A stretch of DNA of 64,000 nucleotides, from positions 30,041 to 94,040 of the forward strand of contig JAOZFN010000008.1 in NCBI GenBank assembly GCA_027492205.1, given 5' to 3'. The translations under genes were made by a program, and so were the position numbers. This DNA comes from Thermoproteota archaeon. GTDB lineage: Archaea; Korarchaeota; Korarchaeia; Korarchaeales; Korarchaeaceae. The stretch's first letter is position 1; the number at the start of each line of letters is the position of its first letter. Below, piece by piece: positions 1 to 64,000 of the stretch. The notes below the pieces were generated by a model. It had not been told where the DNA came from. It searched no databases and saw only the letters and a list, made by a program, of their open reading frames with translations.

Positions 1-153
1 GGCAGGCCCCCGGTCCACGCGACCATAAGGCCGGGTGTGCAGGGAGACTGGGGCACCGTGGGATCCATACTCAACATGATACCCACGCTGCTGGGCGCAG
101 ACCCCGGGCTCCTCACGGTCGTTGACCTGATCCCCCGGAGGCCGCTGTCCTGA
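1..153 (+). CDS. 3' end of a 2,4-diaminopentanoate dehydrogenase / dihydrodipicolinate reductase-like NAD(P) oxidoreductase (partial)
   Basis: Frame 1 reads GRPPVHATIRPGVQGDWGTVGSILNMIPTLLGADPGLLTVVDL, matching the family C-terminal pattern GD..T....N.IP....A.PGL.T..DL; TGA at 151-153. Confidence 0.6.
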   Translation, partial: GRPPVHATIRPGVQGDWGTVGSILNMIPTLLGADPGLLTVVDLIPRRPLS

Positions 154-233
154 TCTTCTCCTCCATCCTCCCCCCTCCTCTCTCCGCAACTTGACGGGGG
201 TGAGACATTGATATCCCCCCGTCGGCGTGATCC

Positions 234-1496
234 GTGAGACGCGAGGGATGTAGGGCCTTGCCCAAGCGGATCTCTCGAGACCTCTGCGTGAAGTGTAAGG
301 GGACCAAGAGGCTCTGCGGCCTCGAGCAGTGCCCCATACTGGAGAGGCTCCGCGCGCAGAGGACCCTGCCGCCTCCCAGGATGGTGGACGCCCGGACGCT
401 CGAGGGCGGCACCCCGCCGTCCGTGCTTGTTGGGGAGTGGGCCTACCCCCGAGTCAGGGTGGCCCCGATGATGGCCCACGACCTCGAGACCGCCTCCCTG
501 GCGGACGCCCCGAGGGAGTGGATCGGGTGGGGGCTCGACGACGTGATAAGGGTCAGGGCGGGCCTGCTAGCGGCCTCGCTCAGGGTCAACGCGAGGAGGC
601 TAGACGAGAGGGCGCTCGAGCCGATTCAGCTGGCCGCGATGTCCTCTCGACCCCTGCCCGTGGAGGCCAGGCTCCTCAAGCCGCCCAGGCCCAGGCTGAA
701 CTTCGACGGCATACTGGCACCCATCGGCCCGGTGGCCGAGGCCGAGAGGGTTGAGCTGGAGGCCGAGCCCCGCGTCCCCACGCCGGTGGAGAGGGCCGTC
801 TCCGACAGGGACGCCCTGGCCTCAGAACTCCTGGTGGAGCTCTACGACTCGGGCGTGGACGTCTACCACTCCACCAGGCTCCTGAGCCTCGCGTTGCTGG
901 GGGCGGAGGGGAGGAGGCGCCTTGTCCCGACCAGGTGGGCCATCACCGCCGTCGACTCTACGGTGGGGCTCGAGCTCAAGAGGAGGGCCCTCAAGCTCCC
1001 CGAGTACTCTGGCAGGGCCAGGCTCCACAGGTCCAGCTTCTCCGACAACTGCTACTGGGTTCTGATACTTCCGGGCCCGTACAGGCTCGAGGTGGTCGAG
1101 GCCTGGCTCCCCGGGAGCATCTGGACGGGCGACAGGGCGAGGGTCGTCACGAACTACGAGGGGACCCTGGACAGGGGGTTCCCGGTGATGGACGGCGGGC
1201 ACTACGCCATGAGGCTCCCGATACTGGAGCACCTCGTCCACGAACTCAGGCGCCAGGCCTCCGTTCTTGCCATCAGGGAGGTAGGGCCTGGCTACTTCGC
1301 GCCGGTCGGGAGCTGGCAGATCAGGGAGTCGGTGAGGGCGGCGCTCAGGTCCAGGCCAGAGGAGTTCGACGGGCTCGAGGGGGCCCTCTCGAGGCTGGCC
1401 TCCGAGGTCAGGTTCGACCCGCGCGGTCTCCTGTCCAAGAGCAGGATGCTGAGGGAGTTCAGGGGCCAGACCAGGCTCACCGACCTCCTGGAGTGA
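234..1496 (+). CDS. nreA: Nre family archaeal DNA repair protein
   Basis: N-terminal Cys cluster CVKCKG..LCG...CP, GxTPPSVxVG..YP, RRLVPTRWAITAVD, GxWQIRESVR, C-terminal PIP-like QTRLTDLL. Confidence 0.92.
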   Translation: MRREGCRALPKRISRDLCVKCKGTKRLCGLEQCPILERLRAQRTLPPPRMVDARTLEGGTPPSVLVGEWAYPRVRVAPMMAHDLETASLADAPREWIGWGLDDVIRVRAGLLAASLRVNARRLDERALEPIQLAAMSSRPLPVEARLLKPPRPRLNFDGILAPIGPVAEAERVELEAEPRVPTPVERAVSDRDALASELLVELYDSGVDVYHSTRLLSLALLGAEGRRRLVPTRWAITAVDSTVGLELKRRALKLPEYSGRARLHRSSFSDNCYWVLILPGPYRLEVVEAWLPGSIWTGDRARVVTNYEGTLDRGFPVMDGGHYAMRLPILEHLVHELRRQASVLAIREVGPGYFAPVGSWQIRESVRAALRSRPEEFDGLEGALSRLASEVRFDPRGLLSKSRMLREFRGQTRLTDLLE

Positions 1497-1514
1497 GCCT
1501 CACCGGCTTGAGGC

Positions 1515-2192
1515 CTACACCCTGACCCCGAGCTCCCTGGCGGCCTCCCTGAGGGCGGCCTCCACCTCCCCCTCGGACCTGCCGACCGGCACGGCCGGGG
1601 AGCCGGGCTCGCCCTCTCCCTCGGCCTCGATCAGCATCCCCTGGCTGATCTCACCCCCTATCCTCCTGGGAGGGAGCGCGGCGAAGGCCCTCACGTCGCC
1701 GCTGGAGACGCCGGGGAGGTTAGTGACCACGGTGAACTTCCCCAGCCTGCCCGCGTCGATCTTGAGCTTCCAGAGCTTCTCCGCTATGGGCTCGACGTGG
1801 GCGACGCTCCCCCAGGCCGCCTCGATCGAGTGTGCGAACCTGGGCTCCCCCTCGAGGAGCCTCCTCCTCAGCCCAGCCAGCGTGATGCCGGCGAACCTGA
1901 CCCAGCTGGCCGCCATCCTCTCAGACGGCCTCTGCAGCTTCGAGAGCTCGTCCCAACTCCTCAGCAGGCTGGCGCCGGCCGACTCGATGGGGTCCAGGAG
2001 GCCCTGCTCGGCCGCCTGCCCCGGGGGAAGGAAGGAGTATCGCAGGGTCGCGACGTGCTGGCGCAGGGGGCCGACTACGGGCTGGAGTTCCCTCTGGCGT
2101 TGCCTGGGCAGCCCGGGGAGGTGCCTGGCCAGACCGGCCACGGCTATCTCGGCGACCACAACCCTCGGGTCGGAGCTGGTGTCGTGGCTCAT
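1515..2192 (-). CDS. archaeal tRNA-binding protein with C-terminal Trbp/EMAP OB domain
   Basis: N-terminal DTSSDPRVVVAE; VVTNL, ALPPRRIGGEISQGM typical of the tRNA_bind domain. Confidence 0.8.
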   Translation of the reverse strand: MSHDTSSDPRVVVAEIAVAGLARHLPGLPRQRQRELQPVVGPLRQHVATLRYSFLPPGQAAEQGLLDPIESAGASLLRSWDELSKLQRPSERMAASWVRFAGITLAGLRRRLLEGEPRFAHSIEAAWGSVAHVEPIAEKLWKLKIDAGRLGKFTVVTNLPGVSSGDVRAFAALPPRRIGGEISQGMLIEAEGEGEPGSPAVPVGRSEGEVEAALREAARELGVRV

Positions 2193-2287
2193 CGAGGGCG
2201 AGCGCGGCCCGGGAAACTAAAATCATCCCGTCGGAGTTGGCCCGCCGCGGGCCGGCGGCCGCCGGCGGTCCAGCTCCTGGTCTACAC

Positions 2288-2311
2288 TTTAATTACTACC
2301 GGTAATGTAGT
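2288..2311 (+). promoter_or_regulatory. TATA box plus inverted repeats upstream of the TA operon
   Basis: TTTAATTA followed by nested ATTAC/GTAAT and ACTAC/GTAGT inverted repeats just before the antitoxin start. Confidence 0.5.
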
Positions 2312-2316
2312 CCAAG

Positions 2317-2562
2317 ATGATGGCTACCCACGTGACGGTCTCCGCGAAGATCAGGCGGGACCTCTGGGAAAAGATGAAGAGGTACGGGATAAACGCGAGT
2401 GAGGTCATAAGGGAGGCCATTGAGAGGAGGGTGAGGGAGGAGGAGATCCGGTGGGCCCTCGGAGTGATGAGGGACATCTCGTCGAGGGCCAAGCTACCGA
2501 GGCCCGGCAGTCTGGTGATAAGGGAGCAAAGGAACGGCCGATCGGGAGCGAGGGCGCCGTGA
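2317..2562 (+). CDS. vapB: VapB/CcdA-like RHH antitoxin
   Basis: VTVSAKIRRDLWEKMKRYGINASEVIREAIE RHH pattern; GTGA overlap with PIN gene. Confidence 0.85.
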   Translation: MMATHVTVSAKIRRDLWEKMKRYGINASEVIREAIERRVREEEIRWALGVMRDISSRAKLPRPGSLVIREQRNGRSGARAP

Positions 2563-2981
2563 GGGTGGTCTTGGACGCCAGCGCCGCCCTGAAGTGGTTC
2601 GTAAGGGAGGAGGAGTCCGGGGAGATGGGAGAGCTGCTCAACCAGCACCTCTCGGGAAGACTCGAACTCCACTCCCCCGAGTTCCTGCTCGTGGAGCTGG
2701 CGAACGCCCTGAGGTACGCGAGCGGTATAGGCCCGACGGATGTCCTCGAGGCGGTGGAGGCCGTCAGGTCCCTCCGCCTGAAGTTGGCGGGCGACCTCGA
2801 GATCCTCGGCGACGCCGTGGGGCTGGCCTTTGAGGAGGGAGTAACCCTGTACGACGCCCTGTACGTATCCCTGGCCAGGACCCTGGGTGGGAGGCTCGTC
2901 ACGTACGACGGCGAGCTGCTGAGGAAGTTCCCCGGGCTCGCCGTCAGGGCGAGCGACCTACTGAGAACGCTCTCCGACTGA
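2559..2981 (+). CDS. vapC: VapC PIN-domain toxin
   Basis: MRVVLDASAALKW..E, ELANAL, TLYDALYVSLA, LVTYD; GTG start overlaps antitoxin stop. Confidence 0.92.
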   Translation: MRVVLDASAALKWFVREEESGEMGELLNQHLSGRLELHSPEFLLVELANALRYASGIGPTDVLEAVEAVRSLRLKLAGDLEILGDAVGLAFEEGVTLYDALYVSLARTLGGRLVTYDGELLRKFPGLAVRASDLLRTLSD

Positions 2982-3009
2982 ACTCCACCCTCATCCCCGC
3001 GGTCGGGGG

Positions 3010-4446
3010 TCACCCCCCGGACAGCCTGGCCGCGATCTCCTCGTACCTCCTCTGAGCGGCCTCCCTCCATATCGACGTCATCTTGGACGCGAAGGTGGGG
3101 TCGTCCCTCATCCTCTGGTTTACGGAGGCGGCGTACTCCTCGGTGAACGTGAGGACGGTTCCGTTCTCCTCCCAGCTGATCGGCCTGCCCAGCTCCCACC
3201 ACAGCTCCTCGAACCCCTCCCGGCCTATCCTCCCGGACTCCAAGGCCCTCACCATCGCCGACCACGCCGAGACGAGGGCGTCGTGCGGGTCGCAGAGGAC
3301 GGCGTCGAAGTAGTAGGCGGTAGCGAAGTATGTGGCCCTCGCCCTGGTCTCGTTGAACCTTATCCCCACGTTTCCGAGGATCATCTCCTGCGCAGCCTTG
3401 AGGTCGGGCCTCTCGCGACCCTCGGGCGTGTCGAAGACCTCCGCCCTCACGGGCAGCCTGTTGACCCTGCGGTCGAGCCAGATCTTCTGGCCGTCCACCG
3501 AGAGGATCCAGCGGATGAACGCCAGCGCGGCCTCCCTGTTCCGGCAGGTCCTCAGCAGGGACACGGGGTCCCCGCCTACGATGGACTCGTTGTAGGGCAC
3601 CACATACCTAACGCCAGGCCTCTCGATCTGTGCGGTGTATCCGTAGAAGTCTATCCCGATGGCTATCGGCACCTCGCCCGCCTCTAGCGCCGAGAGGGCC
3701 TCCACAGACCCGCCGTAGGGCCTGCCGTTCGCGGCCACGCCCGCCAGCAAGACCCAGCCCCGATCCCAGCCGAACCTCTGAAGGATTATCTGGTAGATCC
3801 TCGTGTGAGAGCCCGACTGGGTGGACCTGGAGAAGGCCACGGCGGGCTTCGGGAGCAGCCTCGCAAGCTCTGGACTGGCCAGGTCCTCCCAGAGTCTGGG
3901 AGAGGGCAGGCCGTACTCCTCCAGCATGGGCTCGTTCACGATGATGCCGAAGGAGGACATGGAAGTCGCGACCCAGAGGAGACGGCCTTGGGAGTCGAAC
4001 CTCATGAGGGGCATCCCCCCGACGCTGTCGGGGATTGACGAGGCCTCATTGAGCACGACCTCGTCCCCTATGGGGAGCAGGTAGCCCTCGTCGGCCAGGG
4101 TGTTGTGGGCCGTCGGCCCGCCGCCCCAGGCCACGTCGAGGTAGCCGAGGCGGTCTATGGTGTCCCTCCAGAGAGCCGGGTTAGGCTTGATGAACACCAC
4201 GTCCGTCACGCCGGCCTCCCTCGCGAAGGTGGAGTTGAGGAAGGCCTCCCTGGCAATCATCAGCGTGGTGGCGTCGTGTCTCGTCAGGACGTTGAGGACC
4301 AGGCCGCCTCGCTCGCCGACGCCACGCGGCGTCTCGTGAATCCAAATGAGCGCCGCCGCGATCAGGGCGATCAGGGCGATCAGGGCGATCAGGGCGATCA
4401 GGGCGAGGGCCGCGGCCTTCGTGCCCACGGGGTGATGATACCTCAT
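3010..4446 (-). CDS. ABC transporter substrate-binding protein (iron/thiamine-type)
   Basis: N-terminal hydrophobic anchor, DVAWGGG, PRLWEDL, SGSHT, AIGIDFYG, FIRWILSVDGQ. Confidence 0.85.
   Translation of the reverse strand: MRYHHPVGTKAAALALIALIALIALIALIAAALIWIHETPRGVGERGGLVLNVLTRHDATTLMIAREAFLNSTFAREAGVTDVVFIKPNPALWRDTIDRLGYLDVAWGGGPTAHNTLADEGYLLPIGDEVVLNEASSIPDSVGGMPLMRFDSQGRLLWVATSMSSFGIIVNEPMLEEYGLPSPRLWEDLASPELARLLPKPAVAFSRSTQSGSHTRIYQIILQRFGWDRGWVLLAGVAANGRPYGGSVEALSALEAGEVPIAIGIDFYGYTAQIERPGVRYVVPYNESIVGGDPVSLLRTCRNREAALAFIRWILSVDGQKIWLDRRVNRLPVRAEVFDTPEGRERPDLKAAQEMILGNVGIRFNETRARATYFATAYYFDAVLCDPHDALVSAWSAMVRALESGRIGREGFEELWWELGRPISWEENGTVLTFTEEYAASVNQRMRDDPTFASKMTSIWREAAQRRYEEIAARLSGG
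4358..4402. repeat. perfect 9-bp tandem repeat (GCGATCAGG)x5 encoding (ALI)x5
   Basis: Read directly in the sequence; lies in the signal/anchor helix of the binding protein. Confidence 0.97.
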
Positions 4447-4521
4447 CTACGTTTTAGTGTTACCCAAGCCGCCTGGCGCCCCCGCGGCTCGCGGCGGGCG
4501 GAGCCTCACTCCCGCCGCCCC

Positions 4522-5256
4522 TCAGATCCTGGCCACGGGCTGGAAAAGCCAGCCGGCCCTCTCGACGGTCTCTATCAGGGGGCCGCGAACGGCGTTGACG
4601 TCGAAGTCGAACTCGTAGACCTCTCCCCAGTCCGGAGGCCACAGGGACTTGAAGGCGTAGGCCACCGCCTTCCTCTTGGAGAAGAGGATCCTCCCCCTGA
4701 ACCTGCTGTACCTGAACCTGAAGGGCTCCCCCGAGAGGCCCGCCTCCCACTCCAGCTCCCCCATCTCCTCGCTGTAGAGGACGGTCTTGCTCTCGTCCAG
4801 CAGCCTCATCCTGCCCAGGTAGTAGACCCTCAGCCCCGCCCTGCTGAGGATCTCCCACCACCTCGCGTCCGCGAGCTTCCACCTGGCGACGAGGTCCACC
4901 CCCTCCTCCTCACCCTCCGCCACCTCCCAGGGCAGGTTGGGGTCGTTGAGGGAGAGGAGCCTGGAGACCAGCTCCGATCTGGACACGGGCGGGACCCCGG
5001 GGTAGAGCCTGGTCGCCGGCGACTCGACTAGGCCAGTGGCGTAGAGGACGGCCTCCAGCGACCCGGCGGCGACCGCCCCAAACAGGGCCGAGAACCCAAG
5101 GACCTCGGGCAGGGTGTCAAGGACGATGACGCCCTCCCCAGAGTCCGTAGAGTAGGAGAAGGATGCTCCGCTCAGGAGTGAGGCCAGCGCAACCAGGCTC
5201 GGGACGAACAGGATCAGGAAGAGGGGGGCCGGCCTCACGAAGAGCCTGTGTCCCAT
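4522..5256 (-). CDS. hypothetical membrane protein (two N-terminal TM segments)
   Basis: ATG at 5256 about 25 bp downstream of TTAAAA; host-like codon usage. Confidence 0.7.
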   Translation of the reverse strand: MGHRLFVRPAPLFLILFVPSLVALASLLSGASFSYSTDSGEGVIVLDTLPEVLGFSALFGAVAAGSLEAVLYATGLVESPATRLYPGVPPVSRSELVSRLLSLNDPNLPWEVAEGEEEGVDLVARWKLADARWWEILSRAGLRVYYLGRMRLLDESKTVLYSEEMGELEWEAGLSGEPFRFRYSRFRGRILFSKRKAVAYAFKSLWPPDWGEVYEFDFDVNAVRGPLIETVERAGWLFQPVARI

Positions 5257-5531
5257 GATTTGCCGGAGGGTCCGGGTTTTTTTAACCCTCGCGGTTGGGA
5301 GGGCGCAGCGACAGCCAGGCGGACGAGTCCACACGGGACTTGGACGCGGGAAGGCCGTCCCACGCCAGGACCTCAGACCGCCGCCCCAGCCGAACCGCCC
5401 ACCCGGGTCTGGATGGCGACCTTTGAGTTCCCTGGTCGCGCGCAGCCGAATCCGGTGAAGGGCGGTCCCGAGTCCGCTTTTTGACCCTCGCCTCGCCCAA
5501 CTTAAATGGAATCGTCCAACTCCCCCTCCAC

Positions 5532-6374
5532 ATGGTCTTCAGGGATGAGGAGGGGAGACTCTACCACATAGGGGCGGTCGAGGGGGAGGTCGCCAGCAGG
5601 GTGCTCTTGCCCGGCTCAAGGGTCCGGGTCAAGAGGATCGCCGGGCTGCTGAGCGGGGCGAGGGTCGTTCACGACGGTAGGTTCCTCCTCATCGCGGGGG
5701 AGTACCGGGGGGTTCCCGTGACGGCCGTGGACACCGGGATAGGGCCATCCTCGGCCGCGATAGTGGTGAGGGAGGTCCTCGAGGCCCTGGACTTATCCGC
5801 GGGAGACGCCGTGCTCATCCGGCCGGGGACCTGCGGATCGCTCCAGCCCTGGGTGCACGTCGGGGACCTGGTGGTGTCCACCGGGGTCGTGGCCCAGGAC
5901 GGCGTCACGCCGAAGGTCGCCGGGGAGAGGTTCCCGCTCTTCACCGACCCGGGGGTGACCGAGGCCCTGGTGGAGGCGGCCGTCGAGCTGGGGTACGTCC
6001 CGGGCGAGAACCTCCACGTGGGCGTGACGCACGCGAAGGACGCCCTGTACGAGGTCGAGGAGGCTCCGGCAGCTGCAAAGCCCTGGGAGGCGGAGAGGTA
6101 CCTGGAGTACCTCAGGAGGATGGGGGTCCTGATCACGGAGATGGAGCTGGGCACCCTCATAGCGGTGGCAGCGCAGTACAACGCCAGGCTGGCCGAGGCA
6201 GGCATCCCGCACAGGGTGAGGGTCGGCGGCGTGTTCCTGTCGGTCTCGCCCGTCAAGGGCGCCGAGGAGGAGACCCAGTTCGAGAATCCCCCGCAGGAGG
6301 ACCTGATCAGGGTGGCGCTGGAGGCGGCCGTCCGGGCTGACGAGAAGAGGCCAGAGTGGATAGGCTACAGGTGA
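5532..6374 (+). CDS. nucleoside (uridine-type) phosphorylase
   Basis: LYHI, VLLPGS..RV, TGIGPSSAAI, IRPGTCGSLQ, GDLVV, EME motifs of the PNP/UDP family. Confidence 0.88.
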   Translation: MVFRDEEGRLYHIGAVEGEVASRVLLPGSRVRVKRIAGLLSGARVVHDGRFLLIAGEYRGVPVTAVDTGIGPSSAAIVVREVLEALDLSAGDAVLIRPGTCGSLQPWVHVGDLVVSTGVVAQDGVTPKVAGERFPLFTDPGVTEALVEAAVELGYVPGENLHVGVTHAKDALYEVEEAPAAAKPWEAERYLEYLRRMGVLITEMELGTLIAVAAQYNARLAEAGIPHRVRVGGVFLSVSPVKGAEEETQFENPPQEDLIRVALEAAVRADEKRPEWIGYR

Positions 6375-6384
6375 GCCGCCTGGG

Positions 6385-7242
6385 TCAGAGGACCGACGCC
6401 GCCAGGGCCGCCAGGAGGACGATGCCCAGGTAGGAGTTGGCCACCTTGAAGGCCCTCAGGGCCGACTCGGGCGAGGATTTCATGGCGAAGGACCCGGTCG
6501 CCCAGAGCAGGATCGCTGACGCGATCGCCACCACGAGCTCGTAGGCCCAGCCCAGCCCGGCAACGAGTCCCAGGTAGAGCGCCAGCGCCGAGGTGCCGAC
6601 GGCGCAGGCGAACGTGGCTGAGGCAGACCTCCTCGGCCCCCAGACAACCGGCAGCATGGGCACGCCGGCCCTGGCGTAGTCGTCCGCGTAGTAGGTGGCG
6701 AGGGTCCAGATGTGCTCCGGGATCCACAGCATGACCAGTGCCGCGAACAGCAGGCCGCCCAGGCCCAGCGAGCCAGTGGCGGCAGCCCAGCCGGCCAGCG
6801 CCGGGGCCGCGCCGGCGACGCCGCCGAAGATGACGGACCAGGGGGTCCTCCTCTTCGTGGCCAGGGTGTAGACGAAGATGTCGAACGCGAAGCCCAGCGC
6901 CACCACGCCCGCCACGAGGGCGTTGAGCTGGAGCGAGACCAGGATCCCCATCGCGAAGAGGGATATCCCGAGGACCACCGCCTTGTGGGGCGGGTCTATC
7001 TCGCCCTTAGGTAGCGGCCTGTTTGAGGTCCTCCTCATGGCGGCGTCTATGTCCCTGTCGAAGTACATGTTGACGGCCGTCGTGCCGGCCACCGCCGCGC
7101 CCACGCCCAGGACGTAGAGGATCGCCTCGCGCAGACCAACTGCCCCTGATCCGGCGACGACCATGGGCACGAGCCCTGAAAACACCAGCAGGGACGTCTG
7201 CTTGAGCTTCAGCAGCCTGGTGTAGCTGGAGGTGGCCCCCAT
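6385..7242 (-). CDS. ctaB: protoheme IX farnesyltransferase (heme o synthase)
   Basis: NMYFDRDIDAAMRRTSNRPLP, YT..KRRT, GG.AGA.P.LAGW, W.P.H.W.LA..Y.DDY..AGVPMLPV. Confidence 0.95.
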   Translation of the reverse strand: MGATSSYTRLLKLKQTSLLVFSGLVPMVVAGSGAVGLREAILYVLGVGAAVAGTTAVNMYFDRDIDAAMRRTSNRPLPKGEIDPPHKAVVLGISLFAMGILVSLQLNALVAGVVALGFAFDIFVYTLATKRRTPWSVIFGGVAGAAPALAGWAAATGSLGLGGLLFAALVMLWIPEHIWTLATYYADDYARAGVPMLPVVWGPRRSASATFACAVGTSALALYLGLVAGLGWAYELVVAIASAILLWATGSFAMKSSPESALRAFKVANSYLGIVLLAALAASVL

Positions 7243-7351
7243 TCGGATCGGGGGGGCGCTCCGAGCGGTGGTAAAATAGTTCTACCCCGCGGGGGGAATC
7301 GACCTTTCCCGCGGCCTACCCGGGAGGGGCTGGGCGCCCGGGGGTTACGCC

Positions 7352-7861
7352 TCACCCTGACCCCCCCTGCTTGGACTTCAGCTCAGCAATCCGCCCCTTA
7401 ACCTCGCTCAGCATCTCGAGGTACTCCTTCTTCAGGATCTCCCGGACCTCTTCGTCCTCGAGGGTTCCCGGAACGCTTATCTCCCTGAGCCTCTCCAGGA
7501 TGCGCTCCCTCTCCCTCTCGAGCTCGACGAGGTCGAAGTGGTTCAGGTAAAACCTCATGGCCTCATTCATCACCTGCCCGACCGTCCTGCCCTCCTCTGC
7601 GGCCAAATCCCTTATCCTCTCGTACAGCCTCCTGTCGAGCCCCCTGATGGGGATGGGCCTCCTGACCACCCCCTCAGGACCCGCCCTCATCCCCACGGTG
7701 GCCCCAGGAGTGGTTATGGACATCCTGGCGGTCTTCCTCACGGCCCTAGAGAGACTCTTGGCCAAGCTCTCCTCGATGACCTCTGAGAGCCGCTCGAGCT
7801 TGCGGCTGAGTTCCTCCATGCGCCTCTCGAACTCCTCCCAGTCCCGGTCCTCCTCCACCAT
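7352..7861 (-). CDS. coiled-coil protein with central RHH-like DNA-binding motif
   Basis: IPIRGLDRRLYERIRDLAAEEGRTVGQVMNEAMRFYL flanked by E/R-rich helices; ATG at 7861 downstream of TATA. Confidence 0.7.
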   Translation of the reverse strand: MVEEDRDWEEFERRMEELSRKLERLSEVIEESLAKSLSRAVRKTARMSITTPGATVGMRAGPEGVVRRPIPIRGLDRRLYERIRDLAAEEGRTVGQVMNEAMRFYLNHFDLVELERERERILERLREISVPGTLEDEEVREILKKEYLEMLSEVKGRIAELKSKQGGSG

Positions 7862-7893
7862 CGTATAGCGTATAACGGTATAACAAATATAAG
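7862..7893 (-). promoter_or_regulatory. TATA box followed by three TATAC direct repeats (candidate operator)
   Basis: Minus strand CTTATATTTGTTATACCGTTATACGCTATACG-ATG. Confidence 0.55.
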
Positions 7894-7899
7894 CCTTCC

Positions 7900-9108
7900 T
7901 CACGCCGGCGGCAGGAGGGTTAGGGCCAGCAGCAGGGACGCGGTCGTGACCGCGTCGGCGAGCGAGCTCTCTATGGGGTTAACGAAGTTGTCGGGATCCA
8001 GGCCCAGCCTGAAGGTCAGGATTGCCACGATGAGCGCTATTGCGGTCACGGCGAGGGTGGACAGGATCCCGCTTACCCCCAGGACTGCTGCAAGCCAGAA
8101 GAAACGGCCTCCTCCGCCGGACGCGGCTGCGACCAGGCCGAAGGCCTGGGAGGCCACGAACCATGCCGTCCAGGCCCCGGTCGCCTCAGGAGACACGTCG
8201 AGGAGAATACTCGCCCCGGCCCTGGCGGTGCCCAGGGCCAGCCGCGTGGTGGCCACCGAACCCACTATCGAACCGAAATCCCCGACCATCGTGAGCAGGG
8301 CGGGGTAGACCAGGTAGATGGACCTGATCTCGCCAATCCTCTGCTCAACCCGAAGCAGGAGGTTCCCGGTCAGGGTAACTATGAGGGACACCCCCAGGAT
8401 GGACATCGACGCCTCCCTGAGGACGCTCCGGAAACCCTCACTCCTCCCCTGTGTAAAGGTGAGGGCGACCGTCGAGGCGACGAACCCGAGGGCGAGCGCC
8501 AGCACGACCATCCTCCCGAGCTGGCCCGCGCGAAAGACCCTCAGCAACCCGACGTACACCGCGCTCACCGTGAAGTCCGCCACGGTGCTCATGCTGGGGT
8601 AGGTGACGTAGTCTGGGTCGAGCCCGAGCTTGAAGAATGCGAAGGAGGCCAGCGAGGTCGTGGGGGCCATTATTAGCTGGGATACTCCCATGGACGCCGT
8701 TATCACGATCAGCAGGTCCGCTAGGATGCGGGAGTCGTACCAGCCCGTCAGCATTAGTGAAGAGCCTAAAGTCAGGGTGAGCGAGCTTGAGGCCAGGAGG
8801 GTGAGGGCGAACGCGGCCGAGATCGTCGCCCAGAATTCCTCCGTGTTCCTTCGAAGTGATGGACTTATCGAGCCGAGGTTGAGGCCGGTGCTCAGCCTAC
8901 CAGACAGGACCCCGTTGACGGCCCCCCTGGCGCTCAGCATCCCGGGGTAGACCGTGACCGCCCAGGGGATGGATCTGACGACCTCGAGGTTGGCCGCCAG
9001 GACGCCTCCGGCCAGGAGGTCGCCCAGACCGAAGCTCATGGCTACGGCCGCCCTGGCGAGCGACTTGACGTAGCGTCGCAGGTTCTCTTGAAGTCGCCTG
9101 AACGTCAA
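7900..9108 (-). CDS. MgtE-family divalent cation transporter (two membrane domains)
   Basis: YPG....RG...G.LSGRLSTGL.LG; GLDPD motif twice (GLDPDYV, GLDPDNF) followed by AD. Confidence 0.88.
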   Translation of the reverse strand: MTFRRLQENLRRYVKSLARAAVAMSFGLGDLLAGGVLAANLEVVRSIPWAVTVYPGMLSARGAVNGVLSGRLSTGLNLGSISPSLRRNTEEFWATISAAFALTLLASSSLTLTLGSSLMLTGWYDSRILADLLIVITASMGVSQLIMAPTTSLASFAFFKLGLDPDYVTYPSMSTVADFTVSAVYVGLLRVFRAGQLGRMVVLALALGFVASTVALTFTQGRSEGFRSVLREASMSILGVSLIVTLTGNLLLRVEQRIGEIRSIYLVYPALLTMVGDFGSIVGSVATTRLALGTARAGASILLDVSPEATGAWTAWFVASQAFGLVAAASGGGGRFFWLAAVLGVSGILSTLAVTAIALIVAILTFRLGLDPDNFVNPIESSLADAVTTASLLLALTLLPPA

Positions 9109-9338
9109 CTCCCCATCTTAAAGCACCCCTGGGCATCTCTGTCGCTCAACGAGACCAGGGAAATAAAAATATCGATCTCGGGCCCGTCTCCCCGGGCGTC
9201 GCCGAGTCGACCCGGCGACCGCACGCCGGCGGCGCGATCTCTTTAATCGGGACGCAGGGGGCCTCGGGAGGTCCCCGCGCTAAGGCCCCTCGCGGGTCGT
9301 CGGCCCCTCGAGCGGGCGAAGGGCAACTTCGGGTGGTG

Positions 9339-10733
9339 ATGGTCGCCTTGGAGCTGACAGAACAGATCCCGGCGCAGATCAGGCACCTGGCCAGGGGGGT
9401 GAGGGGGCAGGGAGGGCTAATCCTCGTGGCGCTGGGCAACTCTTCGGCAGTCCTGCTGGGGGCGCTGACGTGGCTCCTGCTCGCGAGGCTCCTGACGGTC
9501 GCCGACTATGGGAGAGTCAACTACCTGGCCTCTATCGCCATTTTGGCCTCTGGAGTCGCTTCCCTGGGAATGCCGGCCACCCTGCAGGCATACCTGCCAA
9601 GGGGGGACGAGCACATCTCTTCGGGAGCTGCGCTAACCGCCCTGTCCCTTGGGCTGGCCCTGGGGATCCCCCTTGCGGCCCTTCACCCCACCCTGCCGCT
9701 GATCACGGTGGGTTACGCCCTCTACACGGTAGCCACGAGCGAGAGGCTCGGGAGGAGGGACTACGGTGGGTACGCCCTCCTGCAGGTCCTGAGCAGGCTC
9801 GGGCTCCTGGCCTGGGTCCTCGCGGCCGTCCCGTCGCTCGGCGCGGATGGGGCGCTCCTGGGCTTCGCCCTAGTCAACCTCGCCTCCGCCTCCTGGATCC
9901 TCAGGGGGGTCGCCAGGCCCCGGGAGGGGCTCGCCTCGGTGAGGTCCCACATAAGGTTCTCGCTCGCGGCCCTGGCCATGGCCATGACGTCCTCGGCCGC
10001 CCTGAGGCTGGACAAGGTGCTGATCGGTTCCCTCTACGGGGAGGAGACCCTTGGGTACTACCAGCTCGCCTTCCAGTTCTACGCCGCTATTGCCGTCATT
10101 CCGGCCAGTCTGAGGAGCTACCTCCTCCCAGAGAGGTCTTCAGGCCGGGGAACCCGGAGGGCGGAGCTGATCGGGATTGCCCTCTCGGCGCTCGCGGCCT
10201 GCCTCGGGGCTCTCCTCTCGCCGCTGGTGATAAGGTCTCTCTTCCCCGACTTCTATCCCGAGAGCGCCGCGGCCGCCAGGATCGCCTCCCTCGCGGCCGT
10301 TCCGGGGGCCGCCTTCAGCGTCTGGTCGGCCGGGAAGCTGAGTCAGGAGAGGCCCACCCTGGTCCTGGCGGCCAACCTCCTCTCAATTTCCACCCTCGCG
10401 GCCTCCATAGCGGTCCTGGGAAGGTTGGCCGGGATCCCCGGTCTCGCCGCCTCCCTCCTGGTCTACAGATCCTCCGCCGCGGCCGCCGCGGGCGCGCTCG
10501 ACAGGCTCGAGTCGCGCGGGGCCCTGCTCCCGCGTGGCCAGCGCGGGAGGGGGATGTCTGACCGGGCCGCCTCAGCGGCCGGGGGGAAGTTGGCGGAGGC
10601 CGATGCTGGCCGGCAGAAACCGTCGCGCCGTCCGGGGGGGCCAACCCGGTCCCCCTCGGCGGTCCAGGTATGGGTTGCCGGGGGTGGCCCCCCACCCGGC
10701 ACTCCCCACAAGGGGCCCACCTCGGTCTCCTAG
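9339..10733 (+). CDS. oligosaccharide flippase (Wzx/RfbX family)
   Basis: LARLLTVADYG, RLDKVLIG..G...LGYYQLA, about 12 hydrophobic segments; C-terminal tail may be readthrough. Confidence 0.85.
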   Translation: MVALELTEQIPAQIRHLARGVRGQGGLILVALGNSSAVLLGALTWLLLARLLTVADYGRVNYLASIAILASGVASLGMPATLQAYLPRGDEHISSGAALTALSLGLALGIPLAALHPTLPLITVGYALYTVATSERLGRRDYGGYALLQVLSRLGLLAWVLAAVPSLGADGALLGFALVNLASASWILRGVARPREGLASVRSHIRFSLAALAMAMTSSAALRLDKVLIGSLYGEETLGYYQLAFQFYAAIAVIPASLRSYLLPERSSGRGTRRAELIGIALSALAACLGALLSPLVIRSLFPDFYPESAAAARIASLAAVPGAAFSVWSAGKLSQERPTLVLAANLLSISTLAASIAVLGRLAGIPGLAASLLVYRSSAAAAAGALDRLESRGALLPRGQRGRGMSDRAASAAGGKLAEADAGRQKPSRRPGGPTRSPSAVQVWVAGGGPPPGTPHKGPTSVS

Positions 10734-10745
10734 AGGGCCGGAGAA

Positions 10746-10858
10746 CGTTTCAAAATGTTTCTGAAACGGTACTCCACAAAAGACTTTTAATCAGCCCGCC
10801 TCGGTGGGTCCCACAGCTGGCTACCGCCGCCCGACGGGGCGGCGTAGCCAGGAGGTGA
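10746..10858 (+). promoter_or_regulatory. promoter and structured 5' leader of the probable S-layer gene
   Basis: CGTTTCA-N9-TGAAACG inverted repeat, AAAAGACTTTTAA BRE/TATA, 15-bp hairpin 10817-10851, then GGAGGTGA SD. Confidence 0.7.
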
Positions 10859-10863
10859 AAGAG

Positions 10864-13398
10864 ATGAAGAGATACGCGATATTTGCTGGGGTGCTGCTGG
10901 CCGTCCTGGCCCTCACCATGGTGCCGGGCGGCGTCTACGCGGTTCCCCCCGCGCCCGCAGAGCCCTCCACCGTCTGGAGCGATCCAGCAGATTGGTACAT
11001 GACCGTCCAGGGCCTGCTCGACAGCGACTTCTACGCCCTTTACCCCTTCGAGCACGACAAGAGCCTGAAAATCGGGTTCAGCAAGTACGGCGAGATGATA
11101 AACGGCGTTGAGAACGTTGGCCTCGAGTACTGGACCGTCGACCCCTTCGCCCCGCCGGCGGGCAGCGACCTCGGCAGCGTCCCCAAGAACCTCTGGCTCC
11201 AGGGCTGGCTCATCAACATAACCTACACCCACGTGACGTTCGGAAGCAGGAACGTCTGGGCCATGGCCCAGTTCTCCGACGCCGACTCCTGGGGAGGCCC
11301 CTGGATCAGGGTCGACTTCCCCGGCGACAACGACTCGACCTACGGCCCTGAGGACCCGAGGGATCCCGGCTACATCCAGGACGAGACCCCGTACATGGCC
11401 TCCGGCCTGGTCCACGGCGGCAGGAAGACCAACGGCACCGCCATAACCTACCCGATCAAGGTGCTCTACGCCGGCCCCAGGAAGTTCATAGCGGTCCTGA
11501 CCACCGACCTCTACGACCACATCGGCTACCAGACCGGCGACACCTCCAGCGACGTGCCCCTCGTGAGGATAGTCTTCACCATAATCTTCAACAAGGTCAA
11601 GAAGCAGGTCATAATACTGAAGGACATAAAGAGCATCATACCCGACAAGACGATGATCGGCCAGATGTTCGTCCAGTTCAGCAACAGGGGAGAGGTCGAC
11701 CTGGGCAACGAGGACGTCGGCTACAAGGCCTACGCCCACTTCTACACGGCTGGAACCTGCGGAGCTGAGGACGCCTCGAGTGAAGGTCAGACCACGGTTT
11801 ACGGGACCTCCTGGGAGCTCGGGCAGACGGCCTCCCCCAGCTCGGCCACGTGCTACGGGCCCGAGCCCAACAGCGAGCCGGACACCTTCGACGTGGCCCA
11901 GGTGATCAACCCGAACGTCCAGCCATCCGGAGTGGTTTGGTACGCCGCCTTCTGGCCCAGCCTCTCGGACTGGACCATCGACGGCTGGCCGATGTACTGG
12001 CGCTCCATCGACGCAGGCGACAAGCACTACATCGACCTGGCGACCGCCACGCCGCCCGAGCCGGAGATACCCTACTACATAGGCGAGTGGGACTTCTACC
12101 TCGACGACGTCACGGGCAACAAGGTCCAGTTCAGGGGAGTCACGGTCTACGGGGTCGTGGACAAGCACGACGCCGACGACGCCAACATGGGGGCCGGCCA
12201 CTTGAACGTCATAGACAGGGAGGCCATCAAGTACCTCCTCCAGGAGGTCTTCAACCCGTGGGACCTCAGGAAGGCCCTGAAGAACCCGAGCGACGACGAC
12301 TCGACCAAGCTCAGCAGGTGGGTCGAGTTCTTCACCATCGACGACGTGAAGAACGGTGAGAACATAACGCTGTCCGGGGCGCCGGAGTATGGAGACTGGT
12401 ACGCCTACTCGGACTTCCCGGAGAGGCTCGTGCTGATATGCGACGGCTCGGCGACCCTGCTCGAGCGCGACTCTAACTACACCGTCTATCCAGGGTACGA
12501 GAACATAACGCTACGCTCACCCGTGGTCTCGGCGATGGCCGATGGATGCATCCTCAAGGTGCTCTACTCGACCAAGGAGAACTACGACGGCGACACCTAC
12601 TCCGAGGGCAGGTACGAGTGGATAGTGGTCGGCAGGGAGACCAAGGACGGCAAGCTCGTGCCCTCAGCCGCCACGCTCAGCGCCGCCATAGTGAGCGCCG
12701 CCGTGAAGAACAAGGGCTTCGAGACCTGGTACATGGGCATGGACATCCCGTTCCAGAGACTGCCATACGTCATGTCCAACTTCGGCTCCCCGTACACGGA
12801 CAAGGAGGACTTCTACTTCTACGGCGACCAGGGAGGAAGGCCCGCCCTCAAGGACCACTGGTGCAACCCGTTCGCCCACCCGATCCCCGTGGCCAGCGCC
12901 AACCTCATAGCCATAGGAGGTCCGCTCGCAAACGTCCTGACGGAGTACGTCAACGAGTTCGTGCCGGCCATCTACCTCAGCGGCCAGATAGCCAACGGGC
13001 TCAACGGCCACGTCGACCCCGACCTTGAGGGCAAGGTCCTGGCCAGCACCTGCTGGAGCAGGAACGCCTACAAGAACGAGGGCGACGTCCACTACGCCGT
13101 GATCGCCACCTACAAGGACCTCAACGGCACCGTGATCCTGGAGATCTGGGGCTTCAAGGCCGAGGACACCTACTGGGCCGCAGACTGGTTCCACGACTTC
13201 TGGCTACTCCCAGACTACAAAGAGTATAGCCTGCAGAACATCAAGAGCGGCATAACGGCCATAATACTGGAGCTCGACTACAGCGAGTACTCGACCAACC
13301 ACTACCCGGACACCAGGATAGTCGAGTGGCTCGGCACCATCAGCGAGACCACCTGGCCTGCTGCTGAGATTCAGCAGCCGCCGCACCCCGACCCGTGA
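10864..13398 (+). CDS. large secreted glycoprotein, probable S-layer protein
   Basis: Sec signal peptide MKRYAIF..., seven N-x-S/T sequons, S-layer C-domain-like NLIAIGGPLANVLTEY, strong C-ending codon bias, perfect SD and own terminator. Confidence 0.7.
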   Translation: MKRYAIFAGVLLAVLALTMVPGGVYAVPPAPAEPSTVWSDPADWYMTVQGLLDSDFYALYPFEHDKSLKIGFSKYGEMINGVENVGLEYWTVDPFAPPAGSDLGSVPKNLWLQGWLINITYTHVTFGSRNVWAMAQFSDADSWGGPWIRVDFPGDNDSTYGPEDPRDPGYIQDETPYMASGLVHGGRKTNGTAITYPIKVLYAGPRKFIAVLTTDLYDHIGYQTGDTSSDVPLVRIVFTIIFNKVKKQVIILKDIKSIIPDKTMIGQMFVQFSNRGEVDLGNEDVGYKAYAHFYTAGTCGAEDASSEGQTTVYGTSWELGQTASPSSATCYGPEPNSEPDTFDVAQVINPNVQPSGVVWYAAFWPSLSDWTIDGWPMYWRSIDAGDKHYIDLATATPPEPEIPYYIGEWDFYLDDVTGNKVQFRGVTVYGVVDKHDADDANMGAGHLNVIDREAIKYLLQEVFNPWDLRKALKNPSDDDSTKLSRWVEFFTIDDVKNGENITLSGAPEYGDWYAYSDFPERLVLICDGSATLLERDSNYTVYPGYENITLRSPVVSAMADGCILKVLYSTKENYDGDTYSEGRYEWIVVGRETKDGKLVPSAATLSAAIVSAAVKNKGFETWYMGMDIPFQRLPYVMSNFGSPYTDKEDFYFYGDQGGRPALKDHWCNPFAHPIPVASANLIAIGGPLANVLTEYVNEFVPAIYLSGQIANGLNGHVDPDLEGKVLASTCWSRNAYKNEGDVHYAVIATYKDLNGTVILEIWGFKAEDTYWAADWFHDFWLLPDYKEYSLQNIKSGITAIILELDYSEYSTNHYPDTRIVEWLGTISETTWPAAEIQQPPHPDP

Positions 13399-13420
13399 GG
13401 TATCACAGGGGAACTCTCCC

Positions 13421-13460
13421 CTCCCTTCTTTTCCCTTTTCTCTCTCCACTCACCTTTTTT
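13421..13460 (+). terminator. pyrimidine/oligo-T archaeal terminator
   Basis: CTCCCTTCTTTTCCCTTTTCTCTCTCCACTCACCTTTTTT shortly after the stop codon. Confidence 0.75.
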
Positions 13461-13581
13461 GACCTGGATGCCGGGCCGGCCTGGGCCAGCCGAGAGGGCC
13501 CATCCCCACGGCTCGACCCCAGCTCAATGCGCTGCGCGCCGGCGCGCTCCCACGCAGGCGCATCCGGTGGGCGGAATCCCT

Positions 13582-14748
13582 TCACAGTCCCCTCGCGCCG
13601 AGGATCGGGGCGCCCTGCGAGGACCCGACCACCTCGAGGTACACGGACAGCACCATCCCCGCGATCCTGGACCAGTCGAACTGCCAGGGCGGATCGGCGG
13701 TCACCCCACTGTCCAAGAGTCCGAGGGCCTCCCTGATGGCGGCCGATATCGAGCCGGGCTCGACCGAGTCGATCCTCGCCCAGAGGGGGTACCCCCTCAG
13801 GGCGTCTATGGCCCCGCCCACTGGCGTGGCCGCTATGGCCAGCCCGGCGGCCATGGCCTCCACCAGGGCGAGGCCGAGCCCCTCGGCCCTCGCCGGGTTC
13901 ACGAAAACGTCGGCGGCCGCGAACAGCTCGTGGACCCTGTCCGCGGGGACCCAGGGGAGGACGACGCCCGCCCCCCCGCCCTCGACTATCCTCCTGACCT
14001 CCCCCCTCAGGTACCCGTCCCCCGCGATCACGAAGAAGATATCGTCCTTCTCCCTCCTGAGCCTCGCGGCGGCCAGGGCCAGCTCGAGCGAGCCCTTGAC
14101 GTCGACCAGTCTACCGGCGTAGAGGACTATCTTCGCCTCCTGCGGGAGGCCGAGCCTCTCCCTGATCTCCGCCCTCCTCCTTCGGGCCTCTTGGAACTTT
14201 GTGACGTCGACGCCGCCCGGTATGACCCTGACGCTCCCCGCGCCGTACCTCCTCACGTAGTCGGCCACGTGCCCCGATATTGCGATCACGGCGTCGACCC
14301 TCCCCAGCAGCCACCTGAGGACCGTCCTGTTGAAGGCCTCCTCCAGGAGGCTCGCCCCGCCCCCCGGGTGGAGGGCGTACGTCCCGTGGACGGTTAGTAC
14401 CGTGGGGTAGTCCCCCAGGAGCAGGGCGGAGATCCAGGTGGTGGGGAAGTGGTGGCCGTGGACGTGCACCACGTCGGGGTCGAAGGACCTGACGGCGCCC
14501 ACCAGCCTGTCCGGCCTGACGGGGATTCGGAGGCTCCTCAGGGTCTTTAAGACCAGTCCGGGTGGGGAGACGCAGCGGACCCCCGAGAATGGCGGGCCCT
14601 CGGATAGGAGGCCCTCGCTCCGTTGGCCACAACAGCCCACCACTAGCACGTTGCAGTTCCTCGACAGGGCGCGGGAGAGCCCCCAGACGTGTCTTGCAAT
14701 CCCTCCCCAATCCGGCGGGTAGAAAGGGGTCACCTGGACGACCCTCAA
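13582..14748 (-). CDS. glycosyltransferase family 4
   Basis: FYPP..GG...H, PDVVHVH, AGRLVDVKG, EGLGLALVEAMAAG. Confidence 0.93.
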   Translation of the reverse strand: MRVVQVTPFYPPDWGGIARHVWGLSRALSRNCNVLVVGCCGQRSEGLLSEGPPFSGVRCVSPPGLVLKTLRSLRIPVRPDRLVGAVRSFDPDVVHVHGHHFPTTWISALLLGDYPTVLTVHGTYALHPGGGASLLEEAFNRTVLRWLLGRVDAVIAISGHVADYVRRYGAGSVRVIPGGVDVTKFQEARRRRAEIRERLGLPQEAKIVLYAGRLVDVKGSLELALAAARLRREKDDIFFVIAGDGYLRGEVRRIVEGGGAGVVLPWVPADRVHELFAAADVFVNPARAEGLGLALVEAMAAGLAIAATPVGGAIDALRGYPLWARIDSVEPGSISAAIREALGLLDSGVTADPPWQFDWSRIAGMVLSVYLEVVGSSQGAPILGARGL

Positions 14749-14788
14749 CTCAATCCCCCTCACCCACGACAGATGGCCGCCTAATCAA

Positions 14789-16267
14789 TTATCTCAACCC
14801 CAGCCTGGCCTTAATCAACCCCAACAGGAGGGACCTCCTCTCCAGCTTGTCCGGAAGAGATGCCCTCCCGCTCCCCTGAGCGTATAGGTCTCTCCCCTCC
14901 ATGTATGCCGGGGGGGCCAGCCCCAGCATGCCGAGCGCGGTTGGCGTTACGTCCTCGACCCGGGCGTCCCCGTCAACCTCTAGCCTTTCGGAAGCTATCA
15001 AGACACCATAGAGCTCATGACTCCCCCCACAGACCAGGGGACTGGTCAACTTTCCATCGAGAGTCAGTCCCGGTCGAATCACGAAGTCCGGCTCGATCTC
15101 GATGACGAGGTCAGGTCCCAGCCCGACGCGAGGACCTGAGTATAGGTCTCTCGGATCGTGGATGTCCCTAACTATCTTAAGGCCCTCCCTCTCCCCCTCG
15201 GCCTCAAGGGCCCTGGCGATCTTGAGGGCCTCGCCGCTCATGGGGCTCCAGGGACCCCTCCCCGAGATCGCCACAAACCTGCCGCCTATCCCCATCGTCA
15301 CTCCATCTCTCCCCTGAGAGCCGAATTCCTCCCTGAAGTGCATCGAGACCCCGAGCCGGGAGGCGGCCCTGAGCAGCTTGGGCAGGGCGGCCCTCGCCAG
15401 GCTGCTCGAATCGAACAGGTATCTGCCCAGCCCCGCCAGCCAGGATCCCAGGCCCCCCCTGATTCCAGAGTACAGGCCCGAGTGAATCATCCAGTTGAGC
15501 AGGAGAAGGGACCGCCGCGAGCCGTAGAACCCGTGATCTGACACCACCAGGAGGTGCTCGTACTCTACCCACTCCAGGGCCTCCTCGATCATGGACTCCA
15601 CGGCCTCGTAAGTCATCATCACGTGTGGGCCAGGTTCTCCTGCCATCCAGAAAAGATGGGACGCCCTGTCCGACACGGTGAATACCAGCGCGGCCAAGTC
15701 CCAGCTCCTTCCATCCAGCGCCCTCCTGAAGACCTCAAGCTTCTGCTTCTCAAGGTTTACGGCCTCCTCGATTGCCCTCTCTGGTCTATCTCCGTGAAGC
15801 ACGAAGGGATCGCCCGGGAGGTCGGGTACGTAGCCCCTTGGGATGATCTTATCCTCCCCCGGTGGGAAGACTATCCCACTCGAGGTCGGCGCTGGGAGGC
15901 CTGACACCAACCTCCCTAGCAGCGGCGTCGGCGGCCACGTCATGGGGACGTTCACTACTACGCTCTTCATGCCCAAGTACGAGAGGATCTCCCAGAGCGT
16001 GGGGACCCTGAGGCTCAGGCTCGAGACCAGCCCCCCCTTGCGGTCGGAGAACTGATACACCCCGTGTCTCCCGGGCCCGGTCCCCGTGAAGATGCTGGAC
16101 CATGCCGACGCGCTGTTTGGGGGTATCGTGGATCTGAGCCTAGCCAGGGTGCCAGACCTGGACGCCTCACCCAGCGGCCCATCCGACCTGGAAAGGTAAC
16201 GCCTAGCGGCCTCGTATTCCATTCCATCTATCCCGACGACTAGGAGCCTAACGTTGGACTTCCCCAT
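14789..16267 (-). CDS. alkaline phosphatase/NPP superfamily protein 1 (COG3379-like, Ser nucleophile)
   Basis: VVGIDG, LRSTIPPNSASAW..FTG..PG.HG, DRASH, SDHGF, GSH; no signal peptide. Confidence 0.9.
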   Translation of the reverse strand: MGKSNVRLLVVGIDGMEYEAARRYLSRSDGPLGEASRSGTLARLRSTIPPNSASAWSSIFTGTGPGRHGVYQFSDRKGGLVSSLSLRVPTLWEILSYLGMKSVVVNVPMTWPPTPLLGRLVSGLPAPTSSGIVFPPGEDKIIPRGYVPDLPGDPFVLHGDRPERAIEEAVNLEKQKLEVFRRALDGRSWDLAALVFTVSDRASHLFWMAGEPGPHVMMTYEAVESMIEEALEWVEYEHLLVVSDHGFYGSRRSLLLLNWMIHSGLYSGIRGGLGSWLAGLGRYLFDSSSLARAALPKLLRAASRLGVSMHFREEFGSQGRDGVTMGIGGRFVAISGRGPWSPMSGEALKIARALEAEGEREGLKIVRDIHDPRDLYSGPRVGLGPDLVIEIEPDFVIRPGLTLDGKLTSPLVCGGSHELYGVLIASERLEVDGDARVEDVTPTALGMLGLAPPAYMEGRDLYAQGSGRASLPDKLERRSLLLGLIKARLGLR

Positions 16268-16411
16268 AGCGAGGAGCTCCCACCCACTCACAATTTAAGC
16301 TGCCTCGCCCCTCTGCGCCTCGAGCACGCTCAGCGGGACGGTCAGACGTGCAACGGACGGGAAAGTTTATCTGGCCTCCGTCAGAAGGCCCACCGAGGAG
16401 TCTTGAAGGGA

Positions 16412-17941
16412 ATGAAGGCTCTACTGATCGTGCTGGACGGCCTATCCGTTGAGGTCGTGGAGAGGGGCCTGCGGGAGGGGAGGCTCCCAACCCTCGAGAG
16501 ACTGGGGGGGGTTGGGGCGACGGGCATACTTCGCTCCGCCGTGCCCCCGGATACCGCTGCCGCCATGGCCTCCCTGCTAACCGGGTCCGGCCCCGGGAGG
16601 CACGGGGTCTTTTCTCTCCTCATACCAGAGGCCAGGAACGGGCTGCTCAGGGTGAGGCCGGCCCAATACGCTGACATAAGGGTACCCACCCTGTTTGACT
16701 ACTCCGCCCGCACTCGAACCTCCATGGCGGCCTTCGGGATTCCCCTCCTCAGCCCGGTCCCAGAGCCCCCGGGGGGGTTCGCGGTGCCGGGCTTTGCTTC
16801 GGCCCCCGGGTCGAAGGCCCGGCCGGCCTGGGTCGACGAGTGGCTTGAGGATGCTGGCTTTGAGGACGACGTCCCAAGAAGCTTCTACGGCCTTGATCCA
16901 CACGATCAGGCTCGGATCTTGAGGGAGAGGATGAGGTTGACCGTTGACTTGTTCCTCCAGCTGGTCGAGGGGCTCAAGTCCCCCCCAAGGATCTCCATCC
17001 TCTGGCTTCCGGAGACGGACCGGGCAGGCCACACAATCTGGGATCACCGGGAACTCATGCTGAAAGTGTACGAAGAAGCGGACAGGGTGGTCTCCAGGCT
17101 GGTCGATCACTATGGTCTAGATGAGACCGTCATTGTCGTCACGGGCGATCATGGGTTCACCTCCAGACTCTCAGAGTTCTTCCCGAACTATCTCCTCCTA
17201 AGACACGGCCTCCTCAAGCTCAGGGGAAAGATCCTCCCTGCCCTGAAGAGGATCACATCTCTGCTAGCCGAGTGGCTCGTTGAGACCTCAAGGGCGGTTT
17301 GGAACCTGGCAATCGGCAAGGGGTTCATATCCGAGAGGGAGAGGGAGAGACTGGCCATAAGGCTGGCTAGCCGGCTGGTGTTGGACTACCCAGACATCGA
17401 CCTCTCCAAATCTCTGGCGTTTTCCATCTCAGACCTGGCCCCCTACGGAATGATCTACACCCCCCGGGACATCCTAAACCCACCCGTGGGGGAGGATCGT
17501 CTGAGGGAGGAGCAGGACCTCCTCTCTAGACTTAAGGAGATAGAGGGGCTCGAGCGCTTCGTGGACGAGCTGATACCAGGGAGTCGGGTATATGGGACGT
17601 CCTGTCCCGGGGCACCGGCTATACTCTTCAAGACCGCCAGGGGTTACAGCCCGGTCGGTAGGCTGTCTGCCAGCGTGCGAGGCCCCTCGAGGGCGTCATC
17701 AGGCGGAATGCACGACATTATCTCCCCCATATTCATTGCGGGGCCGGGAGTCCCTGCCGGGAGGCTCGACCGCGTCGTGGGGATAGAGGATGTCTTTCCG
17801 ACCCTGCTATCGCTCGCGGGTCTCCCGCTCTGGAGGGGGCTGCAGGGCAGGCCCGTGCTGGGTCAGGCCGAGGGGGAGGTAGACCTCGCCCGGGTGGCGG
17901 CGAGCAGGGCGATTAGGAGGAGGCTCAGGCCCAGGAGGTGA
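16412..17941 (+). CDS. alkaline phosphatase/NPP superfamily protein 2
   Basis: IVLDG, LRSAVPPDTAAA..LLTG..PG.HG, TDRAGH, GDHGF, GMH; no signal peptide. Confidence 0.9.
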   Translation: MKALLIVLDGLSVEVVERGLREGRLPTLERLGGVGATGILRSAVPPDTAAAMASLLTGSGPGRHGVFSLLIPEARNGLLRVRPAQYADIRVPTLFDYSARTRTSMAAFGIPLLSPVPEPPGGFAVPGFASAPGSKARPAWVDEWLEDAGFEDDVPRSFYGLDPHDQARILRERMRLTVDLFLQLVEGLKSPPRISILWLPETDRAGHTIWDHRELMLKVYEEADRVVSRLVDHYGLDETVIVVTGDHGFTSRLSEFFPNYLLLRHGLLKLRGKILPALKRITSLLAEWLVETSRAVWNLAIGKGFISERERERLAIRLASRLVLDYPDIDLSKSLAFSISDLAPYGMIYTPRDILNPPVGEDRLREEQDLLSRLKEIEGLERFVDELIPGSRVYGTSCPGAPAILFKTARGYSPVGRLSASVRGPSRASSGGMHDIISPIFIAGPGVPAGRLDRVVGIEDVFPTLLSLAGLPLWRGLQGRPVLGQAEGEVDLARVAASRAIRRRLRPRR

Positions 17942-20900
17942 CCAGTGTGACGCAAGGCGCCTAAAAATGGCGAGGTGCACGAGGAAGGCCAGCAGCCCAC
18001 CAGCAACCTCCGGGGCCCCAGGCTTCGGCTCCTCCCGGCTGGTCAATGGCGGGTCTAACCGGATGAGGCTGCCCGGAGTGGGCCTCACCTTCCTTAGAAT
18101 CAGGTACCTGTCGACGACCTCAGGGACTATCTCTACCCCGCCCTCCACGATGACCCTCCTCTTCACGAGGAGGGAGGCTGTGTACGAGAGGAACTCCAGC
18201 CTCCTGGGTTCCTCAAAGACTGTTCTACCCTCCGTCATAACCTCCGGAGTTCTGACGGCCATTAGACCCTCCCCCTCGATGCGTATCACAGTATCTCCCA
18301 AAGAGAACTCGAGCGTCCTCCCCTCAGGGCTCACCACCCAGATTCGAAGGTTCTTGGCGCTCGCCGAGAGTTCACTGGCCTGAATACAGACGTAGAGCCC
18401 AGATCCACACGATCGACCGGTCTCCCCGCCCAGGCTCAGGTTCAACACGCTGAGGGTCAGTCTGTCGGCCGCGAGCCCCGCGGCGGAACCCGGCGCCACG
18501 GTGAGCCGAATGTCCGCCGCCCTGAGGAAGACCTTCCCGACCGGGAGTAGGACTGCCGAACTCGCCGTCAGAGTGGCCGAGTCTGCTCTCAACTCTCCTA
18601 AGTAGCTCAGGGTTCGGACGTTTCGCTCGACCTCTCTCTGCGAAGGCTCTGTTGGCGAAATCGAGAGAAGCAACCCAAGTATTCCCTCGTCCCAGGACCC
18701 CTTGGAGTCCGCTGCGGGGGAGAGCAGCGGCTCCACATTCATCAGGTAAATCCTCCCTCCCCCCACGTCCATGGCCACCACCAGGGGGACCTCCCCCCCG
18801 GTGCCGACGTAGGTCGCCAGTAGCTCCACCCCCTCCCCGGGCCGAGAGCGTGGGACCTCAACGGGCGCAGGCAGGGGGACCTCCTCACCGTCAACGCAGA
18901 CGCTCGTCGCCCTGATCGTGCCTTGAATGGGTTCCAGCATCCGTTCTGAGAAGAACCCTCGTCCGCCCGATCTATAGACCACCACCCTCCCCCCCGACCT
19001 TGCGAAGCTCATCGCCAGGGAAGGGATGGCCCTTTCCCACCCTCCCTCCCCCTCCCCGGTCGCTGGATCAAACGTCAGAATGAGGGTGTGTGACCTCAGA
19101 ATGACACCTAGATCGGGAAACAGGGCGGTCGTCAGCCCCCTCGTGAATCTGGCCAGCAGTCCGAGGAGCCTCAGGGACTCCGGTGAGAGCCCGTCCAAAG
19201 GGACCAACGCAACGACCTCCCCGTCTCCCGACACGGGCGAGTACCTGCTCAGGTTGTAGAGCAGGGCGTTCTCGCTCTCGTAGGCCGGCCTCATGTTCCT
19301 CAGCATGCCCTCCACGTAGGTCCCGCCCATCGGCCCAAGGTCCCTCCTCTTGTCGACGTACAGGTAGGGGTGGGTGTAGGGCGGGGGCCAGTACATCGCG
19401 GCCAGGGTCGCCTCCGGGGTGTAGGCCCTCAGGGTGTCCAGGCTGAAGGATAAGGGCAACACGGACGCGGGGGGGTCGGCGAGCATCAAATCTCTCAGCG
19501 ATCTGTATGTTACCGTGAGGGGATAGGAGAGGGGGTCCCGGTCGAAGATCAGCCTGAGGTCCCTGAGGACCTCTATCTCGGCCTCGCTCGGGGCGCTCGA
19601 TTTGGCCAGCTTCCTCAGACCCGCGGTTCCGGCAAAGGCGGGGACAGCCTCCAGCACAAGCGTTGAGACCATAAGGGCGGCCAGGACAGCCCTCAACCTA
19701 CCTCGACGGCCCCCTTCACCCCCCCCGGGGGGTCCGGTCAGGAGCAGCTCTAGTCCGCCTGCCCACGCAAGTACCGCCAGCAGCTTGATGAGGGGGATCA
19801 GCCTCCACTCCCAGAACCTCGTGAAGAAGAACATTACATTTACAAGAGATACGAGTCTGCCCAGGAGAATGACCCCGACGAGCAGGCCAAGTATCAGCTT
19901 GGAGCGGTCATCCCCCCACTCCAGGTGGGCGCTGACGGCCAAGGGGAGGGCCGCGCCAACCAAACCCAGCAAGACGGGGTACTGATACCAGGGAACCACT
20001 CCAAGCTTGTTTGCCCATCCAGCCCCCTCCCCCGCGGTTGCCCAGAGTATCAGCCCGGAGACCTCGAGACCGAACAGGGCGGAGAGCAGCAGGACTGCCC
20101 TCTTGCCGCTGGTCACCCCCCTGATGATCGGGGCCCCTAGACCGGGTAGCGCGTAAGAAAGGGACAGTATACCCAGCATGGCTCCCAAAACGATTATTTC
20201 CTGCCAGCTTACCGTGTAGAACGGGAGAGCGGTATCCAACAGGATCTGCGCGACCGCCGACATCACTAGACCTGCGGTTATACCGAGCAGGGTTGGCCTG
20301 AGGTCTCTCCCCTTCTGGGAGAGGAGGGAATAGGCGGCCAAGGGTCCCGCGACCGCCACAGCCTCCCCCACGTGGGTGAGGTAGAGACCCGCGACCGCGG
20401 CCGCAATCATGGGGGTGAGGGCGCGCCTCAACCTTCTTCCGGAGAGGAGAAGCCAGATGAGAAAACAGAACAGCATTAGCCCCATGTACCTAGAGTCGTA
20501 GACCACCCCAAGCTGGTATACGTTGAAAGGAGTGGCCCTAAACACTGACACGAAGAAATCCTCTCCCCTGAACGCCACCCTCACCCACTCAAGACCGTCG
20601 GTGAGGAGCGAGACGTCTAGGAGGGCCGCGGTGAGCAGCGCCACCCTCTCCGACCGGAGCAGGGATCTTGCGGTGGAGTACAATGTAATGGGGGCTAGCG
20701 CGCTGACCGCAGAGAGGGAGAGCTTGACAATCTCGTCTCTTCCACCCGAGAACGCAATGAGGGCTCCCAGGTGGGCCCTGAGGAACGGGGGATACGTGGT
20801 CAGGAAGGGGAGTGGATTCCCGTAGATCTGGGGAGACCGCCAAAGAATCACGGAAGCCACGTAGTGCCTTGTCATATCGAGGGAGGGGAGATAGGCAAGT

Positions 20901-21349
20901 TTCGGGTAGAGCCAGAGCGTCAAAGCGATGTGATAGGCGGAGAGGGCCACCAGTCCCGCGACCTCCTCAGGGCCCAGGTTGGAGTTGGGCTGGGGCCGCG
21001 ATCTCGCTCGGCGGGAGGCGAACTTCACAATTCCAACGATACCCAGAGCCAGTTCACCCACCAGTAGGGTAACCCTTCTCGACCCCGGACTCAGCGGGAG
21101 GGTCGTGAGGGTGGCCCAGCCCATAATCAGGTAGCTAACCACGTACGATGCGGAGACGATCTCTGGGGGAGTCAACGAAGTTGTAAGGCCGATCAGGTCC
21201 AGCAAAACGAGTCCCGGCAGCAGCCAGAGTAGCGGCGCCGAGACCAGAACCCCCACGTCTCCTAGGCCGTCGGCCCCCGCCAGCAAGAGCGACGTGGCGG
21301 CGACCAAGGCGAGGCTTCCCACCGCCCCCGCTCGTCTCAAGACAGTCAC
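17807..21349 (-). CDS. large polytopic membrane protein, GT-C-like, with extracellular domains and C-terminal TM
   Basis: About 15 hydrophobic segments, DMTRHY and YPPF loop motifs, paralogous to the upstream 1403-aa ORF. Confidence 0.65.
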   Translation of the reverse strand: MTVLRRAGAVGSLALVAATSLLLAGADGLGDVGVLVSAPLLWLLPGLVLLDLIGLTTSLTPPEIVSASYVVSYLIMGWATLTTLPLSPGSRRVTLLVGELALGIVGIVKFASRRARSRPQPNSNLGPEEVAGLVALSAYHIALTLWLYPKLAYLPSLDMTRHYVASVILWRSPQIYGNPLPFLTTYPPFLRAHLGALIAFSGGRDEIVKLSLSAVSALAPITLYSTARSLLRSERVALLTAALLDVSLLTDGLEWVRVAFRGEDFFVSVFRATPFNVYQLGVVYDSRYMGLMLFCFLIWLLLSGRRLRRALTPMIAAAVAGLYLTHVGEAVAVAGPLAAYSLLSQKGRDLRPTLLGITAGLVMSAVAQILLDTALPFYTVSWQEIIVLGAMLGILSLSYALPGLGAPIIRGVTSGKRAVLLLSALFGLEVSGLILWATAGEGAGWANKLGVVPWYQYPVLLGLVGAALPLAVSAHLEWGDDRSKLILGLLVGVILLGRLVSLVNVMFFFTRFWEWRLIPLIKLLAVLAWAGGLELLLTGPPGGGEGGRRGRLRAVLAALMVSTLVLEAVPAFAGTAGLRKLAKSSAPSEAEIEVLRDLRLIFDRDPLSYPLTVTYRSLRDLMLADPPASVLPLSFSLDTLRAYTPEATLAAMYWPPPYTHPYLYVDKRRDLGPMGGTYVEGMLRNMRPAYESENALLYNLSRYSPVSGDGEVVALVPLDGLSPESLRLLGLLARFTRGLTTALFPDLGVILRSHTLILTFDPATGEGEGGWERAIPSLAMSFARSGGRVVVYRSGGRGFFSERMLEPIQGTIRATSVCVDGEEVPLPAPVEVPRSRPGEGVELLATYVGTGGEVPLVVAMDVGGGRIYLMNVEPLLSPAADSKGSWDEGILGLLLSISPTEPSQREVERNVRTLSYLGELRADSATLTASSAVLLPVGKVFLRAADIRLTVAPGSAAGLAADRLTLSVLNLSLGGETGRSCGSGLYVCIQASELSASAKNLRIWVVSPEGRTLEFSLGDTVIRIEGEGLMAVRTPEVMTEGRTVFEEPRRLEFLSYTASLLVKRRVIVEGGVEIVPEVVDRYLILRKVRPTPGSLIRLDPPLTSREEPKPGAPEVAGGLLAFLVHLAIFRRLASHWSPPGPEPPPNRPARRHPGEVYLPLGLTQHGPALQPPPERETRER
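19213..19444. repeat. 232-bp exact direct repeat, copy 1
   Basis: Identical by inspection to 23367-23598 (offset 4154). Confidence 0.95.
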
Positions 21350-21357
21350 CTCACGTT

Positions 21358-24300
21358 CTATAGCGTCGTTTGGTCTTCGTTCAGCTCAGACCGATGACTT
21401 CCCCCGCCGTTCAGAACCCTCAGTGCGAGCACCGCGATCAGAATTGGTGGGGTAATGGTCAGGGCCGCCAGAAGCGTGGAGGTCCGGATTAGGCCGGTGG
21501 GCCCCTCCAGGGGGGGGTCTAAAAACCATTCACCGGAGAAGCTCACCTCCGAGATTAAGAGATAGTTTCTGTCCACCAGCCCTATCGCCAGGCTGGCCTC
21601 CCCCTCCAGGATCACCCGCCTGTCCTTTAGGGTCGATGCATGGTAGGGGACGAATTCCAGCCGCTGCGGTCCATAAATGGTAAGAGTCCCGTTTAGCTCA
21701 AGGGTGGGCCGCCTGAACAGGGCTGCAACGCTCCCGTTGATCGGTGTCACTTCAACCGCGTAGCTCCCGGGGGGGAGGGTGAGCAGTCTGCTCTCAGCGG
21801 CGCTGCCGTTTCTCGCGACGAGGACGTTGAGGGGGCCCCTGGACCACGCGCCCAGGACCAGGGGCGAGCTTAGGGTCACCGGATAGTACAGGCCGGATAG
21901 CACCAGCCCTGAAGGAGCTGACCATCCCTCCCAGAGGGGCCCCCTCCCGACCTCGACGGAACCCGTCCTGAGGAGGCCTTCGTCGGCGGAGAGCCCAACC
22001 TGAGAGCAGTTATCTACTGACAGGACCTCCTCGCCGTCTGCCCTGAGGTCCACGACTCTCACAGAAAGAAGGCCGGAAGATCCGCTGGAGAGGTTCTCAG
22101 GCAACCCGAAGAGGACGGCAGATTTGGCCTCGACCCTCATGTCCGCCCCGGAGAGTCCCTTGACGTAGTATCCCTCCTCCACGTTCTTGTCAACCTTCTG
22201 GACACCGAGTTCCTCCCCTATCAGCTCCATTGGAGCTAGGATTGAGTAGAGCCTGTCGAGAACATCCCTATTGACTCCTCCAATCTCTCGAACGTGCCTG
22301 AAAATTGGGAAGGCGTTTACCAGGTAGACCTCCCCCCCCTTCACGCTCAACCTGAGTATGTAAGGGGATATTGATCCCTCGGGAGTCGTGTAATTCGCCA
22401 GAACGCTGACCTCTCCGGTGGCCCTTGCCTCGCTCACCTCCACGGGGGTGGGAGGGAGGGTGCCTGAGACGAGGCCCGAGACGGACGTTGAGTTTAATAA
22501 TTTCGCCGAAATTCTCATCAAAAGTTCAGAGAAGTAATTATATCCATTCAAATTGTAGACAACTACGGACCTCCCAGACTCGGCTATGGAGAGCAGGTTC
22601 TCCCCAGTGAGATAGGGCCCCCAATCCCCCCACGCAATCCGCTGGTAGTACTCGGCCTCGAAGGTCTTGAGGACCGGGGAGTGGGCCCTCCCTCTGGCGA
22701 CGCCCACCCTCCCCGGTGGGACGGGCACCTCCCCTTGGAAGACCTCCTCTCCGTTGATCGAAAGTGAGACCACGTCGGGCCTGACCCTGACTTGCATTGT
22801 GAGTTGGCCTCCTGGCTCCCAGTCCCCGAGTTTTCGATATCTCCTCGGTATCGTGACGGCTTCGGTCCAGCTCTCACCGTTGACAATCCTCAGGGCCCCG
22901 TAGATCTCTCCGGCGGGGGTGAAGAAGAGTTCGAGGAGGCTGAAGTTCCCCCTGGACTCATAGGAGAAGATCACTCCGATGTAGCCTACGCTGTTCAGGG
23001 GTATTCCCCTGGGGAGGGAGAGATCCAGGGTCAAGTTGATGTTGTCCGTCTGCACCATGGGGGCCAGCCTGAAGGAGAGATATGCCTCCTCGGCCTCCGT
23101 TCCGGGCAGGTCTAGACCCTCCAGAGGCACCCTCTCCACCCAGGAGGGGGTCCAGTCCGAGACATCATCTCGGGGTGCGTGCAGGGTCAAGAACGTGCCG
23201 TTGTCGAACGGGGGGTCGTAGGGGACGACGATGACATCCTTCTGCAGGGCAGCCGGGTCCATGTCCAGGAATGTCGTTACTGAGTAGCCCAGGCGGGCGA
23301 AGGCAAGGAGGCAAAGAGAAGACGCGTCGTTTGGGGAGATCACCCGGTTCGACGCCACGAGAAACGCGACCTCCCCGTCTCCCGACACGGGCGAGTACCT
23401 GCTCAGGTTGTAGAGCAGGGCGTTCTCGCTCTCGTAGGCCGGCCTCATGTTCCTCAGCATGCCCTCCACGTAGGTCCCGCCCATCGGCCCAAGGTCCCTC
23501 CTCTTGTCGACGTACAGGTAGGGGTGGGTGTAGGGCGGGGGCCAGTACATCGCGGCCAGGGTCGCCTCCGGGGTGTAGGCCCTCAGGGTGTCCAGGCTCA
23601 AGGCCAGAGGCACTATCTCTAGTGGGGGAGCAGCCAGCGTCAGGCGCGTCAGCGTGTCGGTCGTGATCGCCAGGGGATATGCCTCCGGGTCCCCCTCGAA
23701 CACCTCTCTGGCGGCCGAGAGATCCGCCAGCTGAGACGCGTCTGGCGCCCTTATGTGTGCCAGCCTGACCAGGCCCGAGCTCCCTACAAGCGTGGGTCCC
23801 CCTTCATACAGCACGATGGAAGCGATCGCGATGACCGTCAATGACCTCCTGAGGATTGCGCGTCTCTGGGAGGGCCCCCCAGCCGCCACAGCCTCCCCTA
23901 CACGCGTCAGCGTCAGGCCGGCAAGTAATGAGAGGGGGAGCTTTGCCAACCTAACTAGCCTCCACTCCCAGTACCTGATTAGCCCGTACCTGGCAGAGAT
24001 CTCGGATATCGAGCTACCGGCGATCAAGCAGAGGCCAGCGAAGGTTACCAGGGTCAGCAGACCTCTCATCTCGTCGTCATCCGTGGAGCCCAGCAGCTTG
24101 AGGGAGAAGATGCTCAGTATGCCGGAGAGCCCGAACGTGGCAGCGTAGCCGTACCATGGAACCGACCCCTTCGCAATCCTTATGCCGCCCCACCATCCGG
24201 AGACGTCAATCCATACGACGAGCCCGAGAAAGTAGACGTACAGCGCCGCCGCCAGCGCGGCGCGGGCGGGCCAGTCCCCCCCGATGATTGTGCGTCTCAG

Positions 24301-25569
24301 CCTACCTGCCCAGCCGGGTCTCCCCAGTCCAACCCCAGTTCTCAACATGAACTCCGACGAAACCAGGAAGAGCGCGGGCAGGAGGCACGCCGCCATCTCC
24401 TGAGCACCGATCGAGTACACTGGCAGAATCCTGTCCAGCGCAATGAAGGCAGCTCCCGCCGACGCCAGGGCGGCCGCAGACCCAAGGGTCACGGGTCGCC
24501 CGTGCCATCTCCTCCCCGATAGGTTTAACGCTGCCACCGCAACCGACAGGAGAGCGCCCTCCACCACGTGAGTGAGCTGGTTGGCGAGGACGAGGAGGAA
24601 TATGATCAGCGCACCCCGACCCGCGGAAAGGTCACGTCTCCTGGGGAGGCTGAAGATGACCCAGAGAGCGGCGAGGGTTAGGAGAATGGCGGCGAACTTA
24701 GCGTCGTAGACAAGGCCGGGCAGGTAGGCACCCCCCGATAGCAGCTCGAACGGAAGCTTCGAGAGCCCACCGGCCACCAGCCTCCTAAGCCAGGGGAACC
24801 CTGTTGAGTAGATGGACAGATCTCCAAGGGCGGCGGCAGCTGCGGGGAACCTCCGCCATCTCCGGCCAGCAAGAGCCCCTGCCGTTGCGTAGAAGGCCAG
24901 GGGGAGCACCCAGCTCACCGAGGAAGTGGCTGACATAACGACGGCGTCAGGCGTCCGCGAAAGGTATATGAACGCTCCCAAGTGCGCCCTGAGGAACGGG
25001 GGGTAAGAAAAGAATATCTCCACTGGCTTCCCGTAAAGGAGAGGGGTTCTCCAGAGTATGATGGCCCCCGCGTAGTGCCTCACCATGTCGGTGTCCGGGA
25101 GGTACGCTATCTCTGGATACCCCACAACCGTGAAGGCCGCGCGTGTTCCGATCAGCGCCAGCAAGACGATCCAGTCGTTCGGGTGATAGAGGCCCAACCC
25201 TGGAGAGACCGCTTCGACCCTCCTTGAGATCGCCAGGCCAGCTACCCCCTCGGCCGCTGTGGACAACGTCAGGGCGACCGCCTTGGATCGAACGTCGAGC
25301 GTCAGCGTGGCGAGGGAGAGCAACCCCACGAGAGAGTAGCTGAGGGGAACTGAGATCGCAAGCTGCTCCAGAAGGCTCATTCCCTTCGACGCTCCAATGA
25401 TCCTCAAAAGCACGAGCCCTGGGAGCAGCCAGCAGAGAAGGTAGGAGAGTCCGAGCCGGGCGAGTCCCAGGGGAATTCCGGCAGCTTCATCGATAAACAG
25501 GAGGAGCGATACGAGAACTAGGGCGAGTTCTGGAGACTTTTTCCCCAGGTCCGAGGGAGGATCCCCCAT
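21358..25569 (-). CDS. large polytopic membrane protein, GT-C-like, with inserted beta-rich domain
   Basis: DMVRHY, YPPFLRAHLGA, VYD, WEWRL shared with paralog; about 200-aa insertion; C-terminal TM. Confidence 0.65.
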   Translation of the reverse strand: MGDPPSDLGKKSPELALVLVSLLLFIDEAAGIPLGLARLGLSYLLCWLLPGLVLLRIIGASKGMSLLEQLAISVPLSYSLVGLLSLATLTLDVRSKAVALTLSTAAEGVAGLAISRRVEAVSPGLGLYHPNDWIVLLALIGTRAAFTVVGYPEIAYLPDTDMVRHYAGAIILWRTPLLYGKPVEIFFSYPPFLRAHLGAFIYLSRTPDAVVMSATSSVSWVLPLAFYATAGALAGRRWRRFPAAAAALGDLSIYSTGFPWLRRLVAGGLSKLPFELLSGGAYLPGLVYDAKFAAILLTLAALWVIFSLPRRRDLSAGRGALIIFLLVLANQLTHVVEGALLSVAVAALNLSGRRWHGRPVTLGSAAALASAGAAFIALDRILPVYSIGAQEMAACLLPALFLVSSEFMLRTGVGLGRPGWAGRLRRTIIGGDWPARAALAAALYVYFLGLVVWIDVSGWWGGIRIAKGSVPWYGYAATFGLSGILSIFSLKLLGSTDDDEMRGLLTLVTFAGLCLIAGSSISEISARYGLIRYWEWRLVRLAKLPLSLLAGLTLTRVGEAVAAGGPSQRRAILRRSLTVIAIASIVLYEGGPTLVGSSGLVRLAHIRAPDASQLADLSAAREVFEGDPEAYPLAITTDTLTRLTLAAPPLEIVPLALSLDTLRAYTPEATLAAMYWPPPYTHPYLYVDKRRDLGPMGGTYVEGMLRNMRPAYESENALLYNLSRYSPVSGDGEVAFLVASNRVISPNDASSLCLLAFARLGYSVTTFLDMDPAALQKDVIVVPYDPPFDNGTFLTLHAPRDDVSDWTPSWVERVPLEGLDLPGTEAEEAYLSFRLAPMVQTDNINLTLDLSLPRGIPLNSVGYIGVIFSYESRGNFSLLELFFTPAGEIYGALRIVNGESWTEAVTIPRRYRKLGDWEPGGQLTMQVRVRPDVVSLSINGEEVFQGEVPVPPGRVGVARGRAHSPVLKTFEAEYYQRIAWGDWGPYLTGENLLSIAESGRSVVVYNLNGYNYFSELLMRISAKLLNSTSVSGLVSGTLPPTPVEVSEARATGEVSVLANYTTPEGSISPYILRLSVKGGEVYLVNAFPIFRHVREIGGVNRDVLDRLYSILAPMELIGEELGVQKVDKNVEEGYYVKGLSGADMRVEAKSAVLFGLPENLSSGSSGLLSVRVVDLRADGEEVLSVDNCSQVGLSADEGLLRTGSVEVGRGPLWEGWSAPSGLVLSGLYYPVTLSSPLVLGAWSRGPLNVLVARNGSAAESRLLTLPPGSYAVEVTPINGSVAALFRRPTLELNGTLTIYGPQRLEFVPYHASTLKDRRVILEGEASLAIGLVDRNYLLISEVSFSGEWFLDPPLEGPTGLIRTSTLLAALTITPPILIAVLALRVLNGGGSHRSELNEDQTTL
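23367..23598. repeat. 232-bp exact direct repeat, copy 2
   Basis: Identical by inspection to 19213-19444. Confidence 0.95.
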
Positions 25570-25654
25570 CTACGCTCGGCGATCGGGTCACTGAGAATGT
25601 AATAAATAGAGTGCGCCGAATCCCAGAGATCACCCGAATCGGAGGTGTAAATGG

Positions 25655-26599
25655 ATGTCGGAAGGGAAGGGGTCGTCGCGGGAGGGGGCTAAGATCGTAG
25701 CGTGTATTCCGGCCTATAACGAGGAGGAAACCATCGGAGAGGTGGTTTCATGTGCGAGAAGGTACGTGGATGTTGTGCTGGTCTGCGACGACGGCTCGAC
25801 CGACAGGACCGCTGAAAGGGCCGAGATGGCCGGAGCCATCGTCCTAAGGCACCCCAGAAACAGGGGGTACGGGGCGGCCCTCAGGACCCTCCTCACGGCA
25901 GCTCTGGAATACGACCCGGATGTCGTCGTGACGCTGGACGCGGATGGTCAACACGACCCAGCCGACATCCCCTCGATCGCGGCCCCGATAATAGAGGGGC
26001 GGGCAGACGTTGTGATAGGTTCTCGCTTTTTATCCAGCGATTCAAGAAAAGAGGTTCCAAGATATAGGGAGTTAGGCATCAGAGTCATAACTAAAGTGGC
26101 CAGCGGGATCTCCGGGCTGGACATCAGCGACTCCCAGAGCGGGTTTAGGGCCTTTAGTAAGAGGGCCGTCAGATCCATTAAAATAATGGACGATGGGATG
26201 GGGGCCACGCTTGAGGTTATCCAACAAGCTGCCGCCCTCGGCCTCCGCGTTGAGGAAGTTCCGGTGGTGATACGCTACAGGGGATTGGAGACGTCTACCT
26301 ACAATCCAATCAGGCAAGGGCTCGGCCTACTGCTAAAGCTCGCGGATTTGATTGGATGGAGGAGGCCGCTTGTCTCCTTTGGAGTGCCGGCGGCGGCCTC
26401 TCTGATAGTCTCTATGGTATTCACCGTTAAGCTGCTTAGAATATTCAACTTGACCAGGTACTTCAGCGTTCCGCTGGCATTACTCTCCACTGCCTTCGGG
26501 ATAGTAAGTGCGATTCTGTTCTCCACCGGGGTCACTATATATGCCGTTAAGAAGGCCGTCAGGGAGGAGATGAAGATGAGGTTAGCATCCCATCGCTAG
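25655..26599 (+). CDS. glycosyltransferase family 2 (DPM1-like, polyprenol-phosphate glycosyltransferase)
   Basis: IPAYNEE, DDGSTD, NRGYG, TLDADGQH, GSRF, DSQSGFRA, two C-terminal TM helices. Confidence 0.93.
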   Translation: MSEGKGSSREGAKIVACIPAYNEEETIGEVVSCARRYVDVVLVCDDGSTDRTAERAEMAGAIVLRHPRNRGYGAALRTLLTAALEYDPDVVVTLDADGQHDPADIPSIAAPIIEGRADVVIGSRFLSSDSRKEVPRYRELGIRVITKVASGISGLDISDSQSGFRAFSKRAVRSIKIMDDGMGATLEVIQQAAALGLRVEEVPVVIRYRGLETSTYNPIRQGLGLLLKLADLIGWRRPLVSFGVPAAASLIVSMVFTVKLLRIFNLTRYFSVPLALLSTAFGIVSAILFSTGVTIYAVKKAVREEMKMRLASHR

Positions 26600-26845
26600 T
26601 GGCCCTACCCCCGCTCTAGAGGTACCCGCGGCTCCCCTGGCATCTCCTTTATATCCCCACTCCTCCAAAGGATACACTTCTCCCCCCTGATCCCCTGGAA
26701 AGATCTCCTTCACCGCGTTCACCACGTCCCCTCCCAGTCGTGACGGGAGGGGCCGAGGATCGTCGACCCTCCGGCAGGGGCTCCGGCGAAGGCCCTTCCC
26801 ATAAGTAGTCCGACGGGCCCTGCTCGCTCCCCCTCAGCCCGGTCA

Positions 26846-27058
26846 TCAGAGGTAACCCAGGCTCCTGAGTCGCTCCTTTATCTCCTCCTCCTCCTCCGGA
26901 GAGTAAACCTGTTCACTAGCCTCCTCCGAGAGGACCTCCTGAAGAAGGAACTCAACGAGAGCCTCCACCGAAGAGAAGTCGGGGGTGTTCTCTACCCACT
27001 TCCTCGCCTTCTCATAGAGTTCCCGTGGGATCTCCACGCTGACTTTCTCGCCTTCCAC
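26846..27058 (-). CDS. small CopG/RHH protein with RLRSLGYL tail
   Basis: VSVEIPRELYEK..FSSVE..V..LL RHH pattern; ends EEEEEIKERLRSLGYL; SD and TATA upstream. Confidence 0.88.
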   Translation of the reverse strand: MEGEKVSVEIPRELYEKARKWVENTPDFSSVEALVEFLLQEVLSEEASEQVYSPEEEEEIKERLRSLGYL

Positions 27059-27676
27059 GCCTACCCCACCTCCTCGGGAGGCGTCGGCGGCTCCTATTTA
27101 AGAAAGTTTGCACGGCAGAAAGCGACCTTCCCCCCGCCGAGGCGCCTCGCGGTGGCGCCCCGCCGTGAGCGCCCTCCTGAGGAGGTCCTTAGGATTCCTG
27201 CCCGGGGCGATCCTTGAGGAGCACCTGGCGCAGACTCGACAGACTTTAGCTCATCCTCACGGGCCTCCCTGACCCCCGTATGAGGACGCAGGGGACGCGG
27301 CTTTGCTTCTCGCCAGAAGCCTGGAGACGGGAAACGGTGAGCGGACGCTACATCGGAAGAAGATGGTGGTGGGAGGAATCGCTAAAGCCTGTGGTGAGAG
27401 AGAAGGGCCCCTTTGAGGGGATCTGAGGGAGTACTCCCTTTTGGGCGGGGGTGGGAGGGGCCTAGTGGTAGTGAAGGACGGCGGCTTTACGCGTGGAGGT
27501 GAGATAAGGTCCGTCATGAGGGGCCTGGCCGATCTCCCGGATGAGTGGAGTCGCTGAAGGGGGAGTATGCGGCGTGAGGGTCAACCTCCACGCTCTCCGG
27601 GAGATGGACAACCGTCGGTTGCCTACCCATAATCCCTTAGGGTAGAGAGGGAGAGGGAGAGACTATAGAAGTCCGG

Positions 27677-28255
27677 TCAGCGCCACAGCACTTGAGAAAG
27701 GGCCAGCGTAATCTTCAGGGCCTCTGCCTCCTGAACCCTCCTCACGGCAGCGTACACGCGCAGCCCCTTCGCTATCGCTTCAATCGCGCCGTCTACTCTG
27801 TCCCTCCTGAACGGGCGGCTGACCTTGGTCTCCACGCGCGTTATCCCGTCATAGTCCCTGACGAGCTGGACGCCGCGGCGCTTTAGCAGCCGATTTACGG
27901 TGGCTTGGCCGTGGAACCAGGTCAGTGACAGGTAGGGCGTTGAGACCCTGCCGTCCCCAAAGAAGATGAGTTCTGGGCTGTACCACGAGGTCCCGCAGGC
28001 TTCGCTCCAAGCGTCCTCGAACTCGTCCACGCTCTCCAGCGGCTGTGAGAGGGAGTCCACGATCTCGTCGATCAGCCCCTCGCACTTGGACAGCCAACAC
28101 CTAACGTAGACGCCGCGATCGCCGACGAGCCTCAGGCGCCCCATCAATAGGATATCCTCGCTTCTGACCTCGACCCAGCCATCTCTGGCCCTCCTGAGGG
28201 TGCCCTGTTCAAACCCCTCTCTGAGCCTGTAGAGGGGGATCCACTCAACCACCAC
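27677..28255 (-). CDS. hypothetical protein
   Basis: GTG start after GGAGGAG; plausible globular composition; no family recognised. Confidence 0.55.
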   Translation of the reverse strand: MVVEWIPLYRLREGFEQGTLRRARDGWVEVRSEDILLMGRLRLVGDRGVYVRCWLSKCEGLIDEIVDSLSQPLESVDEFEDAWSEACGTSWYSPELIFFGDGRVSTPYLSLTWFHGQATVNRLLKRRGVQLVRDYDGITRVETKVSRPFRRDRVDGAIEAIAKGLRVYAAVRRVQEAEALKITLALSQVLWR

Positions 28256-28768
28256 GCCGGCGGGCTCCTCCACCACGGGGCGCGGCGGGGTCGCGCGAGT
28301 TTTGAAGTTAGCGACAGGCCTACCGGCCCTCCGGCCTCTCTGACTCTCCTGATACCCCTCACAGTTTGCCTTGATGCCTGGTCCGCCTCTCAGCCAGGCC
28401 AAATAGCCCTTCGTATCCACGTCTCTCATTATCCAAATTGATCGGGGGAGCTGGCGGCGTATCCCAGACAGGCGAGTGGACCAGACCGAATCCCCCCTCG
28501 CCGCAGGCTCACCTCGTCCCCGATCACGCGCACGATCTCAGCGGCACCGTCCGATCCGACTTCCGCGGGATGATGCACAGCAGTTCTATTGGGGGCGGCT
28601 TGGGATCAGCGCGGGGAGCTCGAGCGGGGGAAGGTGATTGGGTCGCGCGGGAGGCCTGGCTCCTGACTCCCAGGCTATCGGGCGAGGGGAGCCCAATGCT
28701 GGCCCCGCGGCGGGCCCCGATATGACGGCTGCCTATTGTTCTCGCTCGCGGAACTAAAAGGTGGGCGG

Positions 28769-29323
28769 TCAGGCCTTCGTGTATATCTCTATTCCCAACC
28801 TCTCAGACGCCTTGACGGCCGACTCCTCGGCGTACGGCGTCACCAGGATGAGCCTGGAGGGCCTCCTGCCGGTGGCCCGCTGGTAGAGTTCTGCCTTCCT
28901 CCTGAATTCGTAAACGTCCGACGGCCTCGCGTGGGCCGTGATTTCGATGAGGAGGACCCTCCCGTCCTTGACCGCCACGTCCACCTCCACGGGACTCGGG
29001 TAGCCGTACACGACGCCCTCCTCGTCGAAGAACTCCCACCTCTCCACCTCCAACCCGAGTTCCCTGCCGAGAATCCCCCGCAGCCCCTGCCTGAAGGCCT
29101 CCTCAGTGAGGAGGCCCCAGCGAGCTCCAAGGGCGGATATGTGTCTCTCGACCAGCTCGAAGCCCTTCACCATGTCCTCCCTGAGCCTGGCCATCTCCGC
29201 CAGGTGCCCGTCGAGCCTCCGCAGGATCTCGCTAACTCCAATCAGCCCGGCCACCGCGTATCTGAACTCCTCGTCTCTCTTCAGCAGATCCAGGATCTTC
29301 CTCTTGAGTTCGACCTCCTCCAT
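28769..29323 (-). CDS. coiled-coil PD-(D/E)XK nuclease-like protein (DUF3782/DUF1626-like)
   Basis: LLKRDEEFRYAVAGLIG, ALGARWG..EEAFR, VEVDVAV..LIEIT, KAELY. Confidence 0.85.
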   Translation of the reverse strand: MEEVELKRKILDLLKRDEEFRYAVAGLIGVSEILRRLDGHLAEMARLREDMVKGFELVERHISALGARWGLLTEEAFRQGLRGILGRELGLEVERWEFFDEEGVVYGYPSPVEVDVAVKDGRVLLIEITAHARPSDVYEFRRKAELYQRATGRRPSRLILVTPYAEESAVKASERLGIEIYTKA

Positions 29324-29589
29324 GGGGCTAACGCTCCCACGCTCGTTGATGAAGACCCAGGGCGGCAAAAAATTTTGGCATCTGGCTCCGGTTTGCCTGG
29401 GCCAGGCGGTCCCTCTGCAGGTAGCCCGGGTTCCCTAGCATGCCCCACTTCTGGCCCTAACTGGGGATCTCAAGCCTACATTCCTCGCCGCGCACGCGCA
29501 TTCGCCACAAGAGACCGCCGCTTCCAACCGGATCAAGAAGGCTCCACGAGATTCATTGAATCGCCTCCCGAGGAGTTTACGCAAACGAG

Positions 29590-30202
29590 AGCACCCTGAC
29601 CACAGCCAAAGCCCAAGAGGAAGTGTGAGCAGCCCTATAATCGCTCAAGAGCCTCCCTGCGAAACCTTCCCACTGAGAACGCGGACAGTGGTGTTGGGGC
29701 CACCGCTCCAACGGCCAGGGCTCCCCAGATCCCCGCATAAAACACCCTCGTTCCCATGGTCCCGTATGGGAGGAGGATTTTGCGCCAGGAGAAACTCCCC
29801 GCCCCTCCGTAGCCAGAGAGGATCAGGAGACCATGCCCGTCACGAGCAGACCTATGTACAGCTTGATCACCCTCATTGTAAGTTTGAGGGAGATTACCAC
29901 GGCTGAAGCAGACCCGCGAATGCTGCAGGCGGCCAAGACGAGGGCTACCCCTCAGATCCCTTGACCTCGGGTTGAGATCCACGTTTCCGAGTTCGTGGTG
30001 AAGGAAGCCGGCGGCCACTTCGGCCAGGAACTCTGAGGAGAGTATCCCCGAGGCGGGCACCCACGGATCCAGGCCCATGACCAAGAGGGAGGGAGAGCGT
30101 GCGTGGTGCCGTAGCCCATCCCCAGCGTCGATCCATGTACTCACAGATGAATGCTAGCGCGGCCAGAGTCAAGATAAGGCACGTGGGTGTCGCCACCGCC
30201 AC
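29590..30202 (-). pseudogene. TauE/SafE sulfite-exporter family, frameshifted
   Basis: Frames join to EYMD(S)TLGMGYGTT..SPSLLVMG...GFLHHELGNVD; several frameshifts and stops. Confidence 0.75.
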
Positions 30203-30225
30203 TCGGGAGGGGTCGCATCTCCCGC

Positions 30226-30786
30226 TCAGGCGATTAGACCCATACCCCGCAGGGCCCCCAGGACGACCTCCGCCTCCTGCTCGGGAGTCATCGTCTCCGA
30301 GTCCACCACAACCTCCGGGCTCTCGGGCTCTTCATACGCGTCCTGCACCCCGGTCATGTTCCCCAGCTCTCCCCTGATGGCCCTCCTATACAGACCCTTC
30401 GGGTCCCTCCTCATGGCCGTCTCAAGCGAGCACCTCACGTAGACCTCGACGAACCTCAGCCCCTCCACCTCGACTATCTCCCTGACCTCCCTCCTGACAC
30501 TCCTGTACGGCGAGACGAACGAGGCCACTACCGCCACTCCGTTTCTGGCCAGGAGCTTTGAGACGTAGGCCACCCTCCTGAGGTGTCGCTCCCTGTCCTC
30601 CCTGCTGAATCCGGCCTCCGGGCTGAGCCACCTCCTGACCTCGTCGCCGTCTAGCACCTCGACGCGCCAGCCCATCTCCCTCAGCTTCCTGGCCAGAACC
30701 CCCGCGAGCGTGGTCTTCCCTGCCGCCGGGAGACCCGTCAGCCAGACCACGAAACCCTCCCTAGGGGATCCGGGGCCCTCCGCCAC
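30226..30786 (-). CDS. cysC: adenylyl-sulfate (APS) kinase
   Basis: WLTGLPAAGKTT, LDGD.VR, GFSREDR, VSPY, RDPKGLY, TGVQDAYEEP. Confidence 0.97.
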   Translation of the reverse strand: MAEGPGSPREGFVVWLTGLPAAGKTTLAGVLARKLREMGWRVEVLDGDEVRRWLSPEAGFSREDRERHLRRVAYVSKLLARNGVAVVASFVSPYRSVRREVREIVEVEGLRFVEVYVRCSLETAMRRDPKGLYRRAIRGELGNMTGVQDAYEEPESPEVVVDSETMTPEQEAEVVLGALRGMGLIA

Positions 30787-30801
30787 CTCCAGGCACCTCC
30801 C

Positions 30802-32199
30802 TCAGCTCACGTCGACGAGGGGTTCCCCCCTCATTCCTCCGGGAATTTCCATCCCCACCAGCGACAGGATCGTGGGCGCCACGTCGTAGATCGTGGCTCC
30901 GAGCTCCCTGGGCTCCACCCTGTCCTCCGGATCGCGTATCAGATAGATCCCCTCCCAGTCGTGGACCGCGTCGTCGGGGCCGGTGTCGTTCTCCGGGAGG
31001 AACCACTCTCCGTGGCCCATCGTGCCGGCCGCGCGCCAGCTCAGGTCCCCGAAGTAGACCATGAGGTCCGGGGCGTCCCCCCTCACCTCAGGGTAGATCT
31101 CGGCCGGCCTGTGGGCCTCCACGCCGAGGCTCCCGCCCCCGGGAACCCGGACCCTCCTCAGGTCGTCCACCAGCTGGGCCAGGGTGGACTCGAAGTCCTC
31201 CGGGCTCACCCTACCCTGGGGCTCCCTCCCCCTGAGGTTCACGAAGATCCTGGAGTAGTAGCCGCCCCACCCCCAGGCCACCGTCCTCTCCCAGTTCACC
31301 TTGACCTTCGCTAGTCCCGTCTGCTCCCTGGGCCTCTCCTCCAGGGCCAGGTAGCCGTTGTCCGCCAGCCACTCGTTGATCGCGAAGGCGCCGGTCATAG
31401 CCTTTGCCCCGTGGTCCGAGACGACGAGTATTGAGGCGTCCTTGGCGGCCCGAGCGAGCCTCCCTATTCCCTCGTCCAGGAGGCGGTAGTAGCGCTCGGC
31501 CACGTCGGCGAACTCGCTGTCCGGGACGTGCCTCGGGTGATCTGGGTCGAAGAACTTCCAGAAGGCGTGGTGGAGCCTGTCCAGTCCGATCTCGACGTAC
31601 CACATCAGGTCCCACCTCTTCGCCCTCGCCAGGTGCTCGGCGACCCGGAGGTGCTGCCTGGTCATCTCGAAGAGCCTCTCCACCAGGGGGCCCCTGTCCT
31701 CGACCCTGAACTCCACGTCGTGTGTGAAGGTTCCCCCCGCGACCCTCTCGACCTCCAGCCTGAGCCACGGCGGGTGGGTGTAGTTCTTGGCCGTCGAGGG
31801 TGTGTGGAAGTCGCTGATCACCCACCCCTGAACCTTGAGGGGAGGGTAGGAGGGAGGGAAGGCTATCAGCAGGGCCTTCTTCCCCTCCCCGGCGGTGCGA
31901 TCCCACACCGCCGGCCTCGTCAGGTTCCTGGAGGTCACTAGGTAGTACTCCCTGTACTCGCCGGGCCTCCTGTGCCTGAAGCCGTACATCCCCAGCTCCC
32001 CCGGAGTGAGGCCCGTGGCCATCACGGCCCAGGCGGGTACGGTTATGGGCGGGTGGCAGCTCCTCAGGGGGCCGTACCTGGCCCCGTCCATCAGCTCTGA
32101 GAGGTTCGGCATTTCGGGCAGGAACCTCTCGAACGCCAGCGACGGCGGCGCCGAGTCCAGCCCTATGACCATGACCCTCTCTCCAGCCACCTCAATCAC
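30802..32199 (-). CDS. alkaline phosphatase/NPP superfamily protein 3 (inside the sat-cysC operon)
   Basis: IGLDSA, LRSCHPPITVPAW, LDRLHH, SDHGA, ENDTGPDDAVH. Confidence 0.92.
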   Translation of the reverse strand: MIEVAGERVMVIGLDSAPPSLAFERFLPEMPNLSELMDGARYGPLRSCHPPITVPAWAVMATGLTPGELGMYGFRHRRPGEYREYYLVTSRNLTRPAVWDRTAGEGKKALLIAFPPSYPPLKVQGWVISDFHTPSTAKNYTHPPWLRLEVERVAGGTFTHDVEFRVEDRGPLVERLFEMTRQHLRVAEHLARAKRWDLMWYVEIGLDRLHHAFWKFFDPDHPRHVPDSEFADVAERYYRLLDEGIGRLARAAKDASILVVSDHGAKAMTGAFAINEWLADNGYLALEERPREQTGLAKVKVNWERTVAWGWGGYYSRIFVNLRGREPQGRVSPEDFESTLAQLVDDLRRVRVPGGGSLGVEAHRPAEIYPEVRGDAPDLMVYFGDLSWRAAGTMGHGEWFLPENDTGPDDAVHDWEGIYLIRDPEDRVEPRELGATIYDVAPTILSLVGMEIPGGMRGEPLVDVS

Positions 32200-33226
32200 T
32201 CCCCCCTCCTTCGAGGACGGCGGACCTCAGCCAGTCGAGGGCGCGGCGGGCGAACTCTCTCGCCTCCGGCTCGGGCAGGATGACGCCGACGGACTCCCGC
32301 TTCCCGCCCGCATTGTACCCGCTAGACCTCGCCATCTCGGCCAGGGACGTGAGGTCCAGGTCGAGCCCGTGGACCCTGGAGTATACCTGGGCGTACCCCC
32401 TCCTCCAGCGAGAGTTGATCGCGAGCACCGCGACCCGATCCCTGGACCAGGCGAACCTCCGCCCCACGGTGGAGATGAGGAGGTGGGGGGACTCGAACTC
32501 CACGTAGACGACGCTGCCGAAGTCTTCCACCCTGGCCTCTCTCAAGACCCTCTCGACCTCGGCCTCGGCGGACCTGTGCTTTATTATCCACTCCCCCATG
32601 CTCAGGAGCGATCTCGGATCCCCGTACCCCCTGCCGAGCGCGAAGACCGCGTCCCTGACGCCCTCCCTGTCCCCGACCCTGTAGTTCGCGTCGACGAGCT
32701 CGGCCAGCCTCTCGAGCTCCTCAACCCCCATTCCCAGCGAATCCAGCACTCTCAGCACCTCCCCGTAGACGGGGTGAGATCGGAGCGTGGGGCCCAGGTC
32801 GCCCGCGATGCCCAGGATCGATCGAAGGTCGGGCCGAGCTCCCATCAGGCGCGTGAGGTGCCAGCTCGCGGAGGGCTGACCCACGTCGACCAGCGAGATC
32901 CAGGAGGCCGGGAGGCGCCCCCTCGGCCTGACGTGGTGATCCACCAGCACCACCCTGCCGGCCCCGACCGCGGAGGCGGCCCTCTCCACGGACTCGACGG
33001 GCAGCGCCACGTCGAGCACCATCAGCGTGTCGAACGTCCCCAGGTCTCGCATCTCGTCGGCCGCCCGAGAGTCTAGCCAGTAGAACCCCAGCGGCGGCAC
33101 GTAGAGCTCGGCGTGGTCTCCGAGCCAGTCGAGGATCAGGCTCGCGCTGGCGACGCCGTCGGCGTCCCAGTGGTGGAGGACGAGGGTGGCTCCGAGTTCT
33201 TCCGGATTCGGCAGCCTCGACTCCAT
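32192..33226 (-). CDS. DHH-family phosphoesterase (probable PAP phosphatase)
   Basis: HHWDADG, VLD, VDHH, GIAGD, NAGGK. Confidence 0.88.
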   Translation of the reverse strand: MESRLPNPEELGATLVLHHWDADGVASASLILDWLGDHAELYVPPLGFYWLDSRAADEMRDLGTFDTLMVLDVALPVESVERAASAVGAGRVVLVDHHVRPRGRLPASWISLVDVGQPSASWHLTRLMGARPDLRSILGIAGDLGPTLRSHPVYGEVLRVLDSLGMGVEELERLAELVDANYRVGDREGVRDAVFALGRGYGDPRSLLSMGEWIIKHRSAEAEVERVLREARVEDFGSVVYVEFESPHLLISTVGRRFAWSRDRVAVLAINSRWRRGYAQVYSRVHGLDLDLTSLAEMARSSGYNAGGKRESVGVILPEPEAREFARRALDWLRSAVLEGGGSD

Positions 33227-33235
33227 CCCCTCCCC

Positions 33236-34405
33236 TCACCTGACGAAGGGGTCGTCGAAGCTCAGGATCGCCTCCGCCACCTCGGGCCTCATCACCTCCG
33301 GCGGCGGGACCTCCCCCCTCCCTATGAGCTCGCGTATCTTCGTCCCGCTGAACCTGATCCTATCGCTCTCGGGGTGGGGGCAGGTCCTCTCGTTGGCCAG
33401 CCCGCCGCACCTCCTGCAGTAGAAGAACTCCCTGAAGAACAGGGGTGTGATCCCGAGGTCCGGGAACTCCCTGAATATCTCCTGCGCGGCGTAGGGGGGG
33501 TAGAAGTTGCCGACGCCCGCGTGGTCCCTGCCGACGATGAAGTGGGTGCACCCGAAGTTCTTCCTCATGATGGCGTGGTGCACGGCCTCCCTCGGGCCGG
33601 CGTACCTCATCTCGTACCTTAGGATCGCGAGCACGGCGGTGTCCCTCGGGTAGTAGTGCTCTATCAGGGTCCTGTAGGCCTCGAGGATCACGTCGTCCCT
33701 GAAGTCTCCGGGCTTCTTCCTCCCGACGACGGGGTTGATGAACACGCCGTCGACGAATGCCAGGGCCGTCTTCTGCAGCTCCTCGTGTCCCCTGTGAGGG
33801 GCGTTCCTGGTCTGAAAGCCGACGACGGTCTTCCAGCCCTTCTCCTTGAAGAGGACGCGGGTCTCGACGGGCCAGAGGGTGTACCTCTCGTAGGGGTTAG
33901 GCACGGAGCCCACCAGCGTTACCCTCCCGCCCAGCAGGAGGTCTCCCATCTCGAGCGCGCGTCGGACTCCTGGGTGATCGGGGCTGTCGGTCCCGAACAC
34001 CGATAGGGCGGCCCGCCTCTTGTCGTACATGTAGATCTCCTCCAACTCCATCAGCGCGATGGGCCTTCCGTCGAGGGTCAGGAGAACCTCATCGCCCTCC
34101 GACACGTCGACCAGGCTGCCCTCCCCCACGTCCAGGACTATGGGGAGAGTCCAGGGCACGTCGCTCGCCAACCTCATCCTGGAGAGGCAGGACTCGAAGT
34201 CCTCGCTCAGCATGAACCCCTCCAGGGGGCTGTAGACTCCCCTCGCTATGTTCTCGACCTCAATGGCCTTCTCCACGCTCATCGGTATCTGTTGGAATTC
34301 GGCCGCCTCGGCGAGTATCTTTTTCCTCCTGGAGTCGGAGGCCACCCTGTTCACCAGCCTGCCGCCGTGCGGCCTGGACACCATGCCAGATCGCCTCTGG
34401 CTCAA
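33236..34405 (-). CDS. sat: sulfate adenylyltransferase (ATP sulfurylase)
   Basis: PHGG.LV, YSPLEGFM, FQTRNAPHRGHE, YAGPREAVHHA..RKNFGCTHFIVGRDHAGVG, MRPEV; start may be ATG at 34384. Confidence 0.98.
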   Translation of the reverse strand: MSQRRSGMVSRPHGGRLVNRVASDSRRKKILAEAAEFQQIPMSVEKAIEVENIARGVYSPLEGFMLSEDFESCLSRMRLASDVPWTLPIVLDVGEGSLVDVSEGDEVLLTLDGRPIALMELEEIYMYDKRRAALSVFGTDSPDHPGVRRALEMGDLLLGGRVTLVGSVPNPYERYTLWPVETRVLFKEKGWKTVVGFQTRNAPHRGHEELQKTALAFVDGVFINPVVGRKKPGDFRDDVILEAYRTLIEHYYPRDTAVLAILRYEMRYAGPREAVHHAIMRKNFGCTHFIVGRDHAGVGNFYPPYAAQEIFREFPDLGITPLFFREFFYCRRCGGLANERTCPHPESDRIRFSGTKIRELIGRGEVPPPEVMRPEVAEAILSFDDPFVR

Positions 34406-34620
34406 TCAAGGTACCCGAGGGCCCTGAGCCTCCGCTTGATGCGCTCCTCGTCCTCCCTGGTGAAGTCGAGCTTCGACTCCTCGTACGACGCGACGAGTTC
34501 TCTCAGCACGTACGTGACGTAGTCACTGACTGAGGAGAAGCCAGTTCCCTCAATCATGTGCTTCACCTTCTCATAGAGCTGGATGGGTATGGAAATCGTC
34601 GTATAGCGCCTTCTCGACAC
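34402..34620 (-). CDS. small CopG/RHH protein with RLRALGYLD tail
   Basis: YTTISIP..LYEKV..IEGTGFSSVSDYVTYVLRE; stop overlaps the sat start. Confidence 0.9.
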   Translation of the reverse strand: MSRRRYTTISIPIQLYEKVKHMIEGTGFSSVSDYVTYVLRELVASYEESKLDFTREDEERIKRRLRALGYLD

Positions 34621-34636
34621 GGCTGGAACGTGAATC

Positions 34637-34670
34637 CATGTTAATTAATATGCATTGCGCCTTAATTGCA
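34637..34670. promoter_or_regulatory. AT-rich divergent promoter with near-palindrome
   Basis: CATGTTAATTAATATG (one mismatch) and a second CTTAATTG between divergent genes. Confidence 0.5.
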
Positions 34671-34721
34671 GCCGCCACAAGGACCCCGAAACCTCCCCGT
34701 CACACTTATACCGGCAGGTAT

Positions 34722-36296
34722 ATGTGGCGTGTGGAGGGATGGCGGATCAATAGGACCCTGGTCGTCGGCCTCGACGGGCTCGACTGGAATCTGGTCTTCG
34801 ACTGGTCCTCCAAGTGGTCCCTGTCTAACTTCAAGAGGCTCACCGAGGAGGGGGCTGGCGGCGTACTCGAGAGCACCCTCCCCTCGACCACCCCCCCGGG
34901 CTGGACCTCGATCACCACGGGAGTCAATCCGGGCAAGCACGGGCTCTTCGACTTCTTCCGCGTCATAAGACGTGAAGGCTCCTGGACCTTTGAACTGGTG
35001 AACTCCACCCACAAGCGCGCCCCCGAGCTCTGGGACTACGTCGAAGGATCTTTCGTGATCAACCTGCCCGTCTCATACCCTCCCCGCCCCATAAGGGGCG
35101 TCATGATCACGGGCATGCTCACCCCATCCAGGGGGGCCAACTTCGCCTTCCCCCCCGAACTCAGAGACTGGCTCCTCGCCCGGTTCCCCGACTACAGGTT
35201 TGAGCTGCAGTGGAGTGAGTACGGGAACAGGAGGGAGGAGTTCATGCGCGACCTCACCAGGATGACGCAGCAGAGGATCCAGCTGTTCTGGGAGCTGTTT
35301 GAGAGGGACTGGCGACTGATGTTCTTCGTGATCGCAGGCACGGACAGGATACAGCACCTCATGTGGGGCACGCCCGAGATGAGGGAGTACTTCCGCATGG
35401 TGGACGACTTCCTGGGGGAGGTGATGGACCGTGTTCGGAGGGCCGGCGTCAATCTCTTTGTGGTCTCCGACCACGGATTCGGCCCGATACACAAGCTCCT
35501 CTACGTGAACTCGTTCCTCCATCGTGAGGGCTACCTGAGGCTCAGGGAGGGCCGGGCAGCCGGCGCCATGAGGGCCGTCGGCCTGGACAGGGAGAGGCTG
35601 AGGGGCCTGCTCTATAGGACCGGCCTGATCAGGCTGTACAGGAGGCTCTCCCCCGGGGTTGCGGAGGCCCTTAAGGCGGCGATCCCCGGTGAGTCCAACC
35701 CTGCGGTCGACTTCGACCTCGACAGGACGAGGGCCTTCATGTACGGGATGGGAGGGGTCTACCTCTCGGCTGAGGGGGAGGAGAGGCGGAGGCTGGTGGA
35801 GGAGCTGAGGGAGGGCCTCCTCACCCTGAGGGATCCGGACACGGGTGGGCGCGTCGTCGAGGCGGTCTACGAGAGGGGGGAGATATACAGCGGGCCTTTC
35901 GTGGGAGCGGCCCCCGACCTGATTCTGGTGCCGGCAGAAGGTTACTCGGTGGAGAGGCATGTGAGGCCCCGCCTCGTTGAGGTGTCGAGGGTCAAGAGGG
36001 CCGACCACAGGAGGACCGGGGTCATCCTCGCCTACGGCCCCGATGTGGAGCCCGGCGCTAGGGTCGACGCCTCGGTCTACGACGTCGCGCCGACGGTCCT
36101 GCACATGCTCGGGCTCCCGGTCCCGACCAACGTGGACGGCAGGGTCCTCCTCGAGCTGTTCTCACCGTCGTCCGAGCCCAGGAGGAGAGAGGTGTCCTTC
36201 AGGGACCCGCTTCGAACGCCCACCCCCAGAGGGGAGGTGAGCCTGGCGGTCAGGAGAGCCCTGGCTAAGAGGGGGACGCGAACGCCCGACCCGTAG
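34722..36296 (+). CDS. alkaline phosphatase/NPP superfamily protein 4
   Basis: VGLDG, LESTLPSTTPPGWTSITTGVNPGKHG, TDRIQH, SDHGF, ADH; exact start uncertain. Confidence 0.92.
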   Translation: MWRVEGWRINRTLVVGLDGLDWNLVFDWSSKWSLSNFKRLTEEGAGGVLESTLPSTTPPGWTSITTGVNPGKHGLFDFFRVIRREGSWTFELVNSTHKRAPELWDYVEGSFVINLPVSYPPRPIRGVMITGMLTPSRGANFAFPPELRDWLLARFPDYRFELQWSEYGNRREEFMRDLTRMTQQRIQLFWELFERDWRLMFFVIAGTDRIQHLMWGTPEMREYFRMVDDFLGEVMDRVRRAGVNLFVVSDHGFGPIHKLLYVNSFLHREGYLRLREGRAAGAMRAVGLDRERLRGLLYRTGLIRLYRRLSPGVAEALKAAIPGESNPAVDFDLDRTRAFMYGMGGVYLSAEGEERRRLVEELREGLLTLRDPDTGGRVVEAVYERGEIYSGPFVGAAPDLILVPAEGYSVERHVRPRLVEVSRVKRADHRRTGVILAYGPDVEPGARVDASVYDVAPTVLHMLGLPVPTNVDGRVLLELFSPSSEPRRREVSFRDPLRTPTPRGEVSLAVRRALAKRGTRTPDP

Positions 36297-36866
36297 GATC
36301 CTATCCCCTCTCAACGACGGCCACGACCGCGGAACCACCCCGGCACCGACGACCCCCTCGAAGTCCTAGGAAGGCTTCTCTGACGATCCTCTCGCAGGAG
36401 GAGTGTCATAACCCGGCTACCTCTCCATTAGGTGGGACCTCGGAGACTCGGTCAACGCCCGGGACGTTCGACGGGGCGTCGAAGCGAGAGAGGCTGAGCA
36501 GAGCGCATCTCACGGCGTTGGGACTGATCTGGCGCGCCTCAGAGAGAAGAGACCCTTGAGCGGGCCCGGCGCGAGTTCCGGCCCGTCCTCGGGGAGACGC
36601 TGGAGGAAGAAGTGAGGATACGCATTCCGATCGAGATGGGGGAGGGGCCAGGGGCTGGGAAGCTCAGCGAGAGGGTCTCTCCCGCGCCCGACGGGAGATC
36701 GCCGGGGTCATCCGTGAGGACAGGGAGGCCAGGTGGGTGTACCCCTCTGACGCCAGCTCGATCGCGGACCCCAGAGGGGGCTCTTAGGCCGAGATCTCCA
36801 CCACCAATCCGTGCGGGTGAATCGAGCCTAGCGATCCCGGGTGACTTCGCACGTCGGCGGATTCCC

Positions 36867-37232
36867 CTAGATCTCCCAGAGTTCGAGTCCGTACCTTCTC
36901 AGCCTCTCGTAGTGTCTGACGTTGAGCGTGGCCAGCTTGAGCCCTTTCGCGATGGCCGTGGCCCCGATCAGGAGGTCCGCATCTCTCATCGGCTCTCCCC
37001 TCTCCCTCAGGTCCCTGTAAATCCTGCAGTATGTCTCGACGACGTCGTTGTCCACCCCTATCACGCAGAAGGCCCCCTCCAGGAGTTCCTTCACCCCGCC
37101 CCTCTCTCGGTCTGGTACGCCCCTCAGGAACTCCAGCAGGGTCACGACCGAGACGCACCCGTCCAGCCTCTCCCCTCTCTTTATGGACTCAACGAGCACG
37201 TCCGTGTCTATCAGGAGCGGAGGCGTCGTCAG
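36867..37232 (-). CDS. vapC: VapC PIN-domain toxin (probable CTG start)
   Basis: LLIDTDVLV lies upstream of the called start; TLLEF, DADLLIGATA, T.N.RHY. Confidence 0.85.
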   Translation of the reverse strand: MTTPPLLIDTDVLVESIKRGERLDGCVSVVTLLEFLRGVPDRERGGVKELLEGAFCVIGVDNDVVETYCRIYRDLRERGEPMRDADLLIGATAIAKGLKLATLNVRHYERLRRYGLELWEI

Positions 37233-37461
37233 CCCCCCTGAGGGAGAACTCCTCCCTAAACCTCCTCCTCGACTCCTCGATCGAGGCCAGGTGGGGCAGC
37301 ACGAGACCCCTCAGCTCCCGAAAGGACGCCTCTCTCCTGGCCCGAAGGGCCTCCTCCATGAGCGACTCGAGAAATTCGCTCCAATTCATCTCCCCCCTGT
37401 ATCTCTCCAGCCTCTCCTTCACCTCCCTCCTCACCGAGATGGTGGAGTACTTCCTCCCCAG
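37189..37461 (-). CDS. vapB: VapB-like antitoxin (probable CTG start)
   Basis: KYSTISVRREVKERLE...NWSEFL; GGTGA SD before CTG. Confidence 0.8.
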   Translation of the reverse strand: MGRKYSTISVRREVKERLERYRGEMNWSEFLESLMEEALRARREASFRELRGLVLPHLASIEESRRRFREEFSLRGADDASAPDRHGRAR

Positions 37462-37472
37462 GGCCGCTCACC

Positions 37473-37494
37473 GTTCATTACGTCACGAATGAAC
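37473..37494. promoter_or_regulatory. inverted repeat GTTCATT-N8-AATGAAC (candidate TA operator)
   Basis: Perfect 7-bp arms between the TATA-like CTTATTA and the antitoxin SD. Confidence 0.55.
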
Positions 37495-37601
37495 TGAATA
37501 ATAAGATAGCGAGCGCGGAGGTTCGGGGGCGCGCTCCCCCGCGATCCATTGGGGACCCCTCGCCCCCAACATCAAACGCCGCGGCGCTTCGGCGTGCGCC
37601 G

Positions 37602-37982
37602 CTAGGGGGAGGCGCTCAGCAGGTCCCTGGCCCTCACGAACCTGGCTCCCCCTCTCTTCAGCATCTCCAGCTCCCCTCTGGTCATGAGGTGCATCTCCAG
37701 CGGGTACCACCACGGCATGCCCTCTCCCTCTAGGGCCTCGAAGATCCTGCTCACGATCTTGGCCCTCTCCAGCGCGCTCTCGGGAACCCTCTCGACCACG
37801 ATGGCCACGTCCACATCGCTGGCGGCCGTGAGGCCGCCCTCGACCACCGAGCCGAACACGTACACCTCGGCCCCTCCCAGAAAATCCTCGACGGCTCTGA
37901 GCAAGGCTGGCAGGTAATTCCTCCACTCCAGCAGACTCTTGAGCCTTCCGCTCAGCAACCTGATTGCCGCGTCGCTAATCAC
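37602..37982 (-). CDS. minimal nucleotidyltransferase (MNT antitoxin)
   Basis: VYVFGSVVEG..TAASDVDV. Confidence 0.9.
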   Translation of the reverse strand: MISDAAIRLLSGRLKSLLEWRNYLPALLRAVEDFLGGAEVYVFGSVVEGGLTAASDVDVAIVVERVPESALERAKIVSRIFEALEGEGMPWWYPLEMHLMTRGELEMLKRGGARFVRARDLLSASP

Positions 37983-38394
37983 GGAACACCTCCTCCTCGA
38001 CCCTATCTATGAGCCTGCACACCCTACCTACGAGGTCGACGCTCTCTGACGCATCTTCAGAGGCATACTCCCTGGCCAGGTATCTCGACCCAACATAGGC
38101 CTCCTCTAGGATCCTCAGCTGGCTCCTCAAATCTCTAGCGAGGCCGGAAACTTCTCTTGCGAGGTCCCTCCTCCCGTGCTCCTCTAGGGCCCCCGACAGG
38201 ATGCCCAAGAGTTCCCTGAGGCCGTGAGTCCTGGGTAGGACCCCCAGCATTCTGAGTAGCAGCGCCTTGAGGCGCAGCTGAAGGGCCTGTTCGGCGAAGA
38301 AGCATGCAAGATCGTACTCGCCCCTCTGGAGGGCCTCCCTAGCGTGGCTCCAGAAGCCAGCAGACCTCCTGCGGAGCAGCTCGACGTCCCTCAT
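37975..38394 (-). CDS. HEPN domain protein
   Basis: YDLACFFAEQALQL.LKA, PRTHGLRELL, LEEAY..SRY. Confidence 0.9.
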   Translation of the reverse strand: MRDVELLRRRSAGFWSHAREALQRGEYDLACFFAEQALQLRLKALLLRMLGVLPRTHGLRELLGILSGALEEHGRRDLAREVSGLARDLRSQLRILEEAYVGSRYLAREYASEDASESVDLVGRVCRLIDRVEEEVFRD

Positions 38395-38532
38395 GGAGGA
38401 CAACGTGACTACCTCCGAGATAGCCGCTGCGTCCTTATTAGCGTGCCCGTCTGTTCGGACTTCCGACTGCCGCACTCTCCCGGAGACCTCTCCGGGGGGA
38501 TCTCGTGAGCTCCGCGCGAGATTCGGCCGCCG

Positions 38533-39309
38533 TCACCGACTCACGACCGTCGTGGTCCTGCCGGCCGTCATCCCGCCGTCCACCACGTAGACGGCCCCGG
38601 TCACGTAGGAGGCCAGGTCAGAGGCCAGGAACAGTACCACCCTGGCGACCTCGTCGGGAGACCCGATCCTGCGGATCGGCACGAGGTCCGCGAACCTCCT
38701 GTAAGCCTCCTCGTCCCCCGCTATGCCCCTGAGCATGGGCGTGTCCGTGAGGCCCGGGCACACAACGTTCACCCTGACGCCCGCCCCGGCCACCTCGAGG
38801 GCTAGGGCCCTGCTGAACGCTATCACGGCGGCCTTGGACGCGCAGTACGCGGTTCCCTTAGCGTATGGGCTGATGCCCGCCGTGGAGCTGACGTTGACGA
38901 TGCTCCCGCCCCCCCGCTCGATCATGTGCGGGAGAACCGCCCTCGTCATGAGGAACGTCCCCCTGAGGTTGACCGCGATCACCGAGTCCCAGTCCTCGAC
39001 GCTCAGCTCGGTCAGAGGGGCCGCGCGGTAGATGCCGGCGTTGTTGACCAGCACGTCGACCCTCCCGTGTGCCTCCAAGACCTCGCCGACTATCCTCTCC
39101 ACGTCCTCCTCCCTCGACACGTCGCCGCGGTGGAACGTCGCCTCGAAACCGGAGTCTGCCATGGTCCTGACGGCCTCAACCCCCCTCTCCTCCGATCGGC
39201 CCACCAGGGCCACTCCCGCTCCCTCCGAGGCGAAGAGTCTTGCCGTCGCGAGCCCTATCCCAGAAGTCCCGCCCGTGATCACGGCGACCCTCCCGTCGAG
39301 CAGGCCCAT
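38533..39309 (-). CDS. SDR family NAD(P)-dependent oxidoreductase
   Basis: TGGTSGIG, NNAG, NVSS, YCASK, VDGG. Confidence 0.95.
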   Translation of the reverse strand: MGLLDGRVAVITGGTSGIGLATARLFASEGAGVALVGRSEERGVEAVRTMADSGFEATFHRGDVSREEDVERIVGEVLEAHGRVDVLVNNAGIYRAAPLTELSVEDWDSVIAVNLRGTFLMTRAVLPHMIERGGGSIVNVSSTAGISPYAKGTAYCASKAAVIAFSRALALEVAGAGVRVNVVCPGLTDTPMLRGIAGDEEAYRRFADLVPIRRIGSPDEVARVVLFLASDLASYVTGAVYVVDGGMTAGRTTTVVSR

Positions 39310-39418
39310 GGCAGCACCCCCTCGACTCGATCTCGGGCAATTTTTCAATACGCGTTGTGAGAGCCCCCCGGCGGGGAGTTTGCCTGGCGACGGTAGTTGC
39401 GTTGAGGACCGCTCCCTC

Positions 39419-39838
39419 CTAGGGATCCAAGTTCCTCCGGGACCGGGCCGCCTTCAGGCTGAGCCTCTGCTTCTCGTCAAGGGCCCTTGCGAGCAGCCTC
39501 TCCCTGAGCAGCGGGACGCGCTCCAAAAGCGGCATCGACCGCGACAGCACGTGCCTCAGGACTCTCGGGGGGCGTTGTTCAACACCCTAACGTCGGCCGG
39601 GAGGCTCGTTCGCGCCCTTATCTCCTCCTCCGCCATCAGGGGGATCAGGAGATCGACCGCCGATGGCGCCAGGTAGACGCCCACATCCAAGTCTCTGAAG
39701 GCATCCCTCTCGACAAAGGATCCATAGAGCAGGGCGGTCGGTATTCCCTCTCTGTCTACCAGCCTGCGGACCTCCCGCAAAACCTCGGCTCTCTCCCCGG
39801 CTGAGCCTAATGGTCCTCAGCGGCCTCTCTGATTTCAC
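39419..39838 (-). pseudogene. minimal nucleotidyltransferase, frameshifted
   Basis: LLYGSFVERDAFRDLDVGVY..DVRVLNNAP; N- and C-termini in other frames. Confidence 0.75.
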
Positions 39839-40228
39839 GGATGAACCCCTCGACGCTGTCCAGGCCGACGTCCCTCGCCTCCCTATATACCCTCAGGTCT
39901 CGACCTCCCACTAGCGGTGTACTATCAGGTTTCTGAGCCTAATTGGGGATTTCAGAGAGTCTGCAGTGCCCACGCTCATGACCCCCATCTCTAACAGGCG
40001 ATCTGCCACCTGAGCGTAGGTCTCCACCTCACCCTCACGAGGAGGAGACCGACGTCAACTGTGGCCTCCACGATCTCCACGATCGGCATCCTCAGCGTGT
40101 AGAGGTTGCGATAATCGCTCAGGAAATCCTCCCGACTCAGAGAAGTTATTCCTCTCGTCCTCTCCAGAGACGACTCCAGATCCCTCAGGGGTTGAGCAGA
40201 CGGGCCTTTCGCGAGGCCGCGTGACCAT
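39807..40228 (-). pseudogene. DUF86/HepT ribonuclease toxin, disrupted
   Basis: EDFLSD, TYAQVA..L...GV, RLRNLIVHR followed by in-frame TAG; frameshifts. Confidence 0.75.
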
Positions 40229-40330
40229 CGTCTGATTCCAATGAATTCATCACTTACCTCATTGAAAGTGAGAGATGTCCAGCGTTCACCCCGGGGGTCG
40301 CGGCGTCCCGTTTACCCGCGCGCGGCCCCA

Positions 40331-40999
40331 CTAGAAGTACCTCCTCAGGCCAGCCCGCTCCTCAGTCAGAATTCGAGAGGCCGTCAGCCAGCTCCTCCTG
40401 GCTATCGGCGGGAGTGAGCCCCTCTCCCTCACCCACTCGCGCAGGAAGCGGATGGTCCTCTCGTCCCCGGCGTAGCCGGATCCGAAGTCGCCGTACTCAT
40501 CCCTCAGGCGCTCTATTATCCTGTCCCTGTGGACCTTCGCCAGTATCGAGGCCGCCGAGACGACTGGGTAATTCACGTCCGCCCTGTTCTCCGCCACGAT
40601 CTCAGCGTCGACGTCTCCCAGTCTCCTCCTGACCTCGAAGGCGTAGGACTCGGGGTACCTACCGGGGGCGTCCAGGATCGCCACGTCGGGCCTCAGCTCA
40701 CGTATCAGGTCGGCGGCTATCCTGGCCTCCAGCCTGTTCAGCCCTCCTGAGCCCACGGCCGCGTCTATCTCCCCGGGCCAGACCTCCACGAGGCGGTAGG
40801 CCCTCAGGGCCCTCACCAGCTCGTCGTAGAGCTCCTCCCTCCTGTCGGGCGTAAGGAGCTTCGAGTCCCTCACCCCAAGCTCAGCGAGGACTCCCTCGTC
40901 CCCCTCGTGGATCAGCGCCCCGCAGATCACCATGGGCCCGAGGACGGGGCCCCGACCGGCCTCGTCCACCCCCAGGATCCTCCTCGGCATCCCCGGCAC
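40331..40999 (-). CDS. rnhB: ribonuclease HII
   Basis: GVDEAGRGPVLGPM, VRDSK, VSAASILAKV.RD, FGSGY, R.SW.T, PIP-like tail LRRYF. Confidence 0.97.
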   Translation of the reverse strand: MPGMPRRILGVDEAGRGPVLGPMVICGALIHEGDEGVLAELGVRDSKLLTPDRREELYDELVRALRAYRLVEVWPGEIDAAVGSGGLNRLEARIAADLIRELRPDVAILDAPGRYPESYAFEVRRRLGDVDAEIVAENRADVNYPVVSAASILAKVHRDRIIERLRDEYGDFGSGYAGDERTIRFLREWVRERGSLPPIARRSWLTASRILTEERAGLRRYF

Positions 41000-41009
41000 A
41001 CCACTCCGC

Positions 41010-41528
41010 CTACGGGACGGCGGACCCCAGGGCGAGCCCGGCCACGACCATGCCGGCCCCCGCCAGGGCGAAGGCGGTCGCGAGGATGTAAAGGAGGATG
41101 CTCAGGGAGTTCACGGACGACCTGGCGCTCAGGGCGGCCGCGCGCGCGTCCTTTAGGTCCGGAACCGAGAGCGATCCCAGGTCGCTGGCGAGGCCCCTGA
41201 GGCTCTCGCCCGCCTCGCTCAGGCTCTCTGCGTACCCCTCGAACGGCCTCATTCCGAGGATGCTCACGTTCCCCGCCCTCTGGGCCACCTCTTCGAGGGA
41301 ATCCGCGAGCCTGCCGAGGTCCCCCGCGGCCCGAGCCCTGGTCCGGTCGAAGGACCTGAGGGACTCGTCCACCTCGTCCACGGCCTGAATCAGGTCGTCG
41401 ATGGTCCTGTGGAGGTCCGACCTGACCCTGCTGGTCTGGAGGGCCAGCGCGGCCGAGCACAGGACCAGGGCCAGCCCCACGGCCGCCAGCGTCGGTCCCA
41501 GAAACCTCGCGTCCAGAGCCATCTCCAT
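41010..41528 (-). CDS. hypothetical membrane protein (TM-helical bundle-TM)
   Basis: Hydrophobic segments at both ends, amphipathic helices between; abuts rnhB. Confidence 0.7.
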   Translation of the reverse strand: MEMALDARFLGPTLAAVGLALVLCSAALALQTSRVRSDLHRTIDDLIQAVDEVDESLRSFDRTRARAAGDLGRLADSLEEVAQRAGNVSILGMRPFEGYAESLSEAGESLRGLASDLGSLSVPDLKDARAAALSARSSVNSLSILLYILATAFALAGAGMVVAGLALGSAVP

Positions 41529-41583
41529 CTTGGCTGGGGCCGCCGGCTTGCCTTTTTATGATGCCAGGGAGGGGGCGCGCGGA

Positions 41584-42045
41584 ATGTTCCCGAGGGTCCT
41601 GTTTCCCACAGACTTCTCTGAGGAGGCGGTGTCGGCGGTCGAGGACATACTGGCCTCCAGCCCCAGCAGGCCCGGGGAGCTCATCCTCCTCCACGTCATC
41701 GACTCGAAGCTTTTGGAGGCCGTGGTCGAGGCCACCAGAGAGGCCTACGGGAGCGAGGCCAGGGCCAGGGACGCGGCCTTCGCGACCCTCAAGGCGGACG
41801 CTGAGAGGAAGATGAGGAGGGTCTACGAGAGGATGGTCAAGTACGCCCAGACCGTCCTGACGGAGGTCAAGATAGGAAAGCCCGCCGAGGAGATCGTCGA
41901 GTCGGCCGAGGAGCACGACGTCAACCTGATCCTGATCCCCTCGAGGAGCACGGTCGGGATAAAGTCCCTCGTCTTCGGCAGCGTGGCCCTGGGCGTCCTG
42001 GAGCTGACCACCAGGCCCGTCCTGCTCGTGAAGCTCAGGGGGTGA
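41584..42045 (+). CDS. universal stress protein
   Basis: MFPRVLFPTDFS, LLHVI, GKPAEEIV, FGSVA..V....RPVLLV. Confidence 0.93.
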   Translation: MFPRVLFPTDFSEEAVSAVEDILASSPSRPGELILLHVIDSKLLEAVVEATREAYGSEARARDAAFATLKADAERKMRRVYERMVKYAQTVLTEVKIGKPAEEIVESAEEHDVNLILIPSRSTVGIKSLVFGSVALGVLELTTRPVLLVKLRG

Positions 42046-42087
42046 GGGGAACGGAGTTGGAGACGCTGGGGTAGGGGGCTGTCCGCC

Positions 42088-42747
42088 TTGAGCAAACCTG
42101 ACTTGCGGAACCTCCGAGACAGGGTTGAGGGGTTCATCGAGGACGTCGAGGAGTCCCTCGAGGATGCCTGGTACGCCTTCAAGTCATACGCGGAGATGAC
42201 CGACCTCGGAGAGGTGGCCAGGAGGTACGCGGTGACCAACTCCTTCGACGGGCTGCTCACGGTCCTGGGCGTCGTGGCGGGCTCCTACGTCTACGGGGTG
42301 GCGGACCCCAAGACCGTGATCAGCGCGGGGGTCGGCGCCGTCGTCGGCATAGCCCTCTCGGCCGCCGTGGGGACATACATCACGGAGATAGCCGAGAGGT
42401 CCCAGGAGATCAGGGAGATGGAGGCGGCCGTGTTCACCAGCCTCAGGAAGTCCGTGGTGGCCAAGGCCCACAGGATCTCGGCGGTCGTCATATCGCTGGC
42501 CAGCTCCCTCGTCCCGGCGTCCTTCACCACGCTGGCCCTCTCCCCGTTCTTCATGGCCGCGCGGGGAACCATGACCGTCCACCTCGCTTTCCTGTCATCC
42601 GTGGGACTCATCCTGGGGTCTCTGTTCGTGCTGGGCGCCTACCTCGGCAGGCTGTCAGGCGGTAGGGTCCTCTTCTACGGGCTGGTGGAGGTCGGGGTGG
42701 GGGTGCTGATAGTCGCGGTCCTGCTGGCGATCGGGGCCACCCCGTGA
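42088..42747 (+). CDS. VIT1/CCC1-family membrane transporter
   Basis: RRY...NSFDG.L..LG, G.Y.TE.AER, LF.LG.YLG. Confidence 0.85.
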   Translation: MSKPDLRNLRDRVEGFIEDVEESLEDAWYAFKSYAEMTDLGEVARRYAVTNSFDGLLTVLGVVAGSYVYGVADPKTVISAGVGAVVGIALSAAVGTYITEIAERSQEIREMEAAVFTSLRKSVVAKAHRISAVVISLASSLVPASFTTLALSPFFMAARGTMTVHLAFLSSVGLILGSLFVLGAYLGRLSGGRVLFYGLVEVGVGVLIVAVLLAIGATP

Positions 42748-42802
42748 TCGCCCGGGCCTCGGTCAGGATCGGTTAAATCATCCCACCCTCGAACCCGCAG
42801 CG

Positions 42803-43144
42803 ATGGGCCGCGAGTCCGCTGCGGAGGAGGGTGTCCTCATCGTGCTGACGACCGTGGGGGACCGGGAGTCGGCGGAGAGGGTGGCCAGGACGCTGGTCGA
42901 GGAGAGGCTCGCCGCCTGCGTCAGCGTCATCCCGGGACTGGAGAGCCTCTACTGGTGGGAGGGGAGGCTGACCGAGGACTCTGAGCTTCTCCTGATCATC
43001 AAGACCCTGGAGTCGGCCTACGACAGGCTCAAGTCGAGGCTGAGGGAGATTCACCCATACCAAGTGCCTGAGATAGTCGCCCTCAGGGCCACGAGCGTCT
43101 CTCAAGCCTACCTCGACTGGATGAGGGGGGAGGTCGGGCGGTGA
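42803..43144 (+). CDS. cutA: divalent-cation tolerance protein CutA
   Basis: LVEERLAACV, S.Y.WEG, E...IIKT, HPY.VPEI. Confidence 0.95.
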   Translation: MGRESAAEEGVLIVLTTVGDRESAERVARTLVEERLAACVSVIPGLESLYWWEGRLTEDSELLLIIKTLESAYDRLKSRLREIHPYQVPEIVALRATSVSQAYLDWMRGEVGR

Positions 43145-44148
43145 GCCCCGGGGCGGCGCTGGCCGACGAGGAGGCCGAGGTCTACTCGCGTCAGATACCC
43201 CTCCTCGGTGTGGAGGGGCAGGAGAGGCTCCGGCGCGCGAGGGCGGCCGTGGTGGGGCTGGGGGGGCTGGGCTCGCCCATCTCCATGTACCTCGCCGCGG
43301 CGGGCGTGTCCCTGAGGCTGGTGGACTGGGACCTCGTGGAGCCCTCAAACCTGAACAGGCAGGTCCTCTACTCGAGGGCCGACGTGGGGAGGCCGAAGGC
43401 CTACGCGGCGGCGGAGAGGCTCAGGGCCCTCAACCCGGGGGTGGAGGTCGAGCCGTATTACAGGCCGGTGGTCGGCAGGCTGGCGCTGGAGGTTGTGAGG
43501 GGCGTCGACCTCGTGCTGGATGCCGCCGACAACGCGACCGTGAGGGAGGCGATAAACGAGGCGTGCGTGGCGGAGGGCGTGCCCCACACCTACGCCGCCG
43601 TGGACAGGTGGTTCGGCGCCTACGCGTTCTTCGCGAGGCCAGGGGAGGATCCCTGCCTGGCCTGCCTGTTCCCGCAGGGGCTGAGGGACCACCCGGTCCA
43701 CGTGATCGGGCCGGTCCCGGCCCTCGTGGGGGCGGTGTCCGCGGCGGACGCGATCAAGTTCCTCTCGGGGGCGGGGGAGCCGACGAGGGGGAGGATGCTG
43801 ATCTTCGACCTCAGAGAGATGAGCTTTGAGTCTGTGACCGTATCTAGGAATCCGGAGTGCAGGGTGTGCGCGCGGGGCGAGTACAGGGCGATAGGGGAGG
43901 ACCCCGGGAGGGTGTTCAGCAGGAAGGACTCTCACTTCTTCTTCGAGCCCAGCCTGAGGCCGCTGGAGGCGCTCAGGAGGGCCAGAGAGCTTGGGTGGAG
44001 GCCCCTGGAGATCAGGACGGAGTTCGCGAGGTTCGACGCCGCAGGGGCGGCCGTCGTCACGTACTCGGGCGGGGGGGCTATCGTGAAGGGGGTGGATCTG
44101 GCCGAGGCGGAGCGCCTGATAGAGGGCCTGCTCGAGGCCCAGGCTTAA
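43141..44148 (+). CDS. ThiF/MoeB/HesA family E1-like adenylyltransferase
   Basis: YSRQI, GLGGLG, D.D.VE.SNLNRQ, DAADN, CLAC and CRVC zinc pairs. Confidence 0.92.
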   Translation: MSPGAALADEEAEVYSRQIPLLGVEGQERLRRARAAVVGLGGLGSPISMYLAAAGVSLRLVDWDLVEPSNLNRQVLYSRADVGRPKAYAAAERLRALNPGVEVEPYYRPVVGRLALEVVRGVDLVLDAADNATVREAINEACVAEGVPHTYAAVDRWFGAYAFFARPGEDPCLACLFPQGLRDHPVHVIGPVPALVGAVSAADAIKFLSGAGEPTRGRMLIFDLREMSFESVTVSRNPECRVCARGEYRAIGEDPGRVFSRKDSHFFFEPSLRPLEALRRARELGWRPLEIRTEFARFDAAGAAVVTYSGGGAIVKGVDLAEAERLIEGLLEAQA

Positions 44149-44183
44149 TTTCTGTCCTCCTCAAGGTCGCCGGGTTGGTCGCC

Positions 44184-46079
44184 TTGCTGGCCAAGACGGT
44201 GAGGGAGTGCGCAAGGCTCGCCGACGGCCGGCGGGCACTGGACGACGCGTGGGGGATATCCCTTCACCACAGGATACAGGCCTCCCCCGGATTTGATGCC
44301 GCCGTGGAGTTCGCGAGGGGCCTGCTGGAGGAGGCCGGGATGGAGGTCCGGGTGCACGACTACCCGGCCGACGGGAGGACGGAGTACTGGGGGTGGGCGG
44401 CGCCGATAGGCTGGGAAGTCAGGGACGCGGAGCTCTGGATGGAGGAGCCCGAGAGGGAGCTCATCGCCACGTTCTCCCGGCACCCCACCCTGGTGGCGGC
44501 GCACAGCGCGCCCACGGACGGCTGGGAGGAGGCGGAGCTGGTGGACGTTGGCGAGGGAGTGTCCAAGGGGGACTACGACGTGCCCGTCTCCGGGAAGATC
44601 GTCTTGGCCAGCGGGAGGGCCAGCCTCGTCCACAGGCTGGCCGTCATGAGGAGGGGGGCCAGGGGGACCCTCTCCTACTCAACGCAGGCCGACCCCGAGA
44701 GCTTCCCGTACGTCGGCATCTGGCCCACGGCGGATGAGCTTAGGAGAATGGGGGTCGCCCTCACCGTCTCCAGGGCCTGGGCGGACAGGCTGAGGTCCTA
44801 CCTGTCCAGGGGTGAGAGGGTCAGGCTGAGGTTCAGGGTCGAGGCCGAGTACTCCGAGAGGGCCCTCAGGGTCCTCGAGGCCAGGCTTCCCGGAGAGAAG
44901 GACCTGGACGTCCTGCTGATTGCCCACATCTGCCACCCCAGGCCGGGGGCCCACGACAACGCCTCGGGGGTTGCGGCCGCCGTCGAGGCCGCCAGGGTGA
45001 TCGCCCAGATGGGCCGCGCGGGGAAGGAGCTCAGGAGGGGGTTCAGGCTCTGGCTCGTGCCCGAGTTCTCCGGCACGATCGCCCACCTGGCCTCCAACCC
45101 AGACCTGCCCTCGAGGCTGGCGGCCGTCCTGAACCTCGACATGGTCGGCTCGGACCTCCCCGTCACCGGGGGGACCCTATCTGTGGTCGGCTTCCCGCTG
45201 TACTCGCCGTCGTTCATGCCCCTCCTGGCACACCGGGCGCTCGAGGTGTCTCTCTCGACCAGGGAGTACTTCGAGGGGCACTCCGTCCCCTGGGTCCCCC
45301 TCACGCTGAATCCCTACTCGGACGGCAGCGACCACCACGTCTTCGCGGACCCGAAGGTGGGCGTGCCCCAGGCGGCCTACGGGGAGTGGCCGGACAGGTA
45401 CTACCACACGGACGGCGACTTGCCGGCGAACCTCGACCCCAGGCTGCTGGGGGCGGTCTCCTCGGCGGCCGCGGGCCTCGCGCTCGAGCTAGCCACCTCC
45501 GACGCGGAGGGGCTGAAGTCCCTCGCCAGGCTCACCGCGGCCCTGGCGAGGAGGCACGGGTCGAGGGAGCTGGCCGAGCTGGCCGAGTCGAGCGGTCCCA
45601 CGCCGGAGGTGAGGATGGCCCAGGTTCCCGTAGCATACGGGAAGGCCGTCTCGTCTCTGACCAGGCTCTCGGGAGAGGAGGGATTCGCCCAGTACGTCAG
45701 GGCCCTGGCGGACCGGGTTACGGCCGATCTGGCCGGCGTAAGGAGGGAGTTCGTGCCCGACGGATCCCCACCGAACCTGAAGCTCGGACCCGGCTCCGAC
45801 GCGAGGCTGAGGAGGGCGGTCCCCGGGCCGCTGCCCCACATGAGGCTCGTGAGGGGGCTGGGGCTCGAGGACTACGAGAAGTACCTCAGAGAGAGGAGGC
45901 TGTCCACCGTGGCGTACCACCTCCTGTACGCCCTGTCTCTCAGGGAGGATCTGGGTGGGGCGTACGAGCTTGTCCTCGCGGAGGTCGAGGTGAGCTGGGA
46001 GGACTTCAGGGCCGTCGCCAGGGACCTGATGACCGTCGGCCTCGTCGAGCCGGTGTCCCCCGGTAAGCGTACGGGCTGA
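44184..46079 (+). CDS. M28-family peptidase (DUF4910-like) with PA domain
   Basis: HRIQAS, AHICHPRPGAHDNASG, PE..GT, NLDMVG, GSDH, WPDRYYHT. Confidence 0.88.
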   Translation: MLAKTVRECARLADGRRALDDAWGISLHHRIQASPGFDAAVEFARGLLEEAGMEVRVHDYPADGRTEYWGWAAPIGWEVRDAELWMEEPERELIATFSRHPTLVAAHSAPTDGWEEAELVDVGEGVSKGDYDVPVSGKIVLASGRASLVHRLAVMRRGARGTLSYSTQADPESFPYVGIWPTADELRRMGVALTVSRAWADRLRSYLSRGERVRLRFRVEAEYSERALRVLEARLPGEKDLDVLLIAHICHPRPGAHDNASGVAAAVEAARVIAQMGRAGKELRRGFRLWLVPEFSGTIAHLASNPDLPSRLAAVLNLDMVGSDLPVTGGTLSVVGFPLYSPSFMPLLAHRALEVSLSTREYFEGHSVPWVPLTLNPYSDGSDHHVFADPKVGVPQAAYGEWPDRYYHTDGDLPANLDPRLLGAVSSAAAGLALELATSDAEGLKSLARLTAALARRHGSRELAELAESSGPTPEVRMAQVPVAYGKAVSSLTRLSGEEGFAQYVRALADRVTADLAGVRREFVPDGSPPNLKLGPGSDARLRRAVPGPLPHMRLVRGLGLEDYEKYLRERRLSTVAYHLLYALSLREDLGGAYELVLAEVEVSWEDFRAVARDLMTVGLVEPVSPGKRTG

Positions 46080-46093
46080 ACCGCCGACTCGGC

Positions 46094-47227
46094 TCAGCCG
46101 CCCTCCGAACTGGGCTCGACCCTGGTGGGCCCCCGGAGCACCCTGGCCCCGGGCTGGATCTCCACAGACCTGTGGTAGACGAGCTCCTCCACCTCGGCCC
46201 CGGGGTCGACGTGGACCTCGCCGCCGACCACCTTCCTGACCTTGGCCCCGCGGAGTATCCAGACCTTGTCGGCCCTAACGTCCTCCACCTCGGCGTACCT
46301 GCTGACGACGACCTCCTCGCCGACGAGCAGCCCGTCGATCTTCGCCCTCCTGCCGACGGCGATCCTCTTGGCCTCGAAGACCTCGCCGCTCGCCCTCCCC
46401 CTCACCTCGAACTCCTCCCTCGCCCTGAGGGTCCTCACGTTGACCCTCCCCCCGACCTCGACGCTCTCCGCCTCGACGCCCTCCCCGACCCTCAGCCTGC
46501 CACCGACCTCCAGGGGGCCCGTGAGCCTGATCCGGCCCCCGACCCTGGCGGCCCCCCCGACGTCCATGACCCCCCCGTCTATCGACCCGTGGACCTCGAC
46601 GAGGCCTCCCACGTCCAGCTCCCTGACCCTCAGGTCTCCCCTCACCCTCAGGACTCCCCCGACGTAGCACCTTGTGAGCGAGGCCGAGCCAGCCACGTCA
46701 ACGGATCCTCCGACGTCGATCGTGTCCGCCCGCAGATCCCCAGAGCACCTGAGAATGCCCCCGACCCTGACCTCCGCGGCCCTGAGGCTCCTGAGTATGA
46801 CCGATCCCCCGGCCTCCAGCTCCAGGACCTCCGTGTCTCCGGCCCGCATGGGCCCCCCGACGTCGACCCTGTCGGCCTCCAGCCGACCGTAGACCCTGGC
46901 CGAGCCGCCCACGTCCAGCGACCCGACCTTGAGGGACTTGCACCTCAGCGACCCCCCTATGTCGAGGGAGCCCCCCGCCTCCACCATCCCGGAGACCCTC
47001 AGGCTCCTTGATACCTCGGCGTCGAGCCTTATCCTGAGGTCCCCCATCACGTCCACGCTGCCGTCCGCCTCAAGGGACTCAGCCTGGAGTGTTCCCTCGA
47101 AGAGGGCATCTCCCTCACAGATCACGGGACCCTCCACGACGATCTCGCCGTCTTCTGGCTTTACCACGGCTCCATCCGGCACGAGGAGCCTCCGCTCGCC
47201 GCGGCCCGCCCGTATCACCCTGTCCAC
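46094..47227 (-). CDS. bactofilin-like (polymer-forming cytoskeletal) beta-helix repeat protein
   Basis: About a dozen 16-17-aa repeats with (L/V)(D/E)VGG cores. Confidence 0.75.
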   Translation of the reverse strand: MDRVIRAGRGERRLLVPDGAVVKPEDGEIVVEGPVICEGDALFEGTLQAESLEADGSVDVMGDLRIRLDAEVSRSLRVSGMVEAGGSLDIGGSLRCKSLKVGSLDVGGSARVYGRLEADRVDVGGPMRAGDTEVLELEAGGSVILRSLRAAEVRVGGILRCSGDLRADTIDVGGSVDVAGSASLTRCYVGGVLRVRGDLRVRELDVGGLVEVHGSIDGGVMDVGGAARVGGRIRLTGPLEVGGRLRVGEGVEAESVEVGGRVNVRTLRAREEFEVRGRASGEVFEAKRIAVGRRAKIDGLLVGEEVVVSRYAEVEDVRADKVWILRGAKVRKVVGGEVHVDPGAEVEELVYHRSVEIQPGARVLRGPTRVEPSSEGG

Positions 47228-47306
47228 CGGTGAGCACCTGGCCTCCTCCGCCAACCTCAAAATATAGGTCAGCGGCCCACCGGTCTCATGCGGCGGCGGG
47301 GAGCGG

Positions 47307-48230
47307 GTGGGGTTGCGGGTCGTGGTCACCGGCGGGGCTGGCTTCGTCGGCTACTGGACTGTCAGGGAGCTGCTGAAGGCGGGGCACGAGGTCGAGGTCG
47401 TCGACAACCTCAGCAGGGCGACCTTTGAGGGCGAACTCGAGGGCATGGGGATCCCCGTCCACCGGGTGGATGTAAGGGACTTTGAGGCCCTGGCAAGGGT
47501 GCTCTCCGGCGCCGACGCGGTAGTTCACCTGGCCGCCCTCATCAGCGTCGAGGAGTCGGCCGAGAGGCCCATTGACTACCACGAGACCAACGTCACGGGA
47601 ACTCTAAACGTCCTGCTGGCGAGTGTTCGTTCAGGCGTCCGCCGCGTGATCTATTCTTCGTCTGCCGCTGTGTACGGCCCACCCGTGAGATTGCCCATCG
47701 ATGAGGATCACCCGAAGAGGCCAGTCTCAATCTACGGCGCCACGAAATTGGCGGGTGAGGCCTACTGCCGGGCATTTCACGAGGTCTTTGGGGTCCAGAC
47801 CGTAATACTGAGGTACTTCAACGTCTACGGCCCTGGTCAATCGCCCGAATATGCCGGCGTGATAGCGAGCTTCCTAGACAGAATCCGCAGGGGCCTCCCC
47901 CTCGTCATACACGGAGACGGGACGCAGTACAGGGATTTTGTCCACGTCTACGACGTGGCCAGGGCAAACCTCCTCGCCCTCCACGCCCCCAAGGCGCACG
48001 CTGCGTACAACGTGGGCACCGGGAAACCCACCAGGATCGTGGACCTGGCTGAGATCATGACGAGGCTCGCCGGAGTTGACTTAGAGCTGGAGTTCGACCC
48101 ACCGAGGGCAGGCGATATCAGGGAGAGCGTGGCTGACATTGCGCTGATAAGGCAGGAGCTTGGATTCGAGCCTAGAGTCAACTTGGAGGACGGTCTAGCG
48201 GAGATGATCAGGGGCACGCGTTTTGCCTAG
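47307..48230 (+). CDS. NAD-dependent nucleotide-sugar epimerase/dehydratase (GalE-like)
   Basis: TGGAGFVG, HLAA, SSAAVYG, YGATK, LRYFNVYGP, RDFVHV.D. Confidence 0.95.
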   Translation: MGLRVVVTGGAGFVGYWTVRELLKAGHEVEVVDNLSRATFEGELEGMGIPVHRVDVRDFEALARVLSGADAVVHLAALISVEESAERPIDYHETNVTGTLNVLLASVRSGVRRVIYSSSAAVYGPPVRLPIDEDHPKRPVSIYGATKLAGEAYCRAFHEVFGVQTVILRYFNVYGPGQSPEYAGVIASFLDRIRRGLPLVIHGDGTQYRDFVHVYDVARANLLALHAPKAHAAYNVGTGKPTRIVDLAEIMTRLAGVDLELEFDPPRAGDIRESVADIALIRQELGFEPRVNLEDGLAEMIRGTRFA

Positions 48231-49240
48231 GGATCCATTGAGTATACTCGCAGGTACTTCCTCACGATCCTCTTCATATCGTACTGCCTCCTCACTAACT
48301 CCCTTGCACGGTTGGAAAGTCTCCTTCTAAGGTCGTCGTCTTCTAGTAGTCGTGTGATGGCGCTCGCCAGCTCCCCCGGGTCGTCCGGTCGCACCAAGAT
48401 GCCAGTCTTTCCATCCTCAATTATCTCCGTGTTCCCTCCCACGGCGGTGGCCACCACGGGAACTCCGCAGGCCATGGCCTCCAGCAGCGCTGTGGAGAGC
48501 CCCTCAGCCCTAGAGGGTAAGACGAAGATTTCAGAACCCTTCACCAGCTTGAGGGCCCTCTCCCTCGGGAGGGCTCCCATGAACCTGACCCGCCCCACCC
48601 GGGATGCGATTCGTCTTAGCTTCGCCTCCTCCGGTCCACTCCCCACTAATATCAACTGGGCGTCCTTTATCATGGACATCGCCCTTACGAGCACGTCCAC
48701 TCCCTTCTCGCGGGAGAGCCTTCCGACGTAAATTATCTGCTTGGGGTGGGCCCTCTCCCCAACCTCGGGAATCACGGACAGGTCGATGCCGTTGGGTACA
48801 TAAACAACTTTAACTCCCAGATTTCTGTAGTAATTTGCCGCCGATCTAGACACAACGGTGACCACATCTGCCCTTGCAGCGGCCCATTTCTCCAACCACT
48901 TCCCCACCCTCCCAATTACGCTGCCTCGAGATGCGGAGAGCGACTCGGAATATACCCCATGGATCGTCAGAATCCGTTTCCCCCAAGCTAGCCTCATTGG
49001 GAGAGCAGAAGGGACGTTGTGGGCATGCACTACATCGTATTTCCTGCCTAGAGTTGCTAGAGAAGCAGCGAGAGCGAAACTGGCGTTTGTCACTCCCCTC
49101 ATGCGGACGGTAGGGAGGCCCTCCGATGAGACCACCTTCACGGAGTGACCCAGGGCGGAAAGCTCTCTCGCCAACGCAGAGACGTGCTGGGCTATCCCTC
49201 CAACCCCCGCCGTCCGTGGCGAAATGATCAGCACCCTCAT
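48227..49240 (-). CDS. glycosyltransferase family 4
   Basis: GGIAQH, DVVHAH, VGRLSREKG, EGLSTALLEAMACG. Confidence 0.93.
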   Translation of the reverse strand: MRVLIISPRTAGVGGIAQHVSALARELSALGHSVKVVSSEGLPTVRMRGVTNASFALAASLATLGRKYDVVHAHNVPSALPMRLAWGKRILTIHGVYSESLSASRGSVIGRVGKWLEKWAAARADVVTVVSRSAANYYRNLGVKVVYVPNGIDLSVIPEVGERAHPKQIIYVGRLSREKGVDVLVRAMSMIKDAQLILVGSGPEEAKLRRIASRVGRVRFMGALPRERALKLVKGSEIFVLPSRAEGLSTALLEAMACGVPVVATAVGGNTEIIEDGKTGILVRPDDPGELASAITRLLEDDDLRRRLSNRARELVRRQYDMKRIVRKYLRVYSMDP

Positions 49241-49342
49241 CTCGGCGCCACCACTTATCGAAGATCCCTTGGCGAGGGCGTTCTCTCCGCCTCCGCATTA
49301 AAGCTTTTTTCCCAAGGGAGGAGAGGGTCTCTTTGATCTGAG

Positions 49343-50779
49343 TTGAGGGATCTGAGGGCTCTCGGCGCTGAGGTTGGGCGGGGCGTAGAGTGGTTCTACA
49401 GGCCCAGGTCAGTTGCGGTTATCGGGGCCTCGACCAGGCCGGGCAAGGTTGGGCACGAGTGCCTCCGCAGCCTCTTGAGCAGCGGGTTCCGAGGGAAGGT
49501 CTACCCGGTCAACCCCAGGGCCGACGAGGTCCTGGGGCTCAAGGCGTACCCCTCTATCCTGGACGTCCCCGGCCAGGTCGACCTGGCCGTGCTGGCGATA
49601 CCCTCCAGGGCCGCCCCCCAGGTGATGGAGCAGTGCGCTCGGAAGGGCGTTAGGGCCGTGGTTATAATCTCAGGCGGCTTCAAGGAGGCTGGCCCCGAGG
49701 GGGAGGTCCTTCAGGAGAGGATAGTCGAGATAGCGAGGAGGCACGGGATTCGGATCATAGGGCCCAACTGCATAGGCGTGTTCGACGGCCACAGTAGGGT
49801 GGACACGACGTTCCAGTCCCACGAGAGGATGGGCAGGCCTAAGCCGGGGAGCATAGCCTTCCTGAGTCAGAGCGGGACCTTTGGAGCCACCTTCCTTGAC
49901 TGGGCCGCGGCGGAGGGCGTGGGCGTCAGCAGGTTCGCCAGCCTGGGCAACAGGGCGGACGTGGACGAGGCGGACATGATCGCTTACCTAGCCAGAGACC
50001 CCGACACCAGAGTCGTGGCGATCTACATGGAGTCGTTCACCGACGCCAGGGCCCTCATGGATGCCATCCGGTCCTCTCCAAAGCCCGTCCTCATCTTCAA
50101 GTCCGGCAGGACCCAGGCGGGGGCGAAGGCGGCGGCGTCCCACACGGGCAGGCTGGCGGGTAGCTACGAGATCGCGAGGAGCGCCCTCGCCCAGGCCGGG
50201 GCCCTGGTCCTGGACTCGGTGGGGGAGCTCTACGGGGCCGCCAAGGCCCTGGCGCTCCAGCCGCCGTTCGCCTCCGGAGGGGTGGCCATGGTCACCAACG
50301 GGGCCGGCCCGTGCGTGATGGCCGCCGACTACCTGTACGAGTCCGGCATCGAGCTGGCGACGTTCTCTCCGGAGATCAGGGAGGAGCTGAGGGAGAGGCT
50401 GCCCGGCTACGCCCTGGTGTCCGACCCGGTCGTGGACCTCACCGGCAGCGCCACCACCTCTGACTACATGGCCTCGCTGGAGACCCTCGCGAGGGACCCC
50501 AACGTCGGCCTCCTGGCGGTCTTCGTCGTGTTCCAGGACACCCCGCTCGAGGACGACTTCACCGCCAGGCTCGCGGAGTTCGACTCGAGGGGCAAGCCGG
50601 TGCTCGTGTTTGCGGCCGGAGGGGAGTACACGGCCAGGAAGAGGAGGGAACTCGACTCGTCCGGCATTCCAACGTACGACGACGTCAGGGAACTAGCCGC
50701 GGCCATAAGGGCCCTGAGGTGGTGGGCCGGCAGGCGGGCGGGACCGCCCGGCCTCTCGGTCCCCAGGATCAGCGATTGA
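49343..50779 (+). CDS. acdA: acetate/acyl-CoA ligase (ADP-forming) alpha subunit
   Basis: SVAVIGAS, ISGGF.E, IGPNC.G, SQSG, S.GN.AD, K.GRT..G..AA.SHTG, TN.AG. Confidence 0.92.
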   Translation: MRDLRALGAEVGRGVEWFYRPRSVAVIGASTRPGKVGHECLRSLLSSGFRGKVYPVNPRADEVLGLKAYPSILDVPGQVDLAVLAIPSRAAPQVMEQCARKGVRAVVIISGGFKEAGPEGEVLQERIVEIARRHGIRIIGPNCIGVFDGHSRVDTTFQSHERMGRPKPGSIAFLSQSGTFGATFLDWAAAEGVGVSRFASLGNRADVDEADMIAYLARDPDTRVVAIYMESFTDARALMDAIRSSPKPVLIFKSGRTQAGAKAAASHTGRLAGSYEIARSALAQAGALVLDSVGELYGAAKALALQPPFASGGVAMVTNGAGPCVMAADYLYESGIELATFSPEIREELRERLPGYALVSDPVVDLTGSATTSDYMASLETLARDPNVGLLAVFVVFQDTPLEDDFTARLAEFDSRGKPVLVFAAGGEYTARKRRELDSSGIPTYDDVRELAAAIRALRWWAGRRAGPPGLSVPRISD

Positions 50780-51216
50780 ACTCGGAGAGGATGAGGGCGC
50801 CCGGCGGACCGGCGGGGGAGTTTGAATACGGTGATGGGTCCCTCCCGACCCGTGGATCCTGCTAGACCCGGTTGGAGGCCTGATGTCCGGTTGGGACCTC
50901 GGCTCAACGTGGGTCGAGGTGTGGGTGGGCGGGTCCGGGTGGTGCTGGTGGGGAGATGGTGCTGGCGGGGAGATAGAGTGCAGGCCGAGAGAGATCTTGA
51001 TAGTCAGGATAGGCGGTAGGGCCGCGGAGGAGAAGTTCCTGAACAATGGTGTGGTGCCGGGGCTGGGCGGAGGAGCAAGGTGGCCTACGTGGAGGTGTGA
51101 GGGACCTCCAGGAGGGGCCTGCTCGAATCAGCGAGGGGCTGGAGCACATGGGCACGACCGCGCCGGGCGGCGGATGAGAGCGCCTTAAATTCCCACTCCG
51201 GTAGCTTGTGGTGAGC

Positions 51217-51438
51217 ATGCCCGGCGAGATCGTGATAGAGGCAGTCTACGAGGGCGGGGTGTTCAGGCCCCTGCGCAAGGTCGACCTGCCCGAGGGCAAG
51301 AGGGTGAAGGTGGTGGTTGAAGAGAGCATCGTGGACGTGGCCAGGAGGCTCAGGGAGAAGGTGAGGAGAGATGTCAAGGAGGACCCCATAGACGTTCTGC
51401 TCAGGATGAGGGGGGAGAGGAGCCCGGAGTGGCAGTAA
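51217..51438 (+). CDS. AF2212/DUF104-like antitoxin
   Basis: IEAVYEGGVFRPLRKVDLPEG..V.V. Confidence 0.9.
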   Translation: MPGEIVIEAVYEGGVFRPLRKVDLPEGKRVKVVVEESIVDVARRLREKVRRDVKEDPIDVLLRMRGERSPEWQ

Positions 51439-51690
51439 TAGACGCCTCTGTGCTGATCGATCCGTTCGTCGGGAGAGACGCCGAGAGGGTCAAGCTCGCT
51501 GAGGACCTGCTCAGGCTGGTGGAGGAGGAGATCGAGGAGGGTGAAGGCGTTGACCTCGAGGATCTCCTCAGGGGGCTGACTGACCCGCGTTGTTTAATGT
51601 AGTACGTCTTCGCCGCGCGCATGCTGATAGACGAACTCAGGACCCACGGCTTCAAACACGCCCTCGCGGTGGACGGCCGCGGCAGGTAGA
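51429..51690 (+). pseudogene. truncated PIN toxin
   Basis: Starts VAVIDASVLID overlapping the antitoxin, loses PIN similarity, TAG at 51600. Confidence 0.65.
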
Positions 51691-51792
51691 CGGAGGGCCA
51701 GGGAATAATGGGCTCAGCCTTAAATCCCGAGAAACTTCTCGGTAAAGCGTTGCTGATTTCGGCAAGGGTCAACCAACCCTAAAGGGGTTCGC

Positions 51793-52443
51793 ATGGGCGA
51801 CGGTGAGCGGGTAGCCAGCTTGGAGGCCCGCCTCCTCAAGGTGCTCGGAAGGGTCCAGAGGGTGGGGTACAGGAGATACGCGCTGGAATTGGCCCAAGAA
51901 CTCGGTTTGGCTGGCCACGCAAAGAACCTGCCGGATGGATCCGTTCAGATACTCGTTCAGGGGGAGAGGGAGAAGCTGACGAGGTTCATCGAGCTGGTGA
52001 GGAGCCCTCCCCTGGGGGAGGTCAGGGAGGTCAGGGTCGAGGAGGTTCCGGCCAATCCGAGAATCAGGGAGTTCAGGATAATCTACGGAGAGCTGGCAGA
52101 GGAACTGCAGGAGGGGTTTGGGGCGATGCAGGCGGTATTTATGGAGTACTGGAGCGAGTTCAGGGACTTCAGGGAGGAATTCGGAAAGGAGATGGGCGAC
52201 CTCAGGGGGGAACTCAAGAGCTTCAGGAGCGAGTTCAGGGAGGAATTCAGAGACTTCAGAAACGAGTTCAAGGAATTCAGAGGGGAGTTCAGGGGCTTTG
52301 CAGAGGAGTCCCTCAAGTTAGGCAGGGAGACGTTGAGCGAGGTCAAAGAGCTCAGGAAAGACCTGAGGGCCATTCTGGATGAGCGGCTATCCAGGATGGA
52401 AAGGGACATAGCCGAGATAAAGGCCAGGCTCGGACTGAGCTGA
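51793..52443 (+). CDS. acylphosphatase with C-terminal repetitive coiled coil
   Basis: GRVQRVGYR, G.AKNLPDGSV, then EFRDFREEF-like repeats. Confidence 0.88.
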   Translation: MGDGERVASLEARLLKVLGRVQRVGYRRYALELAQELGLAGHAKNLPDGSVQILVQGEREKLTRFIELVRSPPLGEVREVRVEEVPANPRIREFRIIYGELAEELQEGFGAMQAVFMEYWSEFRDFREEFGKEMGDLRGELKSFRSEFREEFRDFRNEFKEFRGEFRGFAEESLKLGRETLSEVKELRKDLRAILDERLSRMERDIAEIKARLGLS

Positions 52444-53347
52444 CCGTAGGGGAGTGGGACCCTCCGTCGGCGGACTCATCGGAGGGGTCGAGGGGCCAAT
52501 AGCCAAGCGCGGGTGCTGCGGGAAGTACTCATGGTACCCGGGCTTAAGTACGAGATGTCTAGCGGGGAGTTCTGCGAGGCGTGGATCAGGGGTCTCATCC
52601 CGGGGCCGATAACGGCTTGAGCGCGGCCCCCTCTGGGAGGCAGGTGAAACAGATCCAAGAGAGCTGAGACGCGAGCTGTCGGAGAGGCCCGCTCGCTGGT
52701 CGAGGAGTTTGTGAGGAAGTAAAGACGACGAACCGCGTGAGCGTGGGCATCTGGGAGGTCGGCAGAAGGTAACCGTGGTCATAAGATGGAGCAGAGTGGG
52801 GCGCCGAGCTGGGATCGCTCTAGTTTGCCAGCTCCACTAGCACGAGCTCCGAGACCGCCTTGTCCCCTTCCCCCTCGAGGACCTCCCTGGCGCGCCCCGC
52901 CTGGGATCGAGGGAGCCGGGGGCTGCAACAATGAGGCTGGTGTCCACGCAGCTCACGGCGAGAAACCGTCCCCCTTCTCCAGTAGCCGCCTCAGGGCGTC
53001 GTCGAGCTCTATCGGGGTGTCCACTTCCCCCCTCCCTACGACCTGAGAGCCCACGAACCCTCCACCGGGCTATACGCGTGCGTATACAGGTATAAAACCA
53101 CCCCTTCGTCTCGGGGGCTGTAGCGTCAGCGGATGGACGTAAAGGTCCCTTCTCCCAAGGCTAAGTTCCCCCCTGAGTACGTTCCGGTCCCGTCGTAACT
53201 CTCCTCAGCAAGTGACTCGTCTCCGGCCGGGTGCTAAATCGCCTCCACGCCGACGCGCGTCGGTTAGGAGAAGCCGAATCTCGGTGAGTGTTGAGCCCAA
53301 GCGCAAAGTGTAAAACCGCGTTTTATATCAGCCCTCTGAGTGAGAAC

Positions 53348-53851
53348 ATGGCTCAGCAAGGGCGGATTATCGTTCTCATCCCCACTTCGGACGCATCTGG
53401 GCTCGAATCCAGGGTGAACTCTCGGTTTGCGAGGGCGCCCTTCTTCACGGTTGTGTCTGTCGACGGCGGCGTCCCCTCCGACGTGAGGTCCCTGCCCAAC
53501 CCGTCCGCGGGCGCGGCTGGCGGAGCTGGCCCCATGGCCGTTCAGAGGGCGGCAGAGCTGGGGGTGAGCGTGATACTGGCGCCCAGCATGGGACCCAACG
53601 CCGTGGGGGCGGCGGAGGCCATGGGCATCCGGGCCTACCTCGTGCCGGCCGGGATCACCGTCAGGGAGGCGTTGGAAGCCTTCCTGAGGGGGCAGCTCCA
53701 GCCCGTGGCGTCCGCGGGTCCTGGAGCGGGGGGCGGATGGGGAAGAGGACGAGGAATGGGGATGGGTCGCGGACGCGGCATGGGGATAGGGGGAGGTCGT
53801 GGGAGAGGCAGACGGAAGTGGGGGCAGGGTCAGGGCTCCTGGGGCTACTGA
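53348..53851 (+). CDS. NifB/NifX (FeMo-co binding) family protein with Gly/Arg-rich tail
   Basis: S.F.RAP.F, NP....GGAG..A, MGPNA, GI..Y, TV.EA, tail GRGRGMG. Confidence 0.88.
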   Translation: MAQQGRIIVLIPTSDASGLESRVNSRFARAPFFTVVSVDGGVPSDVRSLPNPSAGAAGGAGPMAVQRAAELGVSVILAPSMGPNAVGAAEAMGIRAYLVPAGITVREALEAFLRGQLQPVASAGPGAGGGWGRGRGMGMGRGRGMGIGGGRGRGRRKWGQGQGSWGY

Positions 53852-53897
53852 GGCCCTCGACCCTCTCTGGCACATTGAGGGTTCGCGGGTAAAACCG

Positions 53898-54260
53898 TCA
53901 GCGGCAGAGGTCTTCCCCGTCCACGCTCATGCCGGTTATCCTCACCGCCCTCTCGGCCCCGACATCCCTGAGCATGGAGTCGACGGCGGAGCTCACCAGG
54001 GACCTTAGCTCAGCCTCGCCCGAGCCGGGCGGGGCCCTCACCCTCTCCCTGTACCTCCAGATCACCCAGTCTATGTCCGGCGGGTAGACCGGCACGAGGA
54101 AGAGGATCTCCGCCTCGGGCCCGTCAGGGCCGTACTCCTTCCTGATCTCCCTCCAGAACAGGACGGGGGTCAGCTTCATCTCAGACACGTAGCCTCGGAC
54201 GAGCTCCACGAACTCGGCCCTGTGGGAGACTTCCACCACCAGGGTCATCGCGCCCGACAT
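53898..54260 (-). CDS. hypothetical protein
   Basis: ATG shortly downstream of TTTTA; host-like codon usage. Confidence 0.6.
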   Translation of the reverse strand: MSGAMTLVVEVSHRAEFVELVRGYVSEMKLTPVLFWREIRKEYGPDGPEAEILFLVPVYPPDIDWVIWRYRERVRAPPGSGEAELRSLVSSAVDSMLRDVGAERAVRITGMSVDGEDLCR

Positions 54261-54302
54261 GCCTCGCGGAGGGTAAAAACGAATCGACCGGTAGGGCCGA
54301 AC

Positions 54303-55052
54303 TTAGGCCTCCCCGGGGCGCACGAATCCAGTCGGTCGGAGGCCGGCCCTCTTTATTCTTGACTCCACGGCCGGGTAGAGGATCAGAAGCTCAGGCTCCA
54401 GCCTGCTCGGCAGGGATTCGTCTATCTCCCTCAGCCTGTCGACCAGGTTGAGCAGGCTCTTCTCCGTGGAGAATCCGAGCATCACCGATGGGTGGAAGGA
54501 CGCGCCGTGCTCCAGCAGGTTCTCCAGCGCCCTCAGCTGATACTCGAAGAACCTGGGAGCCGCGCCCGTGAGGCGAGAGAATTCCTCGGGTGTGCAGCCC
54601 TTGAGGGACACCCTCACGTGGACGTGCCTGAACCTCGAGAGATCCTCGGCGTAGGACTCGTCGGCCCCAATGAGGATCCCATTCGTCTCCAGGATGAAGA
54701 GAAGGCCCGAGTCGGAGGTGCGCTCTAGGAGGGCCAGGAGGTGCTCCCTGCCGATGGTCGGCTCGGCTCCGCTCACCCGGACCCTTGGGATCCCCTTAGA
54801 TCTCGCCATGCCCATCAGCCTGCGAGCAACCTGCTGGGGAGAGTAGAACTCCCCGTGGGCGTCTGGGCGGGTCACGTATCTCCAGCTCCAGCAGAACGCG
54901 CACCTCAGGTTGCATCCCACGGCGTCGGCCGTCGCCACCCCGCCATACCACCTGTCCAGCCTGAACCTGTAGTACTTCCTGAGCTGGGCCCCTTCGGACT
55001 CCCTCGCCACGATTTCCTCCGTCCTCCTCGCCAGCTCAATCGGGTCGATCAA
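54303..55052 (-). CDS. radical SAM protein (COG5014-like)
   Basis: YYRFR..RWYGG..T.D.VGCNLRCAFCW, R.SG.EPT, LETNG, VRVS.KG. Confidence 0.92.
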   Translation of the reverse strand: MIDPIELARRTEEIVARESEGAQLRKYYRFRLDRWYGGVATADAVGCNLRCAFCWSWRYVTRPDAHGEFYSPQQVARRLMGMARSKGIPRVRVSGAEPTIGREHLLALLERTSDSGLLFILETNGILIGADESYAEDLSRFRHVHVRVSLKGCTPEEFSRLTGAAPRFFEYQLRALENLLEHGASFHPSVMLGFSTEKSLLNLVDRLREIDESLPSRLEPELLILYPAVESRIKRAGLRPTGFVRPGEA

Positions 55053-55094
55053 CTGTGGGGGACGCTGCCGACCGGACGTGAAAAAGTCATGCCG

Positions 55095-56177
55095 TTACAG
55101 CGTGTCTATGAGCGGCCTGCTCCCGTGGACCTCCGCGGCCGTTGTAAGGGTCACGCCCTCCCTCTCCGCGGCCGCGAACACCCTGTGAACCCTCTCCCTC
55201 CACCTCCTCTCCCTTAGGAGGTGGTGGTCGTAGACGACCAGCTCCGGTTCAGCTTCGACGATCCTAATCGCGTTCTCGACGGCCCTCTCGAGGTTGATCC
55301 TGTTGAGCATGAAGGGGAAGAGGTACGTCGGGGGCCCGTCCAGGATCACCGCGTCTGGCCTGGCCGAGGCCACCGCCTCCGCGTAGTCCTCTATCTCCGG
55401 GCCCATGACGTCGCTGGTGATGAACGCGACCCTCCCACCCCTCCTGACGACGACCGGGGTGACCCAGCCGGTTCGGTCGTACTCCAGGCCGTGGAACCAG
55501 GGCCCGAGGATCTCGAGCCTCACGCCCCCGATCTCGAAGGTCCGACCGTCCCCCCAGACCACCCTGGTCCCGTCGCTCAGCTCGAACTCCTCGACCCACG
55601 GGCCCGAGGACCACAGGCCCTGGGCGAGCCTCTGGAACCACCTCCTCCCCCTGGCCAGGAGCTCCCTCCTCCTGGGTGCGTAGTCCCCGAATTCGGCGGA
55701 CGTGGCCAGAGGCAGGTTCTCCACGGGGTCGGGAAAGTCCTCTCGGCGCGGCTCCGTCAGGTGCCCCTCGAGGCGATCGCCCGAGGCCTCCAGGATCGAG
55801 GAGAAGAGCTCCCTGGCGCGCCTCCACTGACTCTCGTTGATGTAGGCGTTGGGATTCTTCGCTATGATGAGCTTCCCGCGGTACGGCGCCGGGTCCGGGG
55901 GAGCGCCCTCCTCCCCGGGCACGAGGTGGTGGTCGTAGTGGTAGTGGGTTATCACGACGGCCCGGGCATTCCTCAGCCAACCGTAGATCTCACCCAGGGC
56001 CCGAGACTTCAGCCGCAGCTTCTCCTCGGAGGGGAGGGGGTAGCTCGGCTGCATCCTGGACGCCCCAGGGTCTATCACCACGGGCCCCTCGGCCGTCTCC
56101 ACCGCGACGCAGGAGCTCTTGGCCCCCATGCTGTCGAACCAGATCAGCCTGATCCCCAGCCCCTCAAGCACGCTCAA
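55095..56177 (-). CDS. metallo-beta-lactamase-fold hydrolase (UPF0282-like)
   Basis: DSMGAKS, IDPG, THYHYDH, HG, SD..GP, DGPPTY, DHHLLR; TTGA overlap with PIN stop. Confidence 0.88.
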   Translation of the reverse strand: MSVLEGLGIRLIWFDSMGAKSSCVAVETAEGPVVIDPGASRMQPSYPLPSEEKLRLKSRALGEIYGWLRNARAVVITHYHYDHHLVPGEEGAPPDPAPYRGKLIIAKNPNAYINESQWRRARELFSSILEASGDRLEGHLTEPRREDFPDPVENLPLATSAEFGDYAPRRRELLARGRRWFQRLAQGLWSSGPWVEEFELSDGTRVVWGDGRTFEIGGVRLEILGPWFHGLEYDRTGWVTPVVVRRGGRVAFITSDVMGPEIEDYAEAVASARPDAVILDGPPTYLFPFMLNRINLERAVENAIRIVEAEPELVVYDHHLLRERRWRERVHRVFAAAEREGVTLTTAAEVHGSRPLIDTL

Positions 56178-56593
56178 GGCTCGGCCCCGCCCACTCCCCC
56201 CGGGATCAGGGAGACGCCCCTCCCGTGGGCCCTCCTCCTGAGGCGAGAGTCGAAGGTGGCCAGGGGGAGCTGGAGCCTCTCGGCCACGCACAGTATCAGC
56301 TCGTCCTCCAGGTCCATCATGGAAGGCGCAGAGGCGAGGGCGTCGACCAGATCGTCAGCGGTTATCTCCACAACCTCCGCCCTGTCGGAGAGGGCGTAGC
56401 CCAACACAAGTCTCCTGGCCTCCCTCTCACCGAGCCCCGCCCCTCGGGCGAACCAGGCCAGCTCGATCAGGACGATGGTCGGGATGACCCAACTATCCAG
56501 CGAGTCCAAGAGGCTCCTGGCCCTCCCGTGGAGCGACTGATCGGTGAAGGCGTCGTAGACCAAGACGTTGGTGTCAACGACCGCCGACTTCAT
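56174..56593 (-). CDS. vapC: VapC PIN-domain toxin
   Basis: VVDTNVLVY, VLIEL, ED.LIL, LATFD..L. Confidence 0.9.
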   Translation of the reverse strand: MKSAVVDTNVLVYDAFTDQSLHGRARSLLDSLDSWVIPTIVLIELAWFARGAGLGEREARRLVLGYALSDRAEVVEITADDLVDALASAPSMMDLEDELILCVAERLQLPLATFDSRLRRRAHGRGVSLIPGGVGGAEP

Positions 56594-56817
56594 GCCCTCG
56601 CCCCCGCCACGATGAGCTCCCCTATCTCCCCTGGAGTGAGCCCCCTCCCCATCCTCATCTCGGGCCTCTGGATCGAGAGCGTCCGCAGCGAGATAACCCC
56701 ACCCACCTCGTCCACCTCGACCGAGACCAGCGACCCGGGACGCGCCCCAACCGCCCCGAGGAGCTCGGCCGGCAGGTGGAGGGACCCGTCCCTACCCACC
56801 CTCATCAGGCGGCGCAT
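56590..56817 (-). CDS. AbrB/MazE-like antitoxin
   Basis: RVGRDGSLHLPAELL..VGARPG..V; ATGA overlap with PIN gene. Confidence 0.8.
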   Translation of the reverse strand: MRRLMRVGRDGSLHLPAELLGAVGARPGSLVSVEVDEVGGVISLRTLSIQRPEMRMGRGLTPGEIGELIVAGARA

Positions 56818-56822
56818 GTCAG

Positions 56823-58058
56823 TCAACCTTCCCTCAGCTCTCCTATCACCTTTACCAGGTCCCCGATCTCCGACGAGAAGGACCACTGCTGGGAGGCCAT
56901 GAGAGAGAGCTTCCGGACGATCCTGTCGAGCTGGCGGTCGTTGGCCAGGACCAGCACGTCTACCCTCAGGTCGGGGCCGCCGACCAGCGAATCGGCCGGG
57001 GTGGCGACGTCTCCGCCAGCGGAGAGCGCCTCCTGCTTCAGTATCTGCGCCGCGGGGTTCGGCAGGTTCCGGATCAGGAGGACCCTGCCCACCCCCTTCC
57101 TGGCCATTATCTCGGCCCCGCCGGGGTGCACCCCCATGTCCACCATGACCTCCCTCAGGTCTCGCTCCAGGAGGCCCCTCAGCTCGACCCCCTCGCAGCG
57201 CCCGCTCCTGGCCGTCCTCCTCGTCCTTCTGAGGGCCTCGGCCACCCTGACAGCCTGGACGGTCTCTGCGACGTCGTGGACCCTCACGGCGTGGGCCCCC
57301 GCCACTACGGCAACGGCCGCAGCCGCCAGAGAGCCGGGCAGCCTGTCCTCCGGTCTCTCCACCCCCGCTATGGCCCCGATGAACGACTTCCTAGAGGGCC
57401 CCACCAGTACCGGCCTGCCCAGCGAGGCGAGCCTGCCGAGCTCCGAGATCACCCTCGCGTCCCACCTGTGCCAGGGCACGTCGGTGTCCCTGAAGAACCC
57501 TATGGCCGGGTCGACGACGATCCTGCCCAGGGGCACGTTCGCGAGCTCCGCGAGCCTGAGGCTGCTCCTGAGGAGCCTCTTGACCTCCCATATAGGGTCG
57601 CTCGGATCGCTCACCCTGCCGTGGGCGCAAACGATCGCGGAGGCCCCGTACTCGGCGATGAGGGGGGCCATTCCGGGATCTCCGGTGAGTCCGGACACGT
57701 CGTTCACTATCCTGGCGCCGGCCTCCAGCGCGGCCCTGGCGACGGGCGCCCTCTGGGTGTCCACCGAGATGGGGACCTCTATGGACCCCGCTAGGGCGGA
57801 GATCGCCTCCACGACCCGCCTCCTCTCCTCCTCGGGCGGGACCTTGGCGTCCAGGTAGGGGGCGGTGGACATCCCCCCGACGTCTATGACATCGGCTCCC
57901 TCGTCCACCATCCTCCCGGCCATCTCTATGAGCCTCTCCGCATCCTCGGCCACCGATCCCCTGTAGAACGACTCGGGGCTGACGTTCAGGGCCCCGACCA
58001 CACGGACGGGGTGGCCGTCGCCCACCAGCACTCCGCCCAGATCCGCCTCGGCGAGCAA
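56823..58058 (-). CDS. folP: dihydropteroate synthase with extra C-terminal domain
   Basis: LNVSPESFY, GADVIDVGG.ST, ISVDT, VNDVSG, DP.IGF, SRKSFIG, RVHDV. Confidence 0.93.
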   Translation of the reverse strand: MLAEADLGGVLVGDGHPVRVVGALNVSPESFYRGSVAEDAERLIEMAGRMVDEGADVIDVGGMSTAPYLDAKVPPEEERRRVVEAISALAGSIEVPISVDTQRAPVARAALEAGARIVNDVSGLTGDPGMAPLIAEYGASAIVCAHGRVSDPSDPIWEVKRLLRSSLRLAELANVPLGRIVVDPAIGFFRDTDVPWHRWDARVISELGRLASLGRPVLVGPSRKSFIGAIAGVERPEDRLPGSLAAAAVAVVAGAHAVRVHDVAETVQAVRVAEALRRTRRTARSGRCEGVELRGLLERDLREVMVDMGVHPGGAEIMARKGVGRVLLIRNLPNPAAQILKQEALSAGGDVATPADSLVGGPDLRVDVLVLANDRQLDRIVRKLSLMASQQWSFSSEIGDLVKVIGELREG

Positions 58059-58110
58059 CGCCTCACAGGTCCCGGCAGGGAATTTAAGCGAGGCCGCGCG
58101 CCACGGGGCG

Positions 58111-58881
58111 GTGCTCGACGTAGACCTGAGCTGGTGGATGCCCATCTACAGGAGGATAGCCGAGATGCTTGGCCTCAGCGAGGAGGGGGATCGGAGGGCC
58201 GCCGGCCTCATGGCCGACCTGGCGAGTGGGAAGTCCGTCGAGCCGCACCAGCTGGAGGAGCTCCTGGCGGGCAGGCACGTCCTCGTGGCCTGGAACGGTC
58301 CCAACCTCGAGCGGGATCTCGCGACGATCGTGTGGTCGGTCGGGCGCGTGGATTTCCCGGTGCTGGCGGCGGACGGTGCCGCCATGACGACCTACTCCAT
58401 CCTCGGGAGGGTACCCGACGCGACCGTGTCTGACCTGGACGGTAGGAACACCGTGACCCTGAGGCTGGCCGAGATGGGCGCCGTCCCGGTGATACACGCC
58501 CACGGGGACAACGTCCCGGCGCTCCAGAAGTGGGTGCCCCGCCTTCCCAAGCTGCTCCCCACAACCCAGGTTGAGCCCGTCGGCCCGGTGAGGAACTTCG
58601 GGGGGTTCACCGACGGGGACAGGGCGGCCTTCCTTGCACACGCGGCCGGCGCGGAAGGCATACTCCTCGCGGGCGTCGACCTCACCTCCTCCTCTCCCCT
58701 GGACGTCCTGAGAGGCAAGGATCTCGGGTTCAAGAGGGCGAAGCTCGGCGTGGCCGCTTGGATGATCGAGCTGCTGGCCCGCGACCTGGGCGCCCGGGTT
58801 TACGTCCTGCCCACGGCTAGGGGCCTTGAGCGCTCAGGCGCAGAGGTCGTAGAGAACCCCTCGGAGGTGCTGTTGAGGTGA
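58111..58881 (+). CDS. mptE: 6-hydroxymethyl-7,8-dihydropterin pyrophosphokinase MptE
   Basis: W.P.Y..I, AADGA, SDLDG, HAHGDN, TTQ, NFGGFTDGDRA, K..KL. Confidence 0.93.
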   Translation: MLDVDLSWWMPIYRRIAEMLGLSEEGDRRAAGLMADLASGKSVEPHQLEELLAGRHVLVAWNGPNLERDLATIVWSVGRVDFPVLAADGAAMTTYSILGRVPDATVSDLDGRNTVTLRLAEMGAVPVIHAHGDNVPALQKWVPRLPKLLPTTQVEPVGPVRNFGGFTDGDRAAFLAHAAGAEGILLAGVDLTSSSPLDVLRGKDLGFKRAKLGVAAWMIELLARDLGARVYVLPTARGLERSGAEVVENPSEVLLR

Positions 58882-59705
58882 CAGGGCTCGGGAGGATCGA
58901 GGTAATTCCGATCCCCGTTCGGCGGCCCATCGCCCCCGGGGACGACCTCGTCGAGGCGCTCCTCACTGCCTGCGAGGAGCAGGGAGTCTCGCTTCGCAGC
59001 GGAGACGTGGTGGCCGTGGCTTCGAAGGCGGTCTCCGCCTCGCAGGGCAGGATCATCGGGCTGGAGGATCTGAGCCCAGGGGAGCTGGCCCTCTCCATCT
59101 CGAGGGCCACCGGACTGGGCCCTCGGTTCGCCCAGGCGGTCGTGGACGAGGCCGACGAGATCCTGGGGTGCGTCAGACAAGCCGCACTCACGCTGGTCTC
59201 CGGCTCCGCGGTTCCGAACGCCGGAGTCGACGCCAAGAACTCCCCGCCGGGGACGCTCACCGCCTGGCCCCGGGACCCGGACGGGGCGGCGTGGGAGATC
59301 AGGGAGGCCGTCCGGCGCCGGACGGGTGTCAAGGTGGGGGTGCTGATAGTGGACAGCGGCCTCCTCCCGCTAAGGAGGGGCACCGTGGGCCTGGCGATAG
59401 GGGTAGCCGGGCTGGAGCCCCTGAGGGATTACAGGGGGCTGACCGACATCTACGGGAGGGAGGTGAGGATCACCGAGCTCGACGTTGCTGACTCACTGGC
59501 GTCGGCCGCCCACCTGGCCATGGGCGAGGGAGGCGAGATGGTCCCCTTCGTCGTCCTGAGGGGCGCCGGCGTTCAGCTCTCAGAGGGATTCGGCAAGGGG
59601 GACCTGGTCATGGATCCCGAGGAGTGCGCGATCTTGGGCTCTCTGATGTTCAGCACGTGCTCCGGACCCGAGCTCACTCGCCGCCGGGGCGGGCGATCTC
59701 CCTGA
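58878..59705 (+). CDS. cofE: CofE-family gamma-glutamyl ligase
   Basis: I.PGDDL, GDV....SK.VS, NAGVD..N, P.DPD, DS...P.R.G, D.YGR, AD.LAS.A.L.MGE. Confidence 0.92.
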   Translation: MTGLGRIEVIPIPVRRPIAPGDDLVEALLTACEEQGVSLRSGDVVAVASKAVSASQGRIIGLEDLSPGELALSISRATGLGPRFAQAVVDEADEILGCVRQAALTLVSGSAVPNAGVDAKNSPPGTLTAWPRDPDGAAWEIREAVRRRTGVKVGVLIVDSGLLPLRRGTVGLAIGVAGLEPLRDYRGLTDIYGREVRITELDVADSLASAAHLAMGEGGEMVPFVVLRGAGVQLSEGFGKGDLVMDPEECAILGSLMFSTCSGPELTRRRGGRSP

Positions 59706-60540
59706 TTCGACCCACCCGCTCCTCAAGCTCCGCGAATATGTCGTGGGCGTGGACGCTCTCCTGAGACCTGACGGTCACCCGGATCGTCGCCTCGTCGGGC
59801 AAGTCTAGGGACGCGGCCCGGAACGCAATCTCTCTTACGGCGTCCTCGGCCAGCAGGGCGTTTTCCAGCATTGATAAGACGAGCCCCGCCTCCTGCGGGC
59901 GCCTGAGGACGGCCCTCACGGGCGAGCTGGCGCCTCCCTCCACGACCTCGATCAACTCTTCCACCCCAATCCCCTCTATCCTGTGTGCTGCGACCTCAAG
60001 CCTGAACCTCGCCCTCTGGGTGTGCGTGGCGAGTCCCACGGATTCGAGGCCGCGGAGCCTGAAGAGGGTTCGGAGGAGCTCCTGAGTGCAGGGGCACGCC
60101 GTGGTCGCTGCGACCTCCACGGCGATTCTCTCCAGAGTCTCCCCCTCCCTATCCAAGCTCGCGAAGGCTTCTAGCGCGTAGGGCTCGTAGGAGCCGTTCG
60201 GGGGGGCCCTCCTCAGGCCCTCCAGCCTGACCCTCACCTCGGCGCGCGACGCGTAGTCGAGCCTCTCTAGGAGGGCTTCGGCAGTCGACCTAGCCAGCTC
60301 CAAAGGGCCCTCGGCAGAGGAAAGGGCCTCGTAGAGGGCCCTGTTCTGCCTAGAGAGGTCGACTCCCCTGCGCCACTCGGGGAGGTCCACCAGGAGGTCG
60401 ACCTCCGCCGGGTAGCTCTCCCGCCCGACCCTGACGGGTACCCTGAGCCCCACTCCACCCACCCTGTTTAGGCGAATCGGGTGGGCCGGAGGGTCTGCGT
60501 GGATGTCTCTGGCCTCCTCCCCAAGCCTATCGAGGGTCAT
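59674..60540 (-). CDS. mptA: GTP cyclohydrolase FolE2/MptA family
   Basis: L.RVG, VDLP...RG...SR, TACPC, THTQR, ED.VR, ES.H.HD. Confidence 0.9.
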   Translation of the reverse strand: MTLDRLGEEARDIHADPPAHPIRLNRVGGVGLRVPVRVGRESYPAEVDLLVDLPEWRRGVDLSRQNRALYEALSSAEGPLELARSTAEALLERLDYASRAEVRVRLEGLRRAPPNGSYEPYALEAFASLDREGETLERIAVEVAATTACPCTQELLRTLFRLRGLESVGLATHTQRARFRLEVAAHRIEGIGVEELIEVVEGGASSPVRAVLRRPQEAGLVLSMLENALLAEDAVREIAFRAASLDLPDEATIRVTVRSQESVHAHDIFAELEERVGRIREIARPGGE

Positions 60541-60634
60541 ATCTCGTTCTCGACCCCTCGGTTGGGGGTGGTAATGAACGTGTTGCCGAGTAACTTTATG
60601 GGTATCCTGGTCTGCGAAGTCTTCGGTGCTCAGT

Positions 60635-61051
60635 ATGAGGGCTCGGTCCAAGTTAGTTGAGGGATTCAGGTCCGTCATCGATGATGGCAGAGGCCACAGC
60701 GTGGTGACCGACTTGCCGAAGGATATGGGCGGGATGGACACCGCGCCCACGGCTCTGGAACTCGCCGTCATGGCCTTGGCCGGGTGCATCACGACCATCT
60801 TCGCGATGGTCGCGAAGGGCAAGGGTCTGAGCTTCGAGGACATGGAGGTCATCGTGGACGCGGAGAAGCCCGAGGGGGAGAGGACCATAACCTCCGGGAG
60901 GATAAAGGGGATAGTGACGTCAAGCGAGCCCGAGGAGAGGGTCAGGAAGATCTGGGAGGACACGCTGAAGGTCTGCCCCGTCGGAGTGCTCTTCAAGGAG
61001 GCCTGCGTTGAGTTCGAGACCGAGCTGGAGGTGAGGAGGCCGGATCAATGA
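60635..61051 (+). CDS. OsmC family protein
   Basis: GG.D.APT.LEL...ALAGC ... CPV. Confidence 0.9.
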   Translation: MRARSKLVEGFRSVIDDGRGHSVVTDLPKDMGGMDTAPTALELAVMALAGCITTIFAMVAKGKGLSFEDMEVIVDAEKPEGERTITSGRIKGIVTSSEPEERVRKIWEDTLKVCPVGVLFKEACVEFETELEVRRPDQ

Positions 61052-61096
61052 TCCCCCGCCGCCGGGCGGCCTTGTGGCTCCCACCAGCACCTTAAT

Positions 61097-61900
61097 TTGC
61101 CACGCGAGAGGAACCCTGAGGTGGCCGGAACGGAGGACGGCTTTGACTCCATGGCCGAGGATTGGGATCTCCTGATAGTCCTCGACGCGTGCAGGTTCGA
61201 TGCCTTCAAGGATGCGTTCAGCAGGTACTTCGAGGGAGACCTCCGTCGGGTCAGGTCTGAGGGATCCTGCACCCCAGGGTGGTTCAGGCGGACCTTCACT
61301 GGCCGCTGCCCGGGCGTCACATACGTCCCGCCCAACCCCCACATCAACTCCTTGGGGGATGGAGGTCGCTGGCTGTAACGCTGGGGAGCACTTTGACAGG
61401 GTTCTCGACCTGTGGAAGAGTGCGTGGGATCCTCACCTCGGCACGGTCACGCCAGACTCAGTCAATCGCGTTGTCTTGGCCGAGCTTGAGCGAGGGAGAG
61501 GCAGGCGCCTGAGCATGGACCTGGCGCTGAGGCTCCGCGATTCGCTGGGCCTGCCGCCTCTGTCACCGCTTGACGCAACTAGGAGGGCCCACGGGGTGCC
61601 CGGCCTGAGGGAGGCCTACCACGAGAACCTGCTGGTGGTTATGGAGTCCGTTGGGCTGCTGCTATCCTCCCTAGACAGCCTGAAGGTTGCGATAACATCC
61701 GATCACGGCGAGTTCCTGGGGGAGGGTGGGATTACTCCCACCCGTGCGGGGAGATCACCCGCTCCTGAGAACCGTCCCCTACTTCGAGGTCAAGCGCGTG
61801 AAGAGACCAGCTGACCCGGTCTACTCGCGCTACCCGTTGAAGCTCAAAGTGAGGCTCGCATTCGGCAGAGGAACCCCGGATAGGGGCCGGACCTGCTCAA
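61097..61900 (+). pseudogene. sulfatase-like alkaline-phosphatase-core protein, frameshifted
   Basis: WDLLIVLDACRFD, S.GS.T..W, NP, GTV.P, AY.ENL, ITSDHGE.LGE, VPY spread across three frames. Confidence 0.78.
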
Positions 61901-61947
61901 AGGACTGGCCAGAAAGAGGGGAATGGCGGGCGCGGAGCGCCCATCCG

Positions 61948-63306
61948 TCACTCGAGCATCTCCTTCTCGTACTTCTTGAGGTGCTCCACGGCCTCCCTGA
62001 GGTCGCTGAACCTCTGAGACACCTCTCTGACGTCCTCCTCAGTGACCGACTCCCTGCCTAGGGACCTGGCCCTGACCCCGGCTATGCTGAGTATCTGGAC
62101 CGCGTACCTCAGCGACTTCTCGGCTCCGAGCTCCCTCAGCAGCCTGAGGGCGCCGTCCTCCACCCTCACCTTCTCCTCCCTCGCCCTTATCCTGAGGATC
62201 TCCTCGATCTCCTCCGGCGAGTACTTGCTCGTGGTTATGACGACCAGCCTGTCGAGCAGGTCGAGGGGCATGCCGAAGGGGGCGGTGAGGTCGGTCCCCC
62301 TGATCTTCGTCACGCCCCTGTTGGTGGCCATCACGATGATGGGGACGAGCTCGCCCTCCATGGCCCTGCTCAGGAAGCTGAGGGCCTCGATGTCCATGAG
62401 GTGGGCGTCGTCGATGAACAGCACGCCGGGGACTATCTCGCCCCTGCCCTCGTTGACCCAGCCCATCACCTGCTGGTCCACTGCGGCCCTGACCTCTGGG
62501 TCTATCTCCTTCTCCTCGGCCGCTCCGAACAGCAGGCTGAAGATGGAGCCCCCGCCCCTCCTCCTGGCCATGAGCCTGTCCAGGTCGTCCAGCGTCATGG
62601 TGTAGACGAACTCCTTCTCCTTCAGCACGGGCCCGGTGGGCCTGGAAACGGTCCTCACCGCGTCCACGTCGTAGCCTCCCCTCCCCTCGGCCCTGCCGAT
62701 CTTGGAGACCCTGCCAGACTCGGCGTCGATCATGATCACGTCGCCCTCCTCGACGCCCATCTCCACCAGCTGCTGGGCGACGTTGGGGCCGACCTTGAGG
62801 GTCTTCTCCTCCTCGTCGGTCTTGAGGGATATCACGGCGCTCTGCGGCACCTTGACGAACGGGTTGAACGGGCTCGAGCCCATCTTGACGTCCAGGCTGG
62901 TGACCTCGCCCTCGTAGACCCTCCTGACGTCCTTGAGCCTGACGCCTATCGCCTTGCGCATGGCCTCCATCAGCACCTCGGTCTTCTTCCTCTCGGCGCT
63001 GTAGATCTCGGAGCCGCTCATCTGGATGAACGGAACGTCCTCGCCGAGTTCTCTGGCTATCCCGAGGGCTATGGCGGTCTTCCCAGTTCCCGGCGGCCCC
63101 GCGAGCAGGACGGCCTTCCCGCTGAGCTTCCCCTCCTTGGCCATCTGCACCACCAGACCTGCGGCCTCCCTGGCCTTCAGCTGGCCGACGAGTCCGTCGC
63201 CCACGGGCAGGGCCTTCATATTCTCGTCGAGCCCCAGCCCCTTGACGTGGCTGTGGGCGCCCACCCTCTCAACCCTGCGCGGCCCTATCTCCTCTATCTC
63301 GGGCAA
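61948..63306 (-). CDS. TIP49/RuvB-like AAA+ ATPase
   Basis: AHSHVKGLGL, GLVGQ..AREA, GPPGTGKT, SEIYS, PGVLFIDD.H, ATNRG, DLLDR, SLRYA; TTG after GGTGA. Confidence 0.96.
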   Translation of the reverse strand: MPEIEEIGPRRVERVGAHSHVKGLGLDENMKALPVGDGLVGQLKAREAAGLVVQMAKEGKLSGKAVLLAGPPGTGKTAIALGIARELGEDVPFIQMSGSEIYSAERKKTEVLMEAMRKAIGVRLKDVRRVYEGEVTSLDVKMGSSPFNPFVKVPQSAVISLKTDEEEKTLKVGPNVAQQLVEMGVEEGDVIMIDAESGRVSKIGRAEGRGGYDVDAVRTVSRPTGPVLKEKEFVYTMTLDDLDRLMARRRGGGSIFSLLFGAAEEKEIDPEVRAAVDQQVMGWVNEGRGEIVPGVLFIDDAHLMDIEALSFLSRAMEGELVPIIVMATNRGVTKIRGTDLTAPFGMPLDLLDRLVVITTSKYSPEEIEEILRIRAREEKVRVEDGALRLLRELGAEKSLRYAVQILSIAGVRARSLGRESVTEEDVREVSQRFSDLREAVEHLKKYEKEMLE

Positions 63307-63353
63307 GGGCTCACCCCCGACGCCCGACCGGGGGGGCGTCAAAAAGATTGACC

Positions 63354-64000
<647 letters not shown>

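What the first reader, a model, noticed from the sequence alone, without database searches (positions are those of the whole stretch)
9339..36296. Candidate non-canonical surface-glycan sulfation system: PAPS supply plus four NPP-fold enzymes, no sulfotransferase
Seen: a tightly packed operon RHH-sat-DHH-NPP-cysC-TauE(pseudo), three more NPP/AP-superfamily genes, GT2/GT4/GT-C-like genes, a flippase and a sequon-rich secreted protein. No P-loop sulfotransferase, CysH or sulfite reductase is in the window. Known: Sat plus CysC make PAPS, DHH/NrnA enzymes remove PAP, and AP-superfamily enzymes form Thr/Ser covalent intermediates, with some (LtaS, EptA) acting as transferases. Inference: the signal-peptide-less NPP-fold proteins transfer sulfate from PAPS to nucleotide sugars or lipid-linked glycans that are then flipped and attached to the S-layer.
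Basis: partly seen in the sequence, partly recalled or inferred. Interest (0 to 1): 0.85.

Follow-up and report, generated by a model that had tools for sequence, protein, structure and literature searches.

The report
PAPS operon beside phosphodiesterase-like glycan enzymes
An uncultured heat-loving archaeon keeps an already described operon for making activated sulfate next to its surface-sugar genes and has no known enzyme to use that sulfate, so three uncharacterised phosphodiesterase-like enzymes in the cluster are plausible but unproven candidates for a new kind of sugar-sulfating enzyme.

Summary
The genome is 96% complete and has no canonical sulfotransferase, PAPS reductase, sulfite reductase or sulfatase family hit.

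- **The operon is known.** RHH-sat-DHH-NPP-cysC-TauE is the cassette described in Thermococcus and Pyrococcus. Papers I read cite its NPP member as an inorganic pyrophosphatase (Lee 2009, not readable here) and show its DHH member to be a PAP phosphatase.
- **NPP_A tracks the cassette.** It occurs in 18 of 20 PAPS-positive and 0 of 23 PAPS-negative genomes of the phylum.
- **NPP_B, C and D are a separate branch.** They are about 500-560 aa, cytoplasmic, keep their catalytic residues and carry an extra C-terminal helix.
- **Their main neighbours are glycan genes.** That branch sits chiefly beside GT4, GT2 and flippase genes. PAPS genes lay in the flanks of 10 of 80 metagenome loci. The branch occurs in 9 of 20 PAPS-positive and 2 of 23 PAPS-negative genomes.
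- **Two relatives argue against simple replacement.** There a canonical sulfotransferase lies directly upstream of an NPP_D-like gene.

Sulfate transfer by these enzymes stays a hypothesis (about 0.35-0.4). This scan has met the same cassette at least eight times on other DNA.

The parts
34402..34620 (-). Small RHH/CopG-like regulator, first gene of the PAPS cassette
   Evidence: RHH_1 match E 0.0066, below cut-off. Conserved directly upstream of sat in 11 related loci at 53-93% identity. The P. yayanosii cassette starts with a copG gene (PMC8268124).
33236..34405 (-). sat, ATP sulfurylase
   Evidence: PF01747 E 2e-93 and PUA_2 E 4e-49. NCBIfam NF003166, 527 bits. Single copy in the genome.
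32192..33226 (-). DHH-family PAP phosphatase homologue
   Evidence: DHH 27.1 bits, just under the 28.1 cut-off. PDB 8A8K, PAP phosphatase of Methanothermococcus thermolithotrophicus, E 6.9e-26 over residues 14-319. Inside the cassette only in the own genus (G000, G008).
30802..32199 (-). NPP_A, the cassette-type COG3379/PF01663 enzyme; likely the pyrophosphatase helper of Sat
   Evidence: PF01663 E 1e-40. More than 7900 homologues. One well-supported clade. Present in 18 of 20 PAPS-positive and 0 of 23 PAPS-negative genomes of the phylum. Same position as TON_1705/PYCH_17550.
30226..30786 (-). cysC, APS kinase
   Evidence: PF01583 E 4e-57. TIGR00455, 205 bits.
29581..30205 (-). TauE/TSUP permease pseudogene
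   Evidence: tblastn with the same-genus TauE: E 6e-31, pieces in three frames, about 50 residues deleted. Intact TauE follows cysC in relatives.
34722..36296 (+). NPP_B, long-type paralogue, divergent from the RHH-sat promoter region (the ORF can also start at 34638)
   Evidence: PF01663 E 6e-42. 87% identical orthologue in G008 starts at the equivalent of 34722. The same divergent layout occurs in G031. No TM segment or signal peptide.
14789..16291 (-). NPP_C, long-type paralogue with a Ser nucleophile, upstream of GT4
   Evidence: PF01663 E 8e-20. Catalytic columns kept. 25-nt gap to GT4.
16403..17941 (+). NPP_D, long-type paralogue, divergent from NPP_C
   Evidence: PF01663 E 1e-24. AlphaFold model pLDDT 84.4 with a C-terminal helix at 495-511. 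Best PDB folds: Xac NPP, PhnA, ENPP1, SPAP/PafA. Its clade of 6 includes two genes next to a canonical sulfotransferase.
13582..14763 (-). GT4 glycosyltransferase
   Evidence: Glyco_transf_4 E 1e-29, Glycos_transf_1 E 2e-23.
25655..26599 (+). GT2 glycosyltransferase with two C-terminal TM helices
   Evidence: PF00535 E 3e-27. TM segments at 238-258 and 269-295.
9333..10733 (+). Wzx/Polysacc_synt-type flippase
   Evidence: PF13440 E 7e-9, PF01943 E 2e-7. Its 72% identical orthologue in G008 lies directly beside the PAPS cassette.
10804..13398 (+). 864-aa secreted protein of unknown family (possible surface protein)
   Evidence: One N-terminal hydrophobic segment at 21-49. 7 sequons against 4.1 +/- 1.8 in shuffles. 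No family over cut-off.
17807..21349 (-). Giant multi-pass membrane protein (1180 aa), paralogue of the next gene
   Evidence: 12 N-terminal hydrophobic segments plus one at the C-terminus. No Pfam or NCBIfam hit. 40% identical to its neighbour. Nearest clusters by language-model features carry DUF6541, DUF6077, DUF2298 and AftA_N, a lead only.
21358..25569 (-). Giant multi-pass membrane protein (1403 aa) with a sequon-rich non-membrane part
   Evidence: 12 sequons against 4.1 +/- 2.0 in shuffles. Homologues lie near the cassette or long-type NPP genes in G008, G019 and G042.
26846..27058 (-). Second small RHH paralogue
   Evidence: 47% identical to the cassette RHH. Similar second RHH genes lie beside long-type NPP genes in L002, L018 and L019.

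Best explanation
The window joins a surface-glycan biosynthesis island to a dedicated PAPS factory. The host is an uncultured archaeon, probably Korarchaeota judging by its nearest named protein relatives.

**Shown or well supported**
- Sat and CysC make PAPS.
- The DHH protein is a PAP-phosphatase homologue.
- The cassette RHH-sat-(DHH)-NPP_A-cysC-(TauE) has the gene order already published for Thermococcales.
- The genome has no known route to reduce or transfer the activated sulfate.
- The cassette is embedded in glycan genes throughout the phylum, so its product most probably ends up as sulfate esters on a surface glycan.

**Inferred**
- NPP_A is the local pyrophosphatase that pulls the unfavourable Sat reaction, which is the activity cited for the T. 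onnurineus counterpart. This organism has only a membrane H+-pyrophosphatase and no soluble family I enzyme.
- NPP_B, C and D are soluble two-metal enzymes with a Thr or Ser nucleophile and an extra C-terminal helix.
- I propose that they work at the cytoplasmic face of the membrane on lipid-linked or nucleotide-linked sugars. The site of action is not tested.
- I propose that at least one of them takes sulfate from PAPS onto its nucleophile and passes it to the sugar (ping-pong), releasing PAP for the DHH enzyme.
- The glycan would then be flipped and attached outside.

The last step, sulfate transfer by the long-type NPP paralogues, is unproven. I put it at about 0.35-0.4. The rest I put at about 0.8.
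For: **Gene identities and clustering**
- Gene identities.
- All 4 PF01663 genes of the genome lie within 21.5 kb of a 1.94-Mb genome.

**No known PAPS sink in the genome**
- No PF00685, PF13469, PF03567, PF17784, PF01507, PF01077 or PF00884 hit in the 96.4%-complete genome.
- The phylum's own canonical sulfotransferase (from G018) has no homologue here; best tblastn E 0.14.
- Across the phylum, canonical sulfotransferases occur in only 2 of 43 genomes, while 20 of 43 carry sat and/or cysC.

**Glycan context of the cassette**
- 107 ORFs within 6 kb of the cassette in 16 related loci include 7 GT4, 6 sugar epimerase/dehydratase, 6 TauE and 3 flippase genes.

**Links between long-type NPP genes and PAPS genes**
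- They lie within 10 kb of the cassette in G000, G019, G031, G038 and G042.
- They occur in 9 of 20 PAPS-positive against 2 of 23 PAPS-negative genomes.
- 10 of 80 metagenome loci centred on NPP_B-like genes carry Sat, CysC, NPP_A or the cassette RHH within 664,771 bases of total flank. My rough estimate of the chance expectation is well under 1 locus.
- A canonical sulfotransferase sits directly upstream of NPP_D-like genes in G018 and G024. This ties that clade to sulfation by a second, independent route.

**Enzyme features**
- The seven catalytic positions are kept in 138 of 141 family members.
- The NPP_D model has an NPP/PhnA fold.
- There is no signal peptide or TM segment.

**Pyrophosphatase background**
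- No PF00719 pyrophosphatase, but a membrane H+-PPase is present.

**Precedent**
- AP-superfamily proteins Agl30/Agl31 behave as N-glycan sulfotransferases (PMC11980604).
Against: - G012 (91% complete, 4 contigs) has an NPP_D-like gene but no sat or cysC.
- 70 of 80 metagenome loci show no PAPS gene in the flank held. Only 18 of those 80 loci have 5 kb or more on both sides.
- In the census of 146 immediate neighbours, the dominant partners are GT4 (16), GT2 (10) and flippases (9). APS kinase appears only 3 times.
- Where a canonical sulfotransferase exists (G018, G024), the NPP_D-like gene is kept beside it. This suggests a different, non-redundant job.
- 11 of 20 PAPS-positive genomes lack a long-type NPP. 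Among them, G004, G041 and G001 (90-94% complete) also lack a canonical sulfotransferase and any strong PF01507 hit, so long-type NPPs cannot be the universal sink.
- The nearest solved folds are all phosphodiesterases or phosphatases, not sulfatases.
- Agl30/Agl31 belong to the sulfatase-like branch, which this genome lacks.
- No donor, acceptor or activity has been measured for any long-type member. Searches found no such paper in the held library.
Confidence: 0.4

Rival explanations
1. The long-type NPP paralogues (B, C, D) are phosphodiester- or pyrophosphate-bond enzymes of glycan assembly with no direct role in sulfate transfer. They might trim or recycle nucleotide sugars, nucleoside diphosphates or lipid pyrophosphates. 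They might instead move a phospho-substituent through a phospho-Thr intermediate. On this reading PAPS is used by an enzyme not yet recognisable from sequence.
For: - The fold and all closest solved structures are NPP, PhnA, ENPP and PafA-type phosphoryl-transfer enzymes.
- The family's dominant neighbours are GT4, GT2, flippases, GT9 and GHMP kinases, not PAPS genes.
- 70 of 80 loci have no PAPS gene in the flank held.
- G012 has an NPP_D-like gene without sat or cysC.
- The gene coexists with a canonical sulfotransferase in one operon in G018 and G024.
- The one cited activity in the wider family is P-O-P hydrolysis (PMC4463584, PMC8268124).
Against: - PAPS genes are enriched next to these genes far above chance.
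- They occur in 9 of 20 PAPS-positive against 2 of 23 PAPS-negative genomes.
- It leaves the PAPS made here without any consumer.
Confidence: 0.35
2. NPP_A, the invariable cassette member, is itself the PAPS- or APS-consuming enzyme. It would be a sulfotransferase, or an enzyme acting on the phosphosulfate anhydride. Its cited pyrophosphatase activity would then be a side reaction on the look-alike P-O-P bond. The long-type paralogues would do something else.
For: - NPP_A is strictly coupled to the cassette: 18 of 20 PAPS-positive and 0 of 23 PAPS-negative genomes.
- In PAPS-positive genomes without a long-type NPP, a canonical sulfotransferase or a strong PF01507 hit (G004, G041, G001), it is the only cassette-linked candidate.
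- It keeps the full catalytic set.
Against: - Citing papers give the T. onnurineus counterpart as an inorganic pyrophosphatase. I could not read the primary paper.
- A PPi-removing helper is what Sat thermodynamics call for, and this genome lacks a soluble family I pyrophosphatase.
- NPP_A lacks the extra C-terminal helix: 0 of 120 homologues carry the tail motif.
Confidence: 0.15
3. The cassette serves sulfur assimilation, as proposed for Thermococcales, through reductases that current family models do not recognise. Its position next to glycan genes would be incidental.
For: - PMC8268124 and PMC4463584 describe the cassette as part of assimilatory sulfate reduction.
- The DHH homologue's nearest solved relative comes from an assimilatory pathway.
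Against: - There is no PF01507 and no PF01077 in this genome.
- In the phylum, the ~560-aa PF01507 protein occurs regardless of APS kinase and is missing from the PAPS-positive members of the own genus.
- Glycan genes flank the cassette repeatedly across genera.
- PMC8268124 itself notes that no sulfite-reducing core enzyme is found in P. yayanosii.
Confidence: 0.05

Closest known systems
Thermococcales sulfate-activation cluster (T. onnurineus TON_1704-1707; P. yayanosii PYCH_17520-17570)
   Same: It has the same gene order: copG/RHH, ATP sulfurylase, DHH PAP phosphatase, type I phosphodiesterase/NPP-family gene, APS kinase, and an adjacent DUF81/TauE gene (PMC8268124 passages; PMC4463584 passages). 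P. yayanosii likewise has no recognised sulfotransferase or sulfite reductase.
   Different: - Here the TauE gene is a pseudogene.
- The DHH protein's only solved relative found by sequence is the M. thermolithotrophicus PAP phosphatase. No other solved structure was hit at E 0.01 or better.
- Three extra long-type NPP paralogues and a glycan island accompany the cassette.
Agl30 (VNG1056C) and Agl31 (VNG1057C), N-glycan sulfotransferases of Halobacterium salinarum (PMC11980604)
   Same: They are alkaline-phosphatase-superfamily proteins encoded among archaeal glycosylation genes. One is soluble and one membrane-bound. Deletion and heterologous expression showed that they are needed and sufficient for glycan sulfation. 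No canonical sulfotransferase fold is involved.
   Different: - They are sulfatase-like (best structural matches are sulfatases), not of the NPP/PhnA branch.
- This genome has no PF00884 hit.
- They sit in an aglB-anchored cluster, whereas AglB here is on another contig.
- 'PAPS' occurs nowhere in that paper's main text, so it does not name the donor.
Classical nucleotide pyrophosphatase/phosphodiesterases and phosphonoacetate hydrolase (Xanthomonas NPP, ENPP1-7, PhnA)
   Same: - Pfam PF01663 over cut-off.
- Two-metal site plus a Thr/Ser nucleophile are conserved.
- They are the best structural matches of the NPP_D model (E about 1e-15, TM-score about 0.5-0.68).
   Different: - Sequence identity is only 11-17%.
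- The proteins here are cytoplasmic, without a signal peptide.
- They have a roughly 50-residue helical insertion and an extra C-terminal helix.
- Their genomic partners are glycosyltransferases and PAPS genes.
Haloferax volcanii Agl7 (HVO_2046), needed for sulfation of dolichol-phosphate-bound hexose (PMC3892788)
   Same: It is a genetically defined sulfation step on a lipid-linked sugar inside an archaeal glycosylation cluster.
   Different: Its protein family could not be established here. The annotation is in a closed supplementary table. No protein named Agl7 appeared among the best 120 haloarchaeal relatives of the long-type family. Any link is untested.

Membership tests
Alkaline phosphatase superfamily, NPP/PhnA branch (Pfam PF01663) | Profile match over the curated cut-off | tested here: met
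   All four proteins score 72-145 bits against a cut-off of 23.
Alkaline phosphatase superfamily, NPP/PhnA branch (Pfam PF01663) | Thr/Ser nucleophile plus six Asp/His metal ligands | tested here: met
   D15, T53, D207, H211, D262, H263 and H413 (NPP_A numbering) are kept in all four window proteins. They are kept in 138 of 141 family members, with Thr in 114 and Ser in 27. The assignment of these columns as ligands rests on recalled NPP structures.
Alkaline phosphatase superfamily, NPP/PhnA branch (Pfam PF01663) | NPP-like three-dimensional fold | tested here: met
   The NPP_D model (pLDDT 84.4) matches 2gsn, 1ei6, 3szy, 6ael and 5xwk at E about 1e-15. Only NPP_D was modelled.
Classical ecto-NPPs | Secreted or membrane-anchored, extracytoplasmic | tested here: not met
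   No hydrophobic segment was found in NPP_A to NPP_D. The first beta-strand with the metal-binding Asp starts within about 15 residues of the N-terminus.
Thermococcales-type PAPS cassette | Gene order RHH/copG - sat - DHH - NPP - cysC with adjacent TauE | tested here: met
   compared with the description in PMC8268124.
Thermococcales-type PAPS cassette | The NPP member is an inorganic pyrophosphatase | not testable with these tools
   The activity is known to me only through citing papers. The primary paper, PMC2687159, is not held.
Canonical PAPS-dependent sulfotransferases (Pfam Sulfotransfer_1 to _4, Stf0) | A family member anywhere in the genome | tested here: not met
   0 hits. The PF09037 search is uninformative because its control was silent. 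The G018 sulfotransferase finds nothing. PF19798, PF06990 and PF05935 were not searched.
Agl30/Agl31-type sulfatase-like sulfotransferases | Sulfatase-like (PF00884) domain | tested here: not met
   There is no PF00884 hit in the genome. NPP_D has only a sub-threshold match: 22.5 bits against a cut-off of 25.
Agl30/Agl31-type sulfatase-like sulfotransferases | Loss or gain of glycan sulfate on deletion or expression | not testable with these tools
   This needs genetics and mass spectrometry.
DHH-family PAP phosphatase | Homology to a characterised PAP phosphatase | tested here: met
   8A8K, E 6.9e-26, residues 14-319. The Pfam DHH score is 27.1, just under the cut-off of 28.1.
GT-C glycosyltransferases (for the two giant membrane proteins) | GT-C fold or family match | tested here: inconclusive
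   - No Pfam or NCBIfam hit.
- The profile finds no PDB sequence at E 10 or better.
- The model has pLDDT 49 and was not searched.
- By language-model features the nearest clusters carry DUF6541, DUF6077, DUF2298 and AftA_N. This is a lead only.
Archaeal S-layer protein (for the 864-aa protein) | S-layer family match | tested here: inconclusive
   The only match is S_layer_C at E 0.036, 14.2 bits against a cut-off of 23.9.

The most novel reading that the evidence does not exclude
The long-type COG3379 enzymes are about 500-560 aa, cytoplasmic, use a Thr/Ser nucleophile and carry a conserved C-terminal 'LxxLGY'-type helix. In this reading they form a widespread archaeal and bacterial class of PAPS-dependent sulfotransferases. 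They would work through a covalent sulfo-enzyme intermediate on lipid-linked or nucleotide-linked sugars. That would make them a second, mechanistically distinct sulfotransferase class, and it would explain the many microbial PAPS operons that lack a canonical sulfotransferase.
Probability: 0.3. Interest if true: 0.85.

Novelty: new variant of a known kind. Interest (0 to 1): 0.55.

Why it matters
Many archaea and bacteria carry sat-cysC operons with no recognisable PAPS consumer. Sulfated surface glycans in archaea are known chemically, but the enzymes are known only for Halobacterium (Agl30/31).

This locus separates two things that were being lumped together:
- a cassette-bound NPP-type enzyme that already has a plausible published role as a pyrophosphatase;
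- a much larger, uncharacterised, glycan-cluster-bound sister family with its own C-terminal signature.

That second family is the sharper target. It has close relatives in cultivable haloarchaea such as Halobaculum, Halorubrum and Halococcus. The question 'who transfers the sulfate?' can therefore be tested by deletion plus glycan mass spectrometry.

If these enzymes prove to be sulfotransferases, annotation of thousands of 'alkaline phosphatase family proteins' would change. If they do not, they are still an unassigned, common step of prokaryotic glycan assembly.

Tried and rejected
- **Agl7 family.** I tried to find out whether Agl7 (HVO_2046) belongs to this family. Its annotation is in closed Table S1 of PMC3892788. 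Literature searches gave nothing more. The best 120 haloarchaeal relatives of a long-type protein are all named 'alkaline phosphatase family protein'. The question stays open.\n- **Primary pyrophosphatase paper.** Lee et al. 2009 (PMC2687159) is not held. Its content is taken only from citing papers.\n- **Genome-collection scans.** The search for related loci on genome contigs with a 10-sequence alignment failed because no stretch was conserved enough. The 4-sequence version returned only the three loci already used to build it. Cross-phylum evidence therefore rests on metagenome contigs, where whole-genome presence of PAPS genes cannot be judged.\n- **NPP_D relatives.** The word-based homologue search for NPP_D found only 14 proteins. 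The atlas look-up gave only generic PF01663 clusters.\n- **GT-C test.** The structure of the giant membrane protein's N-terminal 600 residues came out at pLDDT 49, unusable, so I ran no fold search. The profile against PDB sequences found nothing.\n- **Expression.** No RNA holder was listed for 30226-36296, and only small-share DNA rows appeared. I did not lay reads.\n- **Tree.** The maximum-likelihood tree with the default method did not finish in 300 s. I used a FastTree tree instead. It has no outgroup and several long branches, including NPP_C and NPP_D, so deep branching order is not claimed.\n- **Haloarchaeal origin.** I considered and rejected it. The proteins are not acidic and the nearest named relative is from Korarchaeota.\n- **Literature on an NPP-type sulfotransferase.** I searched 'COG3379' (1 unrelated paper) and 'sulfotransferase' + 'alkaline phosphatase superfamily' + 'PAPS' (3 unrelated papers). 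The held library describes none.

Full report
**What is in the sequence**

The window has 65% G+C and its proteins are not acidic. The nearest named relative of its operon NPP protein is from Candidatus Korarchaeota, at 71% identity. The held phylum contains 43 species genomes. The window is C7:30041-94040 of a 1.94-Mb, 17-contig genome that is 96.4% complete.

- *The operon.* A tightly packed minus-strand operon holds RHH (34402-34620), sat (33236-34405), DHH (32192-33226), NPP_A (30802-32199) and cysC (30226-30786).
- *TauE.* The operon is followed by a TauE gene broken over three frames (29581-30205).
- *Extra paralogues.* Three more PF01663 genes are present: NPP_B (34722-36296), NPP_C (14789-16291) and NPP_D (16403-17941).
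- *Glycan genes.* There is a GT4, a GT2 and a Wzx-type flippase.
- *Other proteins.* There is an 864-aa secreted protein and two giant multi-pass membrane paralogues.

All four PF01663 genes of the genome lie in this 21.5-kb stretch. The four proteins are only 23-29% identical to each other. All keep the AP-superfamily metal ligands and a Thr nucleophile, or Ser in NPP_C. None has a hydrophobic segment.

Three claims are softer.
- 'Sequon-rich' is modest for the 864-aa protein: 7 sequons against 4.1 +/- 1.8 in shuffles.
- Its S-layer nature is not shown.
- 'GT-C-like' is not shown for the giant proteins.

**No known sink for PAPS**

Six-frame family searches of the whole genome gave these results.
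- No Sulfotransfer_1, _2, _3 or _4.
- No PAPS_reduct, no NIR_SIR sulfite reductase and no Sulfatase.
- The Stf0 search is uninformative because its control was silent.

The one canonical sulfotransferase found in the phylum (G018) has no homologue in this genome. sat and cysC are single copy.

The DHH protein matches the solved PAP phosphatase of Methanothermococcus thermolithotrophicus (8A8K, E 7e-26). This argues that a PAP-releasing reaction takes place.

**The operon is already described**

- *PMC8268124 (passages).* It describes a five-gene cluster in P. yayanosii: copG, ATP sulfurylase, DHH PAP phosphatase (crystallised and assayed), 'type I phosphodiesterase/nucleotide pyrophosphatase' and APS kinase, with an adjacent DUF81/TauE gene. 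It states that PYCH_17550 is speculated to degrade PPi. It also notes that no sulfotransferase or sulfite-reducing core enzyme is identified in that organism.
- *PMC4463584 (passages).* It lists TON_1704 APS kinase, TON_1705 pyrophosphatase, TON_1706 PAP phosphatase and TON_1707 ATP sulfurylase, citing Lee et al. 2009.

The primary paper is not held, so the strength of the pyrophosphatase assignment is unknown to me. The gene order here is the same. Sequence orthology to TON_1705 could not be tested.

A helper pyrophosphatase makes sense in this genome. It has a membrane H+-pyrophosphatase but no soluble family I enzyme.

**Two different kinds of NPP protein**

A profile of the long paralogues scores bimodally over the 43 genomes.
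- Full-length matches of 338 bits or more occur in 11 genomes.
- Matches of 180-227 bits to the first ~280 positions only are the NPP_A type.

*NPP_A type.* Combining (20 genomes with true APS kinase and/or Sat), NPP_A occurs in 18 of 20 PAPS-positive genomes and 0 of 23 PAPS-negative ones. The two misses are incomplete genomes (86% and 71%). In the first of them (G015) the cysC gene sits at a contig edge. The core cassette in the phylum is RHH-sat-NPP_A-cysC(-TauE). The DHH gene is inside it only in the own genus.

*Long type.* This type occurs in 9 of 20 PAPS-positive and 2 of 23 PAPS-negative genomes. One of the two negatives, G024, is 70% complete and carries a canonical sulfotransferase, so its PAPS genes are probably unassembled. 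The other, G012 (91% complete, 4 contigs), is a real exception.

These genomes are kin, so the counts are not independent.

*Tree.* In a FastTree tree of 141 family members (no outgroup, several long branches), NPP_A-type proteins form one clade with support 100. The long type splits into many deep clades. NPP_B groups with same-genus orthologues at 86% and 69% identity. NPP_D sits in a clade of six.

*C-terminal extension.* The long type is about 45 residues longer after the last conserved motif. An 'L-x(1,2)-[LM]-G-Y' motif lies in the last 15 residues of 72 of 101 complete metagenomic members. Most of the remaining 29 end in a similar basic helix. None of 120 NPP_A homologues has the motif. 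NPP_B, C and D have the basic-helix variant. In the NPP_D model it is helix 495-511.

*Catalytic residues.* Seven catalytic positions are kept in 138 of 141 members.

*Fold.* The NPP_D model (pLDDT 84.4) matches Xanthomonas NPP, phosphonoacetate hydrolase, ENPP1/3 and SPAP/PafA at 11-17% identity.

**Genomic company of the long type**

*Within the phylum.* Long-type genes lie within 10 kb of the cassette in G000, G019, G031, G038 and G042, usually with GT4 genes. In G031 the layout (divergent from RHH-sat) is the same as for NPP_B here. In the same-genus genome G008 the cassette directly abuts the orthologue of the window's flippase.

*Cassette surroundings.* A census of 107 ORFs within 6 kb of the cassette in 16 related loci gives GT4 in 7, sugar epimerase/dehydratase in 6, TauE in 6 and flippases in 3.

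*Beyond the phylum.* A metagenome scan returned 80 loci around NPP_B-like genes at 28-36% identity.
- Ten loci carry Sat, CysC, a 45-46% identical NPP_A or the cassette RHH in the flank held: L033, L040, L045, L053, L056, L062, L077, L078, L101 and L102.
- The total flank is 664,771 bases, and only 18 loci have 5 kb or more on both sides.
- By my rough estimate chance would give well under one locus. Even so, 70 of 80 loci show none.
- Tandem arrays of 2-4 long-type paralogues are common.

*Immediate neighbours.* A census of 146 immediate neighbours from 70 of the 80 loci is led by GT4 (16), GT2 (10), flippases (9), GT9 (5) and radical SAM (5). APS kinase appears in 3. No sulfotransferase family is among the 25 commonest.

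*A recurring block.* The order NPP_A - GHMP kinase - long NPP - GT4 recurs in L053 and L062. In L062 a fused Sat-CysC lies upstream. L102 repeats NPP_A - 351-aa ORF - long NPP, then a hexapeptide-repeat transferase. The middle ORF was scanned only in L062.

**A result that cuts both ways**

Canonical sulfotransferases occur in only 2 of 43 genomes, G018 and G024. In both, the gene lies directly upstream of an NPP_D-like gene on the same strand. In G018 the order is sugar epimerase, sulfotransferase, NPP_D-like.
- This links the NPP_D clade to sulfation independently of sat and cysC.
- It also shows that an ordinary sulfotransferase does not make the NPP gene dispensable, which argues for a different job.

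In addition, 11 of 20 PAPS-positive genomes have no long-type NPP. Three of them (G004, G041, G001; 90-94% complete) also lack a canonical sulfotransferase and a strong PF01507 hit. The long type therefore cannot be the universal consumer of PAPS in this phylum.

**Reading**

I take these points as well supported:
- this is a glycan island coupled to a known PAPS cassette;
- the sulfate is meant for a surface glycan, not for assimilation;
- NPP_A is most simply the cassette's pyrophosphatase.

The transfer step is open. The published Agl30/Agl31 case (PMC11980604; abstract and sections 17 and 23 read) shows that AP-superfamily proteins can act as archaeal glycan sulfotransferases. Those proteins are sulfatase-like, however, and that branch is absent here.

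My estimates are:

| Reading | Estimate |
|---|---|
| At least one of NPP_B, C or D transfers sulfate | about 0.35-0.4 |
| They do other phosphoryl-type chemistry in glycan assembly | about 0.35 |
| NPP_A is the consumer | about 0.15 |
| Hidden assimilation | about 0.05 |

**Novelty**

The cassette is known, and this scan has already met it at least eight times on other DNA. The idea of AP-fold sulfotransferases in archaea is published for another branch. In the held library I found no description of an NPP/COG3379-type sulfotransferase or of the long-type family with its C-terminal signature.

Closed supplements that may bear on this: Table S1 of PMC3892788, which holds the annotation of Agl7.

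Noticed in passing
window 19213-19458 and 23367-23612: A 246-nt tract is 98% identical between the two giant membrane-protein genes, which are otherwise about 40% identical at protein level. This looks like recent gene conversion between the tandem paralogues.
   Followed up: partly
window 26846-27058(-); L002 8769-8960; L018 6117-6326; L019 2786-2977: A second small RHH protein is 47% identical to the cassette's regulator and lies just after the GT2 gene. Similar second RHH genes sit beside long-type NPP genes in relatives, which hints at paired regulators for the cassette and the glycan genes.
   Followed up: partly
L024-L103 (metagenome loci), C-termini of long-type NPP genes: A conserved C-terminal motif of the form 'E..[IV]..RL+.LGY[ILM]' lies in the last 15 residues of 72 of 101 complete long-type proteins and 0 of 120 NPP_A-type proteins. 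Its function is unknown; docking or membrane binding are possible.
   Followed up: partly
L018 1839-5317 (G018) and L019 3337-5821 (G024): One operon carries a sugar epimerase/dehydratase, a canonical Sulfotransfer_1/3 protein and an NPP_D-like gene. These are the only canonical sulfotransferases found in 43 genomes of the phylum.
   Followed up: yes
L053 3281-9421; L062 3955-12047; L102 6285-10392: In L053 and L062 the block is NPP_A-type gene, 351-aa ORF, long-type NPP, GT4. The 351-aa ORF is a GHMP kinase in L062, the only one scanned. In L062 a fused Sat-CysC gene comes first. In L102 the same first three genes are followed by a hexapeptide-repeat transferase instead of GT4. Contig G+C is 54-57%.
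   Followed up: partly
whole genome G000 and the phylum: A ~560-aa PAPS_reduct-family protein is present in most genomes of the phylum whether or not they have APS kinase. It is missing from the four PAPS-positive members of the own genus. It is therefore probably not a PAPS reductase of this pathway.
   Followed up: no
window 17807-17941: The 3' ends of NPP_D (+) and the 1180-aa membrane-protein gene (-) overlap by 135 nt. The last ~50 residues of the membrane protein are low-complexity, so its true stop may lie earlier.
   Followed up: no
window 27677-29368 and 36867-38475: The glycan island and the PAPS cassette are separated and flanked by likely mobile or defence-type genes. These are a DUF3782/PD-(D/E)XK gene with at least seven further matches on four other contigs, a PIN gene and a HEPN/nucleotidyltransferase pair.
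   Followed up: no
window 48227-49240(-): Another GT4-like gene, 27% identical to the island's GT4, lies 12 kb beyond the finding. It was not examined further.
   Followed up: no
G007:C18:16268-17179: A long-type NPP relic with six in-frame stops in a same-order genome that lacks sat and cysC. It looks like a decayed copy.
   Followed up: no
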